Shown here in pieces: positions 1 to 64,000 of a DNA stretch of 64,000 nucleotides; positions within the stretch are counted from its first letter, which is position 1, and each line of letters begins with the position of its first letter. The notes beneath the pieces are model-generated. The model was not told where the DNA came from and ran no database searches. It was given only the letters and a program-made list of their open reading frames with translations. The position numbers and the translations under genes were made by a program. Source of the stretch: an uncultured Lentisphaerota bacterium (GTDB lineage Bacteria; Verrucomicrobiota; Kiritimatiellia; RFP12; UBA1067); contig CAMKJU010000003.1 of assembly GCA_946413265.1 (NCBI GenBank), forward strand, positions 9,087 through 73,086. The letters run 5' to 3'.

Positions 1-1497
1 GCCGAGGTGAAGAGCATCCCCGGTTCGCACCGGCTCGTCGCCACTGCCACGCCACACCACGGCATCACCGGCGGTTCGCTCTACATCCTCGACCCGCGCA
101 AGGGCGAGGACGGTCTTGCGCCGATCACGCGCCTCACGCCCGAGGTCCCCTTCCCCGAAAGCGAGGGATGGAAACAGCCCGGCACGTACGCAGCTCCCAT
201 GCCCGTCAACGACACGCTGTTTTTCGCGAGCTACTGCGACGATCCAGGGTGGTATCCGCATGGACATCCCCAACATGTCGGCGGCATGGCCGCGTGGCCG
301 GAGCCGCGTTCCAGCGCGATTTGGCTTGTCGATACGCTTGGCGGACGCGAGTTGATCTACAAGGACCCCGCCTACGGCACGTACAACCCAATTCCGGTTG
401 TGAAGCGGAAGAAGCCGCCCGTGCTCGCGTCGTCCCTGCCGCCGAACGCCGGCGACACGGGCGTCTGCTATGTGGAGGACTGCTACGACAGCCGCCACAA
501 CATTCCCAAAAGTTCGATCGCCGCCCTGCGCGTGAACCTCCTACACGGACAGCCAGCAGCCCGCCGCCGGACGACGAACAAGAACAGCGACATCGAACTC
601 TACAAGGAGCCGCTCGGCACGGTGCCGGTGAACCCCGACGGATCCGCGGCGTTCCGCATTCCCGCCGGCGTGCCGCTCCAGCTCCAGGCCATCGACACGA
701 ACGGCATGGCCGTCTTGACCATGCGCAGTTTCATCTACTCGCAGAAGGGCGAAGTGCAGGGCTGCACCGGATGCCACGAGGATAAGCGCTCCAGCCGTTC
801 CGTGACGCGCCACCTGGACGAAATGAAGGTTCACGACATCGCGCCTGAGGTGGATCTGGGCTACAAGGGGTGCATCCGCTACGTGCCGTCGATCCAGCCC
901 ATCTTCGACCGCAAGTGCATCTCCTGCCACGGACTTGGCAAGGCACCCAGCTTCATCGGCGCGGAGGGACACGACCGCCTCGTGCGCGACAAGCAGGTGG
1001 CGTTCATCCCCCGCAACGGCGGGACGACGGTTTCGAGTCCGCGCGAATACTTCGCCGCCGCAAGCCCGCTCACGAAACGGTTGATGTCGGGACATGGTGC
1101 GAAACTCACGCCGGACGAATGGCGCACGCTCGTCCTGTGGATGGACCTCGCCGTGCCGGAGTTCGCGCTCGGCGGCTATGGCTGGAATTTTCCCGAAACG
1201 CGTGAAATCAATCCGGACGGCGAGAAGGCGCTGCGTGCGGCCATCGCGAAGAGGGTCGGCGCGGACGTCGCGGCGCAGCCGTTCGACGCGCTCGTGAACC
1301 GCGCTGACGAAACGAAGAGCCGCGTGCTCTGGCTGTGCAACGCGAAAGACCGCGACGAACTGCTCGCTCTCTGCCGAAAGTCGCTCAAACCGCATCCTGC
1401 CCAGGACATCCAGGGTACGTGCGGACGCGACGGCGCATGCGAATGCAATAGCTGCTGGGTGCGGCGCGGCGGATACAACGTTCCGAAAAGGAGGTAA
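1..1497 (+). CDS. 5'-partial exported protein with two CxxCH haem-c motifs (planctomycete-type cytochrome-c-like C-terminal region)
   Basis: ORF is open to the window edge (track 7..1497). Motifs CTGCH and CISCH are present. IQPIFDRKCISCHG resembles PSCyt1-type domains. Function is inferred from motifs only. Confidence 0.55.
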   Translation, partial: AEVKSIPGSHRLVATATPHHGITGGSLYILDPRKGEDGLAPITRLTPEVPFPESEGWKQPGTYAAPMPVNDTLFFASYCDDPGWYPHGHPQHVGGMAAWPEPRSSAIWLVDTLGGRELIYKDPAYGTYNPIPVVKRKKPPVLASSLPPNAGDTGVCYVEDCYDSRHNIPKSSIAALRVNLLHGQPAARRRTTNKNSDIELYKEPLGTVPVNPDGSAAFRIPAGVPLQLQAIDTNGMAVLTMRSFIYSQKGEVQGCTGCHEDKRSSRSVTRHLDEMKVHDIAPEVDLGYKGCIRYVPSIQPIFDRKCISCHGLGKAPSFIGAEGHDRLVRDKQVAFIPRNGGTTVSSPREYFAAASPLTKRLMSGHGAKLTPDEWRTLVLWMDLAVPEFALGGYGWNFPETREINPDGEKALRAAIAKRVGADVAAQPFDALVNRADETKSRVLWLCNAKDRDELLALCRKSLKPHPAQDIQGTCGRDGACECNSCWVRRGGYNVPKRR

Positions 1498-1503
1498 AGA
1501 CAG

Positions 1504-4500
1504 TTGAAGCGTGGAACAAAATTGTTTTCGATGTTTGCGACGACGATGGGCGTCGCGCTGTCCGCGTTCGGCGCGGGCGTAACCGGCGACGACGCGAAGG
1601 GCGCCGTCACGGGATGGGTGCGGCTGCGTGAGGCGCTGGGCGACGAGATCGACGCCGAGCTGGAGTCGGTCGCGACGTATCCGGGTGCGGACGGCAGGGG
1701 CGAGTTCCACGTGGTGAGCCTGAAGGGCGGCGGCTACGTCATTACTTCGGGCGACACGGAGATCACGCCGATTCTCGGCTACTCGAAGACCGGCACATTC
1801 GACGCAGACGAGAACAGTCCGATGTGGGCGCTCCTGACGGCAGACGTGGCGGCACGGGCCGCGGCGGTGGAGGCAAGCGGTGGGACGACAGCAAGCGTAC
1901 AACAGCAAGGGGTACGGCTTGCGGCGGCGAGCGGGGGGACGACAGCAAGCGTACAACAGCAAGATGGGGGGACAGCAAGCGTACAACAGCAAGAGGGCAA
2001 TGCCGACCAGTGGTCGAGGCTCATGGCGGCGGGCAAGAGCGGCGGGAAGCGGCTTCAGGCGAAGATGTCGTCGCCGCCTGCCGACCTGCGCGTGGCGTCG
2101 TTCGTACGGTCGAAGTGGGGCCAGTCGACGGCGACGTCCGGGAATGGCTACACCCACAACTACTACAACAACTACACGCCGAACAAGTACCCGTGCGGAT
2201 GCGTGGCGACGGCATTTGCGCAGACGATGCGCTATTTCGAGTTTCCGAATACGTCCGTGACCCCGAAGACCTTCACCTGCAAGGTAAGCGGCACTGCCAC
2301 CGACTTGACGATGCAGGGCGGCACGTACGACTGGGCACACATGCCCTACGTTCCGCGCGAGGTGACGTATGACTGGAACAACGTGATCGGCATCGCGAAA
2401 CTGACTTCGGACGCCGGCATTTCCGTCTGCATGAGCTACAAGTCGGGCGGCAGCTCGTCGAGTTCCAGCCGCGTGGGCGACAGCTTCGTGAGCACGTTCG
2501 GCTATTCCAACGCCATCATGGACTACGAGAGCGGTGGCGTCAGGGGCAATACGTTCAAGAAGAACGTCATCCCCAGCCTCGACGCCAAGCTCCCGGTCAT
2601 CCTGGGCATACAGGGCAGGCCGACCGGCAGCGCGACGGCGGATGCCGGACATTCCATCCTGACGGACGGCTACGGCTACTACAACAACCAGCTCTACATC
2701 CATCTGAACATGGGCTGGAGCGGATCGGACGACGCCTGGTACACGCCTGCCGACTCCGACACGGGCGCCATAATCAATTCGAGCGGCTACGACTTCACGA
2801 ACATCACCTGCACGGTGTTCAACATCTTCACGAACGCGACACAGTATTCCGTCATCGCGAGCGGGCGTGTCCTCGACCAGAGCGGCGAGCCGATCTCCGG
2901 CGCGACCGTCACCGCGAAGTACAACAGCACCACATACGCCACCGCGACGAGCGATGCGTACGGCGTGTATGCGCTGATCCTGCCTCCGACCTCGTCGACC
3001 CGCACCTACACGGTGAATGCGACGTGTTTCGGCTACACGAGCACCGGGGCGCGGTCGGTCTCTGCCTCCCGGACGGTAGGCGACGATGTGATCAAGGATG
3101 GAAACAACTATACGGGCTCTTTCTACAACAGGGCGTCCAACAGCAATTCCTACGACAACGATATCACGATGGAGTCGGCCAACCTGCCGCAGGCCGCGAC
3201 GCCGACGAGCGCCACGGCGGCGGAGTTCGGGACGTCCGCAAGCGTGACGCTTACATGTTCGACGGCAGGGGCGTCCATCTACTACACACTCGACGGATCG
3301 ACGCCCACTGTCTCCTCCACGCTCTACACCGGGCCGATCACGCTCACGAAGACGACGACCGTGAAGGCGCTGGCGGCCAAGAGCGGCTACGCTCGCAGCG
3401 ACGTGTTCACGCGCACGTTCGTGAGCGCCGCCGCGATCGACGAGTTCTATTTCCGCCACGACTTCTCAAACGGCACGAGGGTGTTTACGGCGGGCGAGGG
3501 ATCCGGCCTGACGCGAGACCAGACCTCGAGTACCGATTCCAACGCCAAGGCGGTCGAAGGGCCGGACGGCCCCGGAACGGCGCATCACCCCGGAAACGTG
3601 TGGGGACAGTTCGAGGATCCGACCGTCCTGCACGGCGCGTGGTCCGCCGCCATGTCGCTCTGCATGGACGCCACTGAGACCGGCATACTCGTCAGCTTCG
3701 GACGCCTCAACAAGGCTGACCAGAAGGAAGTCGCGCTCCTCTCGTCCTCCACGAAGTCGAACTTCTACTTCAAGGTGATGACGACCGATTCCAACAAGGC
3801 GAAGAGCGTGGAGAACACGTTCACGGTCGTGACCACAAACGACTTGACAGTGGGCTTCCACTCGTTCGTCGTCGCCTACAAGCCCGCGTCGGACGTGCTT
3901 AACGGCATCGGTACGTTCGACATCTACTGCGACGGCGTCCTTGTCCGCACCGTCTCGACCGACACGCCGAAGCTGCTGGGCGCGGACGTGGGCGGAATGC
4001 AGTACTGCATGTTCATGAGCGGCGGGAGCGACCTCACCGCGCTTGGGGCCGTCTCTTCGCAGGCGAACGACGCGGTGGCATTCTACGACTTCCGCTTCTA
4101 CGACCGCGCGTTCACGGCGTCCGAGGCGGCGAAATACGCGGCCGCCTATTATCCGTACGATCCGAACACGCCAGCGCAGTGGACGAACAACGACGGCACG
4201 GGCTCGTTCGACAACGCGGCGAACTGGGCGAACGGCAGAGTCCCGCATTCCGGCGACTTCATCGTCAACATTTCCGGCGATACGGCGATCGCCGTGGCCA
4301 ACACCTACAATCTGGGCGCGATGACCGTGCAGGGGACGGGCAACGTGACGTTCACGGGCGCTGGAAGCATCGGCGCGACGACGCTCGACGTCGCTTCCGG
4401 CCTGACGGTCGATACGTGCGGGAAGCTGACAGTGACCGGTTTCACTGGCGCGGGGAATGTTGTTCTCACGCCTGCCTCCGGCACGCTCGCGATTTCGTCC

Positions 4501-7020
4501 GCCTCGACGCTGACCGGCGATTTGACGATCAAGACCGATAGTTCGGTGGCGTTCAACGTGAACGCGGCAACGAGCGTGAGCAACTTCTTTGTGCGCGCCG
4601 CGACGAACGCGGTCGTCACCATGACAGTCTCCGGTGGATCTTTTGTTTCCACAGAGGCGATCGTCAAGAGCGGCGTCCTGAAGCAGGGCAGTGCAAACGC
4701 GCTCGGCGCGACACCGAAGGTGACGGTCGAGGACGGTGGCACGTTCGACTTCGACGGCAAGGTGATTGGCGACGGCGAGGCTGTTTCCGGGAAGGTTGTG
4801 ACCGAGTTCCACATCGCGGGCGCGGGCGCGGGCGACTGGCCGTGGGCGCTCACGTCTTCCGAGAGCATGACAAGTGGCAAGAATATCTGTATGCTCCACT
4901 TGGATGCCAATGCGACGATTGGCGGCGCAAAAGAGCTGTGGATGGGGGTGCGCAACGGCGCCGGCTGGAGCGCTGCCAACAAAAACCTGAACCTCAACGG
5001 CTTTACGCTCACGAAGACGGGCACGGGGGCGCTGCAGATACGCAGGCCATACTCGAGAGACGAAGGTGCGATAGATGTCCAGGCCGGAACGTTGAGAGTG
5101 AGCGGCTGGAGCAATGCGAATGCGGCGTATGGAGCGAGCTGCGTCAGCAACGTCGCGCTTGTCGTGCATGAAGGTGTAACGGCGGAGAATAGCGTAGGCT
5201 ATCCTCTCTATTTCAAGGCGCTTGACTGTCGCGGGGGAACGCTGACGACCTCCGCAAACGCGTTCGGCATTTGGGAGACGCTGTCCGGGCATGGCACGAC
5301 GGCGAAGCTTTCGTTCGGCGCCGGCGCGACGGCGACGCTTGACGGCAACCTCACGGTGTCCAGCGCAATGACGGCTGCCGGGGCGCTCTCGCTGACGCGG
5401 GCGGCGGGCGTGGAGACGAACGTCACCGTCGCGGCGACGGGGACGCTGACGGCATCTGGCGCGATCACCGTCGGCGCGGGCGTGATATTCAACATTGGCG
5501 CCAATCGTCCGACGGCGACGCTAACGGTCGCGGACGGTGCGACGATAGTCCTACGCAAGAATGATGACCTTGAAGTGAACATCGTTCTCAATGGCACGGC
5601 TAGGCCGCAGAACGTCGTCGTTTACGACACGGACGGCATGACGGTAATTTCAGACCCGACCATCACATACAATTCCGGCGAAGGCACGTTGACCATACGC
5701 GTCGTCTCGCCACATTGGAGGAACAACGACGGCACGGGGTCGCTCGACAGCGCGGCGAACTGGAATGTGATGCCGGAGAGCGGCGACAAAGTCATTCTGG
5801 AACTTTCAGACGACACGTTGATCACTGTAACCAACACGTACAATCTGGGCGTCATGACCGTGACGGGCACGGGCAACGTGACGTTCACGGGCGATGGAAG
5901 CATTGGCGCGACGACGCTCGACGTCGCTTCCGGCCAGACGGTCGATACAAGCGGGAAGCTGACCGTGTCCGGTTTCACAGGCGCGGGAAATGTCGTTCTC
6001 ACGCCCGCCTCCGACACGCTCGCGATTTCGTCCGCCTCGACGCTGACCGGCGACATGACGATCAAGACTGACACCAACACGGCGTTCAGCGTGAACGCCG
6101 CGACGAGCGTCCGCAAGTTCTACGTACACGCCGCGACAAACGCGGTCGTCACCATGACGGTCGGCTCCGGCGGTTCGTTCAAGGCGACCTCTGAGGCGAT
6201 TGTGCAGCACGGCGTTCTGCAGCAGGGTAGTGCAACTGCGCTCGGGACGACGCCCAAGATCAGCGTCGAGGACGGCGGCACGTTTGACATCAATGCAAAG
6301 ACCATCCGGCAGGAGACGCCGATCTACATCGCGGGCGCGGGCGCGGGCGACTGGCCGTGGGCACTCGCCACGTCCTCTGGTGCGATGGCAAGCGGCAACT
6401 ACCTCTATGACCTTTACCTGACGGCGGACGCGACCATCGGAGCCGGGCAGTTCAAGTTGGGGCGCAGCAACAAGAATTCCTTCATCTATCTGAACGGGCA
6501 TACGCTCACCGCGAAATCATGGGTGACGCTCAGGTGCATCAACACAATGGCAGGCACACTCGACCTCCAGGCCGGCGCGACGTTCAACGCCTACAACAAC
6601 CTCAATAAGCAGACCGCATACAGGGGGACGACGATGATTGTCCATCAGGGATTCAACTACAACAACCAGACGGACAGGGAAGTGTACATCTCCTACCTGA
6701 AGATGTACGGTGGTACGATAGGTTACGGCTCCACCGCGAGAGATTTCGGCGTGTGGAACGAGCTTCACGGATACGGCACTGTCAAGAGGCTCGTGATGGG
6801 GTCTGGCGCCAAATACTACCCAGACGGCGCGCACTACCTCGAAGCGTCAGAAAAGCTTTCGGGCACGATGATCATCGACCTGGGCGACATTGACCTGGCC
6901 ACGGTAAAGCGCATCCCGCTCTTCAAGGTCGGAACGGCCGACATGCTGCCTGCGCCGGAGGCGTTGCAGTTCGTCGGTGATTACTATAGAAAGAAATGGC
7001 GGAGGGTTGATGGGGGTTGA
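1504..7020 (+). CDS. giant secreted C10 (streptopain/SpeB-like) cysteine peptidase-adhesin with signal peptide, I69-like propeptide, C10 domain, chitobiase-C-like and LamG-like domains and two PATR-like beta-strand repeat blocks; native 3' end displaced by prophage
   Basis: TTG start with hydrophobic N-terminus. Catalytic Cys context YPCGCVATAFAQTMRYF and His context DAGHSILTDGYG. ASIYYTLDGSTP, FYDFRFYDRAFTASEA and GTGNVTFTG.GSIGATTLDV repeats. The last ~13 codons (DYYRKKWRRVDGG) are prophage-end sequence. Confidence 0.85.
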   Translation: MKRGTKLFSMFATTMGVALSAFGAGVTGDDAKGAVTGWVRLREALGDEIDAELESVATYPGADGRGEFHVVSLKGGGYVITSGDTEITPILGYSKTGTFDADENSPMWALLTADVAARAAAVEASGGTTASVQQQGVRLAAASGGTTASVQQQDGGTASVQQQEGNADQWSRLMAAGKSGGKRLQAKMSSPPADLRVASFVRSKWGQSTATSGNGYTHNYYNNYTPNKYPCGCVATAFAQTMRYFEFPNTSVTPKTFTCKVSGTATDLTMQGGTYDWAHMPYVPREVTYDWNNVIGIAKLTSDAGISVCMSYKSGGSSSSSSRVGDSFVSTFGYSNAIMDYESGGVRGNTFKKNVIPSLDAKLPVILGIQGRPTGSATADAGHSILTDGYGYYNNQLYIHLNMGWSGSDDAWYTPADSDTGAIINSSGYDFTNITCTVFNIFTNATQYSVIASGRVLDQSGEPISGATVTAKYNSTTYATATSDAYGVYALILPPTSSTRTYTVNATCFGYTSTGARSVSASRTVGDDVIKDGNNYTGSFYNRASNSNSYDNDITMESANLPQAATPTSATAAEFGTSASVTLTCSTAGASIYYTLDGSTPTVSSTLYTGPITLTKTTTVKALAAKSGYARSDVFTRTFVSAAAIDEFYFRHDFSNGTRVFTAGEGSGLTRDQTSSTDSNAKAVEGPDGPGTAHHPGNVWGQFEDPTVLHGAWSAAMSLCMDATETGILVSFGRLNKADQKEVALLSSSTKSNFYFKVMTTDSNKAKSVENTFTVVTTNDLTVGFHSFVVAYKPASDVLNGIGTFDIYCDGVLVRTVSTDTPKLLGADVGGMQYCMFMSGGSDLTALGAVSSQANDAVAFYDFRFYDRAFTASEAAKYAAAYYPYDPNTPAQWTNNDGTGSFDNAANWANGRVPHSGDFIVNISGDTAIAVANTYNLGAMTVQGTGNVTFTGAGSIGATTLDVASGLTVDTCGKLTVTGFTGAGNVVLTPASGTLAISSASTLTGDLTIKTDSSVAFNVNAATSVSNFFVRAATNAVVTMTVSGGSFVSTEAIVKSGVLKQGSANALGATPKVTVEDGGTFDFDGKVIGDGEAVSGKVVTEFHIAGAGAGDWPWALTSSESMTSGKNICMLHLDANATIGGAKELWMGVRNGAGWSAANKNLNLNGFTLTKTGTGALQIRRPYSRDEGAIDVQAGTLRVSGWSNANAAYGASCVSNVALVVHEGVTAENSVGYPLYFKALDCRGGTLTTSANAFGIWETLSGHGTTAKLSFGAGATATLDGNLTVSSAMTAAGALSLTRAAGVETNVTVAATGTLTASGAITVGAGVIFNIGANRPTATLTVADGATIVLRKNDDLEVNIVLNGTARPQNVVVYDTDGMTVISDPTITYNSGEGTLTIRVVSPHWRNNDGTGSLDSAANWNVMPESGDKVILELSDDTLITVTNTYNLGVMTVTGTGNVTFTGDGSIGATTLDVASGQTVDTSGKLTVSGFTGAGNVVLTPASDTLAISSASTLTGDMTIKTDTNTAFSVNAATSVRKFYVHAATNAVVTMTVGSGGSFKATSEAIVQHGVLQQGSATALGTTPKISVEDGGTFDINAKTIRQETPIYIAGAGAGDWPWALATSSGAMASGNYLYDLYLTADATIGAGQFKLGRSNKNSFIYLNGHTLTAKSWVTLRCINTMAGTLDLQAGATFNAYNNLNKQTAYRGTTMIVHQGFNYNNQTDREVYISYLKMYGGTIGYGSTARDFGVWNELHGYGTVKRLVMGSGAKYYPDGAHYLEASEKLSGTMIIDLGDIDLATVKRIPLFKVGTADMLPAPEALQFVGDYYRKKWRRVDGG
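1887..1993 (+). repeat. three tandem in-frame copies of the 24-nt motif GACAGCAAGCGTACAACAGCAAGG (starts 1887, 1941, 1971)
   Basis: Exact copies read directly from the sequence. Spacings of 54 and 30 nt are multiples of 3. Each copy is translated as TTASVQQQ in the propeptide-to-catalytic-domain linker. Confidence 0.95.
4170..4850 (+). repeat. intragenic duplication, copy 1 (PATR-like block)
   Basis: Protein segment QWTNNDGTGSFDNAANW...GAGAGDWPWAL recurs at 5707..6365, with long near-identical nucleotide runs (acgggcaacgtgacgttcacgggcg...). Confidence 0.85.
5707..6365 (+). repeat. intragenic duplication, copy 2 (PATR-like block)
   Basis: HWRNNDGTGSLDSAANW...GAGAGDWPWAL is colinear with 4170..4850. 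Confidence 0.85.
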
Positions 7021-7050
7021 AGAGGCTTGATGAGGATTGAAAAGAGTTGA
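7001..7050 (+). repeat. five tandem 10-bp phased repeats nnnGnTTGA at the prophage left end
   Basis: ggagGGTTGA tgggGGTTGA agagGCTTGA tgagGATTGA aaagAGTTGA, with exact 10-nt period, starting ~24 nt inside the junction. Confidence 0.9.
7026..7044 (+). repeat. left-end transposase-site-like inverted repeat (CTTGATGAGGATTGAAAAG)
   Basis: Matches the reverse complement of 40700..40717 (TTTGATTCACGATTGAAG) as TTGAT-n3/4-GATTGAA. Confidence 0.55.
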
Positions 7051-7327
7051 TTTTACTGGGGAAAATGGCGGATGTGGCGGGGAGAGGACTGGATTAGCGC
7101 GGGGAAAGCGCATTAGGGTTGCGCGGAAAGTTTTGGTTTGGGTTGGGGCGTGCTGGGTGTCGCGGTGGTGTGTAGGGCTATTTTGTTTGTCTCGCAGAAC
7201 CTGGTCAAGGCGTTCCAGATGCGATCGTGTGCGGCGCGTTCCATTGGCGCGGCTTCCATCGGTGGATCGCGCCACAGCGTTGCGAAAAGGGTTGTGTTGC
7301 GCTGCTCAAACGCAATCTCGATGCGCA

Positions 7328-7735
7328 TCATTTTGAAGGTGCCTCCAGGCTTTCTGGATCGGTAAGTTCGACGCGGCCGCCGAGTTCGATGAAGAAATGG
7401 GACTCGTCAGGCTCGCCCCATTCTGGGTGCCGACGCTTTGTGGCCGTGGCGTCGACATAGGCATACGGCATTAGACCGCTGGTGGTCTCAATTCCCATGC
7501 ACCAAAAAGCCATGCGCGGAGCATCTTTCGCGTAGCCACGGCGGAACTCTACGATCGGCGTTGTGCTTTCGGTGAACTTGCGGTCCCAGTTGTGAAGCCG
7601 CTTCCGCCAGTAGAGCGTGGGGAGCCGGTATTCCTCGCGCTTCTCGCCGGAGGCGATCATATCGAACCACTTGCCCTTCAGGACGAGCGGAAGGATGGAA
7701 CACTGGCTTCGCGGTAGTTTCAACAATTCAGCCAC
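7328..7735 (-). CDS. ASCH-domain-like protein
   Basis: LPLVLKGKWFDMIASGEKREEYR resembles the ASCH core. Lies in the minus-strand phage operon. Confidence 0.55.
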   Translation of the reverse strand: MAELLKLPRSQCSILPLVLKGKWFDMIASGEKREEYRLPTLYWRKRLHNWDRKFTESTTPIVEFRRGYAKDAPRMAFWCMGIETTSGLMPYAYVDATATKRRHPEWGEPDESHFFIELGGRVELTDPESLEAPSK

Positions 7736-7739
7736 TCTA

Positions 7740-8018
7740 TCATTCTCCGGTTGTATGCTCCAATCCTGTCTCGCGAGCAGAACGCTCTGCCGTCACGCCT
7801 CTTTTTCTTTCTTCGCACACTCTCTGAAAGATGTCCGACAACGCGCTCCATTCGTGGTCCATTCGCCCAGAAGCGTCACAACAGTTCCAGACCCGCGCGA
7901 AATACATCCGCGTCAGACCAGACAGCAGCCCGTAGAACTCGTTTTCGCTTAGTGCTTTGATGCACAGTTCACCGGCGACCATCTTGTTAATCATTGCTTG
8001 TTTCTCTTGGTCTGTCAT
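7740..8018 (-). CDS. hypothetical phage protein
   Basis: ORF sits tightly between the ASCH and portal genes on the same strand. Confidence 0.5.
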   Translation of the reverse strand: MTDQEKQAMINKMVAGELCIKALSENEFYGLLSGLTRMYFARVWNCCDASGRMDHEWSALSDIFQRVCEERKRGVTAERSARETGLEHTTGE

Positions 8019-8081
8019 TACCTATCTGCCTTTCTTGCGAGTTGGAGCTGTTTTTGGGGAAAGGCCGAGCGAGCTCGGCCA

Positions 8082-9665
8082 TCAATGCTTTTTATTGGTT
8101 GCCGATGGGCGGGCGGAGCGGGCGCCGGCCATGGAATAGACATAGAGCGCCTTTTCGATCACGTCGGCGGCGTTGGAGGGGTTGTGCTGGGATATCCATG
8201 CTTCGACGCGGCGGATACAATCCTCCGGCGAGGTGGACGCGGCGATGACGGACTGGAGCGGCGCAAGGTCGGCGGCGAAGGCCCGTGCAAGGTCGTCGGC
8301 GCGGGTGGCGGCCGGGCGGTCTTCAACGGAATCGGCTGCGGAGAGGGGGACGGGCTGGGTGACAGCAAGCGTACGACAGCAAGAGGGAACGGGCTCGGTG
8401 GCCCGTCCATCAGCTGCGGCCACGGAGGGCCGCCACCCCGATAAGGGAGCCGAAAAGGGAAGCATCGGGGATTGGGGGATGGCCGCGCGGCGGATGCCGA
8501 AGCCGATGCGCTCGGAAAGGGTATTGAGGGCGTCATCATCCGGCTCGAGGCCGGCTTCATGGAGCTTGCCGATCACGGTGAGGGTGGCGGTCTGCTCGCG
8601 GGCGGATTCTGAGCCGAAGAGTATCTTCGGCGCGCGGCCCGTGTGGCCGTTGATCGTCAGGAGCTGCTCGAAGAGCTGGCTGCGGAGCGTCGCGGCGAGG
8701 GACTTAGCATCGGCTTTTCTGATGTCATCCCGCACTTCTCCCTGGAGGTTCGCGGTGCCTCCGCCGAGCTCTCCCGTGGGTGAAGCGTTGGAGGACAGGG
8801 TTTGTCCGACAATGAGCTTCGATATCTCCTGGTTGCAGATGGTGATGAAGCGCTCGTGGCTGTTGGATGAGTCGCCGTTCGCGGCCTGGACGATCTCGAC
8901 CTCGGTGTTTTTCGCGACGACGATCGCGCCGAGGCGCACGGCAAGCCGGAACGCGCGCTCGAGCGTGGCCTTGCCCTTATCATCGGAGTACTTGCCCTTC
9001 AGGAACGGGACGCCGAAGCGCTCGAGGAGATCGGCCCACCACTGGCGCGACATCGTGCGCAGCAGCCACCAGAAAAGGATGGAGCGCATCGCGCCGCCCC
9101 AGTTGTCGGGTACGGGCATGAGGTCGCAGCGGTGGACGATGTAGCGTTCCGGCGTGACCTCGTGGGAGGTGTGGAGCGGCGTGCCGGTGTTGTCCACGTC
9201 GAAGATGTGCATCGCGCCCTGCGAGTAATCGAGGAGCTGGTAGTGGACCGGCACGAGCGCCTTGAGCGCGAAACCGCCGCCGGGAAGCGGCGCGAACACC
9301 TTCTCCACGACGGCGACGGGGAAGAGCGTGGCGTTCATCAGCCACGACTGCGCATCCGCGAAGGTGGCGTTGTCGATCACGTCGTCGCAGAGGTCGCTCG
9401 CGGCGACGTCGGCGGGGTCGTTTTTCTTGAACGGGATGACCGTGACCGGATCGCCGAGGACGGCGATCTTGCGCTTCATGAACTCGGAGCGCACCTGGTT
9501 GTCGTTGGAGATGACGTCGCGGTAGAGCGCGAAGAGCTCGCGGGTGTCGCCGTTCTGCGCCTGATCGACGATGCCCATGAGACGGTCTGCGGTGAGGTAG
9601 CGCACGAGGCTCGGCAGCTCGCGGCGGGGATCGAGGACGGTGATCTGGTCGGTGTATTCCTTCAT
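8082..9665 (-). CDS. Mu gp29-like portal protein (DUF935 family)
   Basis: The N-terminal LVRYLTADRLMGIVDQAQNGDTRELFALYRDVISNDNQVRSEFMKRK pattern is typical of DUF935 portals. Lies directly downstream of terminase. Confidence 0.85.
   Translation of the reverse strand: MKEYTDQITVLDPRRELPSLVRYLTADRLMGIVDQAQNGDTRELFALYRDVISNDNQVRSEFMKRKIAVLGDPVTVIPFKKNDPADVAASDLCDDVIDNATFADAQSWLMNATLFPVAVVEKVFAPLPGGGFALKALVPVHYQLLDYSQGAMHIFDVDNTGTPLHTSHEVTPERYIVHRCDLMPVPDNWGGAMRSILFWWLLRTMSRQWWADLLERFGVPFLKGKYSDDKGKATLERAFRLAVRLGAIVVAKNTEVEIVQAANGDSSNSHERFITICNQEISKLIVGQTLSSNASPTGELGGGTANLQGEVRDDIRKADAKSLAATLRSQLFEQLLTINGHTGRAPKILFGSESAREQTATLTVIGKLHEAGLEPDDDALNTLSERIGFGIRRAAIPQSPMLPFSAPLSGWRPSVAAADGRATEPVPSCCRTLAVTQPVPLSAADSVEDRPAATRADDLARAFAADLAPLQSVIAASTSPEDCIRRVEAWISQHNPSNAADVIEKALYVYSMAGARSARPSATNKKH
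8361..8383 (+). repeat. 24-nt motif copy (GACAGCAAGCGTACGACAGCAAG) inside the portal gene, antisense to it
   Basis: Read directly from the sequence. Translated on the minus strand as SCCRTLAVT. Flanked by a 14/16 direct duplication (8346..8361 vs 8385..8400). Confidence 0.95.
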
Positions 9666-9681
9666 GGGGGCCTTTCTTTCT

Positions 9682-9711
9682 GGCCGATCACAGATCGGCC
9701 ATCAAATCTAT
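9682..9711 (-). repeat. hairpin boundary element, copy A (GGCCGATCACAGATCGGCC + ATCAAATCTAT)
   Basis: 8-bp stem GGCCGATC/GATCGGCC with a 3-nt loop. Lies between the TerL stop (9708) and the portal start (9665). Confidence 0.85.
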
Positions 9712-11360
9712 GAGTTGAGGATTGGGGTGGTGGGGCCGTCGTCGGGGGGCGGGAGCATGGTGAGGCGGGAGGTGGCGGCTGAAGCCGCCCGCTCCGATAT
9801 TGACGCAACGCGGGCGCCGATCTGCACCGCGTCGGCCTTGGCCTCCTCGGTGCCTTCGATGATGGCGTGGAGGGAAAGCTTGGTGCCGTCGAAGAGGTCG
9901 CCGTGGCGGCCGGTGGCGGCGTCGAGCGAGTTGTCGAAGCCGCCTTTCATCTTCTTGACGAGCCGGAAGTCGTCTTTTACGTTGAAGTCGTTCGGGACGT
10001 CGATCTGGCTTTCGTCGATCGCGTTGACGAGCAGCTGGCCGAGGTAGGTCTTGTAGAGGACTCGCTCGCCCATGAAGTCGAGCTTTTCGGAGTTCTTGAC
10101 GAGGATGACGTCGCAGACGCCCTCGAGCTCCTCGCGCACCTCGGTGGCCCAGTACACCTCGCTCGTGGCGTCGATGGCGACGGCCTTTGCCTTGAGGCGC
10201 GTCGCCAGCTCGCGGAGGATGGCCTTCGGCTTCTTGGGGTCCTTTGACTTGAAGGAGAGTATCAACTTCGTCGCATAGCGCCCGTCGATGCGCTGGGTTA
10301 CGGCGATGCCAAAGGGGTTGGACTTCTCGCCCTCCGTTGTGGCGGGGTCCGCGCCGATGCCGACGGGGCCTTTCGAGAGGTCGAAGAGGTGCTCCCAGCC
10401 GGGCGGCAGATCATCCTCGGCATAGACGCACCCGGCGCGCTCGCCGCGCTCCATCGCCTCCATGAGCTTGATGAGGCCGACGGCAGCAGATCCGCCGGTG
10501 ATGAAGAGGCAGCCGTAGTTGCGGTCCCAGGCGTCCTTGTCGAACGCGCGGCGGCGCGACTCCTCGGGCGTGACCGGCTGGGCGGTCTTGGTGTCGTAGA
10601 GCGCGACGCCGTCGGCGTAGGCGTCCCAGGCATCGACGCGCAGACAGGTGACGCCCTTGACGGATTCATAGACGTTGCCGGACGGCGAGACGGGGAACTG
10701 CATTCCCGGCGGGGGCGCAAGCTGCTCGAAGGAGTAGTGGGCGTCGTCGGGCGGCGGCGTGGTGAGGAGTAGAATGCGGAACTGCGGGTTCGAGGCGACG
10801 ATCGGCTCGACCGCCTCCCAGACGTCCTTCCAGTTGCCGATGCGGCCCACCTCGTCGCACATGAGGTCGCCGGTCTCGCCGACGGTGTCCGGACGGAGCG
10901 CGACCACCTTGGTGCGGGAGTAGGAGGAACGTGTGTGGTAGTAGCGGAACTCCAGGCGCGAATGCTCGAAGAGGTCGGCGAAGTCGTCGTGCGTGAGGCC
11001 GCTCACGCTGCGGCCGGTCTTGTCGTCGGCGAGCTGCACCTTGCCTTCCTCGAGGCGCGCCATCGCCGCCGAGATCGCCTTCTCGAAGACGGCGGCCTCC
11101 TTGCGCACGATCTCGCGCGAGAGATTGAGCTTGGCGGAGCCGAAGATGACGGTGTGGTCGCGGAGCTTCATCATCTTCTTGAGCGCGACGTTCGCGCAGG
11201 TGGTGGTCTTGCCGTACTGGCGGCGCGCGATGAAGCCGAGGAGGCGGTACTGCTCGACGAGCTGGAACAGGCGGCGCTGGCCCGAGCGCATCTGGATGAC
11301 GGGGGACTGGCCGATCACAGATCGGCCATCAAATCTATTGGCGGTGGCTGGGGATGGCAT
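9708..11360 (-). CDS. terminase large subunit
   Basis: Walker A context FIARRQYGKTT. Positioned between the DUF3486 small subunit and the portal. Start chosen at MPSPATANRF (GAAAGG RBS), with an alternative start at 11291. The 165-aa upstream extension in the ORF track was rejected. Confidence 0.75.
   Translation of the reverse strand: MPSPATANRFDGRSVIGQSPVIQMRSGQRRLFQLVEQYRLLGFIARRQYGKTTTCANVALKKMMKLRDHTVIFGSAKLNLSREIVRKEAAVFEKAISAAMARLEEGKVQLADDKTGRSVSGLTHDDFADLFEHSRLEFRYYHTRSSYSRTKVVALRPDTVGETGDLMCDEVGRIGNWKDVWEAVEPIVASNPQFRILLLTTPPPDDAHYSFEQLAPPPGMQFPVSPSGNVYESVKGVTCLRVDAWDAYADGVALYDTKTAQPVTPEESRRRAFDKDAWDRNYGCLFITGGSAAVGLIKLMEAMERGERAGCVYAEDDLPPGWEHLFDLSKGPVGIGADPATTEGEKSNPFGIAVTQRIDGRYATKLILSFKSKDPKKPKAILRELATRLKAKAVAIDATSEVYWATEVREELEGVCDVILVKNSEKLDFMGERVLYKTYLGQLLVNAIDESQIDVPNDFNVKDDFRLVKKMKGGFDNSLDAATGRHGDLFDGTKLSLHAIIEGTEEAKADAVQIGARVASISERAASAATSRLTMLPPPDDGPTTPILNS
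11309..11338 (-). repeat. hairpin boundary element, copy B
   Basis: Identical 30-mer to copy A. Lies 17 nt upstream of the alternative TerL start (11291), which places it inside the first 17 codons of the longer TerL model. Confidence 0.85.
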
Positions 11361-11373
11361 GGCGGGCGGCCTT

Positions 11374-12015
11374 TCACTTGTCGCTTTCCCAGAGGTCGCC
11401 GAACATGAGACGCCCGAGGCGCTCGGTCTTCTCGTCGGAGCCGAGGCGCTTGTCGGTGGCGATGGAGAGCGCGTCGCGGTTCTGCGCCCACTTGACGAAG
11501 AGGCGCGCGGTGTCGCGCTCGAACTTCGCGCGGGAAAGCTCGAGCTGCTCCTTCTGGATGGCGTTCTTCTCCTCGGCGAGCGCGACCTTCTGCGCGGCGT
11601 TCTCGCCGGAGCGCAGGGCGGCGAGCGCCCGTGTGAGGTCGGCGATCTTGTCCTCGTCGGCGCCTTCGAGCGCGTCCATGATCTTGGCCGTGGCGATGTT
11701 GCAGGCGACGCCCGCCGCGCTGCCGCCGGCGGCGGAGGCGAGGGTGTGCGAGACTTCGGCGAGGCGGCGGAAGCGGTCGGCGTCCGCCTGGTCGTCGAGC
11801 CAGTCCTTGTAGCCGGTCGAGCGCCAGTCGGTGAGGTTCTGGGCGTTGACGGCATCAGATTCCATTTCGCGGAGGATCTTCTTTGTTTCCTTCAGGCCGT
11901 TGAGCCAGTCGAGCAGCTCCGCGCCCTGCGCGCCGTCGCGGATGCGCTCGTTGAGCTCGTTGCGGACCGCGAACGGGAGGCGGCCTATCTTCGAGCGGTA
12001 GCAGCGCGTGTTCAT
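11374..12015 (-). CDS. Mu gp27-like terminase small subunit (DUF3486-like)
   Basis: RSKIGRLPFAVRNELNERI N-terminus and coiled-coil remainder. Immediately upstream of TerL. Confidence 0.65.
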   Translation of the reverse strand: MNTRCYRSKIGRLPFAVRNELNERIRDGAQGAELLDWLNGLKETKKILREMESDAVNAQNLTDWRSTGYKDWLDDQADADRFRRLAEVSHTLASAAGGSAAGVACNIATAKIMDALEGADEDKIADLTRALAALRSGENAAQKVALAEEKNAIQKEQLELSRAKFERDTARLFVKWAQNRDALSIATDKRLGSDEKTERLGRLMFGDLWESDK

Positions 12016-12278
12016 ACGACCGTCACCCTTCCTTCAAGCACCCATTTCTTGATGCCCTCCTCCGTGGCCTGCCAGACGGCGGAGTTGTCCATGGGGTCGA
12101 TCTGGAGATCGACCATCTTCATCTTGTGGAGGGCGCGCAGGGCGTCGGAGACCTCGTCGACGGTGCAGCGCTTGTCGAGCATCTGCGAGGCGTTGAGGCG
12201 CTGCGCGATCGCCGCCTCGGTGTAGGCCGCGGGATAGCGCGGGGAGAGGAACGCGATTATCAGCTGCTTGAGGTTCAT
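12012..12278 (-). CDS. hypothetical phage protein (possible winged-helix)
   Basis: Has 4-nt overlaps with both neighbours, suggesting translational coupling. Confidence 0.5.
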   Translation of the reverse strand: MNLKQLIIAFLSPRYPAAYTEAAIAQRLNASQMLDKRCTVDEVSDALRALHKMKMVDLQIDPMDNSAVWQATEEGIKKWVLEGRVTVV

Positions 12279-12634
12279 TTCTTGTCTACCTTTCCTTCGA
12301 TTCTTCCGATCATGCGCTCGACGCCGCGCTGCCAGTCTCCGATGGAGGAGATGAGGGTGTTGAACCTTTCGGTGTTCTCCGCCGTGAGCGAGCGTATCAG
12401 GTCGAACTGCTTGGCTAGTATCTTGTCGATGCGTTCGCGCTCGGCCTTGACCTCGGCCTTCAGCTCGGAGATCTCGCGCTTCGTGGCGTAGTCCTTCGCC
12501 AGCTCCTCAGGGAGGGGAGGGTCGCGCCGGAGGCCGCGTACGATCGAGACGACGTTGTTGACGATCGCGGCGAGCGCCGCCAGCGCGACGACCGCCGCGC
12601 CGATTATCAGGAGGTATGTGGTGCTTTCGTGCAT
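12275..12634 (-). CDS. single-pass membrane protein with coiled-coil C-terminus
   Basis: N-terminal TM segment YLLIIGAAVVALAALAAIV followed by a charged heptad-like region. First gene of the minus-strand operon. Confidence 0.55.
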   Translation of the reverse strand: MHESTTYLLIIGAAVVALAALAAIVNNVVSIVRGLRRDPPLPEELAKDYATKREISELKAEVKAERERIDKILAKQFDLIRSLTAENTERFNTLISSIGDWQRGVERMIGRIEGKVDKK

Positions 12635-12722
12635 GAGGTAGGATCCTTTTCTGTCCTTGCGGGGGGAATGATACCACGGGAGGGGGCGGGAGCGCCCCGC
12701 GCCGTGCGGATGATGCGGTACT

Positions 12723-12750
12723 GGCCGAACGCAGTTCGGCCATCAAATCT
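12723..12750 (-). repeat. hairpin boundary element, copy C (GGCCGAACGCAGTTCGGCC + ATCAAATCT)
   Basis: Same element as copies A and B, with a compensatory stem change (T:A to A:T). Lies in the divergent intergenic region 12635..12820. Confidence 0.8.
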
Positions 12751-12801
12751 GGCGGACAGGCCGCACAATCCGCACGGCGCGGGGCAGAACGGGCGCGGAT
12801 G

Positions 12802-12810
12802 TGGGATAAT
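12802..12810 (+). promoter_or_regulatory. extended -10-like element TGGGATAAT, 10 nt before the ATG at 12821
   Basis: Read directly from the sequence. There is no room for an SD between the predicted TSS and the ATG. Confidence 0.45.
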
Positions 12811-12820
12811 CCCGCCCGCA

Positions 12821-13306
12821 ATGAGCAAGGCAGTTTTTCCAGAGAAGCCGATCGTGAGGCCGCTTGCGGGCACGGACTACGTGCTCGCGGAGGATTTCTA
12901 CTTTCCGGCCACGGTGGGCGGGTGGGACGTGGTCGTGCACGTGGCGCCCGGCTTCAGGACGGACGGCGCGTCGATACCGCGCCTCCTGTGGCGCGTGCTG
13001 GGCTCGCCGTACGACCCGGACGTGATCGCAGCCGCCATCGCTCACGACGCGCTGTACCGCGGCGAGATCGTGCCGCGCAAGGACGCCGACGCCGCCTTCC
13101 TCGCGCTGATGGAGGCGTGCGGCGTCGCGGAGCGCAAGCGCCGGTGGCTGCTGCGCGGCGTAAGGTGGTTCGGATGGATCACGTGGGCACGGCACACGCC
13201 GGAATCGGTGGCCGAGGCCAGAAGGCACATTTCCCTCGCTTTCGCGGGGGGAGGAAAGACAACGAAACGGGGCTTCGCCCCGAACCCCAAAAGGAAACAT
13301 CAATGA
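12821..13306 (+). CDS. DUF1353-like phage protein
   Basis: The FRTDGASIPRLLWRVLG...AAIAHDALY pattern is typical of DUF1353. Confidence 0.65.
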   Translation: MSKAVFPEKPIVRPLAGTDYVLAEDFYFPATVGGWDVVVHVAPGFRTDGASIPRLLWRVLGSPYDPDVIAAAIAHDALYRGEIVPRKDADAAFLALMEACGVAERKRRWLLRGVRWFGWITWARHTPESVAEARRHISLAFAGGGKTTKRGFAPNPKRKHQ

Positions 13307-13839
13307 AAACACAGACGCTGAAAATCAGCCCGCCGTGGATCGTGTGGCAGAAGCAGGCGAAAGCCCTCTTCGAGAACGACCCGGACATCAGGATCGACGC
13401 CGCGACGGCCGCGGCGGACCCGGAAATCACGCTCTACGTGGCGAAGCCCGCCAAGGCCGCCGCGCTCGCGCGGATGCTGCCTGAGTGCAAGGAGTTCGGC
13501 AACGTGAAGTGCCGCATCAACATCGTGCCGCCGAACGGCGCCCTCGCCATGCCCAAGGCGCCGGAGGGCGGGGCGGAGCTGGCCATGGCCGCGTTCGGCG
13601 AGAACGGGGCCGTCGCCTGCATCCGCCCGGTGTCGAAGGGCCTCTTCCGGGACCTCGCCTACGTGGCCTTCGACCGCGAGGTGGTGCAGTTCCCGGCGGA
13701 CAACATCGCCGACATCAACGGCAACTGGAGCGGCCTCATGGAGGACATCGCCCGCGAGGTGTGCGAGAGGGCCGAGGGGATCTTCTTCTGCACGGCGGGC
13801 GCGGGCGAGCTCACAGCCGGGCTCGGCGTGTGGCCGTGA
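13303..13839 (+). CDS. hypothetical phage protein
   Basis: ATGA overlap with the upstream gene and an AAAGGAAA RBS. Confidence 0.55.
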   Translation: MKTQTLKISPPWIVWQKQAKALFENDPDIRIDAATAAADPEITLYVAKPAKAAALARMLPECKEFGNVKCRINIVPPNGALAMPKAPEGGAELAMAAFGENGAVACIRPVSKGLFRDLAYVAFDREVVQFPADNIADINGNWSGLMEDIAREVCERAEGIFFCTAGAGELTAGLGVWP

Positions 13840-13871
13840 AAGGTTGAAAGGTTGAAAAGTTGAAAGGAAAG
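13836..13871 (+). repeat. tandem octamer array (GTTGAAAG)n in the intergenic gap
   Basis: gtgaaaggttgaaaggttgaaaagttgaaaggaaag spans the stop of 13303..13839 and runs up to the RBS of 13877. Confidence 0.9.
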
Positions 13872-13876
13872 AAAAC

Positions 13877-14404
13877 ATGAAAAAACTGATGATGACTGCG
13901 CTCGCCGCGATCGCGGCGGCGATGACGGGATGCACCTCCACCTCCGCTGAATGGGGCGGGGAGCGCGTGATCACGGGCGCGGACGGGAAGCCGCTCGTCG
14001 CCAATGACGGGACCGTGCAGAAGGCGAAGGAGCCGGTCAGGCTCTCCAGCTGGCGGCACTGGATCGACACCCACGTCGACACGGCGAAGCTGGACGTGGA
14101 GAAGGACAGGATCGAGTTCACGATGAACGGCTACAAGGCGGAGCCGAGCGAGGAGCTGAACAAGCTGGTCGAAACCTCGCTCAAGGGCGCCGCCGAACTC
14201 GCCGCCAAGGTGGGCGCGGCCATCGCGACGAGCGGCGGCAGCGTGGCGGGGGACGCCGCCTACACGGCGCTCCGCAACGCGATCTCGAAGTACATCTCCA
14301 AGGGCGGCGACGCCTCGAAGGCGAAGATCACCTGCGAGAACGGCAACTGCACCATCTCCGACGGCACCGTGACGGAAACGTGCACGGACTGCATCGCAAA
14401 ATGA
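13877..14404 (+). CDS. lipoprotein
   Basis: Signal peptide with lipobox AAMTGC. Confidence 0.65.
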   Translation: MKKLMMTALAAIAAAMTGCTSTSAEWGGERVITGADGKPLVANDGTVQKAKEPVRLSSWRHWIDTHVDTAKLDVEKDRIEFTMNGYKAEPSEELNKLVETSLKGAAELAAKVGAAIATSGGSVAGDAAYTALRNAISKYISKGGDASKAKITCENGNCTISDGTVTETCTDCIAK

Positions 14405-14414
14405 GGAGGCGACC

Positions 14415-14546
14415 ATGCCCCAAGAAGAATACGACAAGCGCCTCGCAGAACTCGAGGCCGAGGCCGACCGGCTCGGATGCTGCGTGATTCCGGCGCATCC
14501 GATCCCGCCTCCGGACGAACCCCGCAAAACAGACGCGGGCAACTGA
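14415..14546 (+). CDS. small hypothetical protein (43 aa)
   Basis: AGGAGG lies 5 nt upstream of the ATG. Not in the ORF track because it is under 60 aa. Confidence 0.4.
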   Translation: MPQEEYDKRLAELEAEADRLGCCVIPAHPIPPPDEPRKTDAGN

Positions 14547-14712
14547 CCTTGGCGCGGCACGGGATCATGCATACGGCGGGCGAACCATCATCCGGCATGT
14601 GGCCGCCTCGCCGGTGCCCGGCGGGCGTGCCGCGGTTCTAACTACACCGCCGGGCTAGACTCCTCGGCTCGCCCGCCGCCCCGGGCCCAATGTCGGACGG
14701 GCGGCAGTTCTA

Positions 14713-14748
14713 GTGAATAGCGAAGAGTGAATAGTGAATAGGTGAAAG
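14713..14748 (+). repeat. tandem heptamer array (GTGAATA/GTGAAAG)
   Basis: gtgaatagcgaagagtgaatagtgaataggtgaaag lies immediately upstream of the ATG at 14750. Confidence 0.85.
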
Positions 14749-14749
14749 A

Positions 14750-14899
14750 ATGAGATCAAATCACTGCTGCTACACGCCGATCACGGTGTCGATGTCCACA
14801 TTCAGCATCCAACTACCGCCATATCCGCGCAGGGTCTCGCAGAAGGAACGCCGCAAGAAGGCACGCTACAGGCGGAGCCAGGGAATCAGGGTGAGGTAG
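14750..14899 (+). CDS. small basic hypothetical protein (49 aa)
   Basis: GGTGAAAG RBS-like sequence upstream. Arg/Lys-rich C-terminus. Confidence 0.3.
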   Translation: MRSNHCCYTPITVSMSTFSIQLPPYPRRVSQKERRKKARYRRSQGIRVR

Positions 14900-14917
14900 G
14901 GAGCAGTTACAACCAGC

Positions 14918-15559
14918 TCACACGTCGAGCTTCTTTTTCAAATCGCACATTGACGGCGGATCGTCGGGCTTCTTACACCGTTTCTTGATTCTGTTCAATT
15001 CTTTTTCTACACTCTTCCGCATCTGCCAGACGCGAAATCTGGCCCACCGTCCACGTATGATTTGCCAGAGGCAAAACAGCGGATAAGGCAGCAACACTGC
15101 CAGCGTGACGTTGTAGTACCACTGAAAAACAATTATCAAGACGCTCGCCAGCGCTGCGCACATCATGACGCGCTTCATGAACATGCCGGAATCCTTGGTG
15201 TCGCCCAGAAACTCGGCGTCCTTATTTTCTATGTATTTCTGGAGCTCGTGAAGCCGCGATCTGAATTCCTTATGTCCTTCTTTGTCCGTCAGACTTTCAG
15301 CATCCTCTATCCACTGAGCGTCCTTGATGCCCTTTTTACAAGCGACAAAGATTGCATGTACGCCTTCGTATACTGACACGCGTGCCTTTTGAATCGTTGC
15401 CGCCCAGGTGTTGATCGTGAATGCGATTGCCCACGCCGCCGAATCGTCTCGGCTCGTCATCAGCCAGGCCCAGAAAGCTTGCAGACAGGAAACGACACAT
15501 CCACATATAGAAATGGCGTCGGGATCCGCTCCCGACGCCACCGCATCCGCCAGAATCAT
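14918..15559 (-). CDS. multi-pass membrane protein (moron gene 2)
   Basis: Hydrophobic segments ISICGCVVSCLQAFWAWLM, AAWAIAFTINTWAATI and VMMCAALASVLIIVFQWYYNVTLAVLLPYPLFCLWQII. AT-richer than its neighbours by eye. 4-nt overlap with the upstream gene. Confidence 0.6.
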   Translation of the reverse strand: MILADAVASGADPDAISICGCVVSCLQAFWAWLMTSRDDSAAWAIAFTINTWAATIQKARVSVYEGVHAIFVACKKGIKDAQWIEDAESLTDKEGHKEFRSRLHELQKYIENKDAEFLGDTKDSGMFMKRVMMCAALASVLIIVFQWYYNVTLAVLLPYPLFCLWQIIRGRWARFRVWQMRKSVEKELNRIKKRCKKPDDPPSMCDLKKKLDV

Positions 15560-16065
15560 ATCGCCGTTCCTGCCTTGTAAAGTGCGTCAAACTTGGCCTG
15601 GGCGAGGCTCGCGAGTTCCGCCTCGTTGACGCAGAACGTGGCTCTGTCGTTTGCCACGTCATACTCAAGACGCACAGCCTTGTCGTCCATGACCGCGAGG
15701 TTGATGCCGATGTTTTCCGGATGCGCCGCCCTGCGGATGTGGCTTCTCAGTTCAGGGTCAATGCCCTCAAGATGGGTAAGCGCTTCGGGGGTGACGACGA
15801 GCAAGGAGACCGCAACGCTCCCTCCCTTAACAGCTTTTGTGAGGGCATCTATGACACACGGACTCCACACCTCCGGATTCATGCGCTGCGCGACAGCGCA
15901 GAACGAATGTTTTGCGTGACCAATCATCTCTTCGATGATGATCGCGGCATGCTTCGGACTCGAGTTCTCGATTCGTCTGAACCCATCGGCTTCAAGCATG
16001 GCACACACTGCCTGACGGTAATCGTCAAGCAAGCGTTCATTTCGTACCCTGTCCTGCTCGTTCAT
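15556..16065 (-). CDS. cytoplasmic protein with degenerate PLD-like fold pattern (moron gene 1)
   Basis: The pattern IIEEMIGHAKHSFCAV...VIDALTKAVKGGSVAVSLLVV...INLAVMDDKAVRL resembles a PLD/Nuc-like domain, but INL replaces the HxK catalytic motif. This is a weak by-eye call. Confidence 0.35.
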   Translation of the reverse strand: MNEQDRVRNERLLDDYRQAVCAMLEADGFRRIENSSPKHAAIIIEEMIGHAKHSFCAVAQRMNPEVWSPCVIDALTKAVKGGSVAVSLLVVTPEALTHLEGIDPELRSHIRRAAHPENIGINLAVMDDKAVRLEYDVANDRATFCVNEAELASLAQAKFDALYKAGTAI

Positions 16066-16172
16066 CTCTGCGTTCTCCTGTTATCCCAAAAAGGGACGCG
16101 GACATTTTACCACAGCGCGGGTGGATTGCAAGCCGGAAATGTTGCGTTTGTTGCGCGCAACTTTCCGCCCCC

Positions 16173-16556
16173 TCACCCCTCACCAATCATCTTGCGCATC
16201 TTGTCCGCGAGCTTGCGGTGCGGGCAGCGGGCGCACTGCGGCAGCTCGCCGGGCACCTGCGGGGATCGGCTCTGACGTGAATCCCTGCAACCGGACGCCG
16301 GCATGACCGCCCCAGATCCCCGCGACTCAGCCCCCACCCTCTCCCTCTCATCAACCGACGACGACGAAACGCCGAGCAGATCGTTGGGGGTGGTGCCAAG
16401 AACTTGTGCGATATGTACAAGTTGGTCTAATGATGGCTCTCGCCGCCCTTTTTCATAATGACAATACACGGCTTGCTTGAGACCCAGACGGGCCGCAAAC
16501 ACACCTTGCGCTTCATTTCCTCGAAGCGCGACCAGTCGCTCAGAAAGGCAGCTCAT
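16173..16556 (-). CDS. XRE-family HTH repressor (Mu c / CI analogue)
   Basis: HTH QGVFAARLGLKQAVYCHYEKGRREPSLDQLVHIAQVLGTTPNDLL. Divergent from the early operon. Confidence 0.8.
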   Translation of the reverse strand: MSCLSERLVALRGNEAQGVFAARLGLKQAVYCHYEKGRREPSLDQLVHIAQVLGTTPNDLLGVSSSSVDERERVGAESRGSGAVMPASGCRDSRQSRSPQVPGELPQCARCPHRKLADKMRKMIGEG

Positions 16557-16676
16557 AAAAAAATAATACGAATTGTAAAAACACCCTTGCGCTCCGCTTA
16601 TACGTTTTGTATAATATCCCGCGTTGCCGCAAGGAGGGCAACGAGAAGTTTATCAAAAACGGTCAGAGGATAGAAG
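16557..16676. promoter_or_regulatory. divergent immunity/early promoter-operator region
   Basis: Minus-strand TATTAT (16568..16563) lies 6 nt before the repressor ATG. Plus-strand TTGCGC-17nt-TGTATAAT lies at 16587..16615. Direct repeats ATACGnnTTGTAWAA (16566..16580 and 16598..16613) overlap both -10 elements. Hairpin CGTTGCC/GGCAACG at 16622..16643. Confidence 0.6.
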
Positions 16677-16853
16677 ATGAAAAAGTTCGATACGATTCTG
16701 AGGCCATGGCGCGAGGCGCCGGTCTCGCAGGTGGCGGCGCGGATCGGGCGCTCGAAGAGCCACATCTGGCGCGTGCTCAAGGGCCAGCGCAAGCCGGGCC
16801 GCGAACTCGCGGCCGTGCTGCGCGACATGGGCTTCAAGGTGGAGGTGGCGTGA
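16677..16853 (+). CDS. Ner/Cro-like small HTH regulator (58 aa)
   Basis: VSQVAARIGRSKSHIWRVLKGQRKPGRELAAVL. First gene of the early operon. Under 60 aa, so absent from the track. Confidence 0.65.
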   Translation: MKKFDTILRPWREAPVSQVAARIGRSKSHIWRVLKGQRKPGRELAAVLRDMGFKVEVA

Positions 16854-16996
16854 TGTGGTGTTCAATGTGCCCGTTCTTCGCGGACTGCGAGGATCCCGCC
16901 AAGCTCGGCGGTGGATGCGATTGCGACGGCACCGACGACTTCGGCGTCGATCCGATCGACGATTTCGATGACGACGAAAAAGTGGAGGTGGAGTGA
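16853..16996 (+). CDS. small acidic Cys-rich protein (47 aa)
   Basis: ATG overlaps the upstream TGA. MWCSMCPFFADCED...DDFDDDEK. Confidence 0.35.
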   Translation: MWCSMCPFFADCEDPAKLGGGCDCDGTDDFGVDPIDDFDDDEKVEVE

Positions 16997-16997
16997 C

Positions 16998-17273
16998 ATG
17001 GAGAAGAAAAGGACGAAGGTGATACCAGGCGAGATCGAGCAGAGGATAGATAATCTGACTTTCTATGTTGAAAGCTATCTCAGGTCTGCAAAGCAAACTC
17101 TCTCATACGCCATTCCGCCGTTTGTCAACGAGATCAATGGATCGGCCACGGCCCTTGGTGGGGCCATTAGGTACATTGAGCGCGTAGAGCGCCTAGCCGA
17201 ACGCCGGATTGACGAGTTGAGATTCATCGCCGCGAAAAAGGCCGAAATCGCCAAGGCAAAGGAGGGAAAGTGA
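16998..17273 (+). CDS. hypothetical early protein (coiled coil)
   Basis: In-frame ATG 2 nt after the upstream stop, and a 4-nt overlap with the next gene. Confidence 0.5.
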   Translation: MEKKRTKVIPGEIEQRIDNLTFYVESYLRSAKQTLSYAIPPFVNEINGSATALGGAIRYIERVERLAERRIDELRFIAAKKAEIAKAKEGK

Positions 17274-17524
17274 TGAAACTGCGCAAGATTGACGTTCTGC
17301 TCGCAGAGCACAAGCCTCTGTCCGTAGAAGAAGGCAATGTCAAGAAGCTTGGCAGATATTACTACGAGGTCGAATGCCCGTTCTGCGGGAAAAAGAACCT
17401 TGTCTTCTTCAGGAACTTCTGGAAAGGCACGAGGTGCAAGAACAAGGACTGCCGCGCCATGTTCGACCGTTGCAACAGTGTGGCCTGGAGAGACATGGTG
17501 CCAGTGAGTGAGGCTAGAGCCTAA
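17270..17524 (+). CDS. zinc-ribbon protein
   Basis: CPFCGKKN...CKNKDC. Confidence 0.5.
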   Translation: MMKLRKIDVLLAEHKPLSVEEGNVKKLGRYYYEVECPFCGKKNLVFFRNFWKGTRCKNKDCRAMFDRCNSVAWRDMVPVSEARA

Positions 17525-17547
17525 ACAACAAGCGGACAACAGCAAGG
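17524..17547 (+). repeat. 24-nt motif copy (variant aACAaCAAGCGGACAACAGCAAGG) starting at the stop codon of 17270..17524
   Basis: Read directly from the sequence. Followed by AAAAGGAACCGAAG and the ATG at 17562. Confidence 0.85.
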
Positions 17548-17561
17548 AAAAGGAACCGAAG

Positions 17562-19058
17562 ATGAAACAGGAAAAGCCGCACAAGTTCTACGTCGGCGAG
17601 GGGTACGGCATCTGGGAGATGGACGGCGAAACCCACCGCCGCTTCCCCGACGTGTTCTACCGCGCGAAGCCCGGCGACTCGGCCGGCAAGTACACGATCG
17701 GCGACATGGCCGTCATGAACCAGCCGACAACCAAGAAGCGGTTCGGCATGTTCGTGATCGCGAACGTGGAGAGCGGCGACTTCGGCGGCACGGGGCTGAA
17801 GTACAAGCTCACGGTGCATCCCTACGGGACTCCGGAGGAGATCAGCGGACCGAAGCCCGCCGCCCCGATACAGCAAGCGGACAACAGCAAGGAAAAGGAA
17901 CCGAAGATGAACACTGCCAGTGGCGGACGGTGCAGATTCACAGATGAAAATGGATTCTGCACGAACGAAAACATGCAGGGCGGCGGATTCCGGTGCTTCG
18001 GCGCAGGGTGCGAATGCAGGGAGCCGATTCGCGGACCGAAGCCCGCCGCCCCGATACAGCAAGCGGACAACAGCAAGAAAGAACCGAAGATGAAAAGACC
18101 TACCTACAAGATGCAGCGCATCAAGCTCGCGGACTGCAAACCACACGCCGACGCGGAGGCCTACTCGGCCTCCACCGAGGACCGCGCCGCACTCGGCAAC
18201 TCAATCGAGGAGACCGGGGTGCTTTCGCCGATCGCCGTGGTGCCGGACGAGGACAGCAAGCGTACAACAGCAAGCAACGACGCCGAACCCCAGAAGTGGT
18301 TCGTGATCGACGGCATCGGGCGCATGAACGCCCTCATCGCCGCCGGCGAGACCGAGACCGACGCCCAGGTTTTCGACCTCGGCGATCTGAGCGTGGCCGA
18401 GTTCGTGGTGTGCAAGAACGCCATGATGCGCAAGGTCACAACCGGCACGCGCGTGATGGCATACCTGAAATGCCATGAACGCGAAGTACTGGCCGCTGCG
18501 GACCCGGAGAAGTACCAGGGCCGTAAAGAAAGCAAGTGGCGCAACAAGGTGGCTGCGGTTTCACGTGAAACCGCAGCCGACGAAAAGGGTTGGGGCGCGA
18601 AGGAGATAGCGGAGCGCATCGGGGTGTCGAAGAACGACGTGCTGGCGGGGATTGAGCTGCTGAAGGAGGTGAGCGGGGAGACAGAAAGCGTACAACAGCA
18701 AGGGAAGTACGTGCAGCTGGACCTCTTCGAGACGATGGACTCGGTGATGCACGGCGAGACGCCGATCAGGCGGTGGAAGGCGGCGGCGAGCGGCAAGGTG
18801 AGCAAGGTGGGCGGCAAGGCGGCCGCCGACTACGTGGGCATCGGCGCGCGCACGATGGTGAGCCTCATCGGGCTGTTCGAGAACTGGCAGACGGTCCCGA
18901 TGGAGAGCCGCGGGCCCATCGTCGAGCGGTTCAAGCTGGCGTTGGAGGCCGCGCCGGAGGATTTCAGGGCGGTGCTGGAGGATGTGGTTGGATCTCACGC
19001 AGAGGCGCAGAGAGGCAGAGAGCGCAGAGGGAAGTTCCGCAAAGGGACGCGGTGGTAG
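17562..19058 (+). CDS. ParB-like nuclease-domain protein with two stop-less N-terminal modules (candidate internal starts at 17907 and 18090)
   Basis: C-terminal part IKLADCKPHADAEAY...LGNSIEETGVLSPIAVVP...WFVIDGIGRMNALIAAG follows a ParB/Srx-like pattern. The modules are joined by the repeated GPKPAAPIQQADNSK(E)KEPKM linker. Confidence 0.65.
   Translation: MKQEKPHKFYVGEGYGIWEMDGETHRRFPDVFYRAKPGDSAGKYTIGDMAVMNQPTTKKRFGMFVIANVESGDFGGTGLKYKLTVHPYGTPEEISGPKPAAPIQQADNSKEKEPKMNTASGGRCRFTDENGFCTNENMQGGGFRCFGAGCECREPIRGPKPAAPIQQADNSKKEPKMKRPTYKMQRIKLADCKPHADAEAYSASTEDRAALGNSIEETGVLSPIAVVPDEDSKRTTASNDAEPQKWFVIDGIGRMNALIAAGETETDAQVFDLGDLSVAEFVVCKNAMMRKVTTGTRVMAYLKCHEREVLAAADPEKYQGRKESKWRNKVAAVSRETAADEKGWGAKEIAERIGVSKNDVLAGIELLKEVSGETESVQQQGKYVQLDLFETMDSVMHGETPIRRWKAAASGKVSKVGGKAAADYVGIGARTMVSLIGLFENWQTVPMESRGPIVERFKLALEAAPEDFRAVLEDVVGSHAEAQRGRERRGKFRKGTRW
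17847..17909 (+). repeat. extended ~60-nt unit (GGACCGAAGCCCGCCGCCCCGATACAGCAAGCGGACAACAGCAAGGAAAAGGAACCGAAGATG), copy 1
   Basis: Contains the 24-nt motif core at 17869..17892 plus an SD-like AAGGAAAAGGAA and an in-frame ATG. Confidence 0.9.
18033..18092 (+). repeat. extended ~60-nt unit, copy 2 (3-nt shorter)
   Basis: Motif core at 18055..18077. Ends in an ATG that starts the ParB-like module. Confidence 0.9.
18252..18274 (+). repeat. 24-nt motif copy, in CDS frame 1 (DSKRTTAS)
   Basis: Exact GACAGCAAGCGTACAACAGCAAG. Confidence 0.95.
18680..18703 (+). repeat. 24-nt motif copy (GACAGaAAGCGTACAACAGCAAGG), in CDS frame 2 (TESVQQQG)
   Basis: One mismatch to the consensus. Confidence 0.9.
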
Positions 19059-19082
19059 GACAGCAAGCGTACAACAGCAAGG
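19059..19082 (+). repeat. 24-nt motif copy forming the entire intergenic gap between the ParB-like stop and the transposase ATG
   Basis: TAG(19056-58)|GACAGCAAGCGTACAACAGCAAGG|ATG(19083). Confidence 0.95.
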
Positions 19083-20816
19083 ATGACCATGGAAAAGGCT
19101 GCGGAGAGATCGGCGAAGGTCGGCGAGGTGCGGCGGCTCGTGGCGGAGGGCGCGACGCTGGACGCCGCGCTGCTGGCGGCGGGGGTGAGCGAGACCACCT
19201 ACCGCCGCTGGGCGGCGAAATTCGACGCGGGCGGCGTTGCGGCGCTCTCGGACGCGCCGAAGAGCGGGCGGCCGCCGGTGGTGAAGCTCGACGAGGACGA
19301 GAAGAAGTGCCTGCGGCGCATCTACCTCCAGTCGAACCGGGCGGAGCGCAGCGGCTCGATGACGATGGCGGCGCGGATCGCGGCGCACGACCCGGCGACG
19401 TGCCTCCGGCCCGAGACGCGGGCGGCGATCCTCGCGGAGCGCTCCTCGAAGCACCACCTTCCGGTGGAGGTGCGCCGGGCGATGCGCGAGGTGTCGCCGG
19501 TGGCGGTGGCGCGTTACCGCGACCCGCGCGAGGGGCAGAACAACGGCATCTACGTGCCGGGGTGGCTGCGGCGCGACGAGGAGACGGGGCGGTTGCTGCT
19601 GCCGGGCGAGCGGCAGGTGTGGGACGACGCGAGCGTGAACGTGGCGGTGGCGGTGCCGTGGGCGGGGCGCGGGGACAAGGCGGGCGACCGCTGGGGATGG
19701 CGCGCGGCGCGCTACCAGCTGCTCGCCGGGATCGACTGCGCGACGGACTTCTTCTGCGGGTTCGGCTACGTGATGCGCACGAGCGACGGGTACCGGGCGT
19801 GCGACGTCGCGAACGTGATGCACGAGGTGTGGCGTCAGCAGGGGTACATGCCGAAGAAGGTGGTGCTGGAGGGCGGCAGCTGGCAGGCGAAGCCGACGAT
19901 GGACTTCCTGCGCACGGCGGGCGTGGGGGTGGTGGACGCCAAGGGCCGGCCGAACCAGAAGCTGGTGGAGAACTACTTCAACCGCCTCTGGACGGCGCTC
20001 TCGATCTTCCTTCCGGGCTACGGGCAGATCGGGCGGTACCGTGGCGAGATGCGCAAGGAGAACCTGAACTGGATGAAGGTGCTGAGCGGGAGCGCGGATC
20101 CGAGGAAATACTTCCCGACGCTGAAGACGTTTCTGGAGGCGCTGAACAAGGCCGTCGCCTACCTCAGGTGGGAGAAGGTGGAGAGCCGGATCTACGGGAC
20201 GTGGAGTCCGGAGGAGCTGTACCAGGGCGCGGCGGCGAACGGTCTGCCGCTCGTGGAGGGTCTGGAGCGGTACGCGATGCCGGTGGCGGCGCGCCGGACG
20301 CTGCGTCGCGGCGGGATGGTGTTCGTGACGGCGGAGACGCAGCTGGAGGGACTCAGGCACGAGTACGCCTTCGCGACGCGGGACGGCTGGAAGTACGACG
20401 GCGCGCCGGTGGTGGTGCGCTTCGACCCGGTGACGGCGGCGGCGCGGGGGGCGTCGATCGAGCTTGCCCAGGCGTGGCGCGACTTCCGCGCGGGGACGGT
20501 GATCGACGGCGCGGCGCCGTGCGTGAGCGCGCCTCCGGACTTCGTGAACGACGCGGGGCTTTGGGACCTGCGCGGCGCGGGCCGCCACGAGCAGCGGGCG
20601 AACCGCGCGGCGGTGCGCACGGTGGTGACGGCCTACGACACGCGCGGGCCGGTGCGGACGAGGTTCGAGGACGGCGAGGAGAAGGGCTGGGGGCTGCGCG
20701 GCGGCGTGCCCGCGGCGGCGGAGGCGCCGGAAGCGGCGGAGGAATGCGACAGCAAGCGTACGACAGCAAGGCTTGCGGCCCTGGAGGCGGAGGAGCGGAT
20801 GCTGGCCTACGCGTGA
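19083..20816 (+). CDS. Mu-like DDE transposase (MuA analogue)
   Basis: N-terminal HTH (GVSETTYRRWAAKFDAGGVAALSD). Candidate DDE residues in VWDDASVNV, LAGIDCATDFF and VVLEGGSWQ. Positioned upstream of the MuB-like ATPase. Confidence 0.8.
   Translation: MTMEKAAERSAKVGEVRRLVAEGATLDAALLAAGVSETTYRRWAAKFDAGGVAALSDAPKSGRPPVVKLDEDEKKCLRRIYLQSNRAERSGSMTMAARIAAHDPATCLRPETRAAILAERSSKHHLPVEVRRAMREVSPVAVARYRDPREGQNNGIYVPGWLRRDEETGRLLLPGERQVWDDASVNVAVAVPWAGRGDKAGDRWGWRAARYQLLAGIDCATDFFCGFGYVMRTSDGYRACDVANVMHEVWRQQGYMPKKVVLEGGSWQAKPTMDFLRTAGVGVVDAKGRPNQKLVENYFNRLWTALSIFLPGYGQIGRYRGEMRKENLNWMKVLSGSADPRKYFPTLKTFLEALNKAVAYLRWEKVESRIYGTWSPEELYQGAAANGLPLVEGLERYAMPVAARRTLRRGGMVFVTAETQLEGLRHEYAFATRDGWKYDGAPVVVRFDPVTAAARGASIELAQAWRDFRAGTVIDGAAPCVSAPPDFVNDAGLWDLRGAGRHEQRANRAAVRTVVTAYDTRGPVRTRFEDGEEKGWGLRGGVPAAAEAPEAAEECDSKRTTARLAALEAEERMLAYA
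20748..20771 (+). repeat. 24-nt motif copy in the transposase 3' region (CDSKRTTAR)
   Basis: GACAGCAAGCGTACGACAGCAAGG. Confidence 0.95.
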
Positions 20817-20890
20817 CCATTTCCCCGCGCGGAGAGGCTAGGACGCTCCGCGCGGGGGATTCAACAACCAACAAACCAAAGGAGCACAAG

Positions 20891-21070
20891 ATGCACACAG
20901 CAAGCAGAGAATGGGCGGACCGGGTGGCCGCCCGGAACGCGGTGGAGACCGCGAAGGCGCGCGCCGACGAGGCGCGAAAAAACGAGGCGCTTGCCGCGCA
21001 GGGCTTTCTGCCCCTCACCTACGGGGAGCAGCTGATCCCGCTGAGCGCAGCCGGGAAGGAGGCGGAGTGA
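20891..21070 (+). CDS. small hypothetical protein (59 aa)
   Basis: AAAGGAG RBS with an A/C-rich leader. Stop overlaps the next start. Confidence 0.45.
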   Translation: MHTASREWADRVAARNAVETAKARADEARKNEALAAQGFLPLTYGEQLIPLSAAGKEAE

Positions 21071-21408
21071 TGAAGAGAACGAAAGATGACGGTAACCGCC
21101 TTTCACAGTTGCTCGGTTCAATCAAGCGAGCCAGGACAACCGTGTTGGGCAGTACGGCCCAAATAGTCAAACTAGGTGAATGCGAGGATTCCCAGGCCAT
21201 TACTGCATTGAACAGAGCCGCCGTAAAATGCCTGCATCAGTCATGCTACTGGCTTGATCAGGCCGTGGATACACTTGAGCATTCGATCAAGAGAGTCAGA
21301 GAGACGGAAGATGCGGACAGCAAGCGTACTACAGCAAGGGTGCAGCCGCTTTCGCCGGAGGCGGAGCTTGCGGCCACGGTGGCGCGGCAGAAGGGAGAGA
21401 ATGCATGA
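21070..21408 (+). CDS. hypothetical early protein
   Basis: ATG overlaps the upstream TGA. Contains a motif copy read as DSKRTTAR. Confidence 0.5.
   Translation: MKRTKDDGNRLSQLLGSIKRARTTVLGSTAQIVKLGECEDSQAITALNRAAVKCLHQSCYWLDQAVDTLEHSIKRVRETEDADSKRTTARVQPLSPEAELAATVARQKGENA
21316..21339 (+). repeat. 24-nt motif copy (GACAGCAAGCGTACTACAGCAAGG)
   Basis: Read directly from the sequence. Confidence 0.9.
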
Positions 21409-21491
21409 GCGGGGACGAGATCATATTCTTCGTGTGGCTGGCCACGTGGCTGCCGTTCGCGATCGCCTACTTCATCAGCGAGGCGAAGTGA
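21405..21491 (+). CDS. tiny membrane peptide (28 aa)
   Basis: IIFFVWLATWLPFAIAYFI. Overlaps the upstream stop. Confidence 0.3.
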   Translation: MSGDEIIFFVWLATWLPFAIAYFISEAK

Positions 21492-21512
21492 CAGCAAGAA
21501 GAAGGAGCAAGC
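21490..21512 (+). repeat. decayed motif copy (GACAGCAAGaagaaggAGCAAGc) filling the gap before the MuB-like ATG
   Basis: Both outer ACAGCAAG/AGCAAG halves are retained. The upstream stop TGA overlaps the first bases, as at 27789. Confidence 0.6.
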
Positions 21513-22463
21513 ATGAAGAACCAAGTGGAAAACGAACTGGTGGAGACAGCCGCGAAGATCGCGGCGTGGGGCGAGTCGCACGGCATGAGCCGCGCGCAGC
21601 TCGTGCGCAACTTCACCGACCTCGGCAGCGAGAAGAGCTTCCGCGACATCTCGGCCGGGAACCTGGAGGGCTACAACGCGGAGAACCAGCTCACGAAGTA
21701 CCGGGCGGTGTACGCCACGATGGAGGAGCTGGCGAACCAGGGCGGCGAGGAGCGCATCTACGACGACCTCGGCACCGTGGTGAAGATCCGCAGGGCGTTC
21801 CTGGGCGTGGTGAAGGCCACGGGCACGAATCGCGTGCTGATCGTGCAGGGCGAAAGCGGCGTGGGGAAGACCACCGCCGTGGGCCTCCTGCGCGGCAAGT
21901 ACGGCACGGGGCGCATCAGCTACGTGGAGGCGAGCGACGTGTGGGCGGACTCGCCCAACGCCTTCCTCGGCGCGATCCTGCGCGCGCTCGGCGTCACGGA
22001 GCTGCCGGCTGGGCGCGTGCAGCGTCTGGAGGAGGTGCAGGCGCGGCTTGCGATCTCGCGGCGGTGTCTCGTGATCGACGAGGCGCACCACCTCGGCCCG
22101 CACTGCCTCAACACGGTGAAGACGCTGGTGAACACGACGCCGGGGGAGTTCATCCTGGTGGCGATCCCGACCTTGTGGAACAAGCTGCAGGCGCACGCCT
22201 ACCAGGAGGCGAAGCAGATCGCGACGAACCGTCTCTCGGAGCGCGTGAAGCTCACGCTCGACGAGGCGGACATCCGCACGTACCTCTCGAAGCGGTTCAA
22301 GGACGCCCAGCCGGCGGAGCTTAAGGTTGCGGCGAAGATCATCCGCCCCAACGCGCTCCTCGCGGGCAACTACGCCTTCGTGCGCGACGTGGCGCGCGAG
22401 CTCGCCTCGCTCGAGGCCGACGCGGTGAGCCGCGCGGTGACGGCGGTGACGGGGAGAAGGTAG
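21513..22463 (+). CDS. MuB-like AAA+ DNA transposition ATPase
   Basis: Walker A GESGVGKTT and Walker B LVIDEAHHL. Downstream of the transposase. Confidence 0.8.
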   Translation: MKNQVENELVETAAKIAAWGESHGMSRAQLVRNFTDLGSEKSFRDISAGNLEGYNAENQLTKYRAVYATMEELANQGGEERIYDDLGTVVKIRRAFLGVVKATGTNRVLIVQGESGVGKTTAVGLLRGKYGTGRISYVEASDVWADSPNAFLGAILRALGVTELPAGRVQRLEEVQARLAISRRCLVIDEAHHLGPHCLNTVKTLVNTTPGEFILVAIPTLWNKLQAHAYQEAKQIATNRLSERVKLTLDEADIRTYLSKRFKDAQPAELKVAAKIIRPNALLAGNYAFVRDVARELASLEADAVSRAVTAVTGRR

Positions 22464-22503
22464 TGGAGTGTAAAATGTAAAGTGTAAAGTGTAAAGTGAA
22501 AGG
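22463..22503 (+). repeat. tandem heptamer array (GTGTAAA)n
   Basis: gtggagtgtaaaatgtaaagtgtaaagtgtaaagtgaaagg lies between the MuB-like stop and the DUF3164 RBS. Confidence 0.9.
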
Positions 22504-22512
22504 ACAAACACA

Positions 22513-23199
22513 ATGGCAAAGCAAGTGACGACGATGCGCGACTCGAACGGGAACGACGTCCCGCTCAAGTACGTGAGCAAGTACGACAAGGCGAAGGACA
22601 AGGCCGTGCGCAAGGTGCTGGCCCGGTTCCTCCGCGCGCGGGAGCTGCTGGAGGGCGTGGTCGCCGAGACCATCGCCGAGCTGGAAGCGCTCGCGGACAC
22701 GAAGGAGAAGCTTGGCGCGAAGGGAAACTTCTCGGCGCGCAGCTTCGACGGCCTCATCCAGGTGAGCATCCGGCAGCAGTACAACATCTTCCTCGACGAG
22801 CGCGTGGTGAAGGCGCGCGAGCTGATGCTCGGCTACGTGGAGAAGGTGCTGGCGAAGGTGGGCGGCAACGACGCGCAGGCGCTGCGGCTCATCGTGGCGG
22901 AGGCGTTCAAGGCGAACGCGCAGGGCTTCCTCTCGACGGGGAAGATCATGTCGCTGCTCCGGATGGAGATCGACAACGCCGACTGGCGCGAGGCGAAGAG
23001 GATCCTCCAGGATTCGATCAAGCCGCAGAAGGGAAAGCGGTATCTCGTGTGCGAGCGGCGCGCGAGCACGCAGGCGGAGTTCCGCCCGGTGCGGCTGGAC
23101 ATCGCGGATTGCTGGCCGGAGGAGGATGAGAGTGTAAAGTGTAAAATGGAAAGTGTAAAATGCGAAGAGCAGAAAGGAGGTGATCAAGATGCCGGTTAA
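22513..23199 (+). CDS. DUF3164-like Mu-family protein
   Basis: MRDSNGNDVP...GAKGNFSARSFDGLIQVSIRQQYNIFLDERV is colinear with the DUF3164 pattern. Confidence 0.65.
   Translation: MAKQVTTMRDSNGNDVPLKYVSKYDKAKDKAVRKVLARFLRARELLEGVVAETIAELEALADTKEKLGAKGNFSARSFDGLIQVSIRQQYNIFLDERVVKARELMLGYVEKVLAKVGGNDAQALRLIVAEAFKANAQGFLSTGKIMSLLRMEIDNADWREAKRILQDSIKPQKGKRYLVCERRASTQAEFRPVRLDIADCWPEEDESVKCKMESVKCEEQKGGDQDAG
23132..23162 (+). repeat. second (GTGTAAA)n array, inside the 3' end of the DUF3164-like CDS
   Basis: gtgtaaagtgtaaaatggaaagtgtaaaatg is translated as SVKCKMESVKC. Confidence 0.85.
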
Positions 23200-23386
23200 G
23201 TGGACAAGGCCGAAGAAGGCCGAAGACAGCAAGCGCACGACAGCAAGTGCGCCGAAGCCCGAGAAGCCGAAGGGCGACAAGCCCCAGGCCGAAGAGCTGA
23301 AGCCCGAGAAGCCGAAGGGCGGCAAGCCGAAAGGCGGCAAGCCGAAAGGCGACGATAAGCCCAATGGCAAGAAGGAGGCCAAGTGA
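23189..23386 (+). CDS. small lysine-rich protein with KPKG repeats
   Basis: AAAGGAGG lies 8 nt upstream. PEKPKGDKP...PEKPKGGKPKGGKPKGDDKP. Confidence 0.5.
   Translation: MPVKWTRPKKAEDSKRTTASAPKPEKPKGDKPQAEELKPEKPKGGKPKGGKPKGDDKPNGKKEAK
23225..23247 (+). repeat. 24-nt motif copy (GACAGCAAGCGCACGACAGCAAG)
   Basis: Two mismatches to the consensus. Read as DSKRTTAS. Confidence 0.85.
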
Positions 23387-23985
23387 TGGCGAACGCCGTT
23401 GACAGGGCCGTGCGCGCGCAGGGCGGGGCCGTGGTCAAGCCGCACCAGGTGAAGGCCATGGTCCTCGCCGCGCGCCGCGCGTACAAGGTGCAGTCGGACG
23501 CCGGCCTCGTCGATGACGGGGTCGACTTCGACAGCTGGCGGCGGGCGACGCTCCACGACGTGGTGGGTGCCGCCGCGCCGGATTCCTTCCGGGCCGTGAC
23601 GCAGCGCGACTACGCCGCCGTGCTCGGCTACTTCAGCGAGCTCGCCGGAAATTCCGGAAAATCCGGAGATTCCGGAAAATCCGGGATCGCCGACGAACAG
23701 CGGCGGGCGCAGTGGTCGCTGGGACTTGTGGAGAGAGAAACGGCGGATGCCTTCGGCGGGCGCGAGGGGGCGCGGCGGTACGCCGACGCGCTCTTCGCGC
23801 GGATCCACAAGACCGACCGATACGCCGCCACGGCGAAGCAGACATGGGCGGTCATTTTCACCCTGCGGAACCGTGCCGCGAAAATCCGCTCAAAAACGGC
23901 CCTAGAAGCGCGGGGCGAGGCGGGGGTACACTCGCCGCTCCCCGCCGCTTCCAAGCGTTTTCCCGCGTTTTCCCGCGGCTTCTAG
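23383..23985 (+). CDS. GemA (Mu gp16)-like protein
   Basis: Called from position in the Mu order and the pattern ...DFDSWRRATLHDVVG...SFRAVTQRDYAAVLGYF. Contains an in-frame 9-nt x4 repeat (GNSGKSGDSGKSG). Confidence 0.4.
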   Translation: MMANAVDRAVRAQGGAVVKPHQVKAMVLAARRAYKVQSDAGLVDDGVDFDSWRRATLHDVVGAAAPDSFRAVTQRDYAAVLGYFSELAGNSGKSGDSGKSGIADEQRRAQWSLGLVERETADAFGGREGARRYADALFARIHKTDRYAATAKQTWAVIFTLRNRAAKIRSKTALEARGEAGVHSPLPAASKRFPAFSRGF

Positions 23986-24013
23986 GCGATTCCACGGTTG
24001 GAGGCGTGCGGCT

Positions 24014-24556
24014 ATGGTCGAAAACATGGTGCAGATGGACCTTTTCGGGGGTGAAAGGCCGGGCAAGCCCGGCCATCCGGACAACCTGGCGGGGTCGCAG
24101 ATTCCGCCGCCGCTTGCCGTGGAGCCGGAGCCGAACATGGTGCGCGTGGCGCCGGGGCGGCACGCCTGGGTGCCGAAGGACGCGGCGACGCCGCCGGACG
24201 CCTACGTGATGTGCCGGTGGTCGAAGCAGGAGGACGGCACCTACGCGCCGGTGCCGGTGGCGGGGCGGTACGTGCGGCTTGATTCCAGGACGGCCGCCCT
24301 TCTCGGCTTCCCGGCGCGCGCCGGCGAGGACGGCAACGAGCGCTGCCGCTACGACACGATCCTCCGCCTCGGGCGAGCGGGGTTCGTGGACGTGGTGCGC
24401 GTGGCGCCGAACACGATCCTCCTCGACCTCGACAGCTGGTACCGCCACCTCGCCGACTGCATGGACAACCCCGACCGCTGGAACGAGGGCGGAGAGGACC
24501 GCGAGACGTACCTTCAGGCAAACGGCCTCGGCGGGTGGAGGCGGTATGTCGAATGA
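24014..24556 (+). CDS. hypothetical phage protein
   Basis: Long ORF with normal composition in the operon. Confidence 0.5.
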   Translation: MVENMVQMDLFGGERPGKPGHPDNLAGSQIPPPLAVEPEPNMVRVAPGRHAWVPKDAATPPDAYVMCRWSKQEDGTYAPVPVAGRYVRLDSRTAALLGFPARAGEDGNERCRYDTILRLGRAGFVDVVRVAPNTILLDLDSWYRHLADCMDNPDRWNEGGEDRETYLQANGLGGWRRYVE

Positions 24557-24723
24557 ATTGCAATTGGCGGCCTGGGCCATGGAAAATCAGGAAATGGGGA
24601 AGCCGAGGGCGTGCGCACGCCGCAGGCCGTGAATCCGTGGCGCAAGCGGGGACGCGCTCGAATACTACCAGCAAACCGTGGCGCTCCGGAAAGACGGAGA
24701 ATTTGCTATACTAGGAGACACCG

Positions 24724-25980
24724 ATGACAGCGAACCTGACAATAGAGACATTCCCGAACGAGGCGGCCGCGGACTACATCCACGGCAAGGCCGTCGCGGA
24801 TCCAACGCACTTCGGCAACCTTCCGCCGCAGCTGAAGCAGCGCGCGTTCACGGTGGCGGGCATCGAGCAGCTGGACGCGCTGCAGCGCATCCGCGACGCG
24901 GTGGCGAAGCTTCCGGAGGGCGCGAGCTGGGACGAGGCGAAGAAGGAGATCGCCGCCGAGATCTCGCCGTTCGTGGGCGGCGACGACAAGGCGGCGAAGG
25001 CCCGGGCGAACTTCATGCTTCGCACGCACGGCTTCCAGGCGTATGCGGTTGCGCGGCACCAGCAGCAGATGGAGGACATCGAGATTTTTCCGTACTGGAA
25101 GTACGAGACGGTGGGCGATTCGCGGGTGCGTCCCGGACACGCCGCGCTCGACGGGAAGATACTAAGGGCCGACGATGACTGGTGGAAGACCCACTACCCG
25201 CCATGGGACTGGGGATGCCGGTGCATCGTGATCGAACTGACCGAACTGGACGCGAAGAAGCAGGGCATTACGCCTCCAGAGGAAATGCCCACGCCGGGAC
25301 GGAGCGAGAGCTTTGCGTTCGATCCAACGAACGCGGCGATCGACCTCGACAGATACCGCAAGGACCCAAGGTTTGAGGACGACGCAGACTGGCGGCTCAA
25401 ATTCGTGACGCCCGCGAAGAACGTGACCGTGCAGACCGACGACGGCGGCACCATGTCGATGTGGGATCTCTGCCTGAAGACGCAGACGGCCCGCGTTTCC
25501 AGTAACATCGCAGGAATGAGCCGGACGGACTCGGTCGAATACTTCTCGGTAATATCCCGCAAGACCGGCGTGACAGAGGCGACGATCCAGGGCACGGCGG
25601 AGGAGGTGAATTTCAACGTTGACAAGCTCAAGTACGGTGACTACATCACAATACACACGCACCTTAAGGGCGGCAATATCCCTTCAGCTGCCGACATGGC
25701 GACATATCGGACGCGGTTCGACGGCGAAGACGCGAACACGCCCTCATGGGACTACGTCGTGGCCGTTCCAAAGGCAGCAGGTATTGTGCCGCGCGCCAGG
25801 CTCATCGTGACGAAGGGGCGCATCCCAGACACAGACATGAAGGTACTCGAGCAGATCAACCGGCGTCTTGCGGCGGCCAGGGAGAGCGATCGGATGGCGA
25901 TACTCAAAGAATACACCGACAAGCTCGACGAGCTTGAAAGCAAGGGGCTCATCGAATACAAGGAAACGAAAGGAGTGTGA
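24724..25980 (+). CDS. MuF-like minor head protein fused to a C-terminal JAB/JAMM metalloprotease-like domain
   Basis: MuF/SPP1-gp7 core at aa 95-175 (YETVGDSRVRPGHAALDGKIL...WDWGCRC). C-terminal IHTHLKGGNIPSAAD matches HxHx7Sx2D exactly (nt 25654..25695), with an upstream Glu in SVEYF. Confidence 0.75.
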   Translation: MTANLTIETFPNEAAADYIHGKAVADPTHFGNLPPQLKQRAFTVAGIEQLDALQRIRDAVAKLPEGASWDEAKKEIAAEISPFVGGDDKAAKARANFMLRTHGFQAYAVARHQQQMEDIEIFPYWKYETVGDSRVRPGHAALDGKILRADDDWWKTHYPPWDWGCRCIVIELTELDAKKQGITPPEEMPTPGRSESFAFDPTNAAIDLDRYRKDPRFEDDADWRLKFVTPAKNVTVQTDDGGTMSMWDLCLKTQTARVSSNIAGMSRTDSVEYFSVISRKTGVTEATIQGTAEEVNFNVDKLKYGDYITIHTHLKGGNIPSAADMATYRTRFDGEDANTPSWDYVVAVPKAAGIVPRARLIVTKGRIPDTDMKVLEQINRRLAAARESDRMAILKEYTDKLDELESKGLIEYKETKGV

Positions 25981-25982
25981 CC

Positions 25983-26183
25983 ATGACAAGGGAAGAGGCC
26001 AAAGAACAGCTGGTGGGGCTTATGGCGTACAACTACGACATGACTGGCTCCGAGCCCGACTATGCGACGGTGTGGAACCGCATACAGGATCTGACGGACT
26101 TCATCTGGTACCATCAGCCGGATCCCGGCGAATGGGAGTTGCCGGAAGGGTACAAGGCGTTTTTGGAGAGGGCCAGGGCATGA
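25983..26183 (+). CDS. hypothetical head-module protein
   Basis: AAAGGAG RBS. Tightly packed between the MuF and gpG-like genes. Confidence 0.5.
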   Translation: MTREEAKEQLVGLMAYNYDMTGSEPDYATVWNRIQDLTDFIWYHQPDPGEWELPEGYKAFLERARA

Positions 26184-26632
26184 TCACGGTCACGATAGAC
26201 ACCTCGAACCTTACGTGGAAGCTCGCGGACTTCCCGGAAGCGCTTGCACGGGCGCAGCGGAACGCGCTGAAGGTCATCGGCAACGTCGTAAAGAACCACA
26301 CGACGGAGGCATTCAGGGATCCCAACTACAGGCCGTCGCCGTGGGCTCCGCGCAAGGACAAAAAGGCGACGCATCAGCTGCTGATCAAGAGCGGAGACCT
26401 TCGGCGAAACTTCCGATCCGTGGTGACGGGGCCGGACACCGTGGTGGTGGGCACGAAGGTGAAGTATGCAGGCTACCACCAGTTCGGCACGAAGCACATG
26501 CCGGCGCGGCCTTTCTTCCCGATCGATGAACACGGGCAGCTCACGCCGACGGTGATGCGCGACATAAAAGACAATGTCGAGGCAATCTACAAAAAGGAGA
26601 TCGACAAGGTATTCGGGAACGGGGGCGGCTGA
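26180..26632 (+). CDS. Mu gpG-like virion morphogenesis protein
   Basis: LLIKSGDLRRNF...VVGTKVKYAGYHQFGTKHMPARPFF is typical of this family. Confidence 0.75.
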   Translation: MITVTIDTSNLTWKLADFPEALARAQRNALKVIGNVVKNHTTEAFRDPNYRPSPWAPRKDKKATHQLLIKSGDLRRNFRSVVTGPDTVVVGTKVKYAGYHQFGTKHMPARPFFPIDEHGQLTPTVMRDIKDNVEAIYKKEIDKVFGNGGG

Positions 26633-26634
26633 GA

Positions 26635-26658
26635 GACAGCAAGCGTACGACAGCAAGG
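26635..26658 (+). repeat. 24-nt motif copy 2 nt after the gpG-like stop
   Basis: GACAGCAAGCGTACGACAGCAAGG. Confidence 0.95.
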
Positions 26659-26701
26659 CTAACTGATGATATAAACACTTCCTTTTTCAGTGCCGCACAG
26701 T

Positions 26702-26733
26702 CCGCACGGGCGCAAGCCCGCGCGGCGTTTTTT
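26702..26733 (+). terminator. rho-independent terminator
   Basis: CCGCACGGGC-GCAA-GCCCGCGCGG (10-bp stem, 1 mismatch) followed by CGTTTTTTAT. Confidence 0.7.
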
Positions 26734-26752
26734 ATATAAACTGTGCGCCGTT

Positions 26753-27790
26753 ATGGGCAAGCCAGACAAAGTGATACTTCTTCGCACAACCGGCGTCGCC
26801 GTGAGCCTTTCGGCTGACGCGGCGAAGCTGCCGCGCCGGATCAAGGTGCTGAACTGGGGCGACAACCCGAACTGCCACGGGAAGCGCGTGAACGTGGGCG
26901 CGCTCTTCGTGAAGTGCCTGAACGCCGACACCTATCCCTACCGCAAGGTGGCGCTCGACTTCGAGCACAACACCTTCCCCGGCACGGCGGCGTACAAGGA
27001 GTCGAAGGAGCCGCGTCCCGTCGCGGGCTTCGGCACGATCGAGGCCGTCGAGGGCGACGGCGTGTACATCACGATGTCGAGCTGGACTCCGGACGGCGAG
27101 AAGATGGCGGCGAACTACGCCGACGTCTCGGCCGGGGCCGTGACCGACAAGGAAGGCAACCTCGTGGCCGTGGCGAGCGTGGCGCTGTGCCGCGCCGGCG
27201 CGGTGGACGGCATGGATTTCGTGGAGGCGCCGCTGAGTGGCGGTATCTCTTCCGCGCTGAGCGGAATCATCAACAACCAGGAAGGCGGGCTGAAGCCCGC
27301 CGCTCCGATACAGAAAGGAAATGCAATGGACTACAAGGCATTGCTATTGAAGCTGCTGGGGCTTGGCGAGGACGCCACGGACGAGGCCATTCAGGCCGCG
27401 CTCGATGCGGCCGGCAAGAAGCCCACGCAGGAGGAACAGGACGCGGCACTATCGGCTGCGGTGAAGACTGCTGTCGCGGAGGCCGTGAAGCCGATCGAGG
27501 AGAAGGTGGCCGCGCTTTCGGCGGCAGCCGTCGCCCACGAGAAGGCCGACCTCATCGCCGAGGCCGCCCGCGAGGGCAAGGTGATCGCGCTCGGCGCGGA
27601 CGCCATCGGGAAGATCACGGTCGAAGACCTGAAAGCCACGATCGCGAAGACGCCCGTGACGGTGCCGCTCAACGCGAAGACGCCGACGAACATGAAGGAG
27701 AATGCCGCCGAGGGCGATGTGCCCGAGGAGCTGCGCCAGATCGCGCTCAACTGCGGGGTGAGCCCGGATATCTTCAAAGCGGGGAAGTGA
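26753..27790 (+). CDS. Mu gpI-like head protease with nested scaffold (internal start at 27326)
   Basis: The RIKVLNWGDNPN...VALDFEHN pattern matches the Mu-like prophage I protein. The C-terminal Ala/Glu-rich helical part begins at MDYKALLLKLLGL, after an SD-like AAAGGAAA. Confidence 0.8.
   Translation: MGKPDKVILLRTTGVAVSLSADAAKLPRRIKVLNWGDNPNCHGKRVNVGALFVKCLNADTYPYRKVALDFEHNTFPGTAAYKESKEPRPVAGFGTIEAVEGDGVYITMSSWTPDGEKMAANYADVSAGAVTDKEGNLVAVASVALCRAGAVDGMDFVEAPLSGGISSALSGIINNQEGGLKPAAPIQKGNAMDYKALLLKLLGLGEDATDEAIQAALDAAGKKPTQEEQDAALSAAVKTAVAEAVKPIEEKVAALSAAAVAHEKADLIAEAAREGKVIALGADAIGKITVEDLKATIAKTPVTVPLNAKTPTNMKENAAEGDVPEELRQIALNCGVSPDIFKAGK
27292..27313 (+). repeat. copy of the 5' half of the extended unit (GAAGCCCGCCGCTCCGATACAG) before the nested scaffold start
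   Basis: Matches 17852..17873 and 18038..18059. Translated as KPAAPIQ. Confidence 0.8.
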
Positions 27791-27812
27791 CAGCAAGCGT
27801 ACAACAGCAAGG
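27789..27812 (+). repeat. 24-nt motif copy overlapping the protease stop, followed by AAAGGCAAAACATG
   Basis: tGACAGCAAGCGTACAACAGCAAGGaaaggcaaaacATG(27824). Confidence 0.95.
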
Positions 27813-27823
27813 AAAGGCAAAAC

Positions 27824-28264
27824 ATGAAAAAACTGATTGCAATGGCCGCGATGGCGGCAATGGCGCTCGCGGCATTCGCGGGCGAGCACGACACGCCGCA
27901 GGTGAGCGGCGACTACGCCCAGCTCGCGGCGGGCGAGGCGGTCTACGCCGGCAACATCGCAGCCGTGGGCACGAACGGCTGCGCCTACGCGGTGAACACC
28001 TCCGCCGTTGGCGGCACGCTCACCGTGTGCGGGGTGTTCCTGCACAACGCGGCGAAAGGCGAGAACGTGACGGTGAAGCGCGGGGGATTCATCCTCGAGA
28101 ACGCGACCGGCGCCGGCGCGATCGCGAAGAAGGACATCGGCGCGACGGCCTACTCCGTGGCGACGAACCCCTGGACCGTGACCAAGACGAGCGGCACGAA
28201 GACCGTCGGCAAGGTGGCCGACGTGCGCGACGACGGCAAGGTCGTGGTGGTGGTTGGCCGGTAG
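27824..28264 (+). CDS. DUF2190-like head protein (decoration or auxiliary) with signal-peptide-like N-terminus
   Basis: Lies between the scaffold and the major capsid. Gly/Ala/Val-rich beta pattern. N-terminus MKKLIAMAAMAAMALAAFAG. Confidence 0.5.
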   Translation: MKKLIAMAAMAAMALAAFAGEHDTPQVSGDYAQLAAGEAVYAGNIAAVGTNGCAYAVNTSAVGGTLTVCGVFLHNAAKGENVTVKRGGFILENATGAGAIAKKDIGATAYSVATNPWTVTKTSGTKTVGKVADVRDDGKVVVVVGR

Positions 28265-28273
28265 CGGCGAGGA

Positions 28274-28297
28274 AACAGCAAGCGTACAACAGCAAGG
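28274..28297 (+). repeat. 24-nt motif copy in the major-capsid leader
   Basis: aACAGCAAGCGTACAACAGCAAGGaaaggcaaagacATG(28310). Confidence 0.95.
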
Positions 28298-28309
28298 AAA
28301 GGCAAAGAC

Positions 28310-29248
28310 ATGAACATCACTGCAGCAACCCTGGACGCGCTCTTCAAGACGTTCCAGACCAAATTCACCGAGGCGCAGAAGGCCGCGCAGACGCGCGTGA
28401 CGCCGAACGACCTCCTTCCCGAGGACATCGCCCTCGCCTTCACCGGCGCGGGCTCCGCCACGCAGCACAGCTGGCTCGAGCAGCTGCACGGCATCCACGA
28501 GTGGGTGGGCGAGCGCGTCTTGAACAACGCGAAGCTCGGCAAGCTCACGGTCGTGAACCGCGACTTCGAGAACACGATCAAGGTCTCGCGCAACGAGATC
28601 GAGGACGACCAGTACGGCGTCTACGCGCCGCTGGTGGGCATGATGGGCGCGGACGCCGAGAACCTGTGGAAGAAGCTCGCGATCGAAGCGCTCCTCGGGA
28701 ACGGCGAGTGGGCGGACGGCAACCCGTTCTTCTGCTCGGGCCGCGTGCTCGGGGAGAGCACGTTCACGAACGCGGTGACGACCTCCTTCAGCAAGGCCGC
28801 CGTCGAGGCCGCCATCGCGGCGATGCGCGGCTGGAAGCTCTACGGCGGCGAGCCGGGCGAGATCCGCCCGGACGTGCTCCTCGTGGGCCCGTCGCTCGAG
28901 GCGGCGGCCAAACTGATCTGCGAAGCCGACCTCGTGGCGGACAGCGGCACGACGGTGAGCAACGTGAGCCCGGCGAAGGCGCTGAAGGTGCGCGTGTCGC
29001 AGTCGCTCGTGGGAGACCACGCGAACGAGTGGTACGTGCTCGGCGACAAGAACGGCGTGAAGGCCGTGGGCATCCAGAAGCGCAAGCTGCCGGTGCTGAC
29101 GCGCAAGGACCGCGACGAGGACACGAACGTGTTCATGACGAACGACTTCCTCTACGGCGTCCACGCGCGCGGCGAGGGCTTCCTGACTCTTCCGTTCCTC
29201 GCCTACAAGGGCGGCGCGGCGGCCGTGGCAGCCTGGGAGGAGAAGTAA
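28310..29248 (+). CDS. Mu gpT-like major capsid protein
   Basis: HSWLEQLHGIHEWVGERV...VVNRDFENTIKVSRNEIEDDQYGVY is characteristic of the gpT family. Confidence 0.9.
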   Translation: MNITAATLDALFKTFQTKFTEAQKAAQTRVTPNDLLPEDIALAFTGAGSATQHSWLEQLHGIHEWVGERVLNNAKLGKLTVVNRDFENTIKVSRNEIEDDQYGVYAPLVGMMGADAENLWKKLAIEALLGNGEWADGNPFFCSGRVLGESTFTNAVTTSFSKAAVEAAIAAMRGWKLYGGEPGEIRPDVLLVGPSLEAAAKLICEADLVADSGTTVSNVSPAKALKVRVSQSLVGDHANEWYVLGDKNGVKAVGIQKRKLPVLTRKDRDEDTNVFMTNDFLYGVHARGEGFLTLPFLAYKGGAAAVAAWEEK

Positions 29249-29254
29249 GGCTCC

Positions 29255-29650
29255 ATGACGAGGCTGACGATAGACGACCTGACCGGCGACATGCCGGAGC
29301 AGAAGCTTATCGAGGCACTCGACGACGACCAGGACGGCTTCGCCGACGAGAAGGCCTTCGCCGCGGCGCTCGCATCCGCGAACGCCCGCGCCGAGGCCAT
29401 CTTCGGCGGGGCCGTGCCGGTCCAGTACTCATCGTCGGCGGACTACGCCGTGAGGGTGTTCCTGCTGGACATCCTCTACCGACGTCGCGGCGTGGCCGAC
29501 GACTCAAACCCGTGGGCGAAGCTGGCGGATGAGCAGGAGGCGCGCCTTCGGGCGCTCGCCTCCGGCACCGAGGCCATCGACGCCACCACGGACGGCGTGA
29601 TCATCTCGAAGCCCGCGAAGATCTACAACTCGCTGGGGGTGCTGTCGTGA
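29255..29650 (+). CDS. Mu gp36-like head-tail connector protein (DUF1320-like)
   Basis: Called from position after the capsid gene and the N-terminal pattern LTIDDL...LIEALDDD. Confidence 0.55.
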   Translation: MTRLTIDDLTGDMPEQKLIEALDDDQDGFADEKAFAAALASANARAEAIFGGAVPVQYSSSADYAVRVFLLDILYRRRGVADDSNPWAKLADEQEARLRALASGTEAIDATTDGVIISKPAKIYNSLGVLS

Positions 29651-30120
29651 TCGCGGCCGAGCTGGAGAAAAAAATCTGCGCGGCGCTGGTGGATGCGCTC
29701 GGCGCGGTGGGGGCGGCGCGGCGGCCGGTGATCCGCGGACGCTGGCGCGACGCCTCCGAAGGGAGGTCCGGCCCCGAGCTGCAGCCGGTTGGGACGCTCG
29801 TCGAGGTCTCCGTGGGCCTGCCGGCTTACGAACGGTTCATGCTCAACAAGGCGACGCTGGCCGTGCGCGTGACGACGTGGTTCAGGAGCGCGTCGGCAGG
29901 AGCGGCGGCGACGACGGTGATTCCGATGACCGAGGCGCTCTGCGGCCTTGTGGGCGAGTGGCAGATGGACGCCGAACGCCTTGAAGCCGATCTCGGCTTC
30001 GGGAAATTCCGGCCCTTCGCGCTGCGCGCCGCCGGCGGCAATGCGCCGACGGAGACGGCAGATGGCATGAGCATCACGCACGATTTCACCGTCACGGGCC
30101 TTACGGGCCGTGGCGAATAA
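29647..30120 (+). CDS. head-tail joining protein (hypothetical)
   Basis: 4-nt overlap with the upstream gene. Called from operon context. Confidence 0.5.
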   Translation: MIAAELEKKICAALVDALGAVGAARRPVIRGRWRDASEGRSGPELQPVGTLVEVSVGLPAYERFMLNKATLAVRVTTWFRSASAGAAATTVIPMTEALCGLVGEWQMDAERLEADLGFGKFRPFALRAAGGNAPTETADGMSITHDFTVTGLTGRGE

Positions 30121-30148
30121 ACAGGCAAGCAAGAAAGGAAACTGTAAA

Positions 30149-30523
30149 ATGTCAGCAATGGAACACAAACTGGGGACGCAGCTCGCGACCGGCGCGACCG
30201 CTAGCCCCGTGCCCAAGACCCACTCGCAGACGGCGCGGCGAGCTGCTGGCGGCGAGCTGCGGATCATCCACGACGAGACGGGCGCGGACCTCGCGGTGTA
30301 CGTGACGGATCCGCACAGCGAACAGTCGTTCGAGGCGGTGATGGAGGCGGACGCGGAAGACAAGGAGATCGGAGACCCTGTTACCGTAAACAATACGAAG
30401 TACGTCGTCACGCAGTGGGAAGTGAATGAAGTGAACGATGACGTCAAGCGCGTGAGCATCGGCCTGCGGACCGTTGACGCCACGCTCACCGTCCCGGGGG
30501 CCAGCACCAATACGAACACCTAA
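30149..30523 (+). CDS. putative major tail subunit
   Basis: Called from position before the chaperone-like gene and the tape measure. AAGAAAGGAAA RBS. Confidence 0.45.
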   Translation: MSAMEHKLGTQLATGATASPVPKTHSQTARRAAGGELRIIHDETGADLAVYVTDPHSEQSFEAVMEADAEDKEIGDPVTVNNTKYVVTQWEVNEVNDDVKRVSIGLRTVDATLTVPGASTNTNT

Positions 30524-30529
30524 GGCGCC

Positions 30530-31090
30530 GTGGAGATCCCGCACGAGAACTACCTTGCCGCGTTCCCGCAGCCGAGGGCTGCTGGGAACGTGACGCTGAA
30601 GCCGCTGACGCTGGCCGGGGCCATCCGGCTCGGCGAGCGCGGCGTGTCGCTCGTGCGGCGCGTCCCGCGCGGCCAGCTGGTGGAGGCGGCGTTCGTGCTT
30701 TCCGGCGAATCCGACCTCGAGCAGTTCTGCCGACGCGCGAAGTTCGGTCTTTCGGCGCTCTCGCGGGCGGTGGAGGCCGTCTTGAACGACGCCTTCGCCA
30801 CTTACGTGCGCCCTGCCGCGCCGAAGAACGCACGCCGCCACCTCACGCCTCACGGGCTCGGCTGGCCGCTGGAACTGGCGGAATGGCTGTGCGCGGAGTA
30901 CGGCTGGAGCTGGCGCGAGGCGCTGGAGACGCCCGTGGTGACCGTCCACGCGCTTGCGGCGGCGAGCCGTCAGCGGCGCGGCGTGCGCAACGCCGGGATG
31001 GACTACCTCGAGCGGCGGTACGTGGCCGACGCGAAGGCCGGGCGCGTGAAATGGTTCACCCTTGACAGCGGAAAGGAGGAGGCGGTATAA
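30530..31090 (+). CDS. putative tail assembly chaperone
   Basis: GTG start. Called from position between the tube and the tape measure. Confidence 0.4.
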   Translation: MEIPHENYLAAFPQPRAAGNVTLKPLTLAGAIRLGERGVSLVRRVPRGQLVEAAFVLSGESDLEQFCRRAKFGLSALSRAVEAVLNDAFATYVRPAAPKNARRHLTPHGLGWPLELAEWLCAEYGWSWREALETPVVTVHALAAASRQRRGVRNAGMDYLERRYVADAKAGRVKWFTLDSGKEEAV

Positions 31091-31212
31091 TGGCAGGCGT
31101 GAAAGACGACAAAGACTTTTTCGACGAGCTGTTCGACGTTGACGGAAAATGCATCTGCATTGTCCTCGCGGTCGTCGCCGTCGTTTTCGTCGTCTGCCTT
31201 GCGCTCGCCTAG
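31090..31212 (+). CDS. tiny membrane peptide (40 aa)
   Basis: CICIVLAVVAVVFVVCLALA. ATG overlaps the upstream TAA. Confidence 0.3.
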   Translation: MAGVKDDKDFFDELFDVDGKCICIVLAVVAVVFVVCLALA

Positions 31213-31227
31213 CGTGCCGCCGCCGAC

Positions 31228-32652
31228 ATGGCGGACGGGGACGGATCAGATGTGAAGATCAGGGTCTCGGCCGACACAAGACAGGCCGAAGGCGCAGTGA
31301 AGCGCCTGCAGGGCGTGTTCGCCACGGCTGCGCGCGGCATCGGCGCGTTCACGAAGGCGATGGGCGTGGTGGGCTTCGCGATCAGCGGGATACAGGCCGT
31401 CGTGGGCGCGTTCAAGTCGCTCCACGAATGGGTCACGAAGGGAGGCGAGGCCGCGAAGCAAATGCGCCGCGAGCTGGAGCAGACGCGGTACGAGCGAGGC
31501 GTGGAGAACGCCGCGAAGGCCTACAAGGAACTCAACGCCGAGATTGAGCGCACGATCCGCCTTGAGAAGGAGCGCGCCGCGATAAAGGCCCGGCAGACCT
31601 CGAACCGGCGCGACGCGGAGGACGCAAGGCTGGAGCTGGCGAAGCAGAAGGAGATCGCCGCGCTGGACCCGGCGTCCGAGGACTACGGCAGGCGCAAGCG
31701 CGAGATCGAGGACAAATACGCGGCCAAGGCCGCGAACACTGCGGCTGCGCGGACGAAGGAGGACCGTGGCGCGGAGGCGGAGGGACTGCGGAAGGAGCTC
31801 GCCGAGAAGGAGCGCCAGATTGCCGGGCAGAAGGCGAGCCGCGACGCCGACATCAAGGAGGCCGACGCCGCGAAGCGCGAAATCGAGCAGCGGAAGAAGG
31901 GCCGCGCATGGCTCGACGCCATGGGACCGCTTGGAGGCGACAAGCGCGAGGAGAACGAGGAGCGGATAAAGACGCTCGAAAAGCGGGAGAAGGCGGCGCG
32001 GAACCGCGCGGAAAGCAAGGCGGAGGCGATCCAGGCGGCGGAGGACGCCGCCGCGATCCTGCGCGAGAAGATCGAAGTCGTCTTCGGCGATGTCGAGGGC
32101 GCGAAGACGCGCGCCGAGGCGACAAGGCAGTCCATCGCCCAGGGCGCGCGGGAGCGTGCGGCGGAAGAAGCGCGGAGCAAGAAGGCGAAGGAGGAAGCCG
32201 ACGCGAAGAAGGCCGCGTCCGAGGCGAAAGAGGCGGAGTCCAATCGGCTGGAGCTGGCGAAGCAGGAGAAAATCAGGGCGTTGGACATTTACGACCCCGA
32301 CTACGAGAAGAAACGGAAGCAAATCGAGCGCGACCATGCTTATGAGGCTGCGGGCCTTGCGGACACCGAAGAGGAGAGGGAGTCCCAACGGCTGGCGGTC
32401 GTGAACGAGATCGCCGCCGAGGAGTCCGCCAAACACCGGCAGAACCGCGAGTCCTTCGCCGAACGGATGGCGGCGACGGAGGGAGTGAGCCAGAACAGGC
32501 TCACCGCGCTGGGGCTCGGCAGCGGCGTGGAGGGCCGTTCCGGAATAGCGGGCGACGTGAAGAAGATCGTGGACCTTCTGAAGGAGGAGATCGCCGCCGT
32601 GAAGGACAACAAGCCGGAACGCACGGACGGCGTGGCGATAGTTGGCGAGTGA
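31228..32652 (+). CDS. tail tape measure protein
   Basis: N-terminal membrane-like GIGAFTKAMGVVGFAISGIQAVVGAF, then a long Ala/Glu/Lys/Arg coiled coil. Confidence 0.75.
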   Translation: MADGDGSDVKIRVSADTRQAEGAVKRLQGVFATAARGIGAFTKAMGVVGFAISGIQAVVGAFKSLHEWVTKGGEAAKQMRRELEQTRYERGVENAAKAYKELNAEIERTIRLEKERAAIKARQTSNRRDAEDARLELAKQKEIAALDPASEDYGRRKREIEDKYAAKAANTAAARTKEDRGAEAEGLRKELAEKERQIAGQKASRDADIKEADAAKREIEQRKKGRAWLDAMGPLGGDKREENEERIKTLEKREKAARNRAESKAEAIQAAEDAAAILREKIEVVFGDVEGAKTRAEATRQSIAQGARERAAEEARSKKAKEEADAKKAASEAKEAESNRLELAKQEKIRALDIYDPDYEKKRKQIERDHAYEAAGLADTEEERESQRLAVVNEIAAEESAKHRQNRESFAERMAATEGVSQNRLTALGLGSGVEGRSGIAGDVKKIVDLLKEEIAAVKDNKPERTDGVAIVGE

Positions 32653-32664
32653 GGAGTATAGACC

Positions 32665-33498
32665 ATGGCAGCACCAGTGAAAAAACTTGGAACAGGCGGC
32701 GGCGTCAAGACAGGCGTTACCACGGAGATCGCCGACAAGAACGGCAAGACCTTCACGTTTGAGGGCACCATCGCCGAACTTGAGCAGATGTCCCTAGCCG
32801 GCAAGATTCCAGATGACTTCGTGCCCGTGCGGTCCGTGCTGGCCCCGACTGGCGGCGGGATGGGCATTCTGACGGTGAGCTGCGTCAAGTACGAGGCGGG
32901 CACCCTAGATGACTGGGATGCGGAGCGGACGGTCATCGAGATAGAGATGGAGGAGGTCACTTACGACCTCGTCGACCATCCCCATCTGGCTACCGTCCGC
33001 GAAACGTGCAGGAAGTGGCTGGCGACCGACGAGGCGAAGCGGACCGCCGTCGTCGGGCAGGACACGAAGTACTACTACACCGACGAGACGGGGACGGAGG
33101 TGGAGGTCGAAAACGCCACGGCGCTCAAGTTCTGCAAGGCGTACATGGCCGGGATAAAGAGTTTCGTGCGCTACTTCCCCGTAATCTTGAGGAACTCCAT
33201 CTACAAGAACCCGCCGGGGCTCACGCGCAACGAGCGCAGCTTCACAGGCGGCTCCCCAAAGTTCTCCACCGATTGCGGGCGATTCTCCACCCCGCCGGTC
33301 TCGCTCAGCGGCTACGCGTCCACCAACTGGTTCAAGGGCGGCGACCGCTGGAGGGAGCGCGGCGACACCACTTGGGAGCTGCAGGAGAAGTGGACGTACA
33401 CCCCGGACGGCTCCACCGGCCCCCATGCGTGGATATACACGGCGCCGACAAGCCAAAACGGCAACCAACAGGCCAACCAGCAGGGAGACGGATCCTGA
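32665..33498 (+). CDS. tail protein (hypothetical)
   Basis: Directly downstream of the tape measure. Confidence 0.5.
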   Translation: MAAPVKKLGTGGGVKTGVTTEIADKNGKTFTFEGTIAELEQMSLAGKIPDDFVPVRSVLAPTGGGMGILTVSCVKYEAGTLDDWDAERTVIEIEMEEVTYDLVDHPHLATVRETCRKWLATDEAKRTAVVGQDTKYYYTDETGTEVEVENATALKFCKAYMAGIKSFVRYFPVILRNSIYKNPPGLTRNERSFTGGSPKFSTDCGRFSTPPVSLSGYASTNWFKGGDRWRERGDTTWELQEKWTYTPDGSTGPHAWIYTAPTSQNGNQQANQQGDGS

Positions 33499-33578
33499 AC
33501 GAGCTGCCACATCCCCTCGGCCCCGGCGACAAGCTCACAGGCACGTGGATCAGCAATCTTCTGCGTGCGGTCCGCCGC

Positions 33579-34598
33579 ATGAAGCCGCTACAAGGCCCCG
33601 GCATCTCGACGCGTGTCACGCCGGACGGCACGGTGATCTCGGCAGCGGTCGCGGCACCACGTGCGGCCGCACCCCTCGCCCCCTTCGCCGTCCGCCTCCA
33701 CAAGACCGAGAACGACTCCGTCGGGCTGTGGGAAATATACCTTCCGACCGGCTGCTGCAACGTCGGCGGCGCCTGCGAGCCGCTCAACCCGCCCGCAAGC
33801 GAAACATCCGGCCACGAGGACGACGACCCCGCATGGCGCTCCCTCGGCAGAATCAACCTCGGCGCGTTTGCTTCGGGCGGAGCCTCATCCGACTCGAACG
33901 AGATCCATGCAATCGTGGAGGTCCACGTCAAGCCGTCGGTCAAGGTGTTCGGCGTGGACAGCCTCGAAAACACCGCCGTGCGGCGCGTCATTTGGGCAAG
34001 CGTGCGCGACCAGATATTGGACGACTACGATAGGGAACGTCCGAACTACTGGCTGGTCGAAAGGCACCACCGCGACAAGGCGGGGGACGTGTTCGAGGCC
34101 GACGTGGCGGACATAACCGCCACGAGCAGACTTGAAGACGGAGAATGGAGCGAATGGAGTATATCCATATCGCCCCGCCGCACAACGCCGATCGACGCGG
34201 CAGTCCCGCAGGGAACGGGCGTTTCCGGGTTCGACCTCATGTGGGTGCTCGCGACGGAACAGAGGACCGGCTCCCTCCCGTCCGGACTGGCGCTTGTCGT
34301 GAAGAAACTGCTCTGCATCCGCCAACTTGCGGCCGCAGCCGGAATCAGCATCACCGGCGACACCATGACCGACGTGGCTAGCGACGTCAGATACCGCACC
34401 GTGAAGATATACGCCCGCATCAACGTCACCGACCTCACGGGCGGCAACGGTATCGTCGAGGTGCTGAAGGATCCCGAAGGGGTCGGCATCTCGTCGCCCT
34501 ACGTCGTCTGGCTCCCGCTGTACGAGACGATGTTCAACGCGGTGGTCTCCGACTACCGCCCCCAGTCCCTCACCAACCTCCAGCTCTTCCACGCATGA
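33579..34598 (+). CDS. tail protein (hypothetical); true start may lie upstream at a non-ATG codon near 33494
   Basis: The frame is open from 33499. The first ATG is at 33579. Confidence 0.5.
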   Translation: MKPLQGPGISTRVTPDGTVISAAVAAPRAAAPLAPFAVRLHKTENDSVGLWEIYLPTGCCNVGGACEPLNPPASETSGHEDDDPAWRSLGRINLGAFASGGASSDSNEIHAIVEVHVKPSVKVFGVDSLENTAVRRVIWASVRDQILDDYDRERPNYWLVERHHRDKAGDVFEADVADITATSRLEDGEWSEWSISISPRRTTPIDAAVPQGTGVSGFDLMWVLATEQRTGSLPSGLALVVKKLLCIRQLAAAAGISITGDTMTDVASDVRYRTVKIYARINVTDLTGGNGIVEVLKDPEGVGISSPYVVWLPLYETMFNAVVSDYRPQSLTNLQLFHA

Positions 34599-36172
34599 TG
34601 AAACGGAATCTCATACTTCCCGTCGTAAGCCTACTTTCCGCCACGTTCCCCGTCGGCGCCGCATCCGTCTTCCCCGCCGCCGCAACAAACTACATCTTCA
34701 CCACTCCGTACCGTCCCGCCCACATACGCGGCACGGTAATGGGCAGCCCGCCAGCCTACTACATTCCGCGCAGCGAGGACTTGGACTGGCTCAACGAGGC
34801 CGTCTGGGAACGGCTCGCCCTAAGTGGGAGCGAATTCGCAGCCCCGTACAACTTCTTCACTAATACCGTCCTCCGCCCCGAGTTCGGCAGGTGGGACCTG
34901 TCGGAGACAAATCGCTTCTACAGATGGGTCACGGCAACAGACGCGGCCGGTGTCACCAACGTCGTGATTGGCTACAACCTCGTCACCAACACCCCGACTT
35001 CCACAGGCTCGCCATGGCAGTACTATGTACCCGGTCAGGGAACGGATCCGCCTAGCATAGTCCCTGGTAAAGGCCGTTCGGGTATCTGGCCTGAAGCAGC
35101 TGGTTATTTCTATAATCCCGCCGCCAGCCACGACTACCATTGGGGTTACTTGGACCCCGGAGCGACGCTCATCACCGCCGCCCGCGCATTCGAGACACCG
35201 ACTCCCGCGTACACCAACATCTACAAGGTCGCCTACTACACGGCACAGGACCCGGATACGGTGACAAACGGATTCTCCACAATCGAGATGCCGATGACGA
35301 ACGGCACCGTGAGCGTCCACACCAACAAATGGTCGGCGTACAAGAACGAGCTGCGCTATCACACGGTGACGGCAGTGGTAGAGCTCGCGGCCCTTGACTA
35401 CTGCCACTTGGGCGGCGGCGCGTTTCCCGGATTCACCAACGCGCCCCCGCTGCCATCATCATCCTATTCGTTTCCGGTCGCGCTGTCCAATTCCTATGTC
35501 GCGCTGCGCGGCGCGACGCGCCTTGCCGACTGGGGTAATCACATATATCCGACCAACAGCTCCGCCTTCGTCGAAGAAGGTTACTACATGGGCGCGCTCT
35601 ATTTTTCCCACACAAGCAGCAACTCCTACTACAGAGGCCGATACGAGATCGGCGGAAGTAACGAAAAGGAACTCTCGGACTACGACGAAAACCATAATCC
35701 CGTATACGAGTGGGTATACAGAACCAGCGAGACTCGCAGCATACCGAGATATCAGGAAGTCGCGGCGCCAACGCGCTTCCATTCCGATCTCGTCACGACC
35801 GGCGGCGTGCGGCGCGTCACCGTGGAGGCGGCGTTCGCCATAGTTGATTTTTCGTATACCCGCGATGCAATTAGCGACGACGGGACAACCCGCGTCGCGG
35901 ACATTAGCAAAGACGTCGTGGTGCCGGTGTTCTCACCACGCAACCTCGTGACAAAAGTCGGGAAACCCGCGTACTGGGAAAGTTTTGTCGAGCCCCGCGA
36001 ACTACTGGACAAAGCAGCAGCAGCAGCAGGCGCACCCGCCCCCCCACAGAACGCGGCGTCCTTTGTTCCAGCCCAAGGGTCTAGGGCATACTGGCAAGCC
36101 GAATGGTCAAATTTCATCCTCATCTACCGCACCCACCCGACCTCTAAATTCGCCGACTGGGAATCTCAATAG
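34595..36172 (+). CDS. tail-module protein with signal-peptide-like N-terminus
   Basis: MMKRNLILPVVSLLSATFPVGAAS. ATGA overlap with the upstream gene. Confidence 0.55.
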   Translation: MMKRNLILPVVSLLSATFPVGAASVFPAAATNYIFTTPYRPAHIRGTVMGSPPAYYIPRSEDLDWLNEAVWERLALSGSEFAAPYNFFTNTVLRPEFGRWDLSETNRFYRWVTATDAAGVTNVVIGYNLVTNTPTSTGSPWQYYVPGQGTDPPSIVPGKGRSGIWPEAAGYFYNPAASHDYHWGYLDPGATLITAARAFETPTPAYTNIYKVAYYTAQDPDTVTNGFSTIEMPMTNGTVSVHTNKWSAYKNELRYHTVTAVVELAALDYCHLGGGAFPGFTNAPPLPSSSYSFPVALSNSYVALRGATRLADWGNHIYPTNSSAFVEEGYYMGALYFSHTSSNSYYRGRYEIGGSNEKELSDYDENHNPVYEWVYRTSETRSIPRYQEVAAPTRFHSDLVTTGGVRRVTVEAAFAIVDFSYTRDAISDDGTTRVADISKDVVVPVFSPRNLVTKVGKPAYWESFVEPRELLDKAAAAAGAPAPPQNAASFVPAQGSRAYWQAEWSNFILIYRTHPTSKFADWESQ

Positions 36173-36183
36173 AAAGGCCCATC

Positions 36184-38307
36184 ATGAAACCACATCTCAA
36201 ACTCCCTTGCACGATCCTTGCAACCTCCCTTGCAGCCGCCCTGCAACTCGCCGCCATCGCCGCCGTCCCCGCCGCGTGGACCAACTCGCCGGGAATGCCG
36301 CCGTACCCGATCAAGCCCGTGCCGCACGGTTCGACGGTCGATCTCGCCGTCACGCTCAAGGGCTACACCACGCCGCCGATCGCGGACGGCGCGGACGTGC
36401 GCCTCTGGTACCAGACGAACGGCATGGGCTCCGCGTGGTGGAGCGCGCCGGCGACGTTCGACGGCAGCACCATCACGGCCACGTTCGGCCCTGCGCAGGA
36501 TTGCGGCGCGGACCGCGTGAGCCTGTTCTTCGGCGCACCGAGCAACGTCTTCGCATCGGCAGTCCTCCGCCTTACCCACGCGCCCGGCTTCTCGCCCTCT
36601 TCCCTACCGCTTCCCGTGCCCGCCCTCGACTTCGCGGCCGTTGAGCTGCGCAACCTCTCCGCGCTGACCAACGGCTGGAGCTTCGGCAGCACAATTGGCA
36701 ACTACGAGGTTGTGAGCAACGCGGCCACGAGCGCCGCGCCAGCTGTCGTGATTAAAAACTACGACTACTGGGAGTATCTCGACCCCAACGTTGGCGAGAA
36801 GGCTAGACTACTGCTAATGCCGGTGGGGGGATGGGGTAATGAGAGGTTCCATCTGCACTACGTTAAGATGGCAGCGGAGGAATCGTATTATATTTACTTT
36901 CTGACGCTTCCTGCTGGTGCCGAAATTGACTCCGTAACTACAAACACGAGGCCACAGTCCATCACCATCGGCGGCATGACGTTCACACATTACGAGGGAA
37001 CGGAAACAAATAAGGTACTGTATTCAGACGCTACAAACGGCATCCCGAGCGCTGTATCAAATATCGTAACGAAGTCCTACGTCGAAGACCTCGGCATATC
37101 CTCCGAAGTAGAGGAAAACGACCCCGTGTGGTCTGAGGAGAAGTCAAAATACGCCAAGCACGAAGACGTGCCGGAGTGGCCCGTGCAGCTAATTACGACA
37201 AACACGCCGCTCATCTTCGCGGACGGGCAGGACACGAACGTGACCTCGATCGCGCTTCAGGCACAGCCTACAAATTACACGTCGCTTTCGTTCCTCCACC
37301 CGGTAAGCTACTATCTGCCAAACCGTTTTTCGCTGTTAGAGCTGGGAAACGACTACCAGATAGTAGGATCGCAGTGGTTCCAGGTCGGGCGGTATCTCTA
37401 CGCGCAGAACCCGGAAAACATCGTTTTCGTCGGTAGCGGACGCCATCGAAGCCTTCAGGACTACCTCGACGCCTGCGCGCCGGAGACGCTGGCCGACCTG
37501 CTCTCGTGCTACGTCCCGACGAACGGAGGCGGCCGCATCCACGGAGACCTTGAGATCGACGGGCGCCTCACGGCGGGCGAGCTGATCACGATCACCAATA
37601 GCGACATCCATGCCAAGGGATTTCAGGTCGTGAACAAGGTACTGACCGCCGATGGGCTTACAGCGTCTAACGGCATGGTACGCCTCAACTGCGCGAGGTT
37701 CGTTCTTGGATTCGGCACCCCGCGCATCCATTTGGAAACGAATACGCTTTCGGCAATTACCTATGGTGGGACGTGGGAGCATCCAGTGGGGACGATGCAG
37801 GGAATGCTGCAGTCGGCATGCCAAGATTTACTTGATGGCAACATAAGTTATCAGAGCATTGAGGATCGTGACCCGTATGTCAGGTACAACGATGTCAAAA
37901 AAAGTTTTTTTGACTGGGATTTGAAAAGCCTCCCGGTCAACGCCGGGCCGCTAAAGCACTTCGACCTTCAAACGGGCAAGACGCATTACTTCACGGACGC
38001 AGACGTTGGCAGAGAGGGGATCGAGCTTAGGATTTACACTAATACGCACGTACGGGTTGTGTACGACTTCGAGACGGCGCCGCCGTCGAGCGTATACGTG
38101 CGCTGTAATGATTCTGCCGACGGAAGAGCGACGATTCTCTCAAACGGTTCGGAGCTCCTCTACCCAACCGCAGGACAGAGGACGTTATTCGAGATCGAGC
38201 CTCTGTCTAACGGAACGTTCATGGTGAAGGAGACGGCGCTTACTTTTATGGATAACGTCGGGAGCTGGGAAGAAGCGAATCATGGTGCACAAGAGGAGGA
38301 GCCGTGA
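36184..38307 (+). CDS. putative tail fibre / receptor-binding protein with signal-peptide-like N-terminus
   Basis: Called from size and position. The distal two-thirds is AT-richer by eye, suggesting an exchanged module. Confidence 0.5.
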   Translation: MKPHLKLPCTILATSLAAALQLAAIAAVPAAWTNSPGMPPYPIKPVPHGSTVDLAVTLKGYTTPPIADGADVRLWYQTNGMGSAWWSAPATFDGSTITATFGPAQDCGADRVSLFFGAPSNVFASAVLRLTHAPGFSPSSLPLPVPALDFAAVELRNLSALTNGWSFGSTIGNYEVVSNAATSAAPAVVIKNYDYWEYLDPNVGEKARLLLMPVGGWGNERFHLHYVKMAAEESYYIYFLTLPAGAEIDSVTTNTRPQSITIGGMTFTHYEGTETNKVLYSDATNGIPSAVSNIVTKSYVEDLGISSEVEENDPVWSEEKSKYAKHEDVPEWPVQLITTNTPLIFADGQDTNVTSIALQAQPTNYTSLSFLHPVSYYLPNRFSLLELGNDYQIVGSQWFQVGRYLYAQNPENIVFVGSGRHRSLQDYLDACAPETLADLLSCYVPTNGGGRIHGDLEIDGRLTAGELITITNSDIHAKGFQVVNKVLTADGLTASNGMVRLNCARFVLGFGTPRIHLETNTLSAITYGGTWEHPVGTMQGMLQSACQDLLDGNISYQSIEDRDPYVRYNDVKKSFFDWDLKSLPVNAGPLKHFDLQTGKTHYFTDADVGREGIELRIYTNTHVRVVYDFETAPPSSVYVRCNDSADGRATILSNGSELLYPTAGQRTLFEIEPLSNGTFMVKETALTFMDNVGSWEEANHGAQEEEP

Positions 38308-39374
38308 AGAAACCAACTGTTACGCTTCTCGCAGTCATGGCGTGGACGTCGTGTGTAATGGCGCTGCCAGCGCCCCACGACCAGATATCGGCATACATCT
38401 GGGGGCTGGGAGCCGGCAGGCCGGGACACGTCGGGGTCGGCTTTGGCTACAAGCAGCGCGATCACGGCATAGTACTGGACGAGTTTCCGACGGAGCAAGA
38501 CAGGTACTTCTCGTACAACAAGGAAGTGTTGCAGTTCAGGTTGAACGTTGAGAACAGAGGTGCGTCAAACGAAAGGCCTGTCTACGCAAATCCGCAGAAT
38601 GTACAAGATACCGGAAAAGGCGAGAGGCAGGACATCACCGTCGAGCGGATCCTTGAGAGGTGCTACGGCGAAAAGTACGAGGAACAGATGATCCGCGCTC
38701 TGTCCGCCCGCGCGCTCCAGTTCGGCGGGGCGATGAACGAAATCGCGATGCTGGCGAAGGTGAACCCGGTGAACATACCCGTGCTCCGACCGGGAACGCC
38801 GCGCATACCGTACAAGGTGTTCGCGGCGCGATACAAGATAATCAAGGATCTCTTTCCGGTGCGGGGTGACATGCTGTACATTTCCGGGAGACAGCAATAC
38901 TGCGAGACAAATGCTTTCGACGACCTCGTGATCCGCTACAAGACTGCATACGGAGTAACGCCGACGTTCCAGTCATGGGTGGAGGGGGCGTGCAGGTCGA
39001 ACGACATGAACCGGGTTTCGTACGCGCTCATGCCGCTGGGAATCGTCGTACACAGGGCGGAGGACTACACGGAGGAGTTCGCGCACTTCGTCAACGTGGG
39101 CGACCCGTACGGGGGCCGCGACTTCGAGGAGTTCAAGGCCGCCTACCACGGCGCGAAGGTTGACGCGTGGAAGATGGGAATCGATCTTGGGGTGTCTGGC
39201 GGGTGGGCGCAATATATATCCGCGCTCACTGCTGACGAGGACTGGGCCGCCGCCTCGGCCCTGCGCCTGCCCGCCAACACCCTTCTATTTCTCCAGCTCT
39301 ACGTGTCGGGAGGGGGCAGCGCGGAGTTCCGTTCTTGGTGCGAGTCGGACGCGATGGGGAGGATGATACTATGA
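38304..39374 (+). CDS. hypothetical protein with signal peptide
   Basis: MKKPTVTLLAVMAWTSCVMALPAP. 4-nt overlap with the upstream gene. Confidence 0.5.
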   Translation: MKKPTVTLLAVMAWTSCVMALPAPHDQISAYIWGLGAGRPGHVGVGFGYKQRDHGIVLDEFPTEQDRYFSYNKEVLQFRLNVENRGASNERPVYANPQNVQDTGKGERQDITVERILERCYGEKYEEQMIRALSARALQFGGAMNEIAMLAKVNPVNIPVLRPGTPRIPYKVFAARYKIIKDLFPVRGDMLYISGRQQYCETNAFDDLVIRYKTAYGVTPTFQSWVEGACRSNDMNRVSYALMPLGIVVHRAEDYTEEFAHFVNVGDPYGGRDFEEFKAAYHGAKVDAWKMGIDLGVSGGWAQYISALTADEDWAAASALRLPANTLLFLQLYVSGGGSAEFRSWCESDAMGRMIL

Positions 39375-40444
39375 GCGAGACGGTTGAATGCAGGAATGCG
39401 AGCCCCAGCAAATATCGCGCAAGGAGGTCACGGGCCTGGGGCGCGGCATTCGCGACGGCTACACCAGAAAGGCAGCCGTCAAATGTCATGAGTTCAGTGT
39501 TGAAAGGAATTATGAAGAAATATCCGTTGCTTACGGCGGAAGAAGAATCAGAAATGATTGCGAGGGAGCCGGTGACGTGGCGTGAGTTCCTAGTGCTTCA
39601 CAACGCAAGCCTGGTGTTGGAAAAGGCAAAGAAATGGTCTGGCTTATACAGATATCAGGACGTAGACGACATGATCCAATGCGGCCTTATGGGTTTGTGG
39701 AAGGCTGCGAAAAAATTTGAGCCGACGCGCGGTCTAAGGTTCAGTACGTACGCTGGGTATTGGGCAGAACATGAGATGAAAGAGCGAGCTTGCCGAGTAT
39801 CGATTGAAGTAGACGCAAAAAGTGATTCGCTGAACAGAAAGACAGAAATGGACGACGAAGAAGGCGGGGAAATGCTCGACTACATCCAGCCGGTGATAGA
39901 AGCGGGATCAAAAGAGAAAAGCCTCGAGGAGTGGCTGGAGTTACGTGACGAAGTGGAGGTGGTGCGAGAAATCATCTCCAGGTTGCAGTTCCGCAACGAG
40001 AGGCATAGGGCTTGCTACATTAGACTTCGGCAGTTTGGACAAGAACCGGAAGCGCAAAAGGTTGTCGCAAGGGATTGCGGCTTGAGCCGTCAGCGAGTTA
40101 ATTTTATAGTGGGTCGAATAGACGGCATTGTCAGAAGCGAGGTGAGACGGCTGGACCGAATGCCAAAAATACAGACGACGAACTGGGACAGGATGACCAG
40201 TGTGAAGAGAAGTAGTGCAAGAATGCAGACGACATACGACCGCAACCTAGCCATGTTGATTGCGTACGAGCGCTACAAGCTGGGCATAAGAAAATTGGCT
40301 CCACTGATGGTACGGGAGGAGCGGGGACCAGAAGTGAAAAGCGAGGGCTTTAAGGTGAAAAGGCTCGTCGTGAAAGGAGAAAAGTTTGTCTTCAAGGGCG
40401 GAAAATGGGTTCCTGCGCCCAAAGAGGAGGATTACGGATACTAG
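39371..40444 (+). CDS. phage-encoded sigma-70-family factor with ~110-aa basic C-terminal extension
   Basis: Region 2: LLTAEEESEMI...DDMIQCGLMGLWKAAKKFEPTRGLRFSTYAGYWAEHEM. Region 4: QKVVARDCGLSRQRVNFIVGRI. Alternative starts at 39491 and 39518. Confidence 0.75.
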   Translation: MSETVECRNASPSKYRARRSRAWGAAFATATPERQPSNVMSSVLKGIMKKYPLLTAEEESEMIAREPVTWREFLVLHNASLVLEKAKKWSGLYRYQDVDDMIQCGLMGLWKAAKKFEPTRGLRFSTYAGYWAEHEMKERACRVSIEVDAKSDSLNRKTEMDDEEGGEMLDYIQPVIEAGSKEKSLEEWLELRDEVEVVREIISRLQFRNERHRACYIRLRQFGQEPEAQKVVARDCGLSRQRVNFIVGRIDGIVRSEVRRLDRMPKIQTTNWDRMTSVKRSSARMQTTYDRNLAMLIAYERYKLGIRKLAPLMVREERGPEVKSEGFKVKRLVVKGEKFVFKGGKWVPAPKEEDYGY

Positions 40445-40454
40445 GAGGTTGTAA

Positions 40455-40547
40455 ATGTGTGAATGGATTCTAGGCCTCAATAACATCAACGATTGCGCCA
40501 TTACAACAGCACTTCGGCCGATTTCGGCTGAGTGGCTGCGGTTGTGA
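40455..40547 (+). CDS. small ORF (30 aa) at the prophage right end
   Basis: Strong AGGAGG 6 nt upstream of the ATG. No recognisable similarity. Confidence 0.3.
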   Translation: MCEWILGLNNINDCAITTALRPISAEWLRL

Positions 40548-40699
40548 TATTTTTCACTCTTCCCGCCAGGACCTCCACGTACCCCCCCAAGGTTCTCTTG
40601 AAAGGCGAACCGTGACAGGCACAGTGGGAATCTTTTTCTTGCGGGATTCCCTCGTGAATCCCTTGCGAATCCCAAGCGATTCATCCCTTATCACATATT

Positions 40700-40717
40700 C
40701 TTCAATCGTGAATCAAA
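40700..40717 (-). repeat. right-end transposase-site-like inverted repeat (rc TTTGATTCACGATTGAAG)
   Basis: Inverted relative to 7026..7044. TTGATTCAC...TTGAAG also resembles the Mu attL L1 site as I recall it. Confidence 0.5.
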
Positions 40718-40741
40718 CCCCAACCATTACATTTGCGCCGT

Positions 40742-40840
40742 TACATCGGCGGCATACCTAAGGGCTGGGAGCTTAGGACGTTGAAGGAAGGCTACGGCTA
40801 CGCCCTTGTGCGCCGGCAATTCATGGTTATCGTCAAGTAG
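40742..40840 (+). pseudogene. displaced 3' remnant of the C10 peptidase-adhesin gene (…GGIPKGWELRTLKEGYGYALVRRQFMVIVK*)
   Basis: In the same codon phase as 1504..6977 across either candidate junction. The tail aligns with the C-terminus of 44563..49368 (…GLYLDRRGFILIVR*). Confidence 0.8.
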
Positions 40841-40863
40841 CGAGTCATGGTGGCTGTGAAGTG

Positions 40864-42906
40864 ATGGAAATGAACAGGCGCAGATTTATTCAAGGCGCGG
40901 GGGCGCTGTTCGGATGGGGCGCGCTCCGTAGCGGCGGACGCGCGTTCGCCGCGCCGTCGGGTCTGTTCTCGCAGGGAACGCCCAACCTGACGTTCGGCAT
41001 CCTCACCGACATCCACCTGAAACAGAGTGGCGAGTCGTTCAACGGACAGGCGATGTTCCGCAAGGCGCTCGAATGGTTCCGCGACCAGGGGGTGGACGCG
41101 GTGGCGGTGTGCGGCGACATGGCAGACGGCGGAATGCTCGCGGAGCTGCAGGCCGTGGCGCAGACGTGGTCCGCCGTGTTCCCGAACGACGCGGCGCCCG
41201 ACGGCCGCCACGTGGAGCGGCTTTTCATCTACGGCAACCACGACTATGGCGGCACCAGCGCCGGTTCCATCCGGGGGTTGGGGCTTGCCGAGGCGTGGCA
41301 GCAGACGTTCGGCGAGACGTACACGCCCGTCTGGCGCAAGGAGGTGTGCGGCTACACGTTCGTCGGGGCGCACTGGACGACGGGCGGCTGCAAGGGCTAC
41401 GACGAGGTCGGCATTCCGGAGGGCGCGACGTGGATCACGCAGAACGGCGCGACCATCGATCCCGCCAAGCCGTTCTTCTACCTGCAGCACGCGCCGCCGA
41501 AGAACACGTGCCTCGGGCCGTGGCACTGGGGACGCGACGACGGACGCATCACGACGGCGCTTTCGTCCTTCCCCAACGCCATCGCGATCACGGGACACTC
41601 CCATGCGTCGATCAGCGACGACCGTTCCATCTGGCAGGGCGCGTTCACCGCGATCAACGCGGGGTCGCTCAAGTACACTGGCCTCGAATACGGCGACCTC
41701 CTTCCGGCCGTGCGCGAGAACGACGGGACCATCGCGAACAACTCCGGACGCATCATGTCGAAGATTGCGCGGGACGACGGACACCAGGGCCTGATCGCCC
41801 GCGTGTATGACGACCGCATCGTGTTCGAGCGGCGCGACTTCGAGGATCTCGGCCTGCTCGGGCCCGACTGGGTGATGCCGCTTCCGATGACGGAGCCCGT
41901 CCCGCTTGCCTTCGCCCCGCGCGCGGAGGCGAGCGTCCCGCCGGAGTTCCCGTCGGGCGCGGCGCTTTCGGCGCGCGTGGGGGACGTCCTTGAAGTCGAG
42001 ATTCCCGCCGCGAACCGAGAGGGCTGTCCGCGCGTATTTGACTACAAGCTGGAGATCGAGGGATCGGAAGGCGGTAGCGACGAGCGGTTCGTCTTCGCCG
42101 AGGGATTCCACCGCTCGTCTGGAAGCGTGCGCGCGAATGCGTCCATGACATGCCAGGTTTCGGCGGCGACTCTCACGGCGACGGGCGGGCTGAACGTCAA
42201 GGTGTTTCCGCGCAACAGCTTCGGCAAGGCGGGCGCGGCAATTTCGACGACCGCGGTCCCGTCCGCCACGGTGCAGGCCGGCCTGCCCGACGCGTTCGTC
42301 GAGTGGGTGGAATCGAATGGCACGCAGTACATCGACACCGGCATCAAGGGCCGCTGCAACACGAGCGCGGACATGAAGATACGGTGGATGCTCCTCAATG
42401 CCGACGCCTCTTTCCTCAGCTCGCGCATCGACGGCGGCAATACGCGCTTCATCCTCTGTTCCAACAGCCGGAAGAACAAGTACTACGTGTGCCACAAGAC
42501 GTGGAACGAAAGCGTCAACGCGGGCACGTCGTCGTACAATACGACTGGTCCCGACCACGTGGAGAGCAGCATCACGCACGACGGCACGGACGTGACCTTC
42601 ACGTTGCGCGTGAACGGAAATCTGGAGGTGAACCGGACGGAGACGACATCCGCGATCGACACGAACCTCAACATGTACCTCTTCGCCCAAAATAAAGGAG
42701 GCGCGGCAGATCTCAAATCCTCCGTCCGCTGCTATGGCGTGAAGATCTGGCAGGACGGAGAGCTCGTGCGCGACTTCAGGCCGTGCGTGAAGGATGGCAA
42801 CGTGATGTTCTACGACGCTGTGTCGAAGACGATGTTCAAGCCGTTTCCTGCGATTCCCGCCGAAGGAAATGTCAACAAGGACGGCTTGACCATTGTGGTG
42901 AGGTGA
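40864..42906 (+). CDS. TAT-exported metallophosphoesterase with C-terminal ~190-aa jelly-roll-like module and IVVR tail
   Basis: NRRRFIQGAGAL twin-arginine signal. GILTDIHL, VCGDMADGG and GNHD motifs. C-terminal FVEWVESNGTQYIDTG module shared with 44563..49368. Confidence 0.8.
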   Translation: MEMNRRRFIQGAGALFGWGALRSGGRAFAAPSGLFSQGTPNLTFGILTDIHLKQSGESFNGQAMFRKALEWFRDQGVDAVAVCGDMADGGMLAELQAVAQTWSAVFPNDAAPDGRHVERLFIYGNHDYGGTSAGSIRGLGLAEAWQQTFGETYTPVWRKEVCGYTFVGAHWTTGGCKGYDEVGIPEGATWITQNGATIDPAKPFFYLQHAPPKNTCLGPWHWGRDDGRITTALSSFPNAIAITGHSHASISDDRSIWQGAFTAINAGSLKYTGLEYGDLLPAVRENDGTIANNSGRIMSKIARDDGHQGLIARVYDDRIVFERRDFEDLGLLGPDWVMPLPMTEPVPLAFAPRAEASVPPEFPSGAALSARVGDVLEVEIPAANREGCPRVFDYKLEIEGSEGGSDERFVFAEGFHRSSGSVRANASMTCQVSAATLTATGGLNVKVFPRNSFGKAGAAISTTAVPSATVQAGLPDAFVEWVESNGTQYIDTGIKGRCNTSADMKIRWMLLNADASFLSSRIDGGNTRFILCSNSRKNKYYVCHKTWNESVNAGTSSYNTTGPDHVESSITHDGTDVTFTLRVNGNLEVNRTETTSAIDTNLNMYLFAQNKGGAADLKSSVRCYGVKIWQDGELVRDFRPCVKDGNVMFYDAVSKTMFKPFPAIPAEGNVNKDGLTIVVR

Positions 42907-42945
42907 ATTCGCGTTTCTCTTTTCTCCGCACGCCAATGAGAATTT

Positions 42946-42954
42946 TGGTATAAT
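42946..42954 (+). promoter_or_regulatory. extended -10 TGGTATAAT, 7 nt before the ATG (leaderless)
   Basis: Read directly from the sequence. The upstream ACGCCAATGAGAATTTTGGTATAAT is conserved at 52313..52337. Confidence 0.65.
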
Positions 42955-42961
42955 TTCGACC

Positions 42962-44530
42962 ATGGAAAAGTTTTTCAACATCGCAGGGCCGTGCAATCCG
43001 GCGAAACACTACATGCTTCCGGCAACGGCGAGGCTTCCCGAAGTCATGCGTCTCGTGGCGCGTGAGCAGTATTTTGCCATACACGCCGCGAGGCAATCCG
43101 GCAAGACGACGCTGTTGAAGGGGCTCGTGCGTGACATCAACGCATCAGGGGAGCGCATCGCGCTCTACTTCACCGTGGAGAGCGTACAGGCGTATCCCGA
43201 CCCGCACGATGGGATATTCAAGATCGTGGAGTGCATGAGGTCTGATTTGCTTTCTCACCCCCTTTTCGGGGAACTTGTCCGTGATCCGTCATCGCCTGTC
43301 CCTAAACTACTGCCACAGCCTCCTGACCTCGGCGTAAAACTTTTCCTGACAATGCTTGCCCAAAAGGCCGACAAGCCGCTCGTCATCTTCTTTGACGAAG
43401 TGGACGGCCTCACCGAGGGGACTGCGGTTACGTTCCTGCGCGAGCTTCGCAATGGCTACGTCACGCGCGATGACATACCGTTTCCTTCGTCCGTGGCCAT
43501 TGTCGGCATGATGGACATCCGCGACATGAAGGCGAAGGTTCGCCCGCATTCCGAGACGCTTGGCAGCAAGAGTCCGTTCAACGTCATAACGGAGGACTTC
43601 ACGCTCCGTAACTTCAACGAGGATGAAGTGCGGGAACTCTATGCCCAACACACCGCGGCGACGGGACAGGTGTTCGAGCCGGACGTGTTCGATTCCGTTA
43701 TGGAGTGGAGCGGCGGGCAGCCGTGGCTCGTGAATGCGCTGGCGCGCGAATGCGTCGAAAAAATACATGATTTCCGCTACGACGAGCCGATCACCGTGGC
43801 GGACATCGAGACGGCTAAGGAGACGATTATCCGCCGCCGCGACACGCACATCGACAGTCTGATGGACCGACTGCGCGATCCGCGCGTCCGCCGCGTGATG
43901 GAGCCGATCATCCTCGGCAACCAGCTTGTGGAACTGTCGGTGAACGACGAAGACTACCGCTATGTCCAGGACCTCGGCCTCCTCAAGGAAGTGAACGGCG
44001 CGCTCGTGCCGTCCAACAGGATGTACGCGGAGATCATCGGGCGCTACCTCTCACGTGACGAGCAGTTTCGCATGATGCAGTCGATTCCCCATCCGCCGTG
44101 GGCGACCGAGGACGGAATCGACATGCCCGGCCTGATGGTGGCGTTCCAGGCGTTCTGGCGCGAGAACAGCGGCGCGGACCGCCGTGCCTACGAGTACGGC
44201 GAGGCGACGCCGCACCTTGTCCTCATGGCGTTCCTCCAGCGCGTCACGAACGGAAACGGACACATCCTCCGCGAGATGGCGCTCGGCAGCGGACGACTCG
44301 ACCTCTGCGTGGAATACAAGAATCATCGCTACGCAGTGGAGGTGAAGACCGCGAAAAACTTTGCCGGCGAGAAATCGTACGAACAGCTTGCCGGCTATCT
44401 CGACAAACTCCGCCTCACAGAAGGCTGGATGCCGATCTTCGACGAAGACAAGTCAAAGTCTTGGGAGGAGAAGCTCTACAACCGCGACGTCGTTTTCAAT
44501 GGCAAGACGATCCACGTCGTGGGACTGTAG
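42962..44530 (+). CDS. AAA-type ATPase with C-terminal PD-(D/E)XK-like nuclease region
   Basis: Walker A ARQSGKTTLL and Walker B VIFFDEVD. C-terminal GRLDLCVEYKNHRYAVEVK. Confidence 0.7.
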   Translation: MEKFFNIAGPCNPAKHYMLPATARLPEVMRLVAREQYFAIHAARQSGKTTLLKGLVRDINASGERIALYFTVESVQAYPDPHDGIFKIVECMRSDLLSHPLFGELVRDPSSPVPKLLPQPPDLGVKLFLTMLAQKADKPLVIFFDEVDGLTEGTAVTFLRELRNGYVTRDDIPFPSSVAIVGMMDIRDMKAKVRPHSETLGSKSPFNVITEDFTLRNFNEDEVRELYAQHTAATGQVFEPDVFDSVMEWSGGQPWLVNALARECVEKIHDFRYDEPITVADIETAKETIIRRRDTHIDSLMDRLRDPRVRRVMEPIILGNQLVELSVNDEDYRYVQDLGLLKEVNGALVPSNRMYAEIIGRYLSRDEQFRMMQSIPHPPWATEDGIDMPGLMVAFQAFWRENSGADRRAYEYGEATPHLVLMAFLQRVTNGNGHILREMALGSGRLDLCVEYKNHRYAVEVKTAKNFAGEKSYEQLAGYLDKLRLTEGWMPIFDEDKSKSWEEKLYNRDVVFNGKTIHVVGL

Positions 44531-44562
44531 GATTTCCAAAACACAAACAAGGGAGAAACATA

Positions 44563-47500
44563 ATGAGCAAAGTAGTGAAGATAAGCGAGAAGGGTGCAAC
44601 GACTTGCTGTCGTACGCTTGCTGTCACGGTTACGCTGTTCTGTTCGGCGGTGTCGGCGTTCGCCGACACATACGCCTACAAGGTGCAGTACCTGCAGTCG
44701 TCCGGCGTGCAGCACATCGACACGGGCGTCGTGCCAGACCGGAACACGATGTTCAGGGGTTCCTACGAATACCTCGGCACCGCCGGCGCCAAGGCGAACT
44801 ACGACATGATCGCAGCCTGCGCTCAGCCAAGGTACTATCCCGTTTCGTTGAATAACGCCTCCGATACGCATGCCCGCCACGAACGGTACGTCTCGAACAG
44901 CGACACGCCCAACCAGACGCATCCCTACCTCACGCGCCACACGATCGTGTTCAACGACGCGCTGCATCGCGTGTTCGTGGACAACAAGTACATCAACACG
45001 TTGACGTCCGCCTTTACTGGTGCCTCACATACATGTTACCTCTTTGCCTCAAATAACAACAACAATAAGGCGGCCTACCATGCCAAGGCCCGCATCTACT
45101 GGTGCGAATTCACCGACACCGCCACCGGCGAGGTCCTGCGCCGCTTCATCCCCGTCGTCGATGAAAACGGCAAGCCCGCGATGTTCGACGAAATCAACGA
45201 GAAGCTCTACTACAACCTTGGTACGGGCGCGGACTTCACCGCCGGACCGCGCAAGGAGGAGCCTTGGTATTTCGTGGAATACCTCGAGTCCACCGGTACG
45301 CAGTGGATCGACACCGAGACGCTCGCTTTCGCGGAAACGCGTACGGACGTGGGCTATATGTACACGCAGACTTCGCAAAGCAGATATGCCATGATCGGCG
45401 GCGTGAACAGTCCCAACCGTTATTATCCGGTTTCGCTGCCAGGTACCGACGGACGCAAAGAACGTTACGACCGCGGCAATACCACAGGATCTGAATTCAC
45501 GTTCACCCACCCGACCCTGGCAGATCACGAGGTCGTCTTCAACGACGACAGGCGCTGCGTGTACGTGGACGGGGTGGAGATCGCCACGTTCACCGCCGCC
45601 TATACCGACAGCGCAAAATCGGCGTATATGTTTGCGGCGCGTAACGTAGGCGAAAACAAGGCCGACTGGTTTGCGAGGGCGCGGATCTACCACTACGACA
45701 TATACCACACGAACGGCACGCTGTGCGCGGCGTTCCGCCCCGCCGTCGATGCCAATGGCAAGGGCGTCATGTACAACGGCTACACCGGCAAGATCCACGA
45801 GAACGGCGGTACGGGCGATTTCACGCTCGGGCGCATCGTCTCGCCGAAGGTTCCGCTCGACCTGTCGTCCCGCAGCGACCTCGCCGTGGGGCTGAAGGTG
45901 ATGGAATTCGCCGAGCGTCCCTCGTGGGGCACGGTGTTCGAGCTGGACGCGGCGACCGCCGCTTCGTACGACGCCGAGGTGCGTTCAGACGGCGTCTATC
46001 TCGCGGCGAAGGGCGCGGCGGCGGCGTCCGTCGTGACGGTGACGGGCGACACGGCGGCGAACTTCGCCGTCGGCGCGATGCCGACGTGCTCCTCGATCGT
46101 CCTCTCCGGCACCGTGCGCCTCACGGCGAACTGCGACTGGCGCGGTCTCGGCAAGATCGTGATTCCCGACGGCGTGACGATCGACCTCAACGGACACGAC
46201 CTCCAGACCGTCGGCTTCACGACGTTGCCCGACACATTGGCCATTATCACCGACACCTCGGCGGCCAGTTCAGGCGGCCGCCTGCGCGTGGAGGTGGCGG
46301 CGAACGAACTCTTCGCGAACGACCGCGTGCCGCTCCTGGGTTCGCTGCGCCTTGTCAAGGAGGGCGCGGGACTCTACCTCGCGGAACTCGGGAAGCAGCA
46401 GTACTCCGGCGGGACGGAGGTCGTCGGCGGAACGCTGCGCATGAAGTACACGGCAGCCGCGTTCGACAACCAGGTTCCGGCGAACTCGGACGTCCTCGTC
46501 GGCGCGGACGGCACATTCGACGTGAACGGCAACAGCTGGGGCTATCACGCCTATACGCTCGACGGCGGCATCCTTACGAGCTCGCGCCGCGCGCGTTCGG
46601 ATTCCGGGACGGTGGAAAGCCCGTTCACGCTCACCTCCGACTCGGTGGTGAGCAACAAGAACTTCGGCCTCATCTGTCGGTCTTGGGGTGAGGTCAAGGT
46701 ACGCCTGAACGGATACACCCTGCGTTACGACGGCCTTCCCGGGAGCGGAAACGCGTTCTTCTTCGCCCATGCGACGTTCGAGGGCGAGGGGAAACTTGAA
46801 ATCGGCTCTTCCTGGATTTGCGCGACGAACAAGAACCATGCGAACATCGGACGAAACCTGACGCTTGAGCAAGCCCGTCGGACAAGCGGCGGACTCTGGC
46901 TCGATGCGCCGTTCACCGTGTCGAACTGCGTGATGCGCGGTTCCGCGTACAAGGGCGGCGAGACGCTGACGGTCCTTGACCGGTTCGCGCCGCTTGAGGA
47001 AAGCACCAACTACTTCCCCAACGTCGCTCTTGCGGACGGTTCCACACTTGACCTTTCCGATTGCACAGGCATTGCGTTCAACGTCCTCGCGAAAAACGGC
47101 AACCGCGTGACGTTCCCCGCCGGTGGCACGGTGACGCTCGACCTCTCTGAAAGGTCCGATCTTGCGGACGGACTTCTTGTCGTCGCGTGGGGCGCGATAC
47201 CCTCGACGACCACCTTCGCGCTCGACGACGTCACGGCGGTGGATTGGCGCGCGGTCGCCGGCGCGGAGGGCGTGACGCTCGTCGCGAAGAGCGTGCGCGA
47301 CATCGAGTTCGCCGAATGGACCGGCGCGGCAGGGAACGGTCTTGCGACCGATCCGGACAACTGGACTTGCTACGACTTCGACGGCGCGGAAGTGGAAGGG
47401 GCTCTGCCCGGCGTCGCTACCACGATCCGCGTGACGGGCACGACCACGCTTCCGTATCCGACGGGCGTCGCGTGGGGACGGCTGATGCTCTCCGGCGACG

Positions 47501-49368
47501 TCACGCTCGGCGCAAACTGCGACTGGCGCGAGTTCGGCACCGTCGACATTCCAACCGGAGTGACGGTGAACCTCAACGGACACGAGCTGAAGGTCTCATC
47601 GTTCTGCGGCGCAGGAACGGTGAACGGCGCAAGCGGCACGCTTCACGTTGACGTGGCGGAAGGGGATACGCTGACGAACAGTTCGTTGCTGCTGTCCGGC
47701 GGCATCTCGCTCGTCAAGGACGGCGCTGGTACGTTCGTGCCGGACAAGGCCGGCCAGCAGTATGCCGGCGGCACGACAGTCTCGGCCGGTTCGCTGAAGA
47801 TGAGCCGGAAGGGCGTGAACCTCACGCTCGGCGCGGAAGGCTCCACATTCACCGTGAACGACGGCGCGACGTTCGACTTCAACGGACAGTACGACTACAA
47901 CTATTACGCGTGCGTCCTCGCCGGCGGAACGCTCGCCAACAGGAGCGGCACGAACATGGGCGGCGGCAACGCGCGCTGGTACGGCTCGCTTTCGAACATC
48001 GTCCTAACTGCGGATTCCAGCATCGACATCACCGGGTCGATGCTTCTGGGCGGCGGTGCGATCGGCTCGGCATTTGCGAGTGTAATCGACCTTGGTGGGC
48101 ATACGCTCACAGCGACGATCAGAAAGGAGGAAGCGCAGCTGTACCTCAACGGCGTGACGGTGACGAACGGCACGCTCGCGGTGTGCAGGATCGATGGAAT
48201 AGGCGTGGCATGGCTTCACATCTTCAACGGTACGCAGGCTCCCGCGGCGACGCTGGACCTGGACACGTGCATCGCGCTCTACAACACCATTACCGTCGAC
48301 GGCCTCGTGAACAGGTATTCGGGCCAAAAGACGACAGGCCCGGGATACGTCAGGGTGAAGGGCACGTTCAAGCCCGTCAGCAACTCACATCCGGAGGTGG
48401 TGATGCTCGACGGCTCCAGAATCGACCTCACGGAGTACGCAGGTACGTTCTCCGCCCGCAGCATGCTTGGAGACGTGGCGCCGCGTTTCCTTGGCGCCGA
48501 AGGCGGCGCCCAGGTGTTGATCGACATCACGGGACGTAACGACCTTCGCAACGGCGACCGCGTGATCGAATGGGAGGCGCCTCCTGAAATCGTACACAGG
48601 TGGAGCTTCAACGGCGACTGGACCGACTCCGTCGGCGGCGCGACGGCGGAGGCGGTAGGCGCGGCCACGCTCGGCTCGACGACCGTGACCACGCCGGGTT
48701 CCGAGGTCGGGCACGTGTCGCTAGGCTCTTGGCTCATTCCCACGAACGCCGGTCCCGTGACGGTGGAGCTTTGGGCGGCGCAGAACGAAAAACGGGGGTA
48801 TGCCAAGATTTTCACGTGCGGGGACGACAGCGGCGACCACGGCTTCTGTCTGATGAATAACCATGATGCGTCGTTGTACCAAGGATGGCTGAGCCTCAAG
48901 TCCGGTTCGTCGATAGACGACAGCTCATGGAGTTCATGCGGGGTGCCGGTGCCTGGCCGGATGGAGCACTTCGCCATTATGATGGACAACGCGCCCGCGC
49001 CGATCGGCAGCACTGGCATGCTGATGAGGCGGCATACGCTCGACGGCGGTTACGTGGGCGGACTGCAGCCCAGCCTTGCTGCCTGGACGCTTCCCAAGCT
49101 TGTCCAGACTGCGACATACGTCGGCGGGTGCGGATGGAAGAACAACACCGACGCCGCGGCCACATTCGACGAGGTTCGCATCTGGAAGGGCGCGCTCACG
49201 GCGGCGGACCTCGAGGCAAACGCGGCGACTTCCTGCGACACGGTGCTGAAGTCATACCGCGAGACGGCGAAGTTCAAGTTCATCCAGAATGGCAATCTCT
49301 GGGGGGCTAAGTCCCTCGCCGACGGCCTCTACCTCGATCGTCGTGGATTCATTCTCATCGTGAGGTAG
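44563..49368 (+). CDS. giant surface protein with two N-terminal jelly-roll-like modules, PATR-like repeat blocks, a LamG-like domain and an ILIVR tail
   Basis: Signal-like N-terminus. YKVQYLQSSGVQHIDTG and YFVEYLESTGTQWIDTE modules. FDEVRIWKGALTAADLEANA (LamG-type). Start at the first ATG with a GGGAGAAA RBS. Confidence 0.8.
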   Translation: MSKVVKISEKGATTCCRTLAVTVTLFCSAVSAFADTYAYKVQYLQSSGVQHIDTGVVPDRNTMFRGSYEYLGTAGAKANYDMIAACAQPRYYPVSLNNASDTHARHERYVSNSDTPNQTHPYLTRHTIVFNDALHRVFVDNKYINTLTSAFTGASHTCYLFASNNNNNKAAYHAKARIYWCEFTDTATGEVLRRFIPVVDENGKPAMFDEINEKLYYNLGTGADFTAGPRKEEPWYFVEYLESTGTQWIDTETLAFAETRTDVGYMYTQTSQSRYAMIGGVNSPNRYYPVSLPGTDGRKERYDRGNTTGSEFTFTHPTLADHEVVFNDDRRCVYVDGVEIATFTAAYTDSAKSAYMFAARNVGENKADWFARARIYHYDIYHTNGTLCAAFRPAVDANGKGVMYNGYTGKIHENGGTGDFTLGRIVSPKVPLDLSSRSDLAVGLKVMEFAERPSWGTVFELDAATAASYDAEVRSDGVYLAAKGAAAASVVTVTGDTAANFAVGAMPTCSSIVLSGTVRLTANCDWRGLGKIVIPDGVTIDLNGHDLQTVGFTTLPDTLAIITDTSAASSGGRLRVEVAANELFANDRVPLLGSLRLVKEGAGLYLAELGKQQYSGGTEVVGGTLRMKYTAAAFDNQVPANSDVLVGADGTFDVNGNSWGYHAYTLDGGILTSSRRARSDSGTVESPFTLTSDSVVSNKNFGLICRSWGEVKVRLNGYTLRYDGLPGSGNAFFFAHATFEGEGKLEIGSSWICATNKNHANIGRNLTLEQARRTSGGLWLDAPFTVSNCVMRGSAYKGGETLTVLDRFAPLEESTNYFPNVALADGSTLDLSDCTGIAFNVLAKNGNRVTFPAGGTVTLDLSERSDLADGLLVVAWGAIPSTTTFALDDVTAVDWRAVAGAEGVTLVAKSVRDIEFAEWTGAAGNGLATDPDNWTCYDFDGAEVEGALPGVATTIRVTGTTTLPYPTGVAWGRLMLSGDVTLGANCDWREFGTVDIPTGVTVNLNGHELKVSSFCGAGTVNGASGTLHVDVAEGDTLTNSSLLLSGGISLVKDGAGTFVPDKAGQQYAGGTTVSAGSLKMSRKGVNLTLGAEGSTFTVNDGATFDFNGQYDYNYYACVLAGGTLANRSGTNMGGGNARWYGSLSNIVLTADSSIDITGSMLLGGGAIGSAFASVIDLGGHTLTATIRKEEAQLYLNGVTVTNGTLAVCRIDGIGVAWLHIFNGTQAPAATLDLDTCIALYNTITVDGLVNRYSGQKTTGPGYVRVKGTFKPVSNSHPEVVMLDGSRIDLTEYAGTFSARSMLGDVAPRFLGAEGGAQVLIDITGRNDLRNGDRVIEWEAPPEIVHRWSFNGDWTDSVGGATAEAVGAATLGSTTVTTPGSEVGHVSLGSWLIPTNAGPVTVELWAAQNEKRGYAKIFTCGDDSGDHGFCLMNNHDASLYQGWLSLKSGSSIDDSSWSSCGVPVPGRMEHFAIMMDNAPAPIGSTGMLMRRHTLDGGYVGGLQPSLAAWTLPKLVQTATYVGGCGWKNNTDAAATFDEVRIWKGALTAADLEANAATSCDTVLKSYRETAKFKFIQNGNLWGAKSLADGLYLDRRGFILIVR
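44603..44625 (-). repeat. 24-nt motif copy in inverted orientation within the N-terminal/signal region
   Basis: cttgctgtcgtacgcttgctgtc is the reverse complement of GACAGCAAGCGTACGACAGCAAG. Translated as CCRTLAV. Confidence 0.95.
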
Positions 49369-49382
49369 GATTATTCGTCGAA

Positions 49383-50453
49383 ATGAATGAGGTGATGAAG
49401 GTGCAGCCGTTGGAGGTCAACAGGAGAGGGTTTGTCTCTGGAATCGCCACGGCGGCGGCTGGCGCGGCGGTTGGCGCGCCTTTGGGCGGAGACGCCGGCG
49501 CGTCCTCCGCGCGTTCGTTCAAGGTCTGCGTGTTCTCGGACATCCACTTCGACGACTTCTGGACAAACAGCGACGACACGTCTTTCCTCGACGGGATCAT
49601 GGCGCGCGCCGAGCGTGAAACGTGCGATATGATGATCCACCTCGGCGACTTCATGCATGGCGTCGAGAAGCCCCGCCAACGGATGTTCGTCGAGAGGTAC
49701 AACGCATCACGCATCCCGGCGTACCATGTCCTCGGCAATCACGACCAGGACCAATGTGACGTACAGGCGACCCTGGATGCCTATCGCATGAAGGGGACCG
49801 GGTATTACTCCTTCGACCGGGGCGGGTTCCGGTTCGTCGTTGCAGACGCCAACTACTTCTGCCTCGAGCCCGGGAAGTTCGTCCATTACGGGAAAGGCGG
49901 CCATGCCTTCATCAAGGGGCGGCACAGCTATTCGGTGCCGCCGGAGCAGCTGGAGTGGCTGCGGTCGGTGATCGTGGGCTCGCCTTATCCGTGCGTTGTC
50001 ATGGCGCACGAAAGCTTCGAACGAGCCAACTACATGCCGGTGCGGAACGCATCCGAGGTGCGCCGGATATTCGCCGAGGCCAACGCAAAGAGGCCGGGAA
50101 CCGTCCGCCTCGTGATGAACGGACACAACCACAACGACAACCTCCGCATACTCGACGGGATTCCGTACTGGGATGTCAACAGCGCGAACTACCAGTGGTT
50201 TGGGAAGCGTCACGACAAGTATCCGCCCGAATACGTGAAGCGCCATCCGGGGTCTGTCCACATCCTCGGTTGGACGAAACCACTTTCGGCGATTCTCTCC
50301 CTCTGGCCCGACGGGCGGGTGCGGATTGAGGGAAACGAGGCGGATTGGCTCTTCGGCGTCACGGCAAAGGCCGCCGGATTCCCGGTATGCGACGCAGACG
50401 GGCGCGAGACCCACCCGAAGATCCTTTCCGCCGACTTTCGTCTTTTTGCGTAA
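49383..50453 (+). CDS. TAT-exported metallophosphoesterase
   Basis: NRRGFVSGIATAAAGAAVG, VFSDIHFDD, HLGDFMHG, GNHD and GHNHND. Confidence 0.8.
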   Translation: MNEVMKVQPLEVNRRGFVSGIATAAAGAAVGAPLGGDAGASSARSFKVCVFSDIHFDDFWTNSDDTSFLDGIMARAERETCDMMIHLGDFMHGVEKPRQRMFVERYNASRIPAYHVLGNHDQDQCDVQATLDAYRMKGTGYYSFDRGGFRFVVADANYFCLEPGKFVHYGKGGHAFIKGRHSYSVPPEQLEWLRSVIVGSPYPCVVMAHESFERANYMPVRNASEVRRIFAEANAKRPGTVRLVMNGHNHNDNLRILDGIPYWDVNSANYQWFGKRHDKYPPEYVKRHPGSVHILGWTKPLSAILSLWPDGRVRIEGNEADWLFGVTAKAAGFPVCDADGRETHPKILSADFRLFA

Positions 50454-50736
50454 GGCACTTCTGGGCGCATCTGCGTAATTTACCGCCGAGCCTTCTGATG
50501 TTTGGAAACAACTATTTGAAACAACTTGCCTTTGGCGCACGGGCTAACTCGCCCGTGCCCATTTGCCGATCCTCAAACTATCACGATTCTGAATGTTCAA
50601 GGTGCGCCCGCAGGATAATGTTGTTCTTGAAAGTTGTCATGGTTGTTTCCAATCTCAAAACGCATGGGTGAAAAACGCAGATGCCCCCGACACCTCTTGG
50701 AAACTTTCAGAGCCCTTGGTGAATGTAGGGTGTTTA

Positions 50737-50745
50737 TGGTATAAT
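50737..50745 (+). promoter_or_regulatory. extended -10 TGGTATAAT followed 8 nt later by an ATG (36-codon ORF MENEEH...)
   Basis: TGGTATAATGTGCGCCGATGGAA is nearly identical to 52329..52349. Lies in an AT-rich spacer upstream of the esterase gene. Confidence 0.5.
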
Positions 50746-50887
50746 GTGCGCCGATGGAAAACGAAGAGCATAGAATCAAGGTCCCCACAACAGGGGGACA
50801 AGACAACATCCGACCACAAACCCGTGTTCGTGTCGGTGACGGTCGCGCCGTCCTCCCAAGGTGAAAATCTTCAGAAAGGAAAATAAA

Positions 50888-52285
50888 ATGAGCTCAAAAA
50901 CAATCATCTTCGCGGTCGCGTCAGTTGTCGCAGCGGCGGCGGGTGCGGCGGCAATTCCGGCGGCGCCGTTCGCCGACAACATGGTGCTGCAGCGCGGAAT
51001 GCGCGTGCCGGTGTGGGGAACGGCCCAGCCGGGCGAGAACGTGACCGTCTCGTTTGCCGGACAGACCAAGTGCGGCACCGCCGGTACGGACGGACGCTGG
51101 CGCGTCGACCTCGACCCGATGGCGGCGAGCAAGGAGCCGCGCACGCTCGTGATCGGCGAGCGGAAGATCGCGAATGTGCTGGTGGGCGAGGTGTGGCTTG
51201 CCTCGGGGCAGAGCAACATGGAGGATCCCATCCTCAGCGGCAACTCGCGCTACCGCGACGGCTGGGGGCAGACCATGACGGCTCTCGCCCGCCGGAGCGA
51301 CATCCGCTTCTACACGGCGCCGCAGTGCAAGATGAAGAAGCCGAACCTGAACCAGAAGATCGTCTGGCGCGACTTCTCCGCCAAGACGTTCAAGGACCCC
51401 GACGCGCGCGTGCCGATCTGCCTCTGGACGAAGGGGCTTGTCTCCGCCGTCGGCTTCTACTACGCCCTTGCCATCCACGACGCCATCGACGTGCCGGTGG
51501 GGCTCGTGGACGTCAGCTGGGGCGGATCGCGTCTCGAGCCGTGGATCGCACCCGGCGGCGAGATGTGGAACGGCATGGTGGCGGCGTTCGCGCCGATGGC
51601 CTGCCGGGGATTCATCTGGTACCAGGGCTGCTCCAACTCGAAGGACGGAGCAGCCTACACCGGGAAGATGCACACGCTCTACAAAAGCTGGGCGAAGGCG
51701 TTCTGCAACCCCGACCTGAAGATGTACTTCGTGCAGCTGGCACCTTTCAACAGGAGCTGGTACGACGTGCAGCTCGCGCAGGCGCGTTTCGCCGCCGAGG
51801 AGAAGAACGCCGGCATGGCCGTCACCTGCGACCTTGGCAACCCCTACGACATCCATCCCAACGCCAAGGAACCCGTCGCCCGCCGTCTCGCCCTCCACGC
51901 GCTGAAGGACATCTACGGCTTCGACGACGTGATCGCCGACTCGCCCACGCTCAAGTCGTCGCATGTCGATGAGCACGGGCGCTTCGTGCTTGAATTCAAC
52001 GACGCGACGTCGTGGTACGGCTACACGCCGAACAACGTCGCGCCGGACGGGTTTGAGATTGCCGGAGAGGATGGCGTGTTCCATCCCGCGCGCGTCGCGA
52101 ACCAACTTGTCGAGAAGGGGCGGAAGGGCAAGATGTACGAGGGACGCGAACTGATTGTGGCGAGCGACAAGGTGAAGGCCCCGAAGCGTCTGCGCTACCT
52201 CTACAGCAAGCCGTGGGTGGGTTCGCTCTATGCCGGCGACTCCGGTCTGCCGCTGGGACCGTTTGAAGTAACCGCCGCGAAGTGA
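50888..52285 (+). CDS. sialate O-acetylesterase (SASA/DUF303 family)
   Basis: FADNMVLQRGMRVPVWGTAQPGENVTV...VLVGEVWLASGQSNME is a classic N-terminal signature. A signal peptide is present. Confidence 0.85.
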   Translation: MSSKTIIFAVASVVAAAAGAAAIPAAPFADNMVLQRGMRVPVWGTAQPGENVTVSFAGQTKCGTAGTDGRWRVDLDPMAASKEPRTLVIGERKIANVLVGEVWLASGQSNMEDPILSGNSRYRDGWGQTMTALARRSDIRFYTAPQCKMKKPNLNQKIVWRDFSAKTFKDPDARVPICLWTKGLVSAVGFYYALAIHDAIDVPVGLVDVSWGGSRLEPWIAPGGEMWNGMVAAFAPMACRGFIWYQGCSNSKDGAAYTGKMHTLYKSWAKAFCNPDLKMYFVQLAPFNRSWYDVQLAQARFAAEEKNAGMAVTCDLGNPYDIHPNAKEPVARRLALHALKDIYGFDDVIADSPTLKSSHVDEHGRFVLEFNDATSWYGYTPNNVAPDGFEIAGEDGVFHPARVANQLVEKGRKGKMYEGRELIVASDKVKAPKRLRYLYSKPWVGSLYAGDSGLPLGPFEVTAAK

Positions 52286-52328
52286 AATTAAGCTGCGTTC
52301 AGTTTTTCCCCTACGCCAACGGGAATTT

Positions 52329-52337
52329 TGGTATAAT
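52329..52337 (+). promoter_or_regulatory. extended -10 TGGTATAAT, 8 nt before the ATG (leaderless)
   Basis: Read directly from the sequence. Confidence 0.65.
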
Positions 52338-52345
52338 GTGCGGCA

Positions 52346-53938
52346 ATGAAACCGATAGCCACAGATACGCACGACTTCCCGTCCATACGAAGGGACGGAA
52401 AGATCTACGTCGATAAGACGGAATTCATCTACCGTCTGATTGCGCACAACGACACGAAGCTGTTCTTCATTTCGCGTCCGCGAAGGTTTGGTAAGTCATT
52501 GACGGTCTCCGCCCTGAAGGCGCTCTTCTCCGGACGGCGCGAACTGTTCAAGGGGCTCTACATTGACGGGACTGACTGGAAGTGGGAGAAATACCCCATC
52601 ATCCACTTCGAGTTCAACGACCTCACCACGACGAGCCTCGAAGAGTTTGAGAAGGATCTCGTGCACCATGTGGAAGACCGATTGACGGAGGCTGGATACA
52701 CATACGACAGTTCTAGGTCCGCGCATGAGAACTTCGGCAAGGCGATAACGGAGCTTGCCGTCCGGAAAGACGAGAACGGAAACGACGTCCACAAGGGCGT
52801 CGTGATCCTTGTGGACGAGTACGACGCGCCGGTGGGGCACGCGCTGGGCGACCTCGACTTCGCGGAGAAGGTACGGGACCGGCTTTCCGCCGTCTATTCG
52901 CAGATGAAGAACCGCACGGGCGACATCAAGTTCCTGTTCATGACGGGCGTCAGCAAGTTCACGCGGCTTTCCGTGTTCTCCGCGTTGAGCAACATCGTCG
53001 ATGTGTCGCAGAGAAAAGAGTACGCGACGATGTTCGGCTACACGGAGGATGAACTTTCGGCGAACTTCGAGGAGCATCTGCGCGAACACGCGCGGATCAT
53101 AGGCAAGTCATACGATGAGTACCGCGCCGAGATGAAGTGGTGGTTCAACGGTTTCCGTTTCGCGCCTGATGTCGAAACGACCGTGTACAACCCGATTTCC
53201 GTTGCGTTGACGCTTGACGAGAAATCGGCGAGCGGATTCAAGGCGACGTGGGCGACGACCGGGCGTCCGTCGATGTTGATGAACTTCCTGAAGCGCGAGG
53301 AACTTCTTGCCATCGACTACGAAGGCGTAGAGGCGACGGAGGCCGAATTCGACGTTGCCGAGCTGCGCAGGCTCCGTCCGACCGCCATGCTCTACCAATC
53401 GGGGTACCTCACGGTGAAGGACTACGATGACGGGCTTTACACCCTCGGCGTTCCCGACGAGGAGGTGCGTCGCGACCTTGCGACGCTCATCGCGGGCGCG
53501 GCGGCGGACGAGGACATGCAGTGGGCGTCTTCGCTCGGCGTGAAGCTCCTCACGGCGCAGTGGCCGATGTTCTTCGTCGGACTCAAGTCGCTCTATGCGC
53601 ACATGCCATACGGCGCGCTGGAGGGCACGATTCACGAACATTCATACGAGCGCATCCTCTGCACGCTTCTCGCCGCGCAGGGCGTGACGAGCCATGCCGA
53701 GGACGAGCAGTCGAACGGGCGCGCCGACGTCGTCGCGAAGCACAAGCGTGGTATCTACATTTTCGAGCTGAAGGTGGACGAGCCCGTTGACAAGGCGTTC
53801 GCGAAGATACGCAAGAAGGGATATGCCGAGCCCTACCTCGCCGACGGACGCCCCATCTGGCTGATCGGGCTCTCGTTCGACTCCAAGACGCGCCGACTCG
53901 TCGATTGCGTGGCGGAACGATTTGACGGAAGCAATTAA
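52346..53938 (+). CDS. predicted AAA-ATPase (PF09820-like) with PD-(D/E)XK C-terminal domain
   Basis: FPSIRRDGKIYVDKTEFIYRLI...FFISRPRRFGKSLTVSAL is a signature N-terminus. C-terminal GRADVVAKHKRGIYIFELK. Confidence 0.8.
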   Translation: MKPIATDTHDFPSIRRDGKIYVDKTEFIYRLIAHNDTKLFFISRPRRFGKSLTVSALKALFSGRRELFKGLYIDGTDWKWEKYPIIHFEFNDLTTTSLEEFEKDLVHHVEDRLTEAGYTYDSSRSAHENFGKAITELAVRKDENGNDVHKGVVILVDEYDAPVGHALGDLDFAEKVRDRLSAVYSQMKNRTGDIKFLFMTGVSKFTRLSVFSALSNIVDVSQRKEYATMFGYTEDELSANFEEHLREHARIIGKSYDEYRAEMKWWFNGFRFAPDVETTVYNPISVALTLDEKSASGFKATWATTGRPSMLMNFLKREELLAIDYEGVEATEAEFDVAELRRLRPTAMLYQSGYLTVKDYDDGLYTLGVPDEEVRRDLATLIAGAAADEDMQWASSLGVKLLTAQWPMFFVGLKSLYAHMPYGALEGTIHEHSYERILCTLLAAQGVTSHAEDEQSNGRADVVAKHKRGIYIFELKVDEPVDKAFAKIRKKGYAEPYLADGRPIWLIGLSFDSKTRRLVDCVAERFDGSN

Positions 53939-53941
53939 ACC

Positions 53942-54115
53942 ATGGAGAACGTGAAGAGATTCAACACGACTGGCCCGTGCTTCCCTGACGAGCACTATAT
54001 GCTGCCGGCGCTGGACCGGTTGCCGGGCATCCGTGAACTCGTCGCGGGCGGCAGCTACTTCGTCGTACACGCGCCGCGCCAGACGGGCAAGACCATCCAT
54101 GTCCTCGGCTTGTGA
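53942..54115 (+). pseudogene. internal-deletion remnant of an AAA-ATPase paralog (57 codons)
   Basis: MENVKRFNTTGPCFPDEHYMLPALDRLPGIRELVAGGSYFVVHAPRQTGKT matches the N-terminus of 42962..44530. It then jumps directly to IHVLGL*, which corresponds to that protein's C-terminal IHVVGL*. Confidence 0.75.
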
Positions 54116-54130
54116 ATTTAAGAAGGAGAG

Positions 54131-55105
54131 ATGCAAATGAGACTTGCCGCACCTCACATTGTGCAATACCAAGGGTCGAAGCGGATTCTCGCTCCGCAGA
54201 TATTGCGCTATATGCCCAAACGGTTCAACCGCATGGTTGAGCCGTTTGCTGGAAGCGCCGCAATGACGATTGCGGCGGCGTCGGAGATGCGGGCAGGTGC
54301 GTATCTTGTGAACGACCTCAACGGGCCGCTTGTGGGGTTAATTGAAGCGGTGGTGGCAAACCCCGACGGATTTTTGCGGGACTATGCCGCTGTGTGGGAA
54401 GGGCAGTTCTCGTTCCCCGACGGACATCTGGCGCATTTCTACAAGATACGCGATGAATTTAACGCAGGTGACACAAGACCGGCAAATATGTACTACCTTC
54501 TCGCTCGGTGCGTGAAGGGATCTGTCAGGTACGGAAGAAACGGAAATTTCAACCAGTCTCCAGATAAGCGCCGACATGGCACGTCGCCTTCAAAGTTGGC
54601 GAAAAACGTGAAATGCGTTTCCGCCTTGCTGAGAGGGATTGCGCAGTTTTCCGCCATTGACTACAGGGAGGTGTTTGATCGAACGGCCCCTGGCGACGTG
54701 GTGTACATGGATCCACCGTACCAGGGTGTGTCGGACGTGCGCGACTGTAGATATTTGTCGGGGGTATCCTTCAACGAATTTGCCGATTCGCTGGAGGTGT
54801 TGAACCGTAAGGGGGTTGATTTCCTGATAAGTTACGATGGCGCGTGCGGCGGACGCGAATACGGGCAAGATCTTCCAGAGGGACTTGGCTGCCGAAAGGT
54901 GATGCTCAAGGCGGGGCTTTCAAGCCAAGCGTTACTCCTCGGTCGGAAGTCAGTCACGTATGAGGCGCTTTACGTGAGCAAGGGACTGATCTCGGGCGAG
55001 GCGGGTGCGCAAACGACAATCAAGCGCATCTTGCATGATAAATTCAAGGATGTCGCTCGACAGACGAAAAGAACAGCCAAGAAAACGGAGGACGAAAATG
55101 AATGA
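54131..55105 (+). CDS. Dam-type (D12 class) N6-adenine DNA methyltransferase
   Basis: YQGSKRILAPQI, EPFAGSAAM (motif I) and YMDPPYQG (motif IV). AAGGAGAG RBS. Confidence 0.85.
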   Translation: MQMRLAAPHIVQYQGSKRILAPQILRYMPKRFNRMVEPFAGSAAMTIAAASEMRAGAYLVNDLNGPLVGLIEAVVANPDGFLRDYAAVWEGQFSFPDGHLAHFYKIRDEFNAGDTRPANMYYLLARCVKGSVRYGRNGNFNQSPDKRRHGTSPSKLAKNVKCVSALLRGIAQFSAIDYREVFDRTAPGDVVYMDPPYQGVSDVRDCRYLSGVSFNEFADSLEVLNRKGVDFLISYDGACGGREYGQDLPEGLGCRKVMLKAGLSSQALLLGRKSVTYEALYVSKGLISGEAGAQTTIKRILHDKFKDVARQTKRTAKKTEDENE

Positions 55106-55226
55106 AGTGCATAAAACAATGCGTGGAGCGGCTTGTCGTTCCGCCGGACGTAACGTCGCGATGCCCATGTCGTCCAACGGTGAAGTCAAGTATGCCCAGA
55201 ATGGAATCGTGATCACCGTGAAATGA
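55098..55226 (+). CDS. small ORF (42 aa) overlapping the methylase stop
   Basis: GGAGGA RBS. No recognisable similarity. Confidence 0.3.
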   Translation: MNEVHKTMRGAACRSAGRNVAMPMSSNGEVKYAQNGIVITVK

Positions 55227-55236
55227 GCGTCAAAGT

Positions 55237-55269
55237 CCCCAAATCTCCGCTTTCTATCGAGATTTGGGG
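55237..55269 (+). promoter_or_regulatory. perfect 11-bp-stem hairpin CCCCAAATCTC-n11-GAGATTTGGGG
   Basis: Read directly from the sequence. No U-tract follows. The CCCCAAATC box recurs at 55299..55307. Confidence 0.6.
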
Positions 55270-55300
55270 CGCTATCGTCGAAAAATCATGGTCAAACTCC

Positions 55301-55326
55301 CCAAATCGGCATGGATTTGGTATAAT
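55301..55326 (+). promoter_or_regulatory. CCAAATC-n6-GATTTGG hairpin overlapping the extended -10 TGGTATAAT (55318..55326)
   Basis: Read directly from the sequence. Lies ~70 nt upstream of the ATG at 55395. Confidence 0.5.
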
Positions 55327-55394
55327 ATCCGCGTCTTGAATGCACGAAATGACTTAAATGGAATCGTTGCCTGAATTTGCCGAGGAGACTCAAA

Positions 55395-57293
55395 ATGATA
55401 ACGTCAAAATTCATGCGTTTCGCATATGCGGCGGTTGCGCTGTGTGCGGCTGTGGGCGTGAAGGTGTGCGCAGGCGCGGAGGTCCAGCAGGTCGCCGGGA
55501 CAACTCCCGTCGGCATGGAACAGCGCTTCTATCCGGTTTCTGATGGTTTTCCAGGCCAGTTATGCGGAGCGGCAGAGGACATCGGCGAAGCCTCAAACGA
55601 TTTCCATGCTTGTTTCAGAACCGTCTTGGGTCTTTTCGACGTTGAATGGCCAAATGGTTCGTTATCCGTGAATGTCAAGGCGTTGGGCGGCGTTCGCGTC
55701 CTCAACACGCCGCAGAACCACGCGAAGATTGAAGCGGCGCTCAATGTGCTGGATGCAAAACCGCATACGGTTGAACTGGACTGCCGTTTCGTTGAGGCGG
55801 GGCGGGAAGCGCTGGCTGCAGCGGGTTACTTCGCCACGAACCGCGTCGATGGCGCGACGTTGCTTTCCCGCCTGATGGCGCACGACGGCGTGAAGGTGCT
55901 CGCCGCGCCGCGCATGATCGGACGCAATGGAGAGGAGATAATTTCAAAGCATGTCAAAAGGATTCGTTATCCGCAAGACTATGACGTGCTTATTGACGAA
56001 GGAACGTCGAACACAGTCCGGAGGACGAGTGCAGTGGCGGTGGAACCTCAGAACTTTGAGGAGAGGGAAGTCGGCGTAACGGTCGTGGCGACGCCTACAA
56101 TACTTGAAGATGGTAACGTGCGTGTCCATCTCGAGGCAAAGCTCGTCGACGAACCGGAATGGAAGGACTTCGGCGTCAAGGCCGCATGGGAAGGCGCCGC
56201 AAGCTACGACCTCGTAATGGAACAGCCGATGTTCCCGGAGCGGTTGTCGTTGGATGCGTACTTGTCCTTGAATTTAGGGGAAACTGTCGTTATCGGCGGA
56301 GTGACGGACTCGCGGGAAAAGAACGAAGGACGGTTCGTGTTCCTTTTCGTGACTGCGCACGTGACGAATGGCGAAGGAACGGACATGACGCCGAAGATGG
56401 GAAAATGGCGTTCATGTGCGAAGGATGGTATGGAGGCGCGCACGTATGTCGTTTTGCCACCGATCTTAGGATGCTCATTGAGGGCCGACGATGAGCATGT
56501 TGAGCAGAAGACGCCTGAGGAGATTGTCGAAGAAGCCGCAATGCGAACCAGAGAGTGGAAGGAGTTCTTGACAGAAGTGGCGCATGTCGAATGGCCGTCG
56601 GGCTCAGATGTTCACTATTTGCGTTCTTTTAACCTACTTTGGGTGAAGACCACCCCCTTGAACTTTGACAAGCTGGAAAACGGGTTTCTTGTTGATGGTG
56701 TTGGCAGTCTCGTCGAGATGGATTTCCGCATTTTGGAAGCGGGGCGCGAAGCGCTTGATGCGACGGGCTACTTCGCCACGAACCGCGTCGACGGCGCGAC
56801 GTTGCTTTCCCGCCTGATGGCGCGCGACGACGTGAAGCTGCTGGAAGCCCCGCGCGTGGCAGTAACCGATAACAGTGAAGTTACGATGAAGGGCTTGATG
56901 CTCTACAGATATCCGCAGGATTTCGACGTGATGATCGGTACGGGCGCCGAGCCACAGAACTTTAAAGAACAAGAGGTCGGCACCATTCTAACGGTGACTC
57001 CAACTCTCATCAGGACTTCGGAAAAGTTTTTTGATCTCGCCGTTAATTTTCGACTCGATGGCACGCCTGAGTGGAAAAACTATGGCGCAGACGCCAAATG
57101 GAAAAAGGCGAAGGCGTATGACCTGAAGATGGAACAGCCTTTTTTCCGCGAGCGCGTGAATATCGACAGTCACGTCACAGTCAAACCCGGCACGACGGTC
57201 CTCCTTGGTGGAGGGGCGGACGCGCCGGACGGCCGCAGTAAGGCCGTGCTCGTGTTCGTAACGCCGAGGCTGGCTGGCAAATTACAGCCTTAG
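55395..57293 (+). CDS. exported protein with two tandem secretin-like (GspD C-terminal-like) domains
   Basis: Signal peptide. Two colinear halves: VELDCRFVEAGREAL...GETVVIGGV...FVFLFVTAHV and VEMDFRILEAGREAL...GTTVLLGGG...VLVFVTPRL. The secretin assignment is by eye only. Confidence 0.45.
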   Translation: MITSKFMRFAYAAVALCAAVGVKVCAGAEVQQVAGTTPVGMEQRFYPVSDGFPGQLCGAAEDIGEASNDFHACFRTVLGLFDVEWPNGSLSVNVKALGGVRVLNTPQNHAKIEAALNVLDAKPHTVELDCRFVEAGREALAAAGYFATNRVDGATLLSRLMAHDGVKVLAAPRMIGRNGEEIISKHVKRIRYPQDYDVLIDEGTSNTVRRTSAVAVEPQNFEEREVGVTVVATPTILEDGNVRVHLEAKLVDEPEWKDFGVKAAWEGAASYDLVMEQPMFPERLSLDAYLSLNLGETVVIGGVTDSREKNEGRFVFLFVTAHVTNGEGTDMTPKMGKWRSCAKDGMEARTYVVLPPILGCSLRADDEHVEQKTPEEIVEEAAMRTREWKEFLTEVAHVEWPSGSDVHYLRSFNLLWVKTTPLNFDKLENGFLVDGVGSLVEMDFRILEAGREALDATGYFATNRVDGATLLSRLMARDDVKLLEAPRVAVTDNSEVTMKGLMLYRYPQDFDVMIGTGAEPQNFKEQEVGTILTVTPTLIRTSEKFFDLAVNFRLDGTPEWKNYGADAKWKKAKAYDLKMEQPFFRERVNIDSHVTVKPGTTVLLGGGADAPDGRSKAVLVFVTPRLAGKLQP

Positions 57294-57353
57294 TTAACGA
57301 GAATCTTGGACCGCAAGAAAGTAAAGCTTCGTCAGAAAGGTTTGGTACTGAAT

Positions 57354-59189
57354 ATGGCCCTTAGAAAACTCCTAGCAACAGTTGGTGCGATGGCGGTTGC
57401 CCTCTGTGGATCGGCGGCTGCCGCCGAGGCGCGCGACCTCTTTGCGGACACCTGGGACGCGATGGACGATCTCGGCCGGTGCGTCGCCTCCGCTGGACTC
57501 CCCGCGCCGCGCGCGAAGAAGGTGGGCATCTTCTACTGGACATGGCACCAGGGGCGCAAAGGCCCGGTACTCGACAACTCGAAGCTCCTCGCGGAGGATC
57601 CCACCCTGCCGCAGCGTCCGCAGGATCCCAAATGGGGCCTTCGCAAGACCCACTACTGGGGCGAACCCGCGTTCGGCTACTATGCCACTACCGACGCCTG
57701 GGTACTGCGCCGGCATGCGCAGCTGCTGAGCGCGGCCGGGGTGGACGTGGTCGTGTTCGACGCGACGAACGGCACGCTCACGTGGATGGACTCCCTCCGC
57801 ACGCTCATGCGCACATGGGGCGACATGCGCGCGAAGGGCGAGAACACGCCGCAGTTCACGTACATGCTGCCGTTCTGGCCGGGAACGAACCAGGCCGTCA
57901 GCATCCTGCAGCTCTACCGCGACGTGTACAAGCCGGGCGTCCACAAGGAGCTCTGGTTCCACTGGGAGGGAAAACCGCTCATCCATGCGACGCCCGATCT
58001 CGTGAGGAAGATGGCGAATGATCCAAAGGTCCCGGAAAATGACCGGCGCGACTATGCGGAGATCGCGAAGTTCTTCACGTTCCGTCCGCTCCAGCCCGCC
58101 TACGCCGAGGGGCCCAAGCGTCCGGACCACTGGTGCTGGCTGGAGGCGTATCCGCAGCACGAATACGGCAAGCGCGCAGACGGCACCGTGGAGATGTGCG
58201 CGGCGGGCGTGGCGCAGAACCACTCGTGGCGCAGGCTGGACGGCGGAAGGGGACTTGCCGCGATGAACGACACGAATGTGTTCGGGCGCGCGTACATGGG
58301 GCCGGACGCGAAGGACCTCCGTCCCGGCGAGACGCTGCGCTTCGCGCCCGACCGCAACCCGCGTCGCGGCGAGCCGAACCGCTTCCTCTGGGGCGACAAC
58401 TTCGCGCAGCAGCTCGAACGCGCGCGCAAGGTCGATCCCGACTATCTTTTCGTCACCGGCTGGAACGAGTTCATCGCCGGGAACTTCGACGTGTGGCAGG
58501 GCAAGCAAGGCGCGTTCCCCGACCAGTACTCGCCCGAGTTCAGCCGCGACATCGAACCGTCGAACGGAATTCTGCAGGATCACTTCTACTGCCAGTTCGT
58601 CGATGGCGTGAGGAGGTTCAAGGGGGTGCGTCCGCAGCGTTCCGCCGCGCAGAGACCCGTGTTCCGCGACGCGGCAGGCGACGTGGACCACCGCGACGCG
58701 CAGGGCTACGGCGACACGCGCTACGTGGACAAGACGGGCCGCAACGACATCGTTGAATGCTTCGTCTCGCACGATGCGCAGTTCATCACGTTCAAGGCTG
58801 TCTGCGCATCGCCGGTCACGCCGTGTACCGATCCCGCGTGGATGCGGCTCTTCATCTCGCTGCGGCTCGCCGCGGACGATCCCGCGCCGCATTGGCACCA
58901 TCTGCATTTCGTCGTCAACCGCGTTGCGCCGCCCAACGACGGCACGGCTGTGCTGGAGCGCAGCCTCGGCGGATGGTCGTGGCAGGAGACCGCGCGCGTG
59001 CCGATGAAGGTCGAGGGGAACTCGCTCTCGATCACCCTCCCGCGTACGGCGATCGGTCAGACGGATCGCGTGGACGTGCGCTTCAAGTGGGCGGACAACA
59101 CGCCCGGCGATTCGGGTGACATTCTCGACTTCTACCGCCATGGCGACGCCGCCCCGGATGGACGTTTCCTTTACCACTATTGGCAATGA
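57354..59189 (+). CDS. secreted putative glycoside hydrolase (TIM-barrel-like; family not assignable)
   Basis: Signal peptide. GIFYWTWH, YWGEPAFGYYATTDAWVLRRHAQLLSAAGVDVVVFDATNG and FVTGWNEFIAG motifs. Confidence 0.45.
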   Translation: MALRKLLATVGAMAVALCGSAAAAEARDLFADTWDAMDDLGRCVASAGLPAPRAKKVGIFYWTWHQGRKGPVLDNSKLLAEDPTLPQRPQDPKWGLRKTHYWGEPAFGYYATTDAWVLRRHAQLLSAAGVDVVVFDATNGTLTWMDSLRTLMRTWGDMRAKGENTPQFTYMLPFWPGTNQAVSILQLYRDVYKPGVHKELWFHWEGKPLIHATPDLVRKMANDPKVPENDRRDYAEIAKFFTFRPLQPAYAEGPKRPDHWCWLEAYPQHEYGKRADGTVEMCAAGVAQNHSWRRLDGGRGLAAMNDTNVFGRAYMGPDAKDLRPGETLRFAPDRNPRRGEPNRFLWGDNFAQQLERARKVDPDYLFVTGWNEFIAGNFDVWQGKQGAFPDQYSPEFSRDIEPSNGILQDHFYCQFVDGVRRFKGVRPQRSAAQRPVFRDAAGDVDHRDAQGYGDTRYVDKTGRNDIVECFVSHDAQFITFKAVCASPVTPCTDPAWMRLFISLRLAADDPAPHWHHLHFVVNRVAPPNDGTAVLERSLGGWSWQETARVPMKVEGNSLSITLPRTAIGQTDRVDVRFKWADNTPGDSGDILDFYRHGDAAPDGRFLYHYWQ

Positions 59190-59210
59190 AAAATATTTTG
59201 ATTTTTTCAT

Positions 59211-59238
59211 TTGCATTCGCGCCGATTCTGTGTATAAT
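59211..59238 (+). promoter_or_regulatory. sigma-70-type promoter TTGCAT-16nt-TATAAT
   Basis: Lies in an AT-rich spacer ~70 nt upstream of the ATG at 59308. Confidence 0.55.
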
Positions 59239-59255
59239 TGCACTTGTTTCTTAGG

Positions 59256-59271
59256 GGAAGTGTACACTTCC
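59256..59271. promoter_or_regulatory. perfect 16-bp palindrome GGAAGTGTACACTTCC in the 5' UTR
   Basis: Read directly from the sequence. Lies between the -10 and the start codon of the C10 peptidase gene. Confidence 0.6.
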
Positions 59272-59307
59272 TCCGTAGGATTATGTCTGAATAGGACGGT
59301 GAGCCTT

Positions 59308-62300
59308 ATGAAAAAGAGCATTTTATTGGCGTTTTTCGCCTGTTTTTCCGCGTGCGTCGCGCGCGCGGAAGTGGTCACGCCCACCATGGCGATGGCCGCT
59401 GCCGACGCTTGGGCTGAGCGCAACGCGCAGTTTGATACCGGTAACAATGCGACGAACGTGATCACGGTTTGCGACACCAATGCCGCGCAAACAGTCCTGT
59501 GGCATCAGGTGTCGATGGCCGGCGGCGGCTGCCTAATCATCGCGCCGGTCACGGAAATCGAGCCTGTCGTCATGGCACTTGAACGCGACCCCGGCGAACT
59601 GCCTGCGGCGCATCCGCTGCACGCCATACTGACTCTCGACATGCGCGGCCGTCTCCGTTTCCTGAACCTCTACCCGGAAAACGCATCGTCCTCCGGCGGC
59701 AGGCTGCGCCTCGCGGCATCGTCATCGAGTGAGCCCGAGGATGAAGAAAAGGCTACACAAAGGGAGGCGGTGCGTCAGGAATGGGCTGCACAGCAGCAGT
59801 CGAAATGGAACAGGCTCCGTGCGCCCCGCAAGAGCGTCAAGTCGCGTCTCGGCGTGGGTATTACGCAACAGGCGGACGATAGCCAGATGAAGTACAAGGT
59901 CGTTTTGCCGGGCTTTGAGTCGGGGGGCAAGCTCACGCACTGGAACCAGGACGGGGACTACGCAACGTACACGCCGGGCCACGTTGTGTGCGGGTGCGTG
60001 GCCACGGCGGCGGCGGCAATCATGCAGTACTTCAGGGCTGGTGAAAAGGATGGACGGGAAATCAAATCCGGGCAGCAGGATGCTGGCACCACCTACAAGG
60101 GTAGCGCATACCCGTCGTCGACAAAAGGCGGCAAGTACGACTGGGCAAATCCAACTGGCGAGCTTTATGGCCGTGTGACGTACGACGCGGGCGTTGCCGT
60201 CGGCATGGGTTGGAACGATGGCGGATCCGGGGCATCGGAGATGGCCACAGCCAGGGCGCTTGTGGAGTATTTTGGTTTCGCGGAAGCCCGCTACGTGGAC
60301 AATCCCAGGCCAGACCAGTACGAAAAACTCATCTACGCCCAATGTCGCTCTGGTGCGCCGGTCGGCATGGGCATTGGTAAAAGCAAGGGTGGCTCAGGGC
60401 ACTCCGTCGTTGCGGTCGGCTATGGCATTGACGACGACGACGTGGAGCGCGTTCGCGTGTTCCTAGGCTGGGGCGGATCGGGCGACGGCTGGTACGCGCT
60501 CCCGTACATCAACACCAAGAGCACGCTCTACGGCGAAGAAGACCTCTACGACATTCTGGACGGCATCATCACGATGATCGGTTACGAGAACGACAACGTC
60601 GTGCCTGTTTTCGGACGGCTTCTGCCCTACATCAACCCGCCCATGACAATCGGCGGCATCGAGTACAGCCATGAAAAAGACGGCGACTACTTCGACAACA
60701 TCTTCATCGACGGCTTCTTCGGCGCGCGCGTTTCCGCAGCCGGAACGGCGAACAAACAGGTTGAACTTATCTGTGCGGGCAAATCGGGCAGCGTGACCAT
60801 CGGCCCGGCCGCAAGCAAGACCGAAAGATCCTACATCAGCGACGGCGACGCCATCTGCAAGTGGGTGCCCGACCCGATCTTCTTCCCGCTCCTCAATTCC
60901 GAGGTGGCGCTGAGCTTCGCGGATGCGCGGGAGAAGTGCATTGCGTCGTTTGAGACGACCACGAACAAGCCTGTCTTCGCCTTCAGCGGAACCTGGGGTG
61001 AACCGGCCACCGACGCCGCATGGAACTACCTGTACTGGCTGGATACGGAAGCAGACGACGCGACGAAGGAGGCCTTCACCAACAAGTACATCGTCCTGTG
61101 CGTTCCGTACAGCCTCGGCCTCTCCTCGGAGTCCGACGGCAAGCCGTCCCTCGGCATATTCGACGGACGCGCCATTTCCGCGGACGAGAACAAGATGTGG
61201 TCCTTCTACAACGGGCGTCTTTCGTACTGGACGATCGGCAGCGCGACGTACACGAACGACGTGGACGAAGCGGGCTTCCCCTACACGAACGTGGTCGAGA
61301 CCGTCGACGGCCAGTTCATCACCTACGCCTACACGAACGTGATTGACGGCGTCAGCGGCGAGGGCATTGACTACGTCACGGGCGAGCTGATCACGAACGC
61401 GTTGATCCGCGTGATGGAGACGGGACTCACGAACTTCCTCGAAAGGGCGTCCGGCATCTCCCTGGCGGTGGAGGCGGCCGGCTTTACGATCTCCGTCGAG
61501 AACCCGCCCGACATCGTATTGACCTCGACATACGGCGGCTCAGACATTCCTGGTCACGCGGAACCCGACTACGGACTTTACGAAAACAAATACACCAACG
61601 GAACGACCATCGCGATATCCGCGCCCGCGTTCGCCACGAACGCCGCCGGGAACGTCGAGCTTGCGTGCCGAGGATACCTACTTTCATCGACCAACACCGT
61701 CGAGGTCCAGACCAACATGAACGTCACGACTGCGGAGTTCCTTCCCGTCCGCAACGGCGCCTACACGATCACGTGGCTGTGGGAAACCAACGCCGTGAAG
61801 ATTGTGCGGGAGGTCGTCTCCGACCGCGGGGTAGGCACCATCACGTCCGACAAGGGCGACGGCGACTGGTACAATGTCGGAGAGATCGTCACCTTCACCG
61901 CAACCGGAGGGAAGTTCACGACGACCAGCTACGATTTCAACGGCTGGGGTCTGGAAGGAAAGATTGACGGCGGAAGAGTCATAGAGAGAGGGTTTACGGC
62001 GGACGACGAGTATTCCGAGTCCGGGAACATGTTTGTGGTCAAGGTGACGCACCCCGCGTTGATAAAGGCCACGTTCTCGAAAAGAACCGGCGGCGGAGGC
62101 ACCTTCAACCTGACGGTGAAGAACTACGGGATCAATGACGGTGACCCCATGCCGAAAACGTTCGTCGGCGGCGCCGAGCTTCCATACGACACGGTCACGA
62201 ACCTCAGCTTTGTATCTACGGACGTCAGGCTTGAAACGAACATCGACGGCACTGGACGGTCGTGCCTTGGATGGCAGCTTGTCGATGACGGCGGCAACGC

Positions 62301-63162
62301 GCTCTGCGCCATGTACAACCTCGGCGTGGTTGTCGTGCCGACCAATTACGTCGGCGATGCCAGCGGGGACAATACGGTCATCCGGCAGGGCAACGGCGGC
62401 GGGCTTGTCGTCAACGGCAACGACGTCGTCGATCCGATGACGGGCAAGGTCGTCGCGGAGGAGGCGGGGTACAGGATCTACTACGTAGGCGACACAAGCC
62501 CCCTGTCGTGGGTCGGCGTGAATCCGAACATCTACGGCATCACGAACGGGGCGTCGGTCACGCTCACGTGGCTGTGGGACATTCCAATGGAGCCGGATGA
62601 CGACACCACTTTTGACATCGTATGGAACGAGACGCTGGACAATCTCCACATCGGCTATGTGACAAACCTTCTTACCCAGGCGGAAATGGAGGAATTGGGT
62701 GTAGAGCTGGACGACCTCATCGTTAACGCGCCGGTAGGTTGGATCGCCACGAAGTCGCTGGACGCCGACGGCAACGCCATTGCCACGCTCTCGCGCGACG
62801 ACGCGGCACTCTCTGCCGCGATGGACACCTGCACGCTCACAATCTTCCTCAACGGCGATGGTTCCGGCACGTACACCGTCAAGGCCGATATTACGGATGC
62901 GCTGCGCGGGTTCTGGTACGTGTTGTATGGAGCCAACGATCTTAACGCCGCCCCGGACTCCGCAGATAGCTGGAAGGTCATCACGTCTGGCCACGAGAGC
63001 GGCACGTCTGCCGCGCAGGGGCAAGGCACGGCGGAGAATCCCTATTCCGAGGTCAACCTTTCAATCATCGTCACGCCCGGCGACACGGCCGCCGGTGCCA
63101 AGCGTTTCTATAAGGTCGTTAACGGAGCAACGCAAGAGCCCCTTACGGAAATAAGCCCATGA
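59308..63162 (+). CDS. second giant secreted C10 (SpeB-like) cysteine peptidase with large C-terminal beta-rich region
   Basis: Signal peptide MKKSILLAFFACFSACVARA. Catalytic Cys context GHVVCGCVATAAAAIMQYF and His context GSGHSVVAVGYG. Confidence 0.8.
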   Translation: MKKSILLAFFACFSACVARAEVVTPTMAMAAADAWAERNAQFDTGNNATNVITVCDTNAAQTVLWHQVSMAGGGCLIIAPVTEIEPVVMALERDPGELPAAHPLHAILTLDMRGRLRFLNLYPENASSSGGRLRLAASSSSEPEDEEKATQREAVRQEWAAQQQSKWNRLRAPRKSVKSRLGVGITQQADDSQMKYKVVLPGFESGGKLTHWNQDGDYATYTPGHVVCGCVATAAAAIMQYFRAGEKDGREIKSGQQDAGTTYKGSAYPSSTKGGKYDWANPTGELYGRVTYDAGVAVGMGWNDGGSGASEMATARALVEYFGFAEARYVDNPRPDQYEKLIYAQCRSGAPVGMGIGKSKGGSGHSVVAVGYGIDDDDVERVRVFLGWGGSGDGWYALPYINTKSTLYGEEDLYDILDGIITMIGYENDNVVPVFGRLLPYINPPMTIGGIEYSHEKDGDYFDNIFIDGFFGARVSAAGTANKQVELICAGKSGSVTIGPAASKTERSYISDGDAICKWVPDPIFFPLLNSEVALSFADAREKCIASFETTTNKPVFAFSGTWGEPATDAAWNYLYWLDTEADDATKEAFTNKYIVLCVPYSLGLSSESDGKPSLGIFDGRAISADENKMWSFYNGRLSYWTIGSATYTNDVDEAGFPYTNVVETVDGQFITYAYTNVIDGVSGEGIDYVTGELITNALIRVMETGLTNFLERASGISLAVEAAGFTISVENPPDIVLTSTYGGSDIPGHAEPDYGLYENKYTNGTTIAISAPAFATNAAGNVELACRGYLLSSTNTVEVQTNMNVTTAEFLPVRNGAYTITWLWETNAVKIVREVVSDRGVGTITSDKGDGDWYNVGEIVTFTATGGKFTTTSYDFNGWGLEGKIDGGRVIERGFTADDEYSESGNMFVVKVTHPALIKATFSKRTGGGGTFNLTVKNYGINDGDPMPKTFVGGAELPYDTVTNLSFVSTDVRLETNIDGTGRSCLGWQLVDDGGNALCAMYNLGVVVVPTNYVGDASGDNTVIRQGNGGGLVVNGNDVVDPMTGKVVAEEAGYRIYYVGDTSPLSWVGVNPNIYGITNGASVTLTWLWDIPMEPDDDTTFDIVWNETLDNLHIGYVTNLLTQAEMEELGVELDDLIVNAPVGWIATKSLDADGNAIATLSRDDAALSAAMDTCTLTIFLNGDGSGTYTVKADITDALRGFWYVLYGANDLNAAPDSADSWKVITSGHESGTSAAQGQGTAENPYSEVNLSIIVTPGDTAAGAKRFYKVVNGATQEPLTEISP

Positions 63163-63170
63163 GGTGAACC

Positions 63171-64000
63171 ATGATGTTTCGTTCCTCAATATTAGCGTTT
63201 ATGGCGGCCGCGATGACCTTCGCGGCCGGAGGGGTGAACATTACGGTCAACGCGACGGTGGATTCAAGGATTGGTTCGGTTGAGCTGAAAGCCGGTAGCC
63301 AAACGCTTGGACCCATCGCCAAGAATGGCTCTGCCAGTTGGACTGCGTGGGGAGTAGGCACGGCCTACACTCCGACTTTCTCGGGTGTCGCTCCGGGATA
63401 TGAAGGGCGCTGGACGGTTACAATGAGCGACCAGGCAACGTTGTCGGGTGGAGAGGAAAATACCATAACCATCCCGTCTTCCTCATATACGGGTTGCACG
63501 TTGAGCTTCATCGGTCAGGCGAAGACGTACACGGTCACGTTGGACCGACAGTCCGGCAGCGGCGGATCGTCAAGCGTGACGGCGACGTTCGACGCGGCGA
63601 TGCCGACGGCGACCATGCCTACGCGCGAGGGCTATTCGTTCGGCGGGTACTACACGGAGGCGGACGGTGGCGGGACGCAGTACTACAATGCGGACGGGAC
63701 CAGCGCGAGGAACTGGGGCGAGACGAGCAACACGACCCTCTACGCGAAGTGGACGGCCGCCACGTACACGGTAGCGCTTGACTGGCAGTCGGGGAGCGGA
63801 GGCACGGATTCCGTTACTGTGGCATACGGCAGCGCGATGCCTACGCCGATTACAATTCCCACGCGCACCGGCTACACGTTTGACGGGTACTACACGCACA
63901 CGTACGGCGACGGCACGCAGTACTACACGGCCTCAGGCGCAAGTGCGAAGAACTGGAACGAGACCTCGGTGACGAAGCTGTATGCGAACTGGAAGGCGAA
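63171..64000 (+). CDS. 3'-partial secreted protein with Listeria-Bacteroides (Flg_new-type) repeats
   Basis: Frame is open to the window end, so it is absent from the track. Signal peptide. Repeats TREGYSFGGYYTEADGGGTQYYNADG...LYAKW and TRTGYTFDGYYTHTYGDGTQYY...LYANW. Confidence 0.75.
   Translation, partial: MMFRSSILAFMAAAMTFAAGGVNITVNATVDSRIGSVELKAGSQTLGPIAKNGSASWTAWGVGTAYTPTFSGVAPGYEGRWTVTMSDQATLSGGEENTITIPSSSYTGCTLSFIGQAKTYTVTLDRQSGSGGSSSVTATFDAAMPTATMPTREGYSFGGYYTEADGGGTQYYNADGTSARNWGETSNTTLYAKWTAATYTVALDWQSGSGGTDSVTVAYGSAMPTPITIPTRTGYTFDGYYTHTYGDGTQYYTASGASAKNWNETSVTKLYANWKA

Follow-up and report, generated by a model that had tools for sequence, protein, structure and literature searches.

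M1, a 23-nt dispersed repeat at gene junctions and within open reading frames of a Mu-like prophage and of rumen Kiritimatiellae genomes

The motif M1, which recurs through the Mu-like prophage of the window (the whole 64,000-nucleotide stretch of DNA analyzed here), is in our judgment probably a very short, strand-specific dispersed repeat. It would belong to a repertoire of interchangeable mini-cassettes found in rumen Kiritimatiellae and their Mu-like prophages, spread at the DNA level and sit at gene junctions as a passenger. The cassettes sit in a fixed set of permissive slots, each of which is empty or holds any of the families, and their orientation tracks the G-rich DNA strand irrespective of gene direction. 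The phenomenon appears to be undescribed in this rumen Kiritimatiellae lineage.

M1 reads (G/A)A-CAGCAAG-CGTAC-(A/G)A-CAGCAAG over its 23 nt and amounts to ~1.6 units of a 14-nt repeat. A search with CAGCAAGCGKACAACAGCAAGG allowing up to three mismatches gave 17 matches in the window (16 on the plus strand, 1 on the minus strand) vs. 0 in 100 shuffles. The edges of the motif are sharp at 23 nt, with unconserved flanking bases in the sequence logo. Identity is 96-97% in M1 vs. 81-89% in its flanks, a measure that carries ascertainment bias, and M1 is nearly invariant across genomes with homologous genes only ~65-75% identical, which makes the specific partner proposed in the preliminary description of this DNA likely. 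Such near-perfect conservation could equally be compatible with a function. Roughly half of the window copies lie within ORFs, where all three frames are used; as stop codons are absent from all six of its frames, M1 can sit in frame. The copies in the window are as follows (L numbers denote related stretches).

1887..1910, plus strand: M1, the first of a tandem trio in the giant C10-peptidase ORF 1531-7020, read in frame (TASVQQQ)
1941..1964, plus strand: M1, in frame (TASVQQQ), same ORF
1971..1994, plus strand: M1, in frame (TASVQQQ), same ORF
8361..8384, plus strand: M1, antisense within the minus-strand Mu portal gene 8082-9665, reads SCCRTLAV
17524..17547, plus strand: M1, CAACAAG variant, shares its first base with the end of TAA 17522-17524; SD (Shine-Dalgarno sequence) and ATG 17562 downstream
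17847..17892, plus strand: H2 remnant (GGACCGAAGCCCGCCGCCCCGATA) then M1 at 17869, in-frame linker (GPKPAAPIQQADNSK), with an internal SD and ATG 17907 after it
18033..18078, plus strand: H2 remnant then M1 at 18055, in frame, before the SD and ParB start ATG 18090; slot holds H3 and M1 in L112, H2 and decayed M1 in L113
18252..18275, plus strand: M1 in ParB loop 1 (DSKRTTAS); homologues empty (DEDGRGW) or with other repeat-derived inserts
18680..18703, plus strand: M1 in ParB loop 2 (TESVQQQG), a hypervariable slot among homologues
19059..19082, plus strand: M1, occupies the gap after ParB stop TAG 19056; slot empty in L111 (TAAAATG)
20748..20771, plus strand: M1 in the C-terminal tail of the transposase (DSKRTTAR); H1 in L111, H3 in L112, H4 in L113
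21316..21339, plus strand: M1 within ORF 20911-21408, at a mosaic breakpoint (window, L023 and L080 unrelated upstream, homologous downstream)
21490..21512, plus strand: decayed or half M1 (GACAGCAAG aagaaggaGCAAG c), from TGA 21489 to ATG 21513 of the MuB-like ATPase gene
23225..23248, plus strand: variant M1 in a small ORF rich in Lys and Pro; M1 in L015, H3 in L112, H2 in L113, empty in L023 and L111
26635..26658, plus strand: M1, 2 nt past TGA 26630-26632, then a terminator-like hairpin; H2-like or H1-like cassettes in relatives
27789..27812, plus strand: M1, overlaps TGA 27788-27790, then GAAAGGCAAAAC and ATG 27824; H1 in L113, another hairpin in L015
28274..28297, plus strand: M1 before GAAAGGCAAAGAC and ATG 28310 (gpT capsid); H1 in L015 and L111, H2 in L112
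44602..44625, minus strand: inverted M1 in a secreted host protein that starts at ATG 44533, within its signal peptide (TCCRTLAV)

The other members of the repertoire are the families H1-H4, REP-like hairpins with a ~9-nt tail, some of which bear the 5' GTAG of classical REPs, as well as heptamer arrays and M2, a second non-palindromic repeat with a 14-nt period. M1 is unstructured, whereas folding energies of the H cassettes run from -7 to -12.5 kcal/mol. The window holds the following representatives.

8063..8090, plus strand: H1-like hairpin (GGCCGAGC-GAGC-TCGGCC-ATCAATGCT, read from the sequence), overlaps the stop codon of the portal gene (minus strand)
8416..8442, plus strand: H3-like hairpin (GCGGCC-ACGGAG-GGCCGC-CACCCCGAT), portal C-terminal tail
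9682..9709, plus strand: H1 (GGCCGATC-ACAG-ATCGGCC-ATCAAATCT), occupies the terminase-stop/portal-start gap in the minus-strand arm
11309..11336, plus strand: H1, minus-strand arm; slot empty in L111 and L112
12723..12750, plus strand: H1; H2 in L111, H3 in L112, H4 in L113
22470..22500, plus strand: heptamer array (GTAAAGT)n, occupies the MuB/DUF3164 junction; H1 there in L023, L111 and L113
23131..23159, plus strand: second heptamer array (AGTGTAA)n, end of the DUF3164 gene
27284..27310, plus strand: H2 (GGCGGGC-TGAA-GCCCGCC-GCTCCGATA), an in-frame part of the protease ORF, directly before the SD and nested start ATG 27326; H3 in L112, H4 in L113, empty in L111

Approximately 14 slots were compared among eight phages, namely that of the window and seven related Mu-like prophages. 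The same positions alternate among M1, H1, H2, H3, H4, heptamer arrays and no insert at all, with GAAAGG-N-ATG kept. The slots are stop-to-SD gaps, C-terminal tails, inter-domain linkers just before internal starts, and surface loops. The intergenic gaps singled out earlier for comparison are true slots at the same positions in related Mu-like phages, and they contain M1, another cassette or nothing. Two loops of ParB, compared in 120 homologues, harbor at least eight insert types, and the same types are found at both loops. A point against our explanation is that filled and empty M1 slots have untidy boundaries, where bases are added or substituted and a clean footprint is lacking.

Orientation tracks the DNA strand. 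Split by strand, the cassettes number 21/0 in the window, 10/0 in L111, 26/0 in L112 and 14/1 in L113. The arm transcribed in the opposite direction accounts for at least 13 of these copies, and GC skew remains positive across it. The minus-strand arm holds a single M1 (8361), and the rule there comes mainly from hairpin cassettes. In host DNA, unpaired intergenic copies of M1 lie on the G-rich strand in 73 cases vs. 8, and do so in 9 of the 10 cases in which both neighboring genes are on the other strand; local GC skew is a proxy only for replication direction, and several of its values are small. Copies in signal peptides, at 10 to 5, are an exception.

M1 is a host-genome repeat and is not specific to phage. 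Exact copies turn up in 31 assemblies (29 of them Kiritimatiellae/PVC rumen MAGs), on more than 103 stretches in all, while by our own arithmetic chance would give ~1 match in 596 Gb. Host sites include enzymes, giant secreted proteins, signal peptides (inverted) and hairpin pairs. Within ORFs it reads TASVQQQ (57), QQAYNSK (31) or DSKRTTAR (27), so that all frames are used, and the antisense copies mostly encode signal-peptide cores. M1 is also fused in frame to GTAG-REP hairpins in host enzymes. A 27-nt REP is precisely present in one and absent from the other of the orthologues L008 and L089, and among relatives that are 90% identical, one loop of a host GH127 enzyme has M1, an (AACTCAC)n array or no insert.

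M1 had been described as an intercistronic cassette of the region 17522-28312. The junction copies are real, with M1 following TAA 17522-17524, which overlaps its start, TGA 21489-21491 overlapping the half copy (GACAGCAAG-aagaaggaGCAAG-c-ATG 21513), TGA 27788-27790 overlapping M1 at 27789 (then AAAGGCAAAACATG), and TAG 28262-28264 preceding M1 28274-28297 and ATG 28310, all as first reported. Two junctions need correction. TAG 19056-19058, M1 19059-19082 and ATG 19083 are in place, but the start that is conserved for the transposase is ATG 19089 (all relatives have ATGGAAAAG); similarly, TGA 26630-26632 is followed by M1 26635-26658, but M1 does not run to a ribosome binding site, as a conserved terminator-like hairpin with U6 (~26694-26735) comes next. 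Moreover, three frames are represented by the ORF-internal copies at 17869, 18055, 18252, 18680, 20748, 21316 and 23225. The idea of a cassette is borne out, M1 being a discrete, sharply bounded 23-nt unit in stop-to-start slots, but 131 of the 248 copies in the whole set are within ORFs (110 sense, 21 antisense). At the ParB/transposase junction the AAGG at the 3' end of M1, 6 nt before ATG 19089, could serve as the SD to judge from its position. The SD GAAAGG lies downstream of M1 and is kept without it, as in L015, L111, L112 and L113, whose slots have no insert or an unrelated hairpin. Nor is the proposed unstructured landing pad a feature common to the slot, since the alternative slot fillers are stable hairpins.

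It is highly improbable that M1 is a translation or intercistronic signal, in which an unstructured A/C-rich landing pad with an SD-like 3' end, recognized by a specific mRNA factor, couples or boosts the downstream cistron. Six junction copies in the window are co-oriented with their genes and end 6-14 nt before starts, M1 is without structure, AAGG is suitably placed at ATG 19089, and in L083 M1 is perfect ahead of two genes despite flanks diverged by 10-17%; the start-associated SAS elements of Cluster K mycobacteriophages are a precedent (PMC3203893). However, a dedicated role of this kind is opposed by the ORF copies (half of the total, in three frames and some antisense), by an SD that is separate from M1 and persists with an empty slot or a stable hairpin, by a strand rule that is kept in the oppositely transcribed arm, and by hundreds of copies in host genes; the copy at 26635 also precedes a terminator rather than a ribosome binding site. 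RNA punctuation, with the cassettes as mRNA stabilizers, processing sites or attenuators and M1 as the site of an RNA-binding protein, would resemble the intercistronic REPs of E. coli operons. Roles in mRNA turnover have been attributed to REPs (PMC3479197). While the position of cassettes between cistrons and ahead of nested starts, the stable hairpins of the H families and the G.U wobbles of inverted M1 pairs on the M1-sense strand only would suit this model, lone M1 is without structure, the tails of hairpin cassettes keep DNA-strand rather than transcript polarity, empty slots occur, and the model makes no sense of in-frame copies within enzymes and signal peptides. We regard it as quite improbable.

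Functional strand-specific DNA signals (Chi- or KOPS-like, for lagging-strand priming or primosome assembly, or as self-markers that shield DNA from a host nuclease) could serve host and Mu-type replication, with phages copying host markers. This would account for orientation on the G-rich strand in host and phage alike, for repeat families common to phages and Kiritimatiellae genomes, for the high density in the phage and for M1 being better conserved than its flanks. It is nevertheless unlikely, as at least six unrelated sequences would need one function, slots are empty (L111) without obvious consequence, known polar signals are only 5-8 nt long, and a neutral or selfish reading is simpler for the many in-frame protein copies. 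A DNA uptake signal like the Neisseria DUS or Pasteurellaceae USS, amassed through biased uptake and recombination wherever tolerated, would likewise be lineage-wide, sharply bounded and identical across species, occur in all reading frames with a bias to tolerable peptides, and form hairpins from inverted pairs directly after stop codons. Against this, M1 is markedly biased to one strand (73:8 for intergenic copies, one strand only in phages), a bias that uptake sequences are not known to show; it is enriched in a prophage, shares its slots with several unrelated families, and at 23 nt is too long for an origin by point mutation, the differences seen being indels or replacements. We consider this very unlikely. 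Equally doubtful, and to be given very little weight, is the proposal that the cassettes are portable recombination linkers, which lie at mosaic breakpoints because short common sequences at module boundaries promote module exchange, in phages and in host surface-protein genes. The M1 at 21316 and the pre-ParB cassettes do stand at exact similarity edges of the window, L023 and L080, repeated H2 and M1 join small modules upstream of ParB, and insert types are mixed combinatorially in the ParB loops, but 23 nt offers little length for homologous recombination, breakpoints are absent at many of the copies, and the strand rule and the dispersal into unrelated host genes are left unexplained. A linker effect is more likely a consequence than a cause of repeat spread.

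In the dispersed-repeat reading that we favor, the cassettes would spread and be exchanged by a strand-specific process acting on DNA, most probably on the single-stranded lagging-strand template. REPs with a 5'-GTAG are bound, cleaved and recombined as single-stranded DNA by TnpA_REP, and the lagging-strand template has been proposed as the substrate (PMC3333891). A REP/RAYT-like enzyme could plausibly spread the cassettes via single-stranded DNA, and an HUH/Y1 enzyme (RAYT or IS200/IS605-like) or a comparable one would be the candidate, although M1 lacks both a hairpin and GTAG and is therefore not a canonical REP substrate. A tblastn search with RAYT and IS608 TnpA queries found no candidate in a 0.83 Mb sample, which is far too small to inform. 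Passive colonization also leaves unexplained the higher density of M1 in the phage, with 12 copies across 11 kb of its early and head genes vs. 4, at two loci, in the ~27 kb of host DNA that flanks it, and this counts against our explanation. A resident cassette may turn its slot into a substrate for excision or exchange, with selection retaining only those insertions that are harmless to genes. In phage gaps, M1 would then be a passenger able to donate a stop codon (an upstream ..T followed by GACAGCAAG), and at the transposase start it may supply AAGG as SD, while translation would proceed without need of it.

The 23-nt motif M1 is a genuine repeat: CAGCAAGCGKACAACAGCAAGG occurs 17 times in the 64-kb window at no more than three mismatches and 0 times in 100 dinucleotide-preserving shuffles, with 16 of the 17 copies on the plus strand. 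The logo of 228 copies outside the window, R-A-CAGCAAGCG-T/g-AC-A/g-ACAGCAAG, is 23 nt long with sharp edges, and its flanks are G-rich and unconserved. The unit is itself a direct repeat with a period of 14 nt, GACAGCAAG-CGTAC-RACAGCAAG, and arrays of this period longer than M1 are seen at three other loci (L088, L099, L103). All six reading frames of M1 are free of stop codons, as read from the sequence. Its central tetranucleotide is GTAC, it has no GTAG, and alone it folds at -0.5 kcal/mol (z = -0.46). Where the flanks are 81-89% identical M1 is 96-97% identical, a measure that carries ascertainment bias, and either function or homogenisation could be the source of this conservation.

Pfam matches assign 17.5-29.2 kb of the window to a Mu-like prophage. 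Its arms are divergent, with 8082-11855 on the minus strand (portal and a large ORF) and 17270-39374 on the plus strand (ParB, transposase, MuB, head, tail). This two-arm layout is also present in three relatives obtained via ParB homologues (L111, L112, L113) and is therefore the natural architecture of the phage group.

Genes of the Mu-like prophage (plus-strand genes from Pfam matches).
19083-20816, plus strand, HTH transposase
21513-22463, plus strand, MuB-like AAA ATPase
22513-23199, plus strand, DUF3164 protein
24724-25980, plus strand, Mu F
26690-27790, plus strand, Mu protease I
28310-29248, plus strand, gpT capsid
8082-9665, minus strand, Mu portal; the large ORF adjoining it on the same strand is probably the terminase

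The preliminary description had presented M1 as a cassette filling gaps between genes, and the six junctions on which it relied are all correctly located. In the stretch that it covered, seven further copies lie within ORFs, in three frames (17869, 18055, 18252, 18680, 20748, 21316, 23225), and others are found in genes outside it. Only 6 of the 17 window copies precede start codons.

M1 copies within genes outside the stretch first described.
1887-1994, three tandem copies in the C10-peptidase gene, spacing 54 and 30 nt
8361, antisense copy within the portal gene
44602, inverted copy, antisense, within a signal peptide

M1 is a repeat of the host lineage and not a phage device. A 596-Gb collection with one genome per species was scanned, and the figures are those of the matches listed and thus minima. 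Exact M1 occurs in more than 103 stretches and at least 31 assemblies, where by our arithmetic about one match is expected by chance; 29 of the assemblies listed are rumen or gut Kiritimatiellae/PVC MAGs, and most of the stretches listed are host genes unrelated to phage. Four MAGs hold at least 23-45 copies each in the fetched pieces alone. Host genes homologous to the window are about 65-75% identical in M1-bearing MAGs, with M1 itself nearly invariant. Among the matches listed, only two lie outside Kiritimatiellae/PVC bins: a 2.2-kb contig of a Desulfovibrio MAG (L004), where M1 adjoins other G-rich repeats and which is probably mis-binned, and one copy in AT-rich DNA of a Chryseobacterium MAG (L040), consistent with the one match or so expected by chance. 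In IMG/VR, M1 was found in only seven viral contigs, as a single copy in each, and a transposase-based scan of the same database returned no relatives.

By a crude GC3-based gene call, 131 of 248 copies lie inside ORFs, 110 sense and 21 antisense. The sense copies encode TASVQQQ (57), QQAYNSK (31) or DSKRTTAR/S (27), in unrelated enzymes and, as tandem copies, near the N-termini of giant secreted proteins. Antisense copies mostly form the hydrophobic core of signal peptides (e.g., MKxxK-TCCCTLAV-TLC). This core, TCCCTLAV or LLLYACC, is encoded by the M1 reverse complement and is common to many unrelated secreted host proteins (L037, L057, L072, L074, L077, L095, L096, and 44533-44640 in the window). 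About 30 copies precede an inverted CAACAAG-variant copy, giving a 22-bp hairpin, often right after a stop codon, that folds at -14.8 kcal/mol and has its G.U/G.T wobbles confined to the M1-sense strand. In some host ORFs M1 is fused to a REP-like hairpin with 5' GTAG, e.g., GGTAGGGCGGTCGCCCCGCGACCGCC. Such GTAG hairpins follow M1 directly and in frame in host enzymes at seven loci (L016, L022, L046, L078, L053, L008, L019; peptide TASVQQQ-D/G-GRAVAPRPP), which is unusual since REPs are defined as extragenic. A 27-nt GTAG hairpin shows exact in-frame presence/absence between the orthologues L008 and L089. Among relatives at 90% identity, a GH127 enzyme of the host varies at one loop, which is short, carries an (AACTCAC)n array or carries M1.

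Several interchangeable cassettes, M1 among them, have fixed slots in common. The others are M2, a second non-palindromic repeat with a 14-nt period, hairpins (H1-H4 and the REP-like hairpins of the host) and heptamer arrays. The hairpins co-resident with M1 are imperfect palindromes of 26-31 nt that fold at -7 to -12.5 kcal/mol, and 5' GTAG is present in the junction copies of H1 and in the host hairpins adjoining M1. In the window, H1 or H1-like cassettes are also present four times, H2 three times and an H3-like one once, together with heptamer arrays of (GTAAAGT)n, twice, and (TAGTGAA)n, once. At cassette slots, relatives have different heptamers: (GGGGAAC)n, (AACTCAC)n and (AGAACGC)n.

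Cassettes accompanying M1.
H1, hairpin cassette, (G)GTAG-GCCGAAC-GCAG-TTCGGCC-ATCAAATCT
H2, hairpin cassette, GCGGGC-TGAA-GCCCGC-CGCTCCGATA
H3, hairpin cassette, GCGGGC-GCAGAG-GCCCGC-CACCCC
H4, hairpin cassette, CGCGGG-ACAGAG-CCCGCG-AATCAGGAC
22470-22500, heptamer array (GTAAAGT)n at a prophage gene junction
23131-23159, heptamer array (GTAAAGT)n at a prophage gene junction
14711-14746, heptamer array (TAGTGAA)n at a prophage gene junction

About 14 slots, i.e., permissive positions at junctions, C-terminal tails, linkers or loops, were compared at the DNA level across eight phages (the window, L080, L023+L048, L015, L083, L111, L112 and L113). The comparison of gaps in related Mu-like phages does place M1 at some of the same junctions, but elsewhere these slots are empty or hold other cassettes.

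Occupants of shared slots.
Pre-capsid slot: M1 in the window, L048 and L083; H1 in L015 and L111; H2 in L112; other repeats in L113
27789: M1 in the window, L048, L083 and L112; H1 in L113; a different hairpin in L015
Transposase C-terminal tail: M1 in the window, L080 and L023; H1 in L111; H3 in L112; H4 in L113
ParB/transposase junction (19059): M1 in the window; empty in L111 (TAAAATG); a different hairpin in L113
23225: M1 in the window and L015; H3 in L112; H2 in L113; empty in L023 and L111
Before the nested scaffold start (ATG 27326): H2 in the window; H3 in L112; H4 in L113; empty in L111
MuB/DUF3164 junction: (GTAAAGT)n in the window; H1 in L023, L111 and L113
26635: M1 in the window; other cassettes, without M1, in L048 and L015

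The same pattern is seen within a protein. Among 120 homologues of the phage ParB-like protein, both M1 positions are hypervariable loops, with an empty state of DEDG[RK][GK]W and the same types of filler at both: M1, M2 (GSPGTARPT), (GGGGAAC)n (GNGERGTGNG) and five more insert types. It should be noted that the boundaries in filled/empty comparisons of M1 are not clean.

Cassette polarity follows the DNA strand and not transcription. Counted by strand, cassettes number 21/0 in the window, 10/0 in L111, 26/0 in L112 and 14/1 in L113, the four full phage maps, and M1 alone 13/0 in the prophage of the window and 7/0 in L112. The arm with opposite transcription contains at least 13 cassette copies, only one of them M1, all antisense to its genes.

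Cassettes in the minus arm.
Window: 8361, 8416, 9682, 11309, 12723, plus strand
L111: 2610, 2695, 5592
L112: 2728, 5673, 8267
L113: 201, 1574, 4503

Across both arms of the window prophage GC skew is positive, whereas the sign of AT skew changes with the direction of the genes. Unpaired M1 copies between genes of the host sit on the locally G-rich strand in 73 cases versus 8, and they do so in 9 of 10 of the discriminating cases, those with the genes on either side encoded by the opposite strand. The signal-peptide copies are the exception to this rule (10:5).

We are highly confident in describing M1 as a dispersed cassette with strand specificity rather than a signal for translation. It had been proposed as an unstructured ribosome landing pad whose 3' end can act as the Shine-Dalgarno (SD) sequence. 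The lack of structure in M1 fits such a pad, but its slot-mates H1-H4 are stable hairpins, and M1 is not needed at the junctions because slots may be empty or hairpin-filled. GAAAGG-N5-7-ATG, the SD and start, is kept 3' of the slot in every case, whatever the filler, so that the SD lies beyond M1 and persists without it; an SD role for M1 is plausible only at ATG 19089, where its AAGG lies 6 nt upstream. This ATG, and not ATG 19083, is the conserved transposase start after the copy at 19059, and the copy at 26635 does not run to a ribosome-binding site, as a conserved terminator-like hairpin with U6 comes next instead. The polarity of M1, set by the DNA strand, likewise gives a functional reading no support. 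That M1 fills gaps exactly is a consequence of compact phage genes, in which a 23-nt insert fits only after one stop codon and before the SD that follows; the 5' GA of M1 readily completes a TGA stop, e.g., at 21489 and 27788. The cassette idea itself is right and holds more generally than was proposed. M1 is also found in ORFs and host genes and is not restricted to gene gaps. The original finding is thus real, but mis-scoped and mis-explained, and it offers a corrective: a perfectly conserved, gap-filling motif looks regulatory, yet this one is a passenger, interchangeable with several others.

Several other readings were rejected. A phage-polymerase promoter, for which a T7-like 23-mer would be the model, does not fit copies that occur in tandem, within host genes and as in-frame parts of ORFs, and a scan for sigma-70 promoters and terminators at 17-29.5 kb found nothing associated with M1. 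A CRISPR-like array is excluded by irregular spacing (54 and 30 nt) and dispersed copies. The 22 bp size of MuA-type transposase end-binding sites, the three clustered copies at 1887-1994 and the inverted copy at 44602 prompted that reading, which was rejected because the copies in question are read in frame within genes of the host and because M1 is nearly absent from the relatives L111 and L113. M1 is not an adapter or assembly artefact, being present in at least 31 independent assemblies with sequence variants and kept reading frames, nor does it match a known RNA family, as no Rfam family reached its gathering score in the window, where no rRNA was found.

Among described repeats, REPs are imperfect palindromes of 20-40 nt that can fold into a hairpin, with a conserved GTAG on the 5' side. 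They are by definition extragenic, and the genomes that carry them encode a matching Y1/HUH transposase, whose gene usually has REPs on either side. REP/BIME elements and their transposase TnpA_REP (RAYT) are the closest comparison (PMC3333891; PMC3116915). M1 is similarly a high-copy, dispersed short repeat of one bacterial lineage, its hairpin slot-mates are 26-31-nt imperfect palindromes, several with 5' GTAG (H1 and the host GGTAGGGCGGTCGCCCCGCGACCGCC), and elements are variable and exchangeable at one locus. M1 also resembles the L, S, l and r motifs of BIMEs as a linker beside or between REP-like hairpins, and a ssDNA mechanism would yield strand bias. However, M1 is non-palindromic with GTAC instead of GTAG, so that neither REP feature applies to it, and the palindrome is found only in H1-H4, the host REP-like cassettes and M1 inverted pairs. 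Most M1 copies stand alone. Both M1, with 131/248 copies inside ORFs, and the hairpins are often intragenic and in frame, and they also populate a transposable phage.

The small dispersed repeats (SDRs) of cyanobacteria, in the study of Elhai et al. 2008 (Genome Res 18:1484), are reportedly 21-27 nt long. They share with M1 a size of about 23 nt, below that of MITEs, several families in one lineage and same-position presence/absence between relatives, and tandem STRR heptamers accompany them, as (GTAAAGT)n, (GGGGAAC)n and (AACTCAC)n do here. M1 cassettes may differ from SDRs in being often in frame, common to prophages and strongly strand-specific; the phylum differs and the sequences are unrelated. 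PMC3116915 and PMC5861425 cite the SDR study. Here, M1 (23 nt), M2, H1-H4 and heptamers coexist, and orthologous positions are filled or lacking (19059, 23225, 26635, the ParB loops and the GH127 loop), with boundaries that are not clean.

Rickettsia palindromic elements, of about 100-150 bp, are inserted in frame in unrelated protein genes, to which they add a tolerated peptide (PMC10969869). M1 behaves likewise in unrelated coding genes, but these elements are five times longer, and M1 is non-palindromic and adds only 7-8 residues. The SAS/ESAS of Cluster K mycobacteriophages contain the SD, lie 3-7 bp from starts and are essentially absent from host genomes, and the stoperators of Cluster A are repressor sites (PMC3203893; PMC9283540). 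Both are short, asymmetric and repeated many times in a phage genome, always in the same orientation and in the narrow gaps by stops and starts, which is in effect what had been proposed for M1. Unlike SAS, M1 lies mostly away from starts, has the SD downstream of it and is abundant in host chromosomes; unlike stoperators, which are phage-specific and oriented with transcription, it is host-wide, and minus-arm cassettes keep the plus orientation. M1 is also often inside ORFs and replaceable by unrelated cassettes.

DUS/USS, Chi and KOPS are oligomers of 5-12 nt; the polarity of Chi and KOPS is linked to replication, DUS form inverted pairs after genes, and DUS/USS are not known to show strand bias. 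M1 is similarly a lineage-specific over-represented oligomer found in genes in all frames, with inverted pairs after genes as in DUS and strand polarity as in Chi/KOPS. However, it is 23 nt long, varies by indel or replacement, has sites in common with unrelated cassettes and departs from the strand symmetry of DUS/USS (73:8 between genes; 13/0 and 7/0 in phages). We found no paper with the M1 sequence and nothing on repeats in Kiritimatiellae, and the system appears to be undescribed in this uncultured rumen phylum. It is a system of very short dispersed repeats with three unusual traits: frequent in-frame residence in proteins, fixed phage slots common to other families, and a strict DNA-strand rule.

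M1 is lineage-wide, varies by indel or replacement and has slots in common with REP-like hairpins. Its spread would have been at the DNA level and strand-specific, with selection then retaining the copies in harmless positions. A HUH/ssDNA mechanism, argued by analogy, is possible if doubtful, and its best precedent would be the processing of REPs/BIMEs. TnpA_REP binds GTAG-REP hairpins as ssDNA and cleaves and recombines REPs and linkers, with the lagging-strand template as proposed substrate (PMC3333891). The G-rich strand would correspond to this template, and a Mu-type phage, which replicates while integrated, would be exposed to the ssDNA process of its host. We propose that slots are reused because a resident cassette turns the slot into a substrate, excision leaving it empty and exchange bringing in another family. 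The weak points are that M1 is not a hairpin, that its indel boundaries are untidy, that the phage minus arm holds a single M1 copy, and that the high M1 density in the phage early and head region is not accounted for. A tblastn search with RAYT and IS608 TnpA queries gave no match in 0.83 Mb of genome pieces, a sample too small to count against such an enzyme.

It is rather unlikely that M1 and its companions are a new class of ultra-small (~23-30 nt), strand-specific, interchangeable cassettes mobilised as ssDNA by their own machinery and common to Kiritimatiellae chromosomes and Mu-like prophages. If true, a putative ssDNA integration/exchange machinery would insert and swap cassettes at fixed slots, possibly at Mu-type replication forks, and some of these slots would be in-frame sites in enzymes, signal peptides and structural genes of the phage. 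The loops of proteins and the junctions of genes would then be under continual remodelling, and each host-phage community would carry a recognisable repeat repertoire usable for phage-host linking.

Enzymes, signal peptides and proteins of the phage all contain in-frame repeats of 23-30 nt, about 14 slots are common to a Mu-like phage family, and in-frame cassette turnover is a source of loop and linker variation. Common cassette repertoires may be of practical use in matching metagenomic phages with their hosts. The movement of sub-MITE repeats (REPs, SDRs) becomes directly testable because a transposable phage has many filled and empty slots.

Several other features of the prophage were observed. 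The stretch 17508-19058 is a single unbroken ORF of three modules, a small protein (ATG 17562), a Cys-rich module (ATG 17907) and the ParB-like protein (ATG 18090), joined by duplicated H2+M1 linkers (GPKPAAPIQQADNSK), with an SD and ATG of its own after each linker. The ORF may give rise to a fusion as well as to separate proteins. In databases, many homologues are annotated as 430-440-aa fusions, and others have a length of 302-322 aa. Inside the protease I ORF (26690-27790), the in-frame ATG 27326 (MDYK...) has its own SD and a cassette slot directly upstream (27284-27328), as in the nested protease-scaffold pair I/Z of Mu. The terminator-like hairpin with U6 at 26694-26745, kept in all relatives, lies between two copies of GATATAAAC / TATATAAAC; it could be a late-operon boundary or promoter, and the true protease start may be ATG 26744. 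Right after the C10-peptidase stop, 7000-7130 holds a 10/20-nt tandem repeat (GAGGGTTGAT, five copies) followed by two copies of GCGCGGRGAAAG (7100-7125), and could mark where the prophage ends on the left, with putative transposase-binding sites. A search for inverted repeats between the presumed prophage ends gave no convincing partner on the right side, only a 12-mer at 42205. Directly after M1 23225, a 15-nt repeat (GCCGAAGGGCGACAA, 6.9 copies, 23251-23353) codes for a small Lys/Pro/Gly-rich protein.

Follow-up and report, generated by a model that had tools for sequence, protein, structure and literature searches.

The window, as the whole stretch of 64,000 nucleotides that was analysed is called here, holds a transposable prophage of the Mu-like kind, whose host is a Kiritimatiellae bacterium of rumen type. 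Within it an ORF on the forward strand (17508..19058) is stop-free throughout, giving 516 aa when counted from a GTG and 498 aa from the ATG at 17562. A first-pass annotation had noted the lack of stops and had read the sequence as three units, and this is what is found, with a translation that has no internal stop and units of 115 aa (17562-17906), 61 aa (17907-18089) and 322 aa (18090-19058). Module 1 (M1, 17562..17906, forward strand) has a beta-rich domain of ~95 aa followed by the linker GPKPAAPIQQADNSKEKEPK and has no family assignment, with no match in Pfam or PHROG and a weak match to Big_12 Ig-like repeat proteins; homologues of 93-106 aa stand alone with their own stops in the loci L154 and L155. 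Module 2 (M2, 17907..18089, forward strand) is a Cys-rich unit of 61 aa that includes the second linker, the Cys-rich part being ~40 aa. A protein search with M1 and M2 together returned 10 proteins, mainly truncated or frameshifted fragments.

The third unit, the ParB-like module (18090..19058, forward strand), has a ParB/Srx-type N-terminal domain, a helix-turn-helix (HTH) and a helical C-terminus. An HMM search of the three modules had been proposed in the first-pass annotation, this succeeded for the ParB-like unit, which matches PHROG 4715 'ParB-like partition protein' (E=1.2e-10), and gave no PHROG family for M1 or M2. The protein of the whole ORF has no Pfam match at E<=0.01, so the match to the ParB family is a weak one. 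PF02195 is precomputed on many close homologues of the module, and the comparison with the PDB ParB 6t1f gives E=0.0028. The ParB boxes identified by eye are NSIEETGVLSPIAVV, VIDGIGRMNA and KGWGAKEIAERIGVSKNDV, nearly all residues of which are invariant in 20 homologues, and the ParB/Srx box pattern (SIxxxGxxxPI.V, then the arginine patch DG..R..A) followed by the HTH is present. The second Arg of GERR is missing, so the CTPase competence of the module is uncertain. The AlphaFold model of the whole ORF is poor (mean pLDDT 50.6), and within this poor model confidence is <50 over both linkers and also low (33-44) for the intervening M2.

No ParA partner lies near the ParB gene, its neighbours being a Lar-like zinc protein, a MuA-like transposase and an AAA_22/TniB-type MuB-like ATPase. 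The putative MuA-like transposase (19083..20816, forward strand) has matches to N-terminal HTH_29 and HTH_32 only, its DDE core being unconfirmed. A promoter and terminator scan of 16000-21600 found none on the forward strand within the ORF. No relatives of the ParB-like protein were found in a scan of the IMG/VR viral_contigs, and literature searches on Mu-like phages with ParB-like genes and on the prophages of Kiritimatiellae gave nothing of direct use.

Leader cassettes and the combinations of modules

The joints between the modules of the ORF are copies of a leader that carries an SD and an ATG. That the same leader precedes the ATGs at 17562, 17907 and 18090 had been seen at the first pass and is borne out, a 61-nt repeat is present in two copies that are 92% identical (17834-17894 and 18020-18080), and its 3' 47 nt recur at 17520-17566 (94%) as an intergenic leader. 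This leader of module 1 (17520..17561, forward strand) contains a 23-nt repeat (17524-17546, 3 mismatches), the SD AAGGA and a spacer, its RNA is predicted to be unstructured, and it starts at the TAA (17522-17524) that ends the Lar-like gene before it. Junction cassette 1 (17834..17894, forward strand) has a segment that codes for GPKPAAPI and, at 17869-17891, the 23-nt repeat, and is followed by an SD and the ATG at 17907; junction cassette 2 (18020..18080, forward strand) is the second 61-nt copy, with the 23-nt repeat at 18055-18077, and is followed by an SD and the ATG at 18090. The 5' half of the cassette recurs at 27285-27317, in agreement with the earlier claim, within the gpI protease/scaffold junction GLKPAAPIQKGNAM (27285..27328, forward strand, in a gene with a PF10123 match), where AAGGA and an in-frame ATG at 27326 follow.

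Comparison with orthologous loci had also been proposed, and among ~50 such loci (53-99% identity) there is no stop between modules, with the modules themselves varying: ParB alone, M1-ParB, M3'-ParB, M3'-M2-ParB and M1-M2-ParB are all found. In the locus L151, which is 94% identical, the ATG of the ParB-like module is replaced by AAG. As stops are never found between the modules of the fused orthologues (from 53% to 97% identity) and L151 has lost the internal ATG, the fusion protein itself is conserved, and the suggestion of separate genes that have lost their stop codons does not describe the present state. ParB is found alone, started by the same ATG and preceded by an ordinary stop, in L086, L024 and ~15 more loci, and the nucleotide identity of the ParB-only loci to the window begins exactly at 18086-18089. 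L086 and L024 are sister phages in which the cassette is absent upstream of ParB, in L112 and L121 ParB is again alone and the cassette serves as its 5'UTR. M2 is present or absent between the cassette copies in near-identical relatives, such that L113 is the window minus M2 and L124 is L105 minus M2.

It is apparent that the breakpoints between module combinations lie within the shared cassette of motif, SD and ATG. Taken with the lack of stops in the orthologues, this argues that the ORF is a genuine three-part fusion and a real multi-domain early protein of the Mu-like prophage. An artefact of assembly can be rejected because the same architecture and motif are seen in dozens of independent assemblies. 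Thus the modular nature that was first proposed for the ORF stands, in that the joints are SD/ATG leader copies and that ParB and M1 stand alone elsewhere, the lost-stop reading and the parS-like array that were proposed with it do not. A second clade has the motif in its M1-ParB linker too, in a different reading frame and again upstream of an in-frame ATG, and it may have a nucleotide-level function there.

It has been considered, as a tentative possibility, that the ORF is a stop-less polycistron in which the cassettes are kept as internal initiation sites, so that M1-M2-ParB, M2-ParB and ParB are produced in set ratios in a manner likened to gpI/gpZ of Mu. AAGGA precedes every internal ATG as an SD, normally spaced and in RNA that is predicted to be unstructured, the ParB ATG is the true start in the ParB-only sister phages (two of which have the cassette as 5'UTR), and NCBI places the start of the L105 gene at the M2 ATG although the frame is open upstream. 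The internal ATG is kept in nearly all clade-1 fusions, and in clade 2 the motif lies 19-20 nt before another in-frame ATG. At the gpI junction it is again an in-frame ATG that follows the 5' half of the cassette, and as the phage uses this half-cassette there at a nested start, nested products are plausible. However, the conservation of the in-frame internal ATG with its SD has an exception in L151, and that conservation may only reflect recent duplication of the leader. The internal SD-ATGs may, in addition to the fusion, give shorter isoforms.

The 23-nt repeat in the window and beyond it

The 23-nt motif within each leader is GACAGCAAGCGTACAACAGCAAG, a non-palindromic direct repeat of 8-6-8 layout that is predicted to be unstructured. 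Six copies on and around the ParB ORF had been described, and six are found in 1.6 kb, where 0 are expected, starting at 17524, 17869, 18055, 18252, 18680 and 19059; three of the six exist only because the leader cassette was duplicated. The frames in which they are read are also as described, QQADNSK (three times, counting also the first copy, in the leader), DSKRTTAS and TESVQQQG, with the sixth copy in the leader of the next gene. The DSKRTTAS copy (18252..18274, forward strand) lies in a variable loop of the ParB N-terminal domain and is an insertion relative to the DGKGW of distant orthologues, with L024 carrying a different repeat, GGCTCGCCGGGGACGGCTCGCCCCACC, at exactly this site. The TESVQQQG copy (18680..18702, forward strand, 1 mismatch) lies in a hypervariable segment after the HTH, and the last copy (19059..19081, forward strand) ends in the AAGGA that is the SD for the ATG at 19089.

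The window as a whole has 17 copies (<=3 mismatches) against 0.00 expected (100 shuffles), and 11 of these are outside the ParB ORF cluster. Three are in a host C10-peptidase gene (1887..1993, forward strand), where each is read as GGTTASVQQQ in the stretch that separates the I69 inhibitor domain from the C10 domain, a further copy at 20748 forms part of the C-terminal tail of the MuA-like transposase (aa 556 of 577), and a half-motif is present in the leader of the MuB-like gene. All of the coding copies in the window are in inter-domain linkers, variable loops or protein tails. The phage has 12 copies in 10.8 kb, and the density of the motif is higher in the prophage than in the host DNA that flanks it in the window. 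The ability of the motif to be stop-free in six frames is not a special property, being shared by 43% of random 23-mers from the window. A role as a Mu-type transposase end site was also rejected, since the prophage has no inverted copies on its two sides, and a comparison of 14-16.7 kb with 39-44.2 kb for terminal inverted repeats turned up chance matches only.

Beyond the window the motif is found in >104 loci, almost all of them from rumen Kiritimatiellae/Lentisphaerae-type metagenome-assembled genomes. Of 104 motif-selected loci only 7 resemble the phage and 97 are unrelated to it, and 26 of 49 ParB-selected loci are without any copy. It occurs in host genes (a peptidase, a surface-protein gene), in leaders, in hairpin doublets and in tandem arrays of 27, 30 or 66 nt, in all six frames and also nested within other repeat units. 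Apparent coding DNA accounts for at least 166 of 222 copies, and inverted doublets are a minority. The copies appear as insertions relative to orthologues, with no target-site duplication evident in their flanks. The 23-mer is thus a lineage-wide short interspersed repeat which, in host and phage genes alike, is found in linkers, variable loops, leaders and the termini of proteins, and as neither it nor its complement was matched in the literature searched it appears to be so far undescribed.

In phage loci the ratio of sense to antisense is 62:0, and for coding copies in the host-dominated loci, as assigned by a crude ORF/GC3 criterion, it is 131:35. Of the distinct phage copies one half are found 7-19 nt upstream of an SD and ATG, compared to 5.7% of random positions, although many of these copies are orthologous and so are not independent. 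The mismatch spectrum is steep, with almost no decayed copies, and the same sequence is kept exactly across many species. Strict sense orientation in phages, together with the site just upstream of ribosome-binding sites, hints at a role at the level of the transcript. It can be observed that a purely passive repeat leaves unexplained the 62:0 orientation, the proximity to SD and ATG and the near-absence of decayed copies.

It is possible, although we would put it forward with some doubt, that the 23-mer is a functional, strand-specific signal for host and phage and that its presence at module boundaries is selected. In the transcript it might be a leader or standby enhancer, a site for an RNA-binding protein or sRNA, or a processing site; otherwise it might be an iteron-like DNA site for a host protein. 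The strand bias, the 9-fold enrichment just upstream of SD and ATG, the half-motif in the leader of the MuB-like gene and the exact conservation are all consistent with a signal, as is the finding that in motif-free sister phages other T-poor repeats hold the same leader position. Set against this are the highly heterogeneous contexts (six frames, hairpin doublets, arrays, nesting), insertion behaviour at hot spots that is shared with other repeats, and the ParB-only sister phages, which express the same gene without the 23-mer. In addition no Rfam family is found anywhere in the window at gathering thresholds, and the antisense frames give Cys-rich or hydrophobic peptides, which alone would be enough to bias coding copies to the sense strand. 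By eye alone, the 23-mer resembles a CsrA-like or Hfq (ARN)-like site.

A broader proposal, that the 23-mer and the analogous T-poor repeats are a transcript-level mark of translation starts, internal starts included, common to Kiritimatiellae and their Mu-like phages, with the stop-free cassettes both giving a programmed set of nested isoforms and acting as a frame-preserving recombination joint for the shuffling of domains, seems unlikely. More improbable still, to the point of being a long shot, is the idea that the 23-mer resembles a DNA uptake sequence and owes its spread to biased uptake and to recombination. It is known of DUS and USS that they lie in coding sequence in frames that are tolerated, and that they form inverted doublets; the 23-mer is likewise found in tolerated frames and inverted doublets, and is lineage-specific, strongly over-represented and of the same sequence in many species. 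However, it has a strong strand bias, arises by insertion and not by substitution, occupies tandem arrays and leader positions, is at 23 nt much longer than known uptake sequences, and is denser in the prophage than in the host DNA beside it.

A palindrome with a parS core inside the ParB-like gene

Within the ParB-like gene there is a perfect 28-bp palindrome, GGCTGCGGTTTCAC|GTGAAACCGCAGCC (18551..18578, no strand assigned), which is a candidate ParB binding site, a hairpin, or both. The canonical chromosomal parS is TGTTTCACGTGAAACA, and sites are known inside the parB (spo0J) gene. The palindrome contains the canonical parS core GTTTCACGTGAAAC as an exact 14-nt match, with GGTTTCACGTGAAACC at 18557-18572 matching canonical parS at 14 of 16 positions, and it occurs only once in the window. 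Across 30 orthologues it is kept by symmetric compensatory changes, 9 of 14 pairs covarying, with 93% paired compared to 34-37% in slid controls. As RNA it would form a hairpin of -28.5 kcal/mol (z = -4.4), and its outer arms covary in a way that suits a hairpin more than it suits a binding site in duplex DNA.

The likeness to chromosomal parS is that a parS core is again carried within a gene of the ParB family. The differences are that this is a gene of a transposable prophage with no ParA partner, and that the palindrome here reaches 26-32 bp, its outer arms covary and its central dinucleotide is free, so that a hairpin fits too. Nevertheless, the parS-core palindrome is probably a likelier cognate site for the ParB-like protein than the 23-mer is. 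Direct repeats do serve some partition systems, such as the P1 parS boxes and the ParR and omega iterons. The first suggestion, that the six copies form a centromere or parS-like array bound by the ParB-like protein, has in its favour that copies are locally dense, at 6 in 1.6 kb and, for the phage, 12 in 10.8 kb, and is strongly disfavoured, to the point of being barely credible, as the motif is non-palindromic and host-wide, occurs in unrelated host genes and is confined to neither a replicon nor a par locus, its co-occurrence with ParB fails among relatives with 26 of 49 ParB-selected loci lacking it, and HTH-type ParB proteins bind palindromes, one of which, with a parS core, sits in the gene.

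Module gain and loss compared to known systems

The reading that we prefer, and to which we would give a probability of roughly 60%, joins a conserved fusion, linkers that are leader cassettes, shuffling of modules by recombination, a 23-mer that is a lineage-wide repeat and a palindrome that is the likelier target of ParB. The ORF at 17562-19058 would yield one early-operon protein made up of M1, a linker, M2, a second linker and a ParB/Srx-family DNA-binding module. Each linker is a copy of a translation-initiation leader, of 23-nt interspersed repeat, SD AAGGA and ATG, extended 5' by the GPKPAAPI-coding segment that is also present at the gpI protease/scaffold junction of the phage. As the leader is open in the frame of its own ATG, a stop-less module placed upstream would give an in-frame fusion, and as the cassette is repeated, homologous recombination or slippage between copies would add or remove modules with the frame intact. 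Both the mechanism of recombination and the direction of each event, insertion or deletion, are inferred from the breakpoints alone.

In phage Mu gene I and gpZ provide a protease and a scaffold from one frame via internal initiation, and here too an in-frame SD and ATG is found at a domain boundary within a longer ORF. The difference from Mu is that the cassette is duplicated, joins unrelated add-on modules to a ParB-like protein and contains a genome-wide repeat.

For the 23-mer the nearest likenesses are to small repeats of other bacteria. Rickettsia palindromic elements are inserted in frame. The cyanobacterial SDRs of Elhai et al. 2008 are reportedly very small dispersed repeats inserted in genes. 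The 23-mer is similar to both in being a unit of 20-odd nt in coding and non-coding DNA, present or absent between orthologues, nested in other repeats and tolerated in frame; unlike them it belongs to the PVC phylum, is non-palindromic with an 8-6-8 layout, is sense-oriented in phages and is often upstream of ribosome-binding sites. The term SDR is in use in PMC3116915, which deals with REP/REPIN elements. These are short, abundant and lineage-specific. The 23-mer shares these three properties and some of its inverted doublets would form hairpins, in contrast its unit is non-palindromic and predicted to be unstructured, many copies are intragenic and doublets are a minority.

The modular theory of phage evolution holds that genomes are mosaic and that short conserved boundary sequences promote the exchange of modules. 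Exchange at this locus likewise uses a short sequence that the modules have in common, and every combination is seen in the population. The joint differs from those of mosaic genomes in that it is within a single reading frame, stop-free and frame-preserving, so it is protein domains and not genes that are exchanged.

The locus provides a trap for annotation, in that a cluster of motifs on a ParB gene mimics a centromere, and the parS-like site is a single palindrome hidden in coding sequence. More generally, a leader without stops in its own frame can also serve as a flexible linker and, once repeated, becomes a recombination joint, so that domains can be gained or dropped and the gene is never broken, with all the intermediates of this module shuffling on display in a natural population. 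The 23-mer is abundant in the little-studied rumen Kiritimatiellae, it could be a marker of the lineage and a signal for the assignment of hosts to their phages, and its strict strand orientation renders a functional role directly testable.

An open frame of three units in a Mu-like prophage

The ParB-like gene lies in a single open frame at 17508-19058 (516 codons from a GTG, 498 from the ATG at 17562), which, as the first-pass annotation held, runs without a stop through three units that share a cassette of the 23-mer, the SD AAGGA and an ATG. All are on the plus strand, with module 1 (M1, 17562-17906) of 115 aa followed by a Cys-rich module 2 (M2, 17907-18089) of 61 aa and the ParB-like module (18090-19058) of 322 aa. 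The shared sequence is a 61-nt direct repeat, the copies at 17834-17894 and 18020-18080 being 92% identical, and its 3' 47 nt are found again at 17520-17566 (94%) as an ordinary intergenic leader that begins at the TAA of the upstream Lar-like gene.

A profile search of the three modules gave a family for the third only, which matches the PHROG 'ParB-like partition protein' (E=1.2e-10) and, as a weak profile match, Caulobacter ParB 6t1f. PF02195 is precomputed on its close homologues, Pfam gave no match on the window protein itself, and membership of the ParB family is weakly accepted. M2 was left with no family, as was M1, which weakly matches Big_12 Ig-like repeat proteins. The structure model is poor overall (mean pLDDT 50.6), with values below 50 over both linkers and of 33-44 over M2 between them. 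A short repeat of GCAGAG type encodes the C-terminal tail of the ParB-like module, SHAEAQRGRERRGK (18992-19030), and some orthologues have a GSPGTARPT repeat or a copy of the 23-mer there instead (KRTTAR in the homologous protein P0100).

Gene content around the ORF assigns it to the early operon of a transposable, Mu-like prophage, with an XRE-type repressor (16173-16556, minus strand), a Ner-like gene, a 577-aa HTH_29/HTH_32 protein in MuA position, a MuB-like ATPase of AAA_22/TniB type, a Mu F-like protein and a gpI protease of Mu type. Rumen or gut MAGs labelled Kiritimatiellae, or older Lentisphaerae and Verrucomicrobia, are the source of the named homologues and of the genomes that bear the motif. 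As ParA is absent, membership of a ParABS partition system was not accepted.

A palindrome as candidate ParB target

The motif copies had been likened to a centromere or parS-like array, a reading that proved wrong, as the motif is mostly at loci unlike this phage and lacks the defining features that were tested. Judged on its sequence, a better candidate for the ParB target is a perfect 28-bp palindrome within the ParB-like gene, GGCTGCGGTTTCAC/GTGAAACCGCAGCC at 18551-18578, which occurs once in the window and has the canonical parS core; parS within spo0J is among the closest known things. The palindrome is kept in 30 distinct orthologous sequences (positions including those in loci L024, L086 and L105-L141), yet its outer arms are wholly altered, in a symmetrical way, as in GGCTGCG, ACCAGCG, GGCAAA, CCGTGCG, CCATGCG, CGGCGCG and TTAATGCG. 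Paired changes are found in the core too (GTCTCA/TGAGAC, GTGTCA/TGACAC), with the central dinucleotide varying freely. Changes fall on both sides in 9 of 14 pairs, and 93% of cells are paired compared to 34-37% in slid controls, a value reached by none of 500 shuffles. The peptide encoded here is mirrored (AAVSRETAA, PAVSRETAG, RAVSHETAR), and therefore nucleotide constraint overrides the protein at this site. The RNA fold is -28.5 kcal/mol (z = -4.4). The conserved core suggests a putative dimer-binding site, with the covarying outer arms suggestive of a hairpin or cruciform, or of self-templated correction of a quasi-palindrome.

The 23-mer and other repeats of the lineage

Six copies of the 23-mer are found at the ORF (starts 17524, 17869, 18055, 18252, 18680 and 19059), read in three frames (QQADNSK, DSKRTTAS, TESVQQQG) just as first described, and 11 further copies bring the window to 17, where window shuffles give 0.00. 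Within coding DNA of the window, copies are confined to linkers between domains, variable loops and protein tails. Three are in tandem (1887-1993, spacing 54 and 30 nt) within a host C10-peptidase gene, encoding GGTTASVQQQ three times between the I69 inhibitor prodomain and the C10 protease domain, while a second Mu-type portal gene has one antisense copy in its C-terminal tail and a surface protein of 1,700 aa has another in the region of its signal peptide. The C10-peptidase gene (1,838 aa) also has an in-frame ATG downstream of its last motif copy and an internal duplication of ~1.5 kb (4177-4860 against 5713-6375, segments 85-90% identical).

A scan of public genomes, with one genome per species, found at least 104 motif loci, nearly all in rumen Kiritimatiellae-type MAGs, with 7 of the 104 resembling this phage among the matches listed; the motif is not peculiar to the ParB gene. 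The logo of 212 distinct copies gives a 23-nt core, GACAGCAAGCGTACAACAGCAAG, made of the 8-mer ACAGCAAG twice, 14 nt apart. Copies in coding DNA, 131 of them sense and 35 antisense, cover all six frames, and the motif also occurs in leaders immediately 5' of ribosome-binding sites, as inverted doublets, in tandem arrays (27, 30 or 66 nt) and nested within another repeat. Being free of stops in six frames is not special to it, as 43% of random window 23-mers share this. The leader of the MuB-like gene (21489-21512) has the half-motif GACAGCAAG alone, then AAGAAGGAG and ATG, thus the working unit in leaders may be the 8-mer.

In some respects the 23-mer fits a tolerated, copy-and-paste repeat. 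Insertion polymorphism is seen where distant orthologues have DGKGW and the window DSKRTTASNDAEPQKW, precisely there L024, a sister phage, carries another repeat, GGCTCGCCGGGGACGGCTCGCCCCACC, and motif-free relatives have GCAAAGAACGCAGAGAACGCAAAG or heptamer repeats in the equivalent leader position. However, each of the 62 copies found in the 49 phage loci selected by ParB is in sense orientation, an SD and ATG follow within 30 nt for 27 of 54 distinct phage copies compared to 5.7% of random positions (many copies being orthologous rather than independent), and the mismatch spectrum is steep (24, 21, 20, 10, 4, 3 and 4 copies at 0-6 mismatches) and has hardly any decayed tail. As these three features misfit a purely passive element, a function of the 23-mer at the transcript level is kept as a live rival.

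Other repeats share these positions. GGCTCGCCGGGGACGGCTCGCCCCACC has an 8-6-8 layout like the 23-mer, encodes GSPGTARPT and is found in L024 (7400-7430, ParB loop), several motif-bearing loci and the proteins P0004, P0063 and P0100; it occupies the variable sites of the 23-mer in sister phages and in host DNA flanks it as inverted arms. A third, T-free repeat, GCAAAGAACGCAGAGAACGCAAAG, stands at the position of the 23-mer in phages without it (ParB leader or linker of L114, L119, L122, L123 and L130; L106:6177), which suggests that the shared leader is colonised by repeats specific to individual host lineages. Tandem heptamers, (GTGTAAA)n and (GTTGAAAG)n, directly precede the SD in several genes of the phage (22462-22501, 23133-23172, ~13840-13876, 14714-14739), and in some sister phages (L144 and L132) arrays like these are found upstream of ParB where the 23-mer would otherwise be. 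In a small phage gene, a 15-nt periodic repeat (23251-23355) directly 3' of a 23-mer copy codes for Lys/Pro-rich units of PEKPKG type. The minus strand carries the truncated remnant of a second Mu-like prophage, whose portal gene is at 8082-9665. A hairpin repeat of 30-43 nt, CTGGCCGATCACAGATCGGCCATCAAATCT, is present there in three copies (9667-9709, 11294-11336, 12708-12750), one of them immediately 5' of the portal start.

Amongst the closest known things are REP/REPINs (PMC3116915), DNA uptake sequences, and the very small in-frame dispersed repeats of cyanobacteria (SDRs) and Rickettsia (RPEs). The motif lacks the tested defining features of REPs and of uptake sequences; it has the descriptive features of an SDR-like repeat, with its mobility only putative.

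Module combinations and internal starts

Architectures were taken from the first protein search and ~50 orthologous loci with DNA. ParB stands alone in L086, L024 and ~15 others, where the gene upstream is a different one that ends in an ordinary stop, the ATG used is the same and nucleotide identity to the window starts exactly at 18086-18089; in L112 and L121 it is alone with the cassette as 5'UTR. M1-ParB is found at 20 loci or more (53-97% identity), a further module, M3', precedes ParB in L124 and M2-ParB in L105 and L106, and M1-M2-ParB is found in the window and L111 (5' end cut within M1). More distant relatives have M1 as a 93-106-aa gene with a normal stop, and with both M1 and ParB able to stand alone the modular reading of the ORF was right. 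No stop separates the modules in any of the ~50 loci, and therefore the fusion is conserved over deep divergence and the ORF is a real multi-domain protein; separate genes that have lost their stop codons, as had been proposed, are not the pattern of the orthologues.

It is possible that the internal ATGs are also used as starts. AAGGA is at normal spacing before them with the RNA predicted to be open, phages with ParB alone have their real start at the corresponding ATG, and the NCBI gene call for L105 begins at the internal M2 ATG. The gpI junction of the same phage, GLKPAAPIQKGNAM, does carry the 5' half of the cassette reported for it, then an in-frame ATG, the nested initiation of Mu gpI/gpZ being a close known parallel. 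A second clade likewise has the motif in its linker, read in another frame (DSKRTTAR), 19-20 nt before an in-frame ATG. However, the close relative L151 has AAG instead of ATG, and conservation of the start signals could stem from recent duplication.

L113 is the window minus M2 and L124 is L105 minus M2, with the crossover of both pairs within the shared 23-mer, SD and ATG. Such breakpoints would be expected if cassette copies recombined or if slippage took place between them, by which modules may be gained or lost. The locus is one in which a leader doubles as an in-frame linker and a recombination joint, around a lineage-wide repeat that is apparently undescribed.

Follow-up and report, generated by a model that had tools for sequence, protein, structure and literature searches.

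A predicted JAB-type module at the MuF junction of a minor head protein, exchanged together with a small partner gene, in a Mu-like prophage of Kiritimatiellia

Introduction

MuF proteins provide a general route by which enzymes of temperate phages enter the next host cell. In the MuF polymorphic toxins, an N-terminal PF04233 domain is followed, after a fixed junction, by a variable C-terminal enzymatic module, and the gene lies in a prophage head module with a small ORF directly downstream (PMC3482391, PMC5576092, PMC5512222). The cargo on record comprises nucleases, HExxH metallopeptidases, ART, RelA/SpoT and others (PMC3482391, PMC5576092, PMC5512222); neither JAB as MuF cargo nor a named MuF-JAB fusion appears in the main texts and supplements of the MuF literature searched. 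The locus described here shares all of the above traits with the MuF polymorphic toxins and differs from them in that its C-terminal module is a JAB and that its host belongs to Kiritimatiellia/Verrucomicrobiota.

Several groups of JAB proteins offer further points of comparison. RadC-like JABs (PF04002; 2qlc), including the polyvalent proteins of phages and plasmids, have the same E...HxHPxGxxxPSxxD pattern, a compact core and a distribution in invasive elements, whereas the present module falls below the Pfam RadC threshold, has a shorter link from the second strand to the HxH strand, carries in its model a C-terminal two-helix extension with a final strand and has MuF as its fusion partner in place of HhH, ArdC or helicase domains. 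Ubl-linked JABs (PF14464), among them Cap3, Bil/Bub, the CysO/QbsE-processing enzymes and archaeal JAMM1/Rpn11-like proteins, share the catalytic motif and represent the best Pfam match of our relatives; here, in contrast, no Ubl, E1 or E2 is adjacent, scores lie mostly under the gathering threshold and the fusion partner is a virion protein. Unlike the Cap3/Bil/Bub defence JABs, its neighbours among the ORFs scanned are phage early and head genes. The Tox-JAB polymorphic toxins likewise combine a C-terminal JAB module with a cognate downstream protein, and the Tox-JAB-2 signature reads 'E, H[ST]H, S, D'; however, none of the 116 relatives matches DUF4329, and the scaffold is MuF instead of RHS, T6SS or T7SS. 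Phage lambda gpK, a tail-assembly protein with JAB and NlpC/P60 domains, is encoded in the tail module and adjoins the Ubl-like gpI. Both loci thus place a JAB among phage structural genes, whereas the one examined here lies in the head module, is fused to MuF and has no detected Ubl neighbour.

Results

Prophage and MuF protein

The window, a contiguous stretch of 64,000 nucleotides, contains a Mu-like transposable prophage with genes for a repressor, transposase, MuB, gpG, gpI, gpT, portal and terminase. The host is uncultured, belonging to the Kiritimatiellia of rumen and gut. The landmark genes are as follows.

8082..9665, minus strand: Mu-type portal gene (PF06074, E=1.9e-60; PHROG 113)
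9708..11855, minus strand: large terminase gene (PHROG 2, E=6.5e-15)
19083..22463, plus strand: transposase and MuB-like ATPase genes of the transposable-phage early region (PHROG 310, PHROG 296; AAA_22)
26180..26632, plus strand: Mu gpG-like virion morphogenesis/neck protein gene (PHROG 26, E=6e-23; PF05069 on orthologues)
26690..27790, plus strand: Mu gpI-like head protease/scaffold gene (PF10123, E=2e-20)
28310..29248, plus strand: Mu gpT-like major head protein gene (PF10124, E=6.5e-45)

A defective element devoid of packaging genes was considered and rejected, the portal and terminase being encoded on the minus strand at 8–12 kb. Genes for ThiF/E1, UBC/E2 or Ubl proteins were absent from the prophage and flanking ORFs scanned, a set that excluded several large host ORFs of the window, and an Rfam scan of 23–27 kb returned nothing relevant.

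The minor head gene and its two parts lie immediately upstream of the gpG region.

24724..25980, plus strand: MuF-JAB gene, 418 aa (ORF; Pfam Phage_Mu_F; PHROG 220)
24724..25476, plus strand: conserved MuF scaffold, aa 1-251, ending in the junction motif TMSMWDLCL (alignment of 15 MuF proteins of related phages)
25477..25977, plus strand: exchangeable C-terminal JAB module, aa 252-418 (Prok-JAB matches of relatives; hhalign; AF2 model; fold matches)

The MuF core recognized in the initial annotation is borne out by a PF04233 match that spans aa 63-170 (E=9e-23; 81.6 bits, cutoff 29.6), and the protein as a whole matches PHROG 220 (E=1.6e-46), which is annotated as 'minor head protein and DNA pilot'. 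That annotation also described a long C-terminal extension following the core; the extension is real, but when 15 MuF proteins are aligned, the end of the scaffold, which had been set at aa 175, moves to aa ~243-251, where a W-D/E-W/L-L/C motif is conserved. The segment 25517..25980, to which a metalloprotease signature had been assigned, corresponds to aa 265-418 together with the stop codon. Compared directly with PDB sequences, the whole protein had no match. The C-terminus by itself recovered only three homologues in a first search, the family being reached by profile search. When 50,697 GenBank phage genomes were searched by tblastn with the JAB module, no real match was obtained.

Catalytic motif and its conservation

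The predicted catalytic residues map to two short segments of the module.

25537..25539, plus strand: E272, predicted catalytic Glu, at the N-terminus of a beta-strand (invariant in relatives; strand 272-278 in the model)
25654..25695, plus strand: H311-x-H313-x7-S321-x2-D324, predicted zinc ligands and oxyanion Ser (motif, conservation, model)

The sequence HTHLKGGNIPSAAD, starting at residue 311, fits H-x-H-x7-S-x2-D exactly, and E272 lies 39 residues upstream, as had been noticed initially. No second match to the motif occurs when the window is translated in six frames, where composition predicts 0.35 matches by chance, and 0.0005 in this protein. As a sequence pattern, such a motif by itself would constitute weak evidence; it becomes significant because its residues are conserved across relatives. 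All 116 relatives retain E272, H311, H313, S321 and D324. Among 21 aligned sequences with 14-28% identity, these five residues and V295 make up all six invariant columns, and the motif is kept where loop length differs (6 to 8 residues). The metalloprotease proposal, which a lack of conservation of the His and Asp residues among homologues would have overturned, is clearly not refuted on this point, His, Asp and Glu all being invariant. In the window protein Leu replaces the usual Pro after HTH, a substitution found in 8 of the 116 relatives, and this lowers its Pfam JAB score.

Profile and structural evidence for a JAB domain

Searched against Pfam, the window protein has no JAB match at E<=1, and its own C-terminus yields HAAS noise only. 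Prok-JAB (PF14464) is matched by 102 of the 116 relatives at E<=0.01 (best 1e-5); two homologues scored singly reach 21.9 and 22.6 bits, under the 25-bit cutoff, and combined PF14464 and PF04233 annotations are precomputed on several relatives. For RadC (PF04002), four of the 116 relatives match at E<=0.01 and the window protein does not, the C-termini of two homologues scoring singly at 15.2 and 16.4 bits, under the gathering cutoff of 22.1 bits. No Pfam match to DUF4329/Tox-JAB-2 was seen in any of the 116 relatives, nor one to NlpC/P60 in the MuF-JAB protein. A Lambda_tail_I match in protein P0001 (E=0.084) was discarded as noise. Comparison of the family profile with bona fide RadC by hhalign gave 92% probability and E=5.5e-7, with the Glu strand and the HxH..S..D residues aligned, and bona fide RadC was the only named non-MuF family reached by exhaustive profile search (E=3.6e-4). 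Profile searches against PDB sequences were non-significant, placing the archaeal Rpn11-like protein 6fjv (E=0.048) and RadC (0.14) amid unrelated noise.

The AF2 model of the domain alone (pLDDT 87, pTM 0.80) positions E272 at the N-terminus of strand 272-278, H311 and H313 at the C-terminus of strand 307-313, and S321 and D324 at the N-terminus of helix 322-330; JAB/RadC proteins have been described with this same layout (PMC11981726). Its top PDB matches are all JAB, MPN or RadC structures, namely CSN5, BRCC36, RadC, AMSH and Rpn11 (E 0.017-0.1, TM 0.3-0.42), among which RadC 2qlc has the highest target-normalised TM-score (0.42); no PDB fold match falls under E=0.017. In BFVD, nine matches have E<1e-3, two of them labelled 'minor capsid proteins', with unnamed phage proteins closest at 2e-6; after these closer phage proteins come RadC-, MPN- and JAB-labelled phage proteins at E 3e-3 to 5e-2. 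The full-length model gave weak matches only (E>=0.15), headed by Prp8 MPN domains and including BubCD (9ea4).

The JAB assignment of the window protein thus rests on converging family-level evidence, relatives included, together with structure. In particular, the profiles of relatives, the alignment, hhalign and the fold matches support the initial proposal of a JAB/JAMM-superfamily domain in the C-terminal extension, with all catalytic residues intact. The predicted MPN fold agrees with that proposal as well, as a weaker line of evidence than the residues, given a best PDB E-value of 0.017.

A small partner ORF exchanged with the module

The MuF-JAB gene is followed by a small ORF, and the two share in an exchanged segment.

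25983..26183, plus strand: small partner ORF, 66 aa from ATG 25983, or 68 aa from GTG 25977 (Shine-Dalgarno; conservation)
25363..26166, plus strand: swapped cassette of ~800 bp, comprising the end of the MuF scaffold, the JAB module and the small ORF (DNA identity, window versus L003)

The small ORF begins 2 nt past the MuF-JAB stop, with AAGGAG 7 nt upstream of the ATG, and its own stop codon overlaps the gpG ATG at 26180. It is conserved in nine related loci (L001-L008 and L019) and called as a 66-aa gene in three others (L027, L028 and L029). The window ORF matches neither Pfam nor PHROG, and the small ORFs of other loci have no Pfam match; the partner ORF varies from 63 to 81 aa and ends in PEGVEP or ...ERARA, its tail being conserved, Pro-rich and of the form 'DPGxWE..PEG'. 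A role as Ubl substrate was considered and rejected on account of this length, the lack of a Pfam family and the absence of a C-terminal Gly-Gly.

Small ORFs precede gpG in 17/17 module-bearing loci as against 0/3 module-less loci, the latter being a sample of three phylogenetically non-independent loci. One locus, L012, is an exception, with a short MuF followed by three ORFs. Moreover, the type of partner follows the type of module: window-type JABs are accompanied by window-type small ORFs, and main-type JABs by main-type small ORFs.

Alignment of the 15 proteins revealed one junction common to all related MuF proteins. Short MuFs (L010, L014, L015) stop 3-17 aa past the junction motif, while other sister phages carry HExxH-motif or unrelated modules at the same junction, those of L009 and L011 having no Pfam match. 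Between the window and L003, DNA identity is 97-100% to the left of 25363..26166, 32-50% inside it and 87-98% to the right. The JAB module and the small ORF are exchanged as a single cassette between near-identical phage backbones, which carry two divergent JAB-plus-partner alleles, ~27% identical. Module-less sister phages retain the gpG, protease and capsid genes, from which it follows that the JAB module is dispensable for head assembly.

Discussion

Proposed function

We consider it somewhat better than an even chance that the locus encodes a MuF effector together with a cognate small partner gene. By analogy with gp7 and Mu gpF as described in the literature, the MuF scaffold (aa 1-~251) would set a few copies of the protein in the capsid at the portal, from where they would leave with the DNA. 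The exchangeable cargo (aa ~252-418) has the fold and residues of a compact, divergent JAB/JAMM domain and would act as a zinc hydrolase, with H311, H313 and D324 as predicted Zn ligands, E272 as putative general base and S321 as the Ser stabilizing the transition state. In the producing cell, the JAB module may be bound by the 66-aa partner, which would serve as inhibitor, immunity-like protein or chaperone; the enzyme would then act on a host macromolecule soon after the next cell is infected. A partner that co-varies with the module and is swapped with it points to an effector in need of neutralising or chaperoning, although the small ORF could instead encode a head-assembly factor, unrelated to the module, that lies by chance within the recombining stretch. 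The role of MuF as a carrier of C-terminal effector or toxin domains, invoked in the initial annotation, agrees with the literature (PMC3482391, PMC5512222, PMC5576092).

As to substrate class, a protein or peptide bond would be preferred, because every biochemically characterised JAB is an (iso)peptidase and because modules with an HExxH motif occupy this position in sister phages; the preference is weakened by the RadC-like character of the closest named relatives, as RadC-like JABs have been proposed to be nucleases (PMC5512222, PMC3482391).

Alternative explanations

That same kinship gives rise to an unlikely alternative, in which a RadC-like JAB acts on nucleic acid or nucleotides and not on protein, either as a processing enzyme for DNA ends or for host DNA/RNA at injection, or as a nuclease toxin with the small ORF as immunity protein. 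RadC is the only named non-MuF family in the exhaustive profile search (E=3.6e-4) and gives the 92% hhalign probability, 2qlc has the top target-normalised TM-score and RadC-labelled phage proteins recur in BFVD; in addition, Tox-JAB-1 and Tox-JAB-2 modules with immunity genes and the signature given above are known in polymorphic toxins (PMC3482391), and nucleases make up more than half of MuF toxins (PMC5576092). Against this, no JAB or RadC domain has been experimentally shown to be a nuclease (PMC11981726), the Pfam counts among relatives favour Prok-JAB over RadC (102/116 versus 4/116, with DUF4329/Tox-JAB-2 at 0/116) and the HhH or helicase partners that underlay the nuclease proposal are missing from the module. 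An ejected isopeptidase that disarms host defences early by removing their Ubl conjugates (those of Bil/Bub systems, or of Cap2 when it primes the CBASS cyclase) is somewhat less probable still in our judgement. Such an activity would accord with the intact catalytic set, with characterised JABs all cleaving after Ubl C-termini (PMC3482391, PMC11981726), with Prok-JAB, the model covering Ubl-linked prokaryotic JABs, as best Pfam match of the relatives and with BubCD among the weak fold matches of the full-length model, and virion delivery would suit an early-acting counter-defence. However, E1, E2 and Ubl genes were not found in the prophage and flanking ORFs scanned (a partial scan of the window), the profile search, hhalign and the viral fold search reach RadC-like and not Cap3- or Bil-like relatives, and no phage-borne anti-Ubl JAB is reported in the literature searched. 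This account does not predict a co-varying partner protein: a pure conjugate-removing enzyme has no obvious need for one, so the cassette pattern speaks against it. A variant in which the 66-aa partner is a pseudo-substrate plug, keeping a virion-delivered anti-Ubl isopeptidase silent until ejection, seems very doubtful. The suggestion in the initial annotation that the JAB reverses CBASS-Cap2 or Bil conjugation accordingly finds no support, there being no E1, E2 or Ubl in the ORFs scanned and the nearest named relatives being RadC-like.

The other suggestion made there, processing of phage proteins, is unlikely in view of sister phages that have the same head genes without any C-terminal module. 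In its fuller form, that of a morphogenetic or self-processing protease which trims MuF or other head proteins while the particle is built and plays no part in the next host, we regard it as highly improbable. The gene is indeed one of the head module, with translational coupling to gpG via the small ORF, and peptidase domains of polyvalent proteins have been proposed as releasing proteases (PMC5512222). The JAB domain of lambda gpK, used in tail assembly (Pfam PF14464 description), lends the assembly protease a precedent. Against it, a dedicated protease of the Mu gpI type is already present. Where sister phages have orthologous portal-independent head genes, their MuF proteins lack a module or bear unrelated ones, and diversification by cassette is typical of conflict genes, not of assembly enzymes. 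Finally, a catalytically dead domain with a structural or binding function, like the MPN-minus domains of Prp8 or Rpn8, or like the inactive PBECR domain of Mu gpF, is extremely improbable: the inactive Prp8 MPN domains are the top fold matches of the full-length model and Mu gpF does have an inactive C-terminal domain (PMC5512222), yet five catalytic residues stand among six invariant columns at 14-28% identity and the motif is kept despite the 6 to 8 residue loop variation.

Implications for MuF cargo

The locus otherwise fits the known MuF effector pattern, and what is new is a JAB module at the fixed MuF junction that is co-swapped with a small ORF. It adds a predicted JAB-type zinc hydrolase, with a candidate cognate partner, to the list of MuF cargo. 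Were the target a Ubl conjugate, the module would represent a new class of phage counter-defence and, if this held true, the first capsid-packaged anti-Ubl counter-defence enzyme in phage. As a compact, self-contained unit of 167 aa with a probable protein ligand, it offers a tractable entry to the activity of RadC-like and minimal prokaryotic JABs, and the occurrence of both JAB-plus-partner alleles on near-identical backbones makes them directly comparable for specificity and neutralisation.

A divergent JAB module on a MuF-like minor head protein

The 418-aa protein encoded at 24724..25980 (+) contains the peptide IHTHLKGGNIPSAAD, in which H311-x-H313-x7-S321-x2-D324 matches the JAMM pattern exactly and E272 lies 39 residues upstream, confirming the motif reported in the initial annotation. 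The pattern occurs once across all six frames of the window; by composition, chance alone would give ~0.35 matches over the six translated frames and 0.0005 within this protein, so the motif by itself is weak evidence. Identification as a MuF-like minor head protein was likewise upheld, by Pfam Phage_Mu_F (aa 63–170, E=9e-23) and PHROG 220, ‘minor head protein and DNA pilot’ (aa 9–194). The protein's own C-terminus matched nothing in Pfam, PHROG or PDB sequences.

An initial search with this C-terminus recovered three relatives, and a profile built from them retrieved at least 308 proteins, nearly all of 390–430 aa with a MuF domain, several already carrying precomputed PF14464 (Prok-JAB) and PF04233 annotation. 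Aligning 116 relatives showed no variation at E272, H311, H313, S321 or D324, so that the His and Asp residues are conserved among homologues; the catalytic set is intact and under strong purifying selection. Prok-JAB was matched by 102 of these relatives at E≤0.01 and RadC by four. With Leu for Pro after HTH and a 23-residue insertion, the window protein falls in a minority subtype (8/116), which explains why it lacks a Pfam JAB match of its own. Only 24 clusters were matched when 1.8 billion representatives were scanned exhaustively with HMMER; among them were further MuF fusions, with HxH-to-S loops of 6–8 residues, and, at E=3.6e-4, one bona fide RadC (PF04002, E=2e-39). When the alignment was made divergent on purpose (21 sequences, 14–28% identity to the window protein), only six columns stayed invariant, five of them the JAMM catalytic residues. 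The profile of this alignment matched that RadC in hhalign at 92% probability, with both the Glu strand and the HxH..S..D motif in register.

The AlphaFold2 model of aa 232–418 (pLDDT 87, pTM 0.80) places E272 at the start of a strand, H311/H313 at the end of the core strand that comes next and S321/D324 at the N-terminal end of the helix after it, the arrangement described for JAB/RadC proteins (PMC11981726). Fold comparison with the PDB using Foldseek ranked CSN5, BRCC36, RadC, AMSH/Sst2, Rpn11 and Prp8-MPN first, at E-values of only 0.017–0.1 and TM-scores of 0.3–0.42. Viral predicted structures yielded nine matches at E<1e-3 (best 2e-6), two of which come from uncultured siphoviruses and are named ‘minor capsid proteins’; phage proteins with RadC, MPN or JAB labels ranked after these nine. 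All tests agree in direction and none is decisive singly. Collectively, the proposed C-terminal JAB/JAMM domain is borne out as a divergent JAB-superfamily domain with predicted activity, which falls between the Prok-JAB and RadC models and below the curated threshold of both.

Prophage context

The MuF-JAB gene resides in a Mu-like transposable prophage, with the following features in and beside it.

Prophage and host-flank features of the window (strand where assigned)
8082..9665 (-), Mu-type portal
9708..11855 (-), large terminase
16173..16556 (-), HTH repressor
17508..19058, ParB-like
19083..20816, transposase
21513..22463, MuB-like ATPase
22513..23199, DUF3164
23383..23985 and 24014..24556, two genes without assigned function
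24724..25980 (+), MuF-JAB
25983..26183 (+), small ORF
26180..26632 (+), gpG-like
26690..27790 (+), gpI protease/scaffold
27824..28264, decoration-like
28310..29248 (+), gpT major head
39335..40444, sigma-70-like (host flank)
40861..42906, metallophosphoesterase (host flank)
42962..44530, AAA_35 ATPase (host flank)
52346..53938, AAA-ATPase_like + PDDEXK_9 (host flank)
55377..57293, secretin (host flank)

Gene order is conserved in 11 related loci from species-representative genomes, all Kiritimatiellia/Verrucomicrobiota MAGs and mostly from ruminant gut. The ParB-like gene directly upstream of the transposase and the DUF3164 gene after MuB are both kept across related Kiritimatiellia prophages. 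Portal and terminase lie left of the repressor, ~15 kb from the MuF, gpG, protease and capsid genes and in opposite orientation. The terminase, portal and F genes of Mu itself are contiguous, and a head module split into two blocks looks unusual. The intergenic region upstream of MuF-JAB (24557..24723) measures 167 nt, compared with ~30–50 nt in the related loci L001–L005, and the additional ~140 nt had no Rfam match. Of ten ORFs of 131–707 aa scanned downstream of the capsid gene (29255..39374), one had a weak tape-measure match in PHROG and the others none; the six also compared with Pfam matched nothing there. Current libraries allow essentially no annotation of the tail module in this phage group. 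Host genes begin near 39.3 kb. Very large ORFs lie at 1504..7020, 44098..49368 and 59116..63162.

Joint exchange of the module and a small partner ORF

When 15 MuF proteins of related phages were aligned, their common scaffold proved to end at a conserved T-(V/M)-W-(D/E)-(W/L)-(L/C) motif (window aa 243–251). Three proteins (L010, L014, L015) stop 3–17 residues past this junction; the remainder extend 144–290 residues beyond it as JAB variants, HExxH-motif modules (L009, L017, L020) or unrelated sequences (L011, L018).

At least one small ORF separates MuF from gpG in all 17 module-bearing loci; in three module-less loci gpG follows MuF directly (gap −3 to +9 nt). The most likely start codon of this ORF in the window is ATG 25983, with AAGGAG 7 nt upstream, and at its other end the stop codon overlaps the ATG of gpG. 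The ORF is conserved in L001–L008 and L019, and independent gene calls in other assemblies likewise gave a 66-aa gene. DNA identity between the window and L003 is 97–100% up to ~25360, 32–50% over 25363–26166 and 87–98% from the gpG start, indicating that the scaffold end, JAB module and small ORF were exchanged as one ~800-bp unit between nearly identical backbones. Window-type JAB modules always accompany the window-type small ORF (window, L027, L029), and main-type modules the main-type ORF (L001–L007).

One example of the HExxH motif among the modules of L009 (10001-11689), L017 and L020 is YHELMHWVHLH. A related downstream ORF of ~80–92 aa is common to L009 and L020, a second co-varying module/partner type; none of these matched Pfam. 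The MuF genes of L011 (10001-11569) and L018 carry two further unrelated C-terminal modules of 234–290 aa, each with an ~83-aa ORF of its own downstream; a GQQDGHSGNYL segment in one of the modules recalls the catalytic loops of kinase-like proteins, and the L011 module had no Pfam match. An exception is L012 (4001-5722), where three ORFs of 121, 129 and 80 aa separate a short, module-less MuF from gpG; these ORFs may be separately encoded cargo or morons. A 200-aa gene between gpG and the head protease in L029 (4906-5508, -), absent from the window, looks like a moron.

Predicted role and relation to published systems

MuF proteins have been described as carriers of effector domains (Zhang et al., PMC3482391; Iyer et al., PMC5512222), and a nucleolytic activity has been proposed for RadC-like JABs (PMC5512222, PMC3482391, PMC11981726). 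By analogy with published SPP1 gp7, Mu gpF and MuF toxins, MuF-JAB would be built in at the portal and released with the DNA; the logic of the cassette suggests that the small protein would bind the JAB module in the producing cell, as an inhibitor/immunity-like protein or a chaperone. Our preferred candidate substrate is a protein or (iso)peptide bond, since every JAB characterised so far is a peptidase and sister phages carry HExxH-motif modules at the equivalent position.

Two other roles were raised in the initial annotation. Processing of phage proteins, taken as a function in head maturation, is unlikely because the prophage encodes a gpI protease and sister phages lacking the module retain the same head genes. 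That the module is an isopeptidase countering ubiquitin-like conjugation in host defence appears improbable and found no specific support: no Ubl, E1 or E2 gene occurs among the ORFs scanned, a subset of those in the window, the nearest named relatives of the module are RadC-like, and a conjugate-removing enzyme would have no obvious need of a cognate partner.

[quoted passage not shown] The MuF-JAB fusion is not named in the MuF-effector literature searched (texts and supplements), and GenBank phage genomes contained no BLAST-level match to the module; the pairing is nevertheless partly public, as Pfam precomputation labels some members PF14464+PF04233, and two viral ‘minor capsid proteins’ have the same predicted fold. 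Useful additions to the original finding are the small cognate partner and a pair of JAB/partner alleles swapped in nature. An Acidianus rod-shaped virus 2 protein was among the BFVD fold matches to the aa 232–418 model (E=2.5e-5), and ATV structural protein ORF273 (PDB 4ats) among the PDB matches with weak E-values, hinting that some archaeal virion proteins may share the JAB-like fold predicted for the module.
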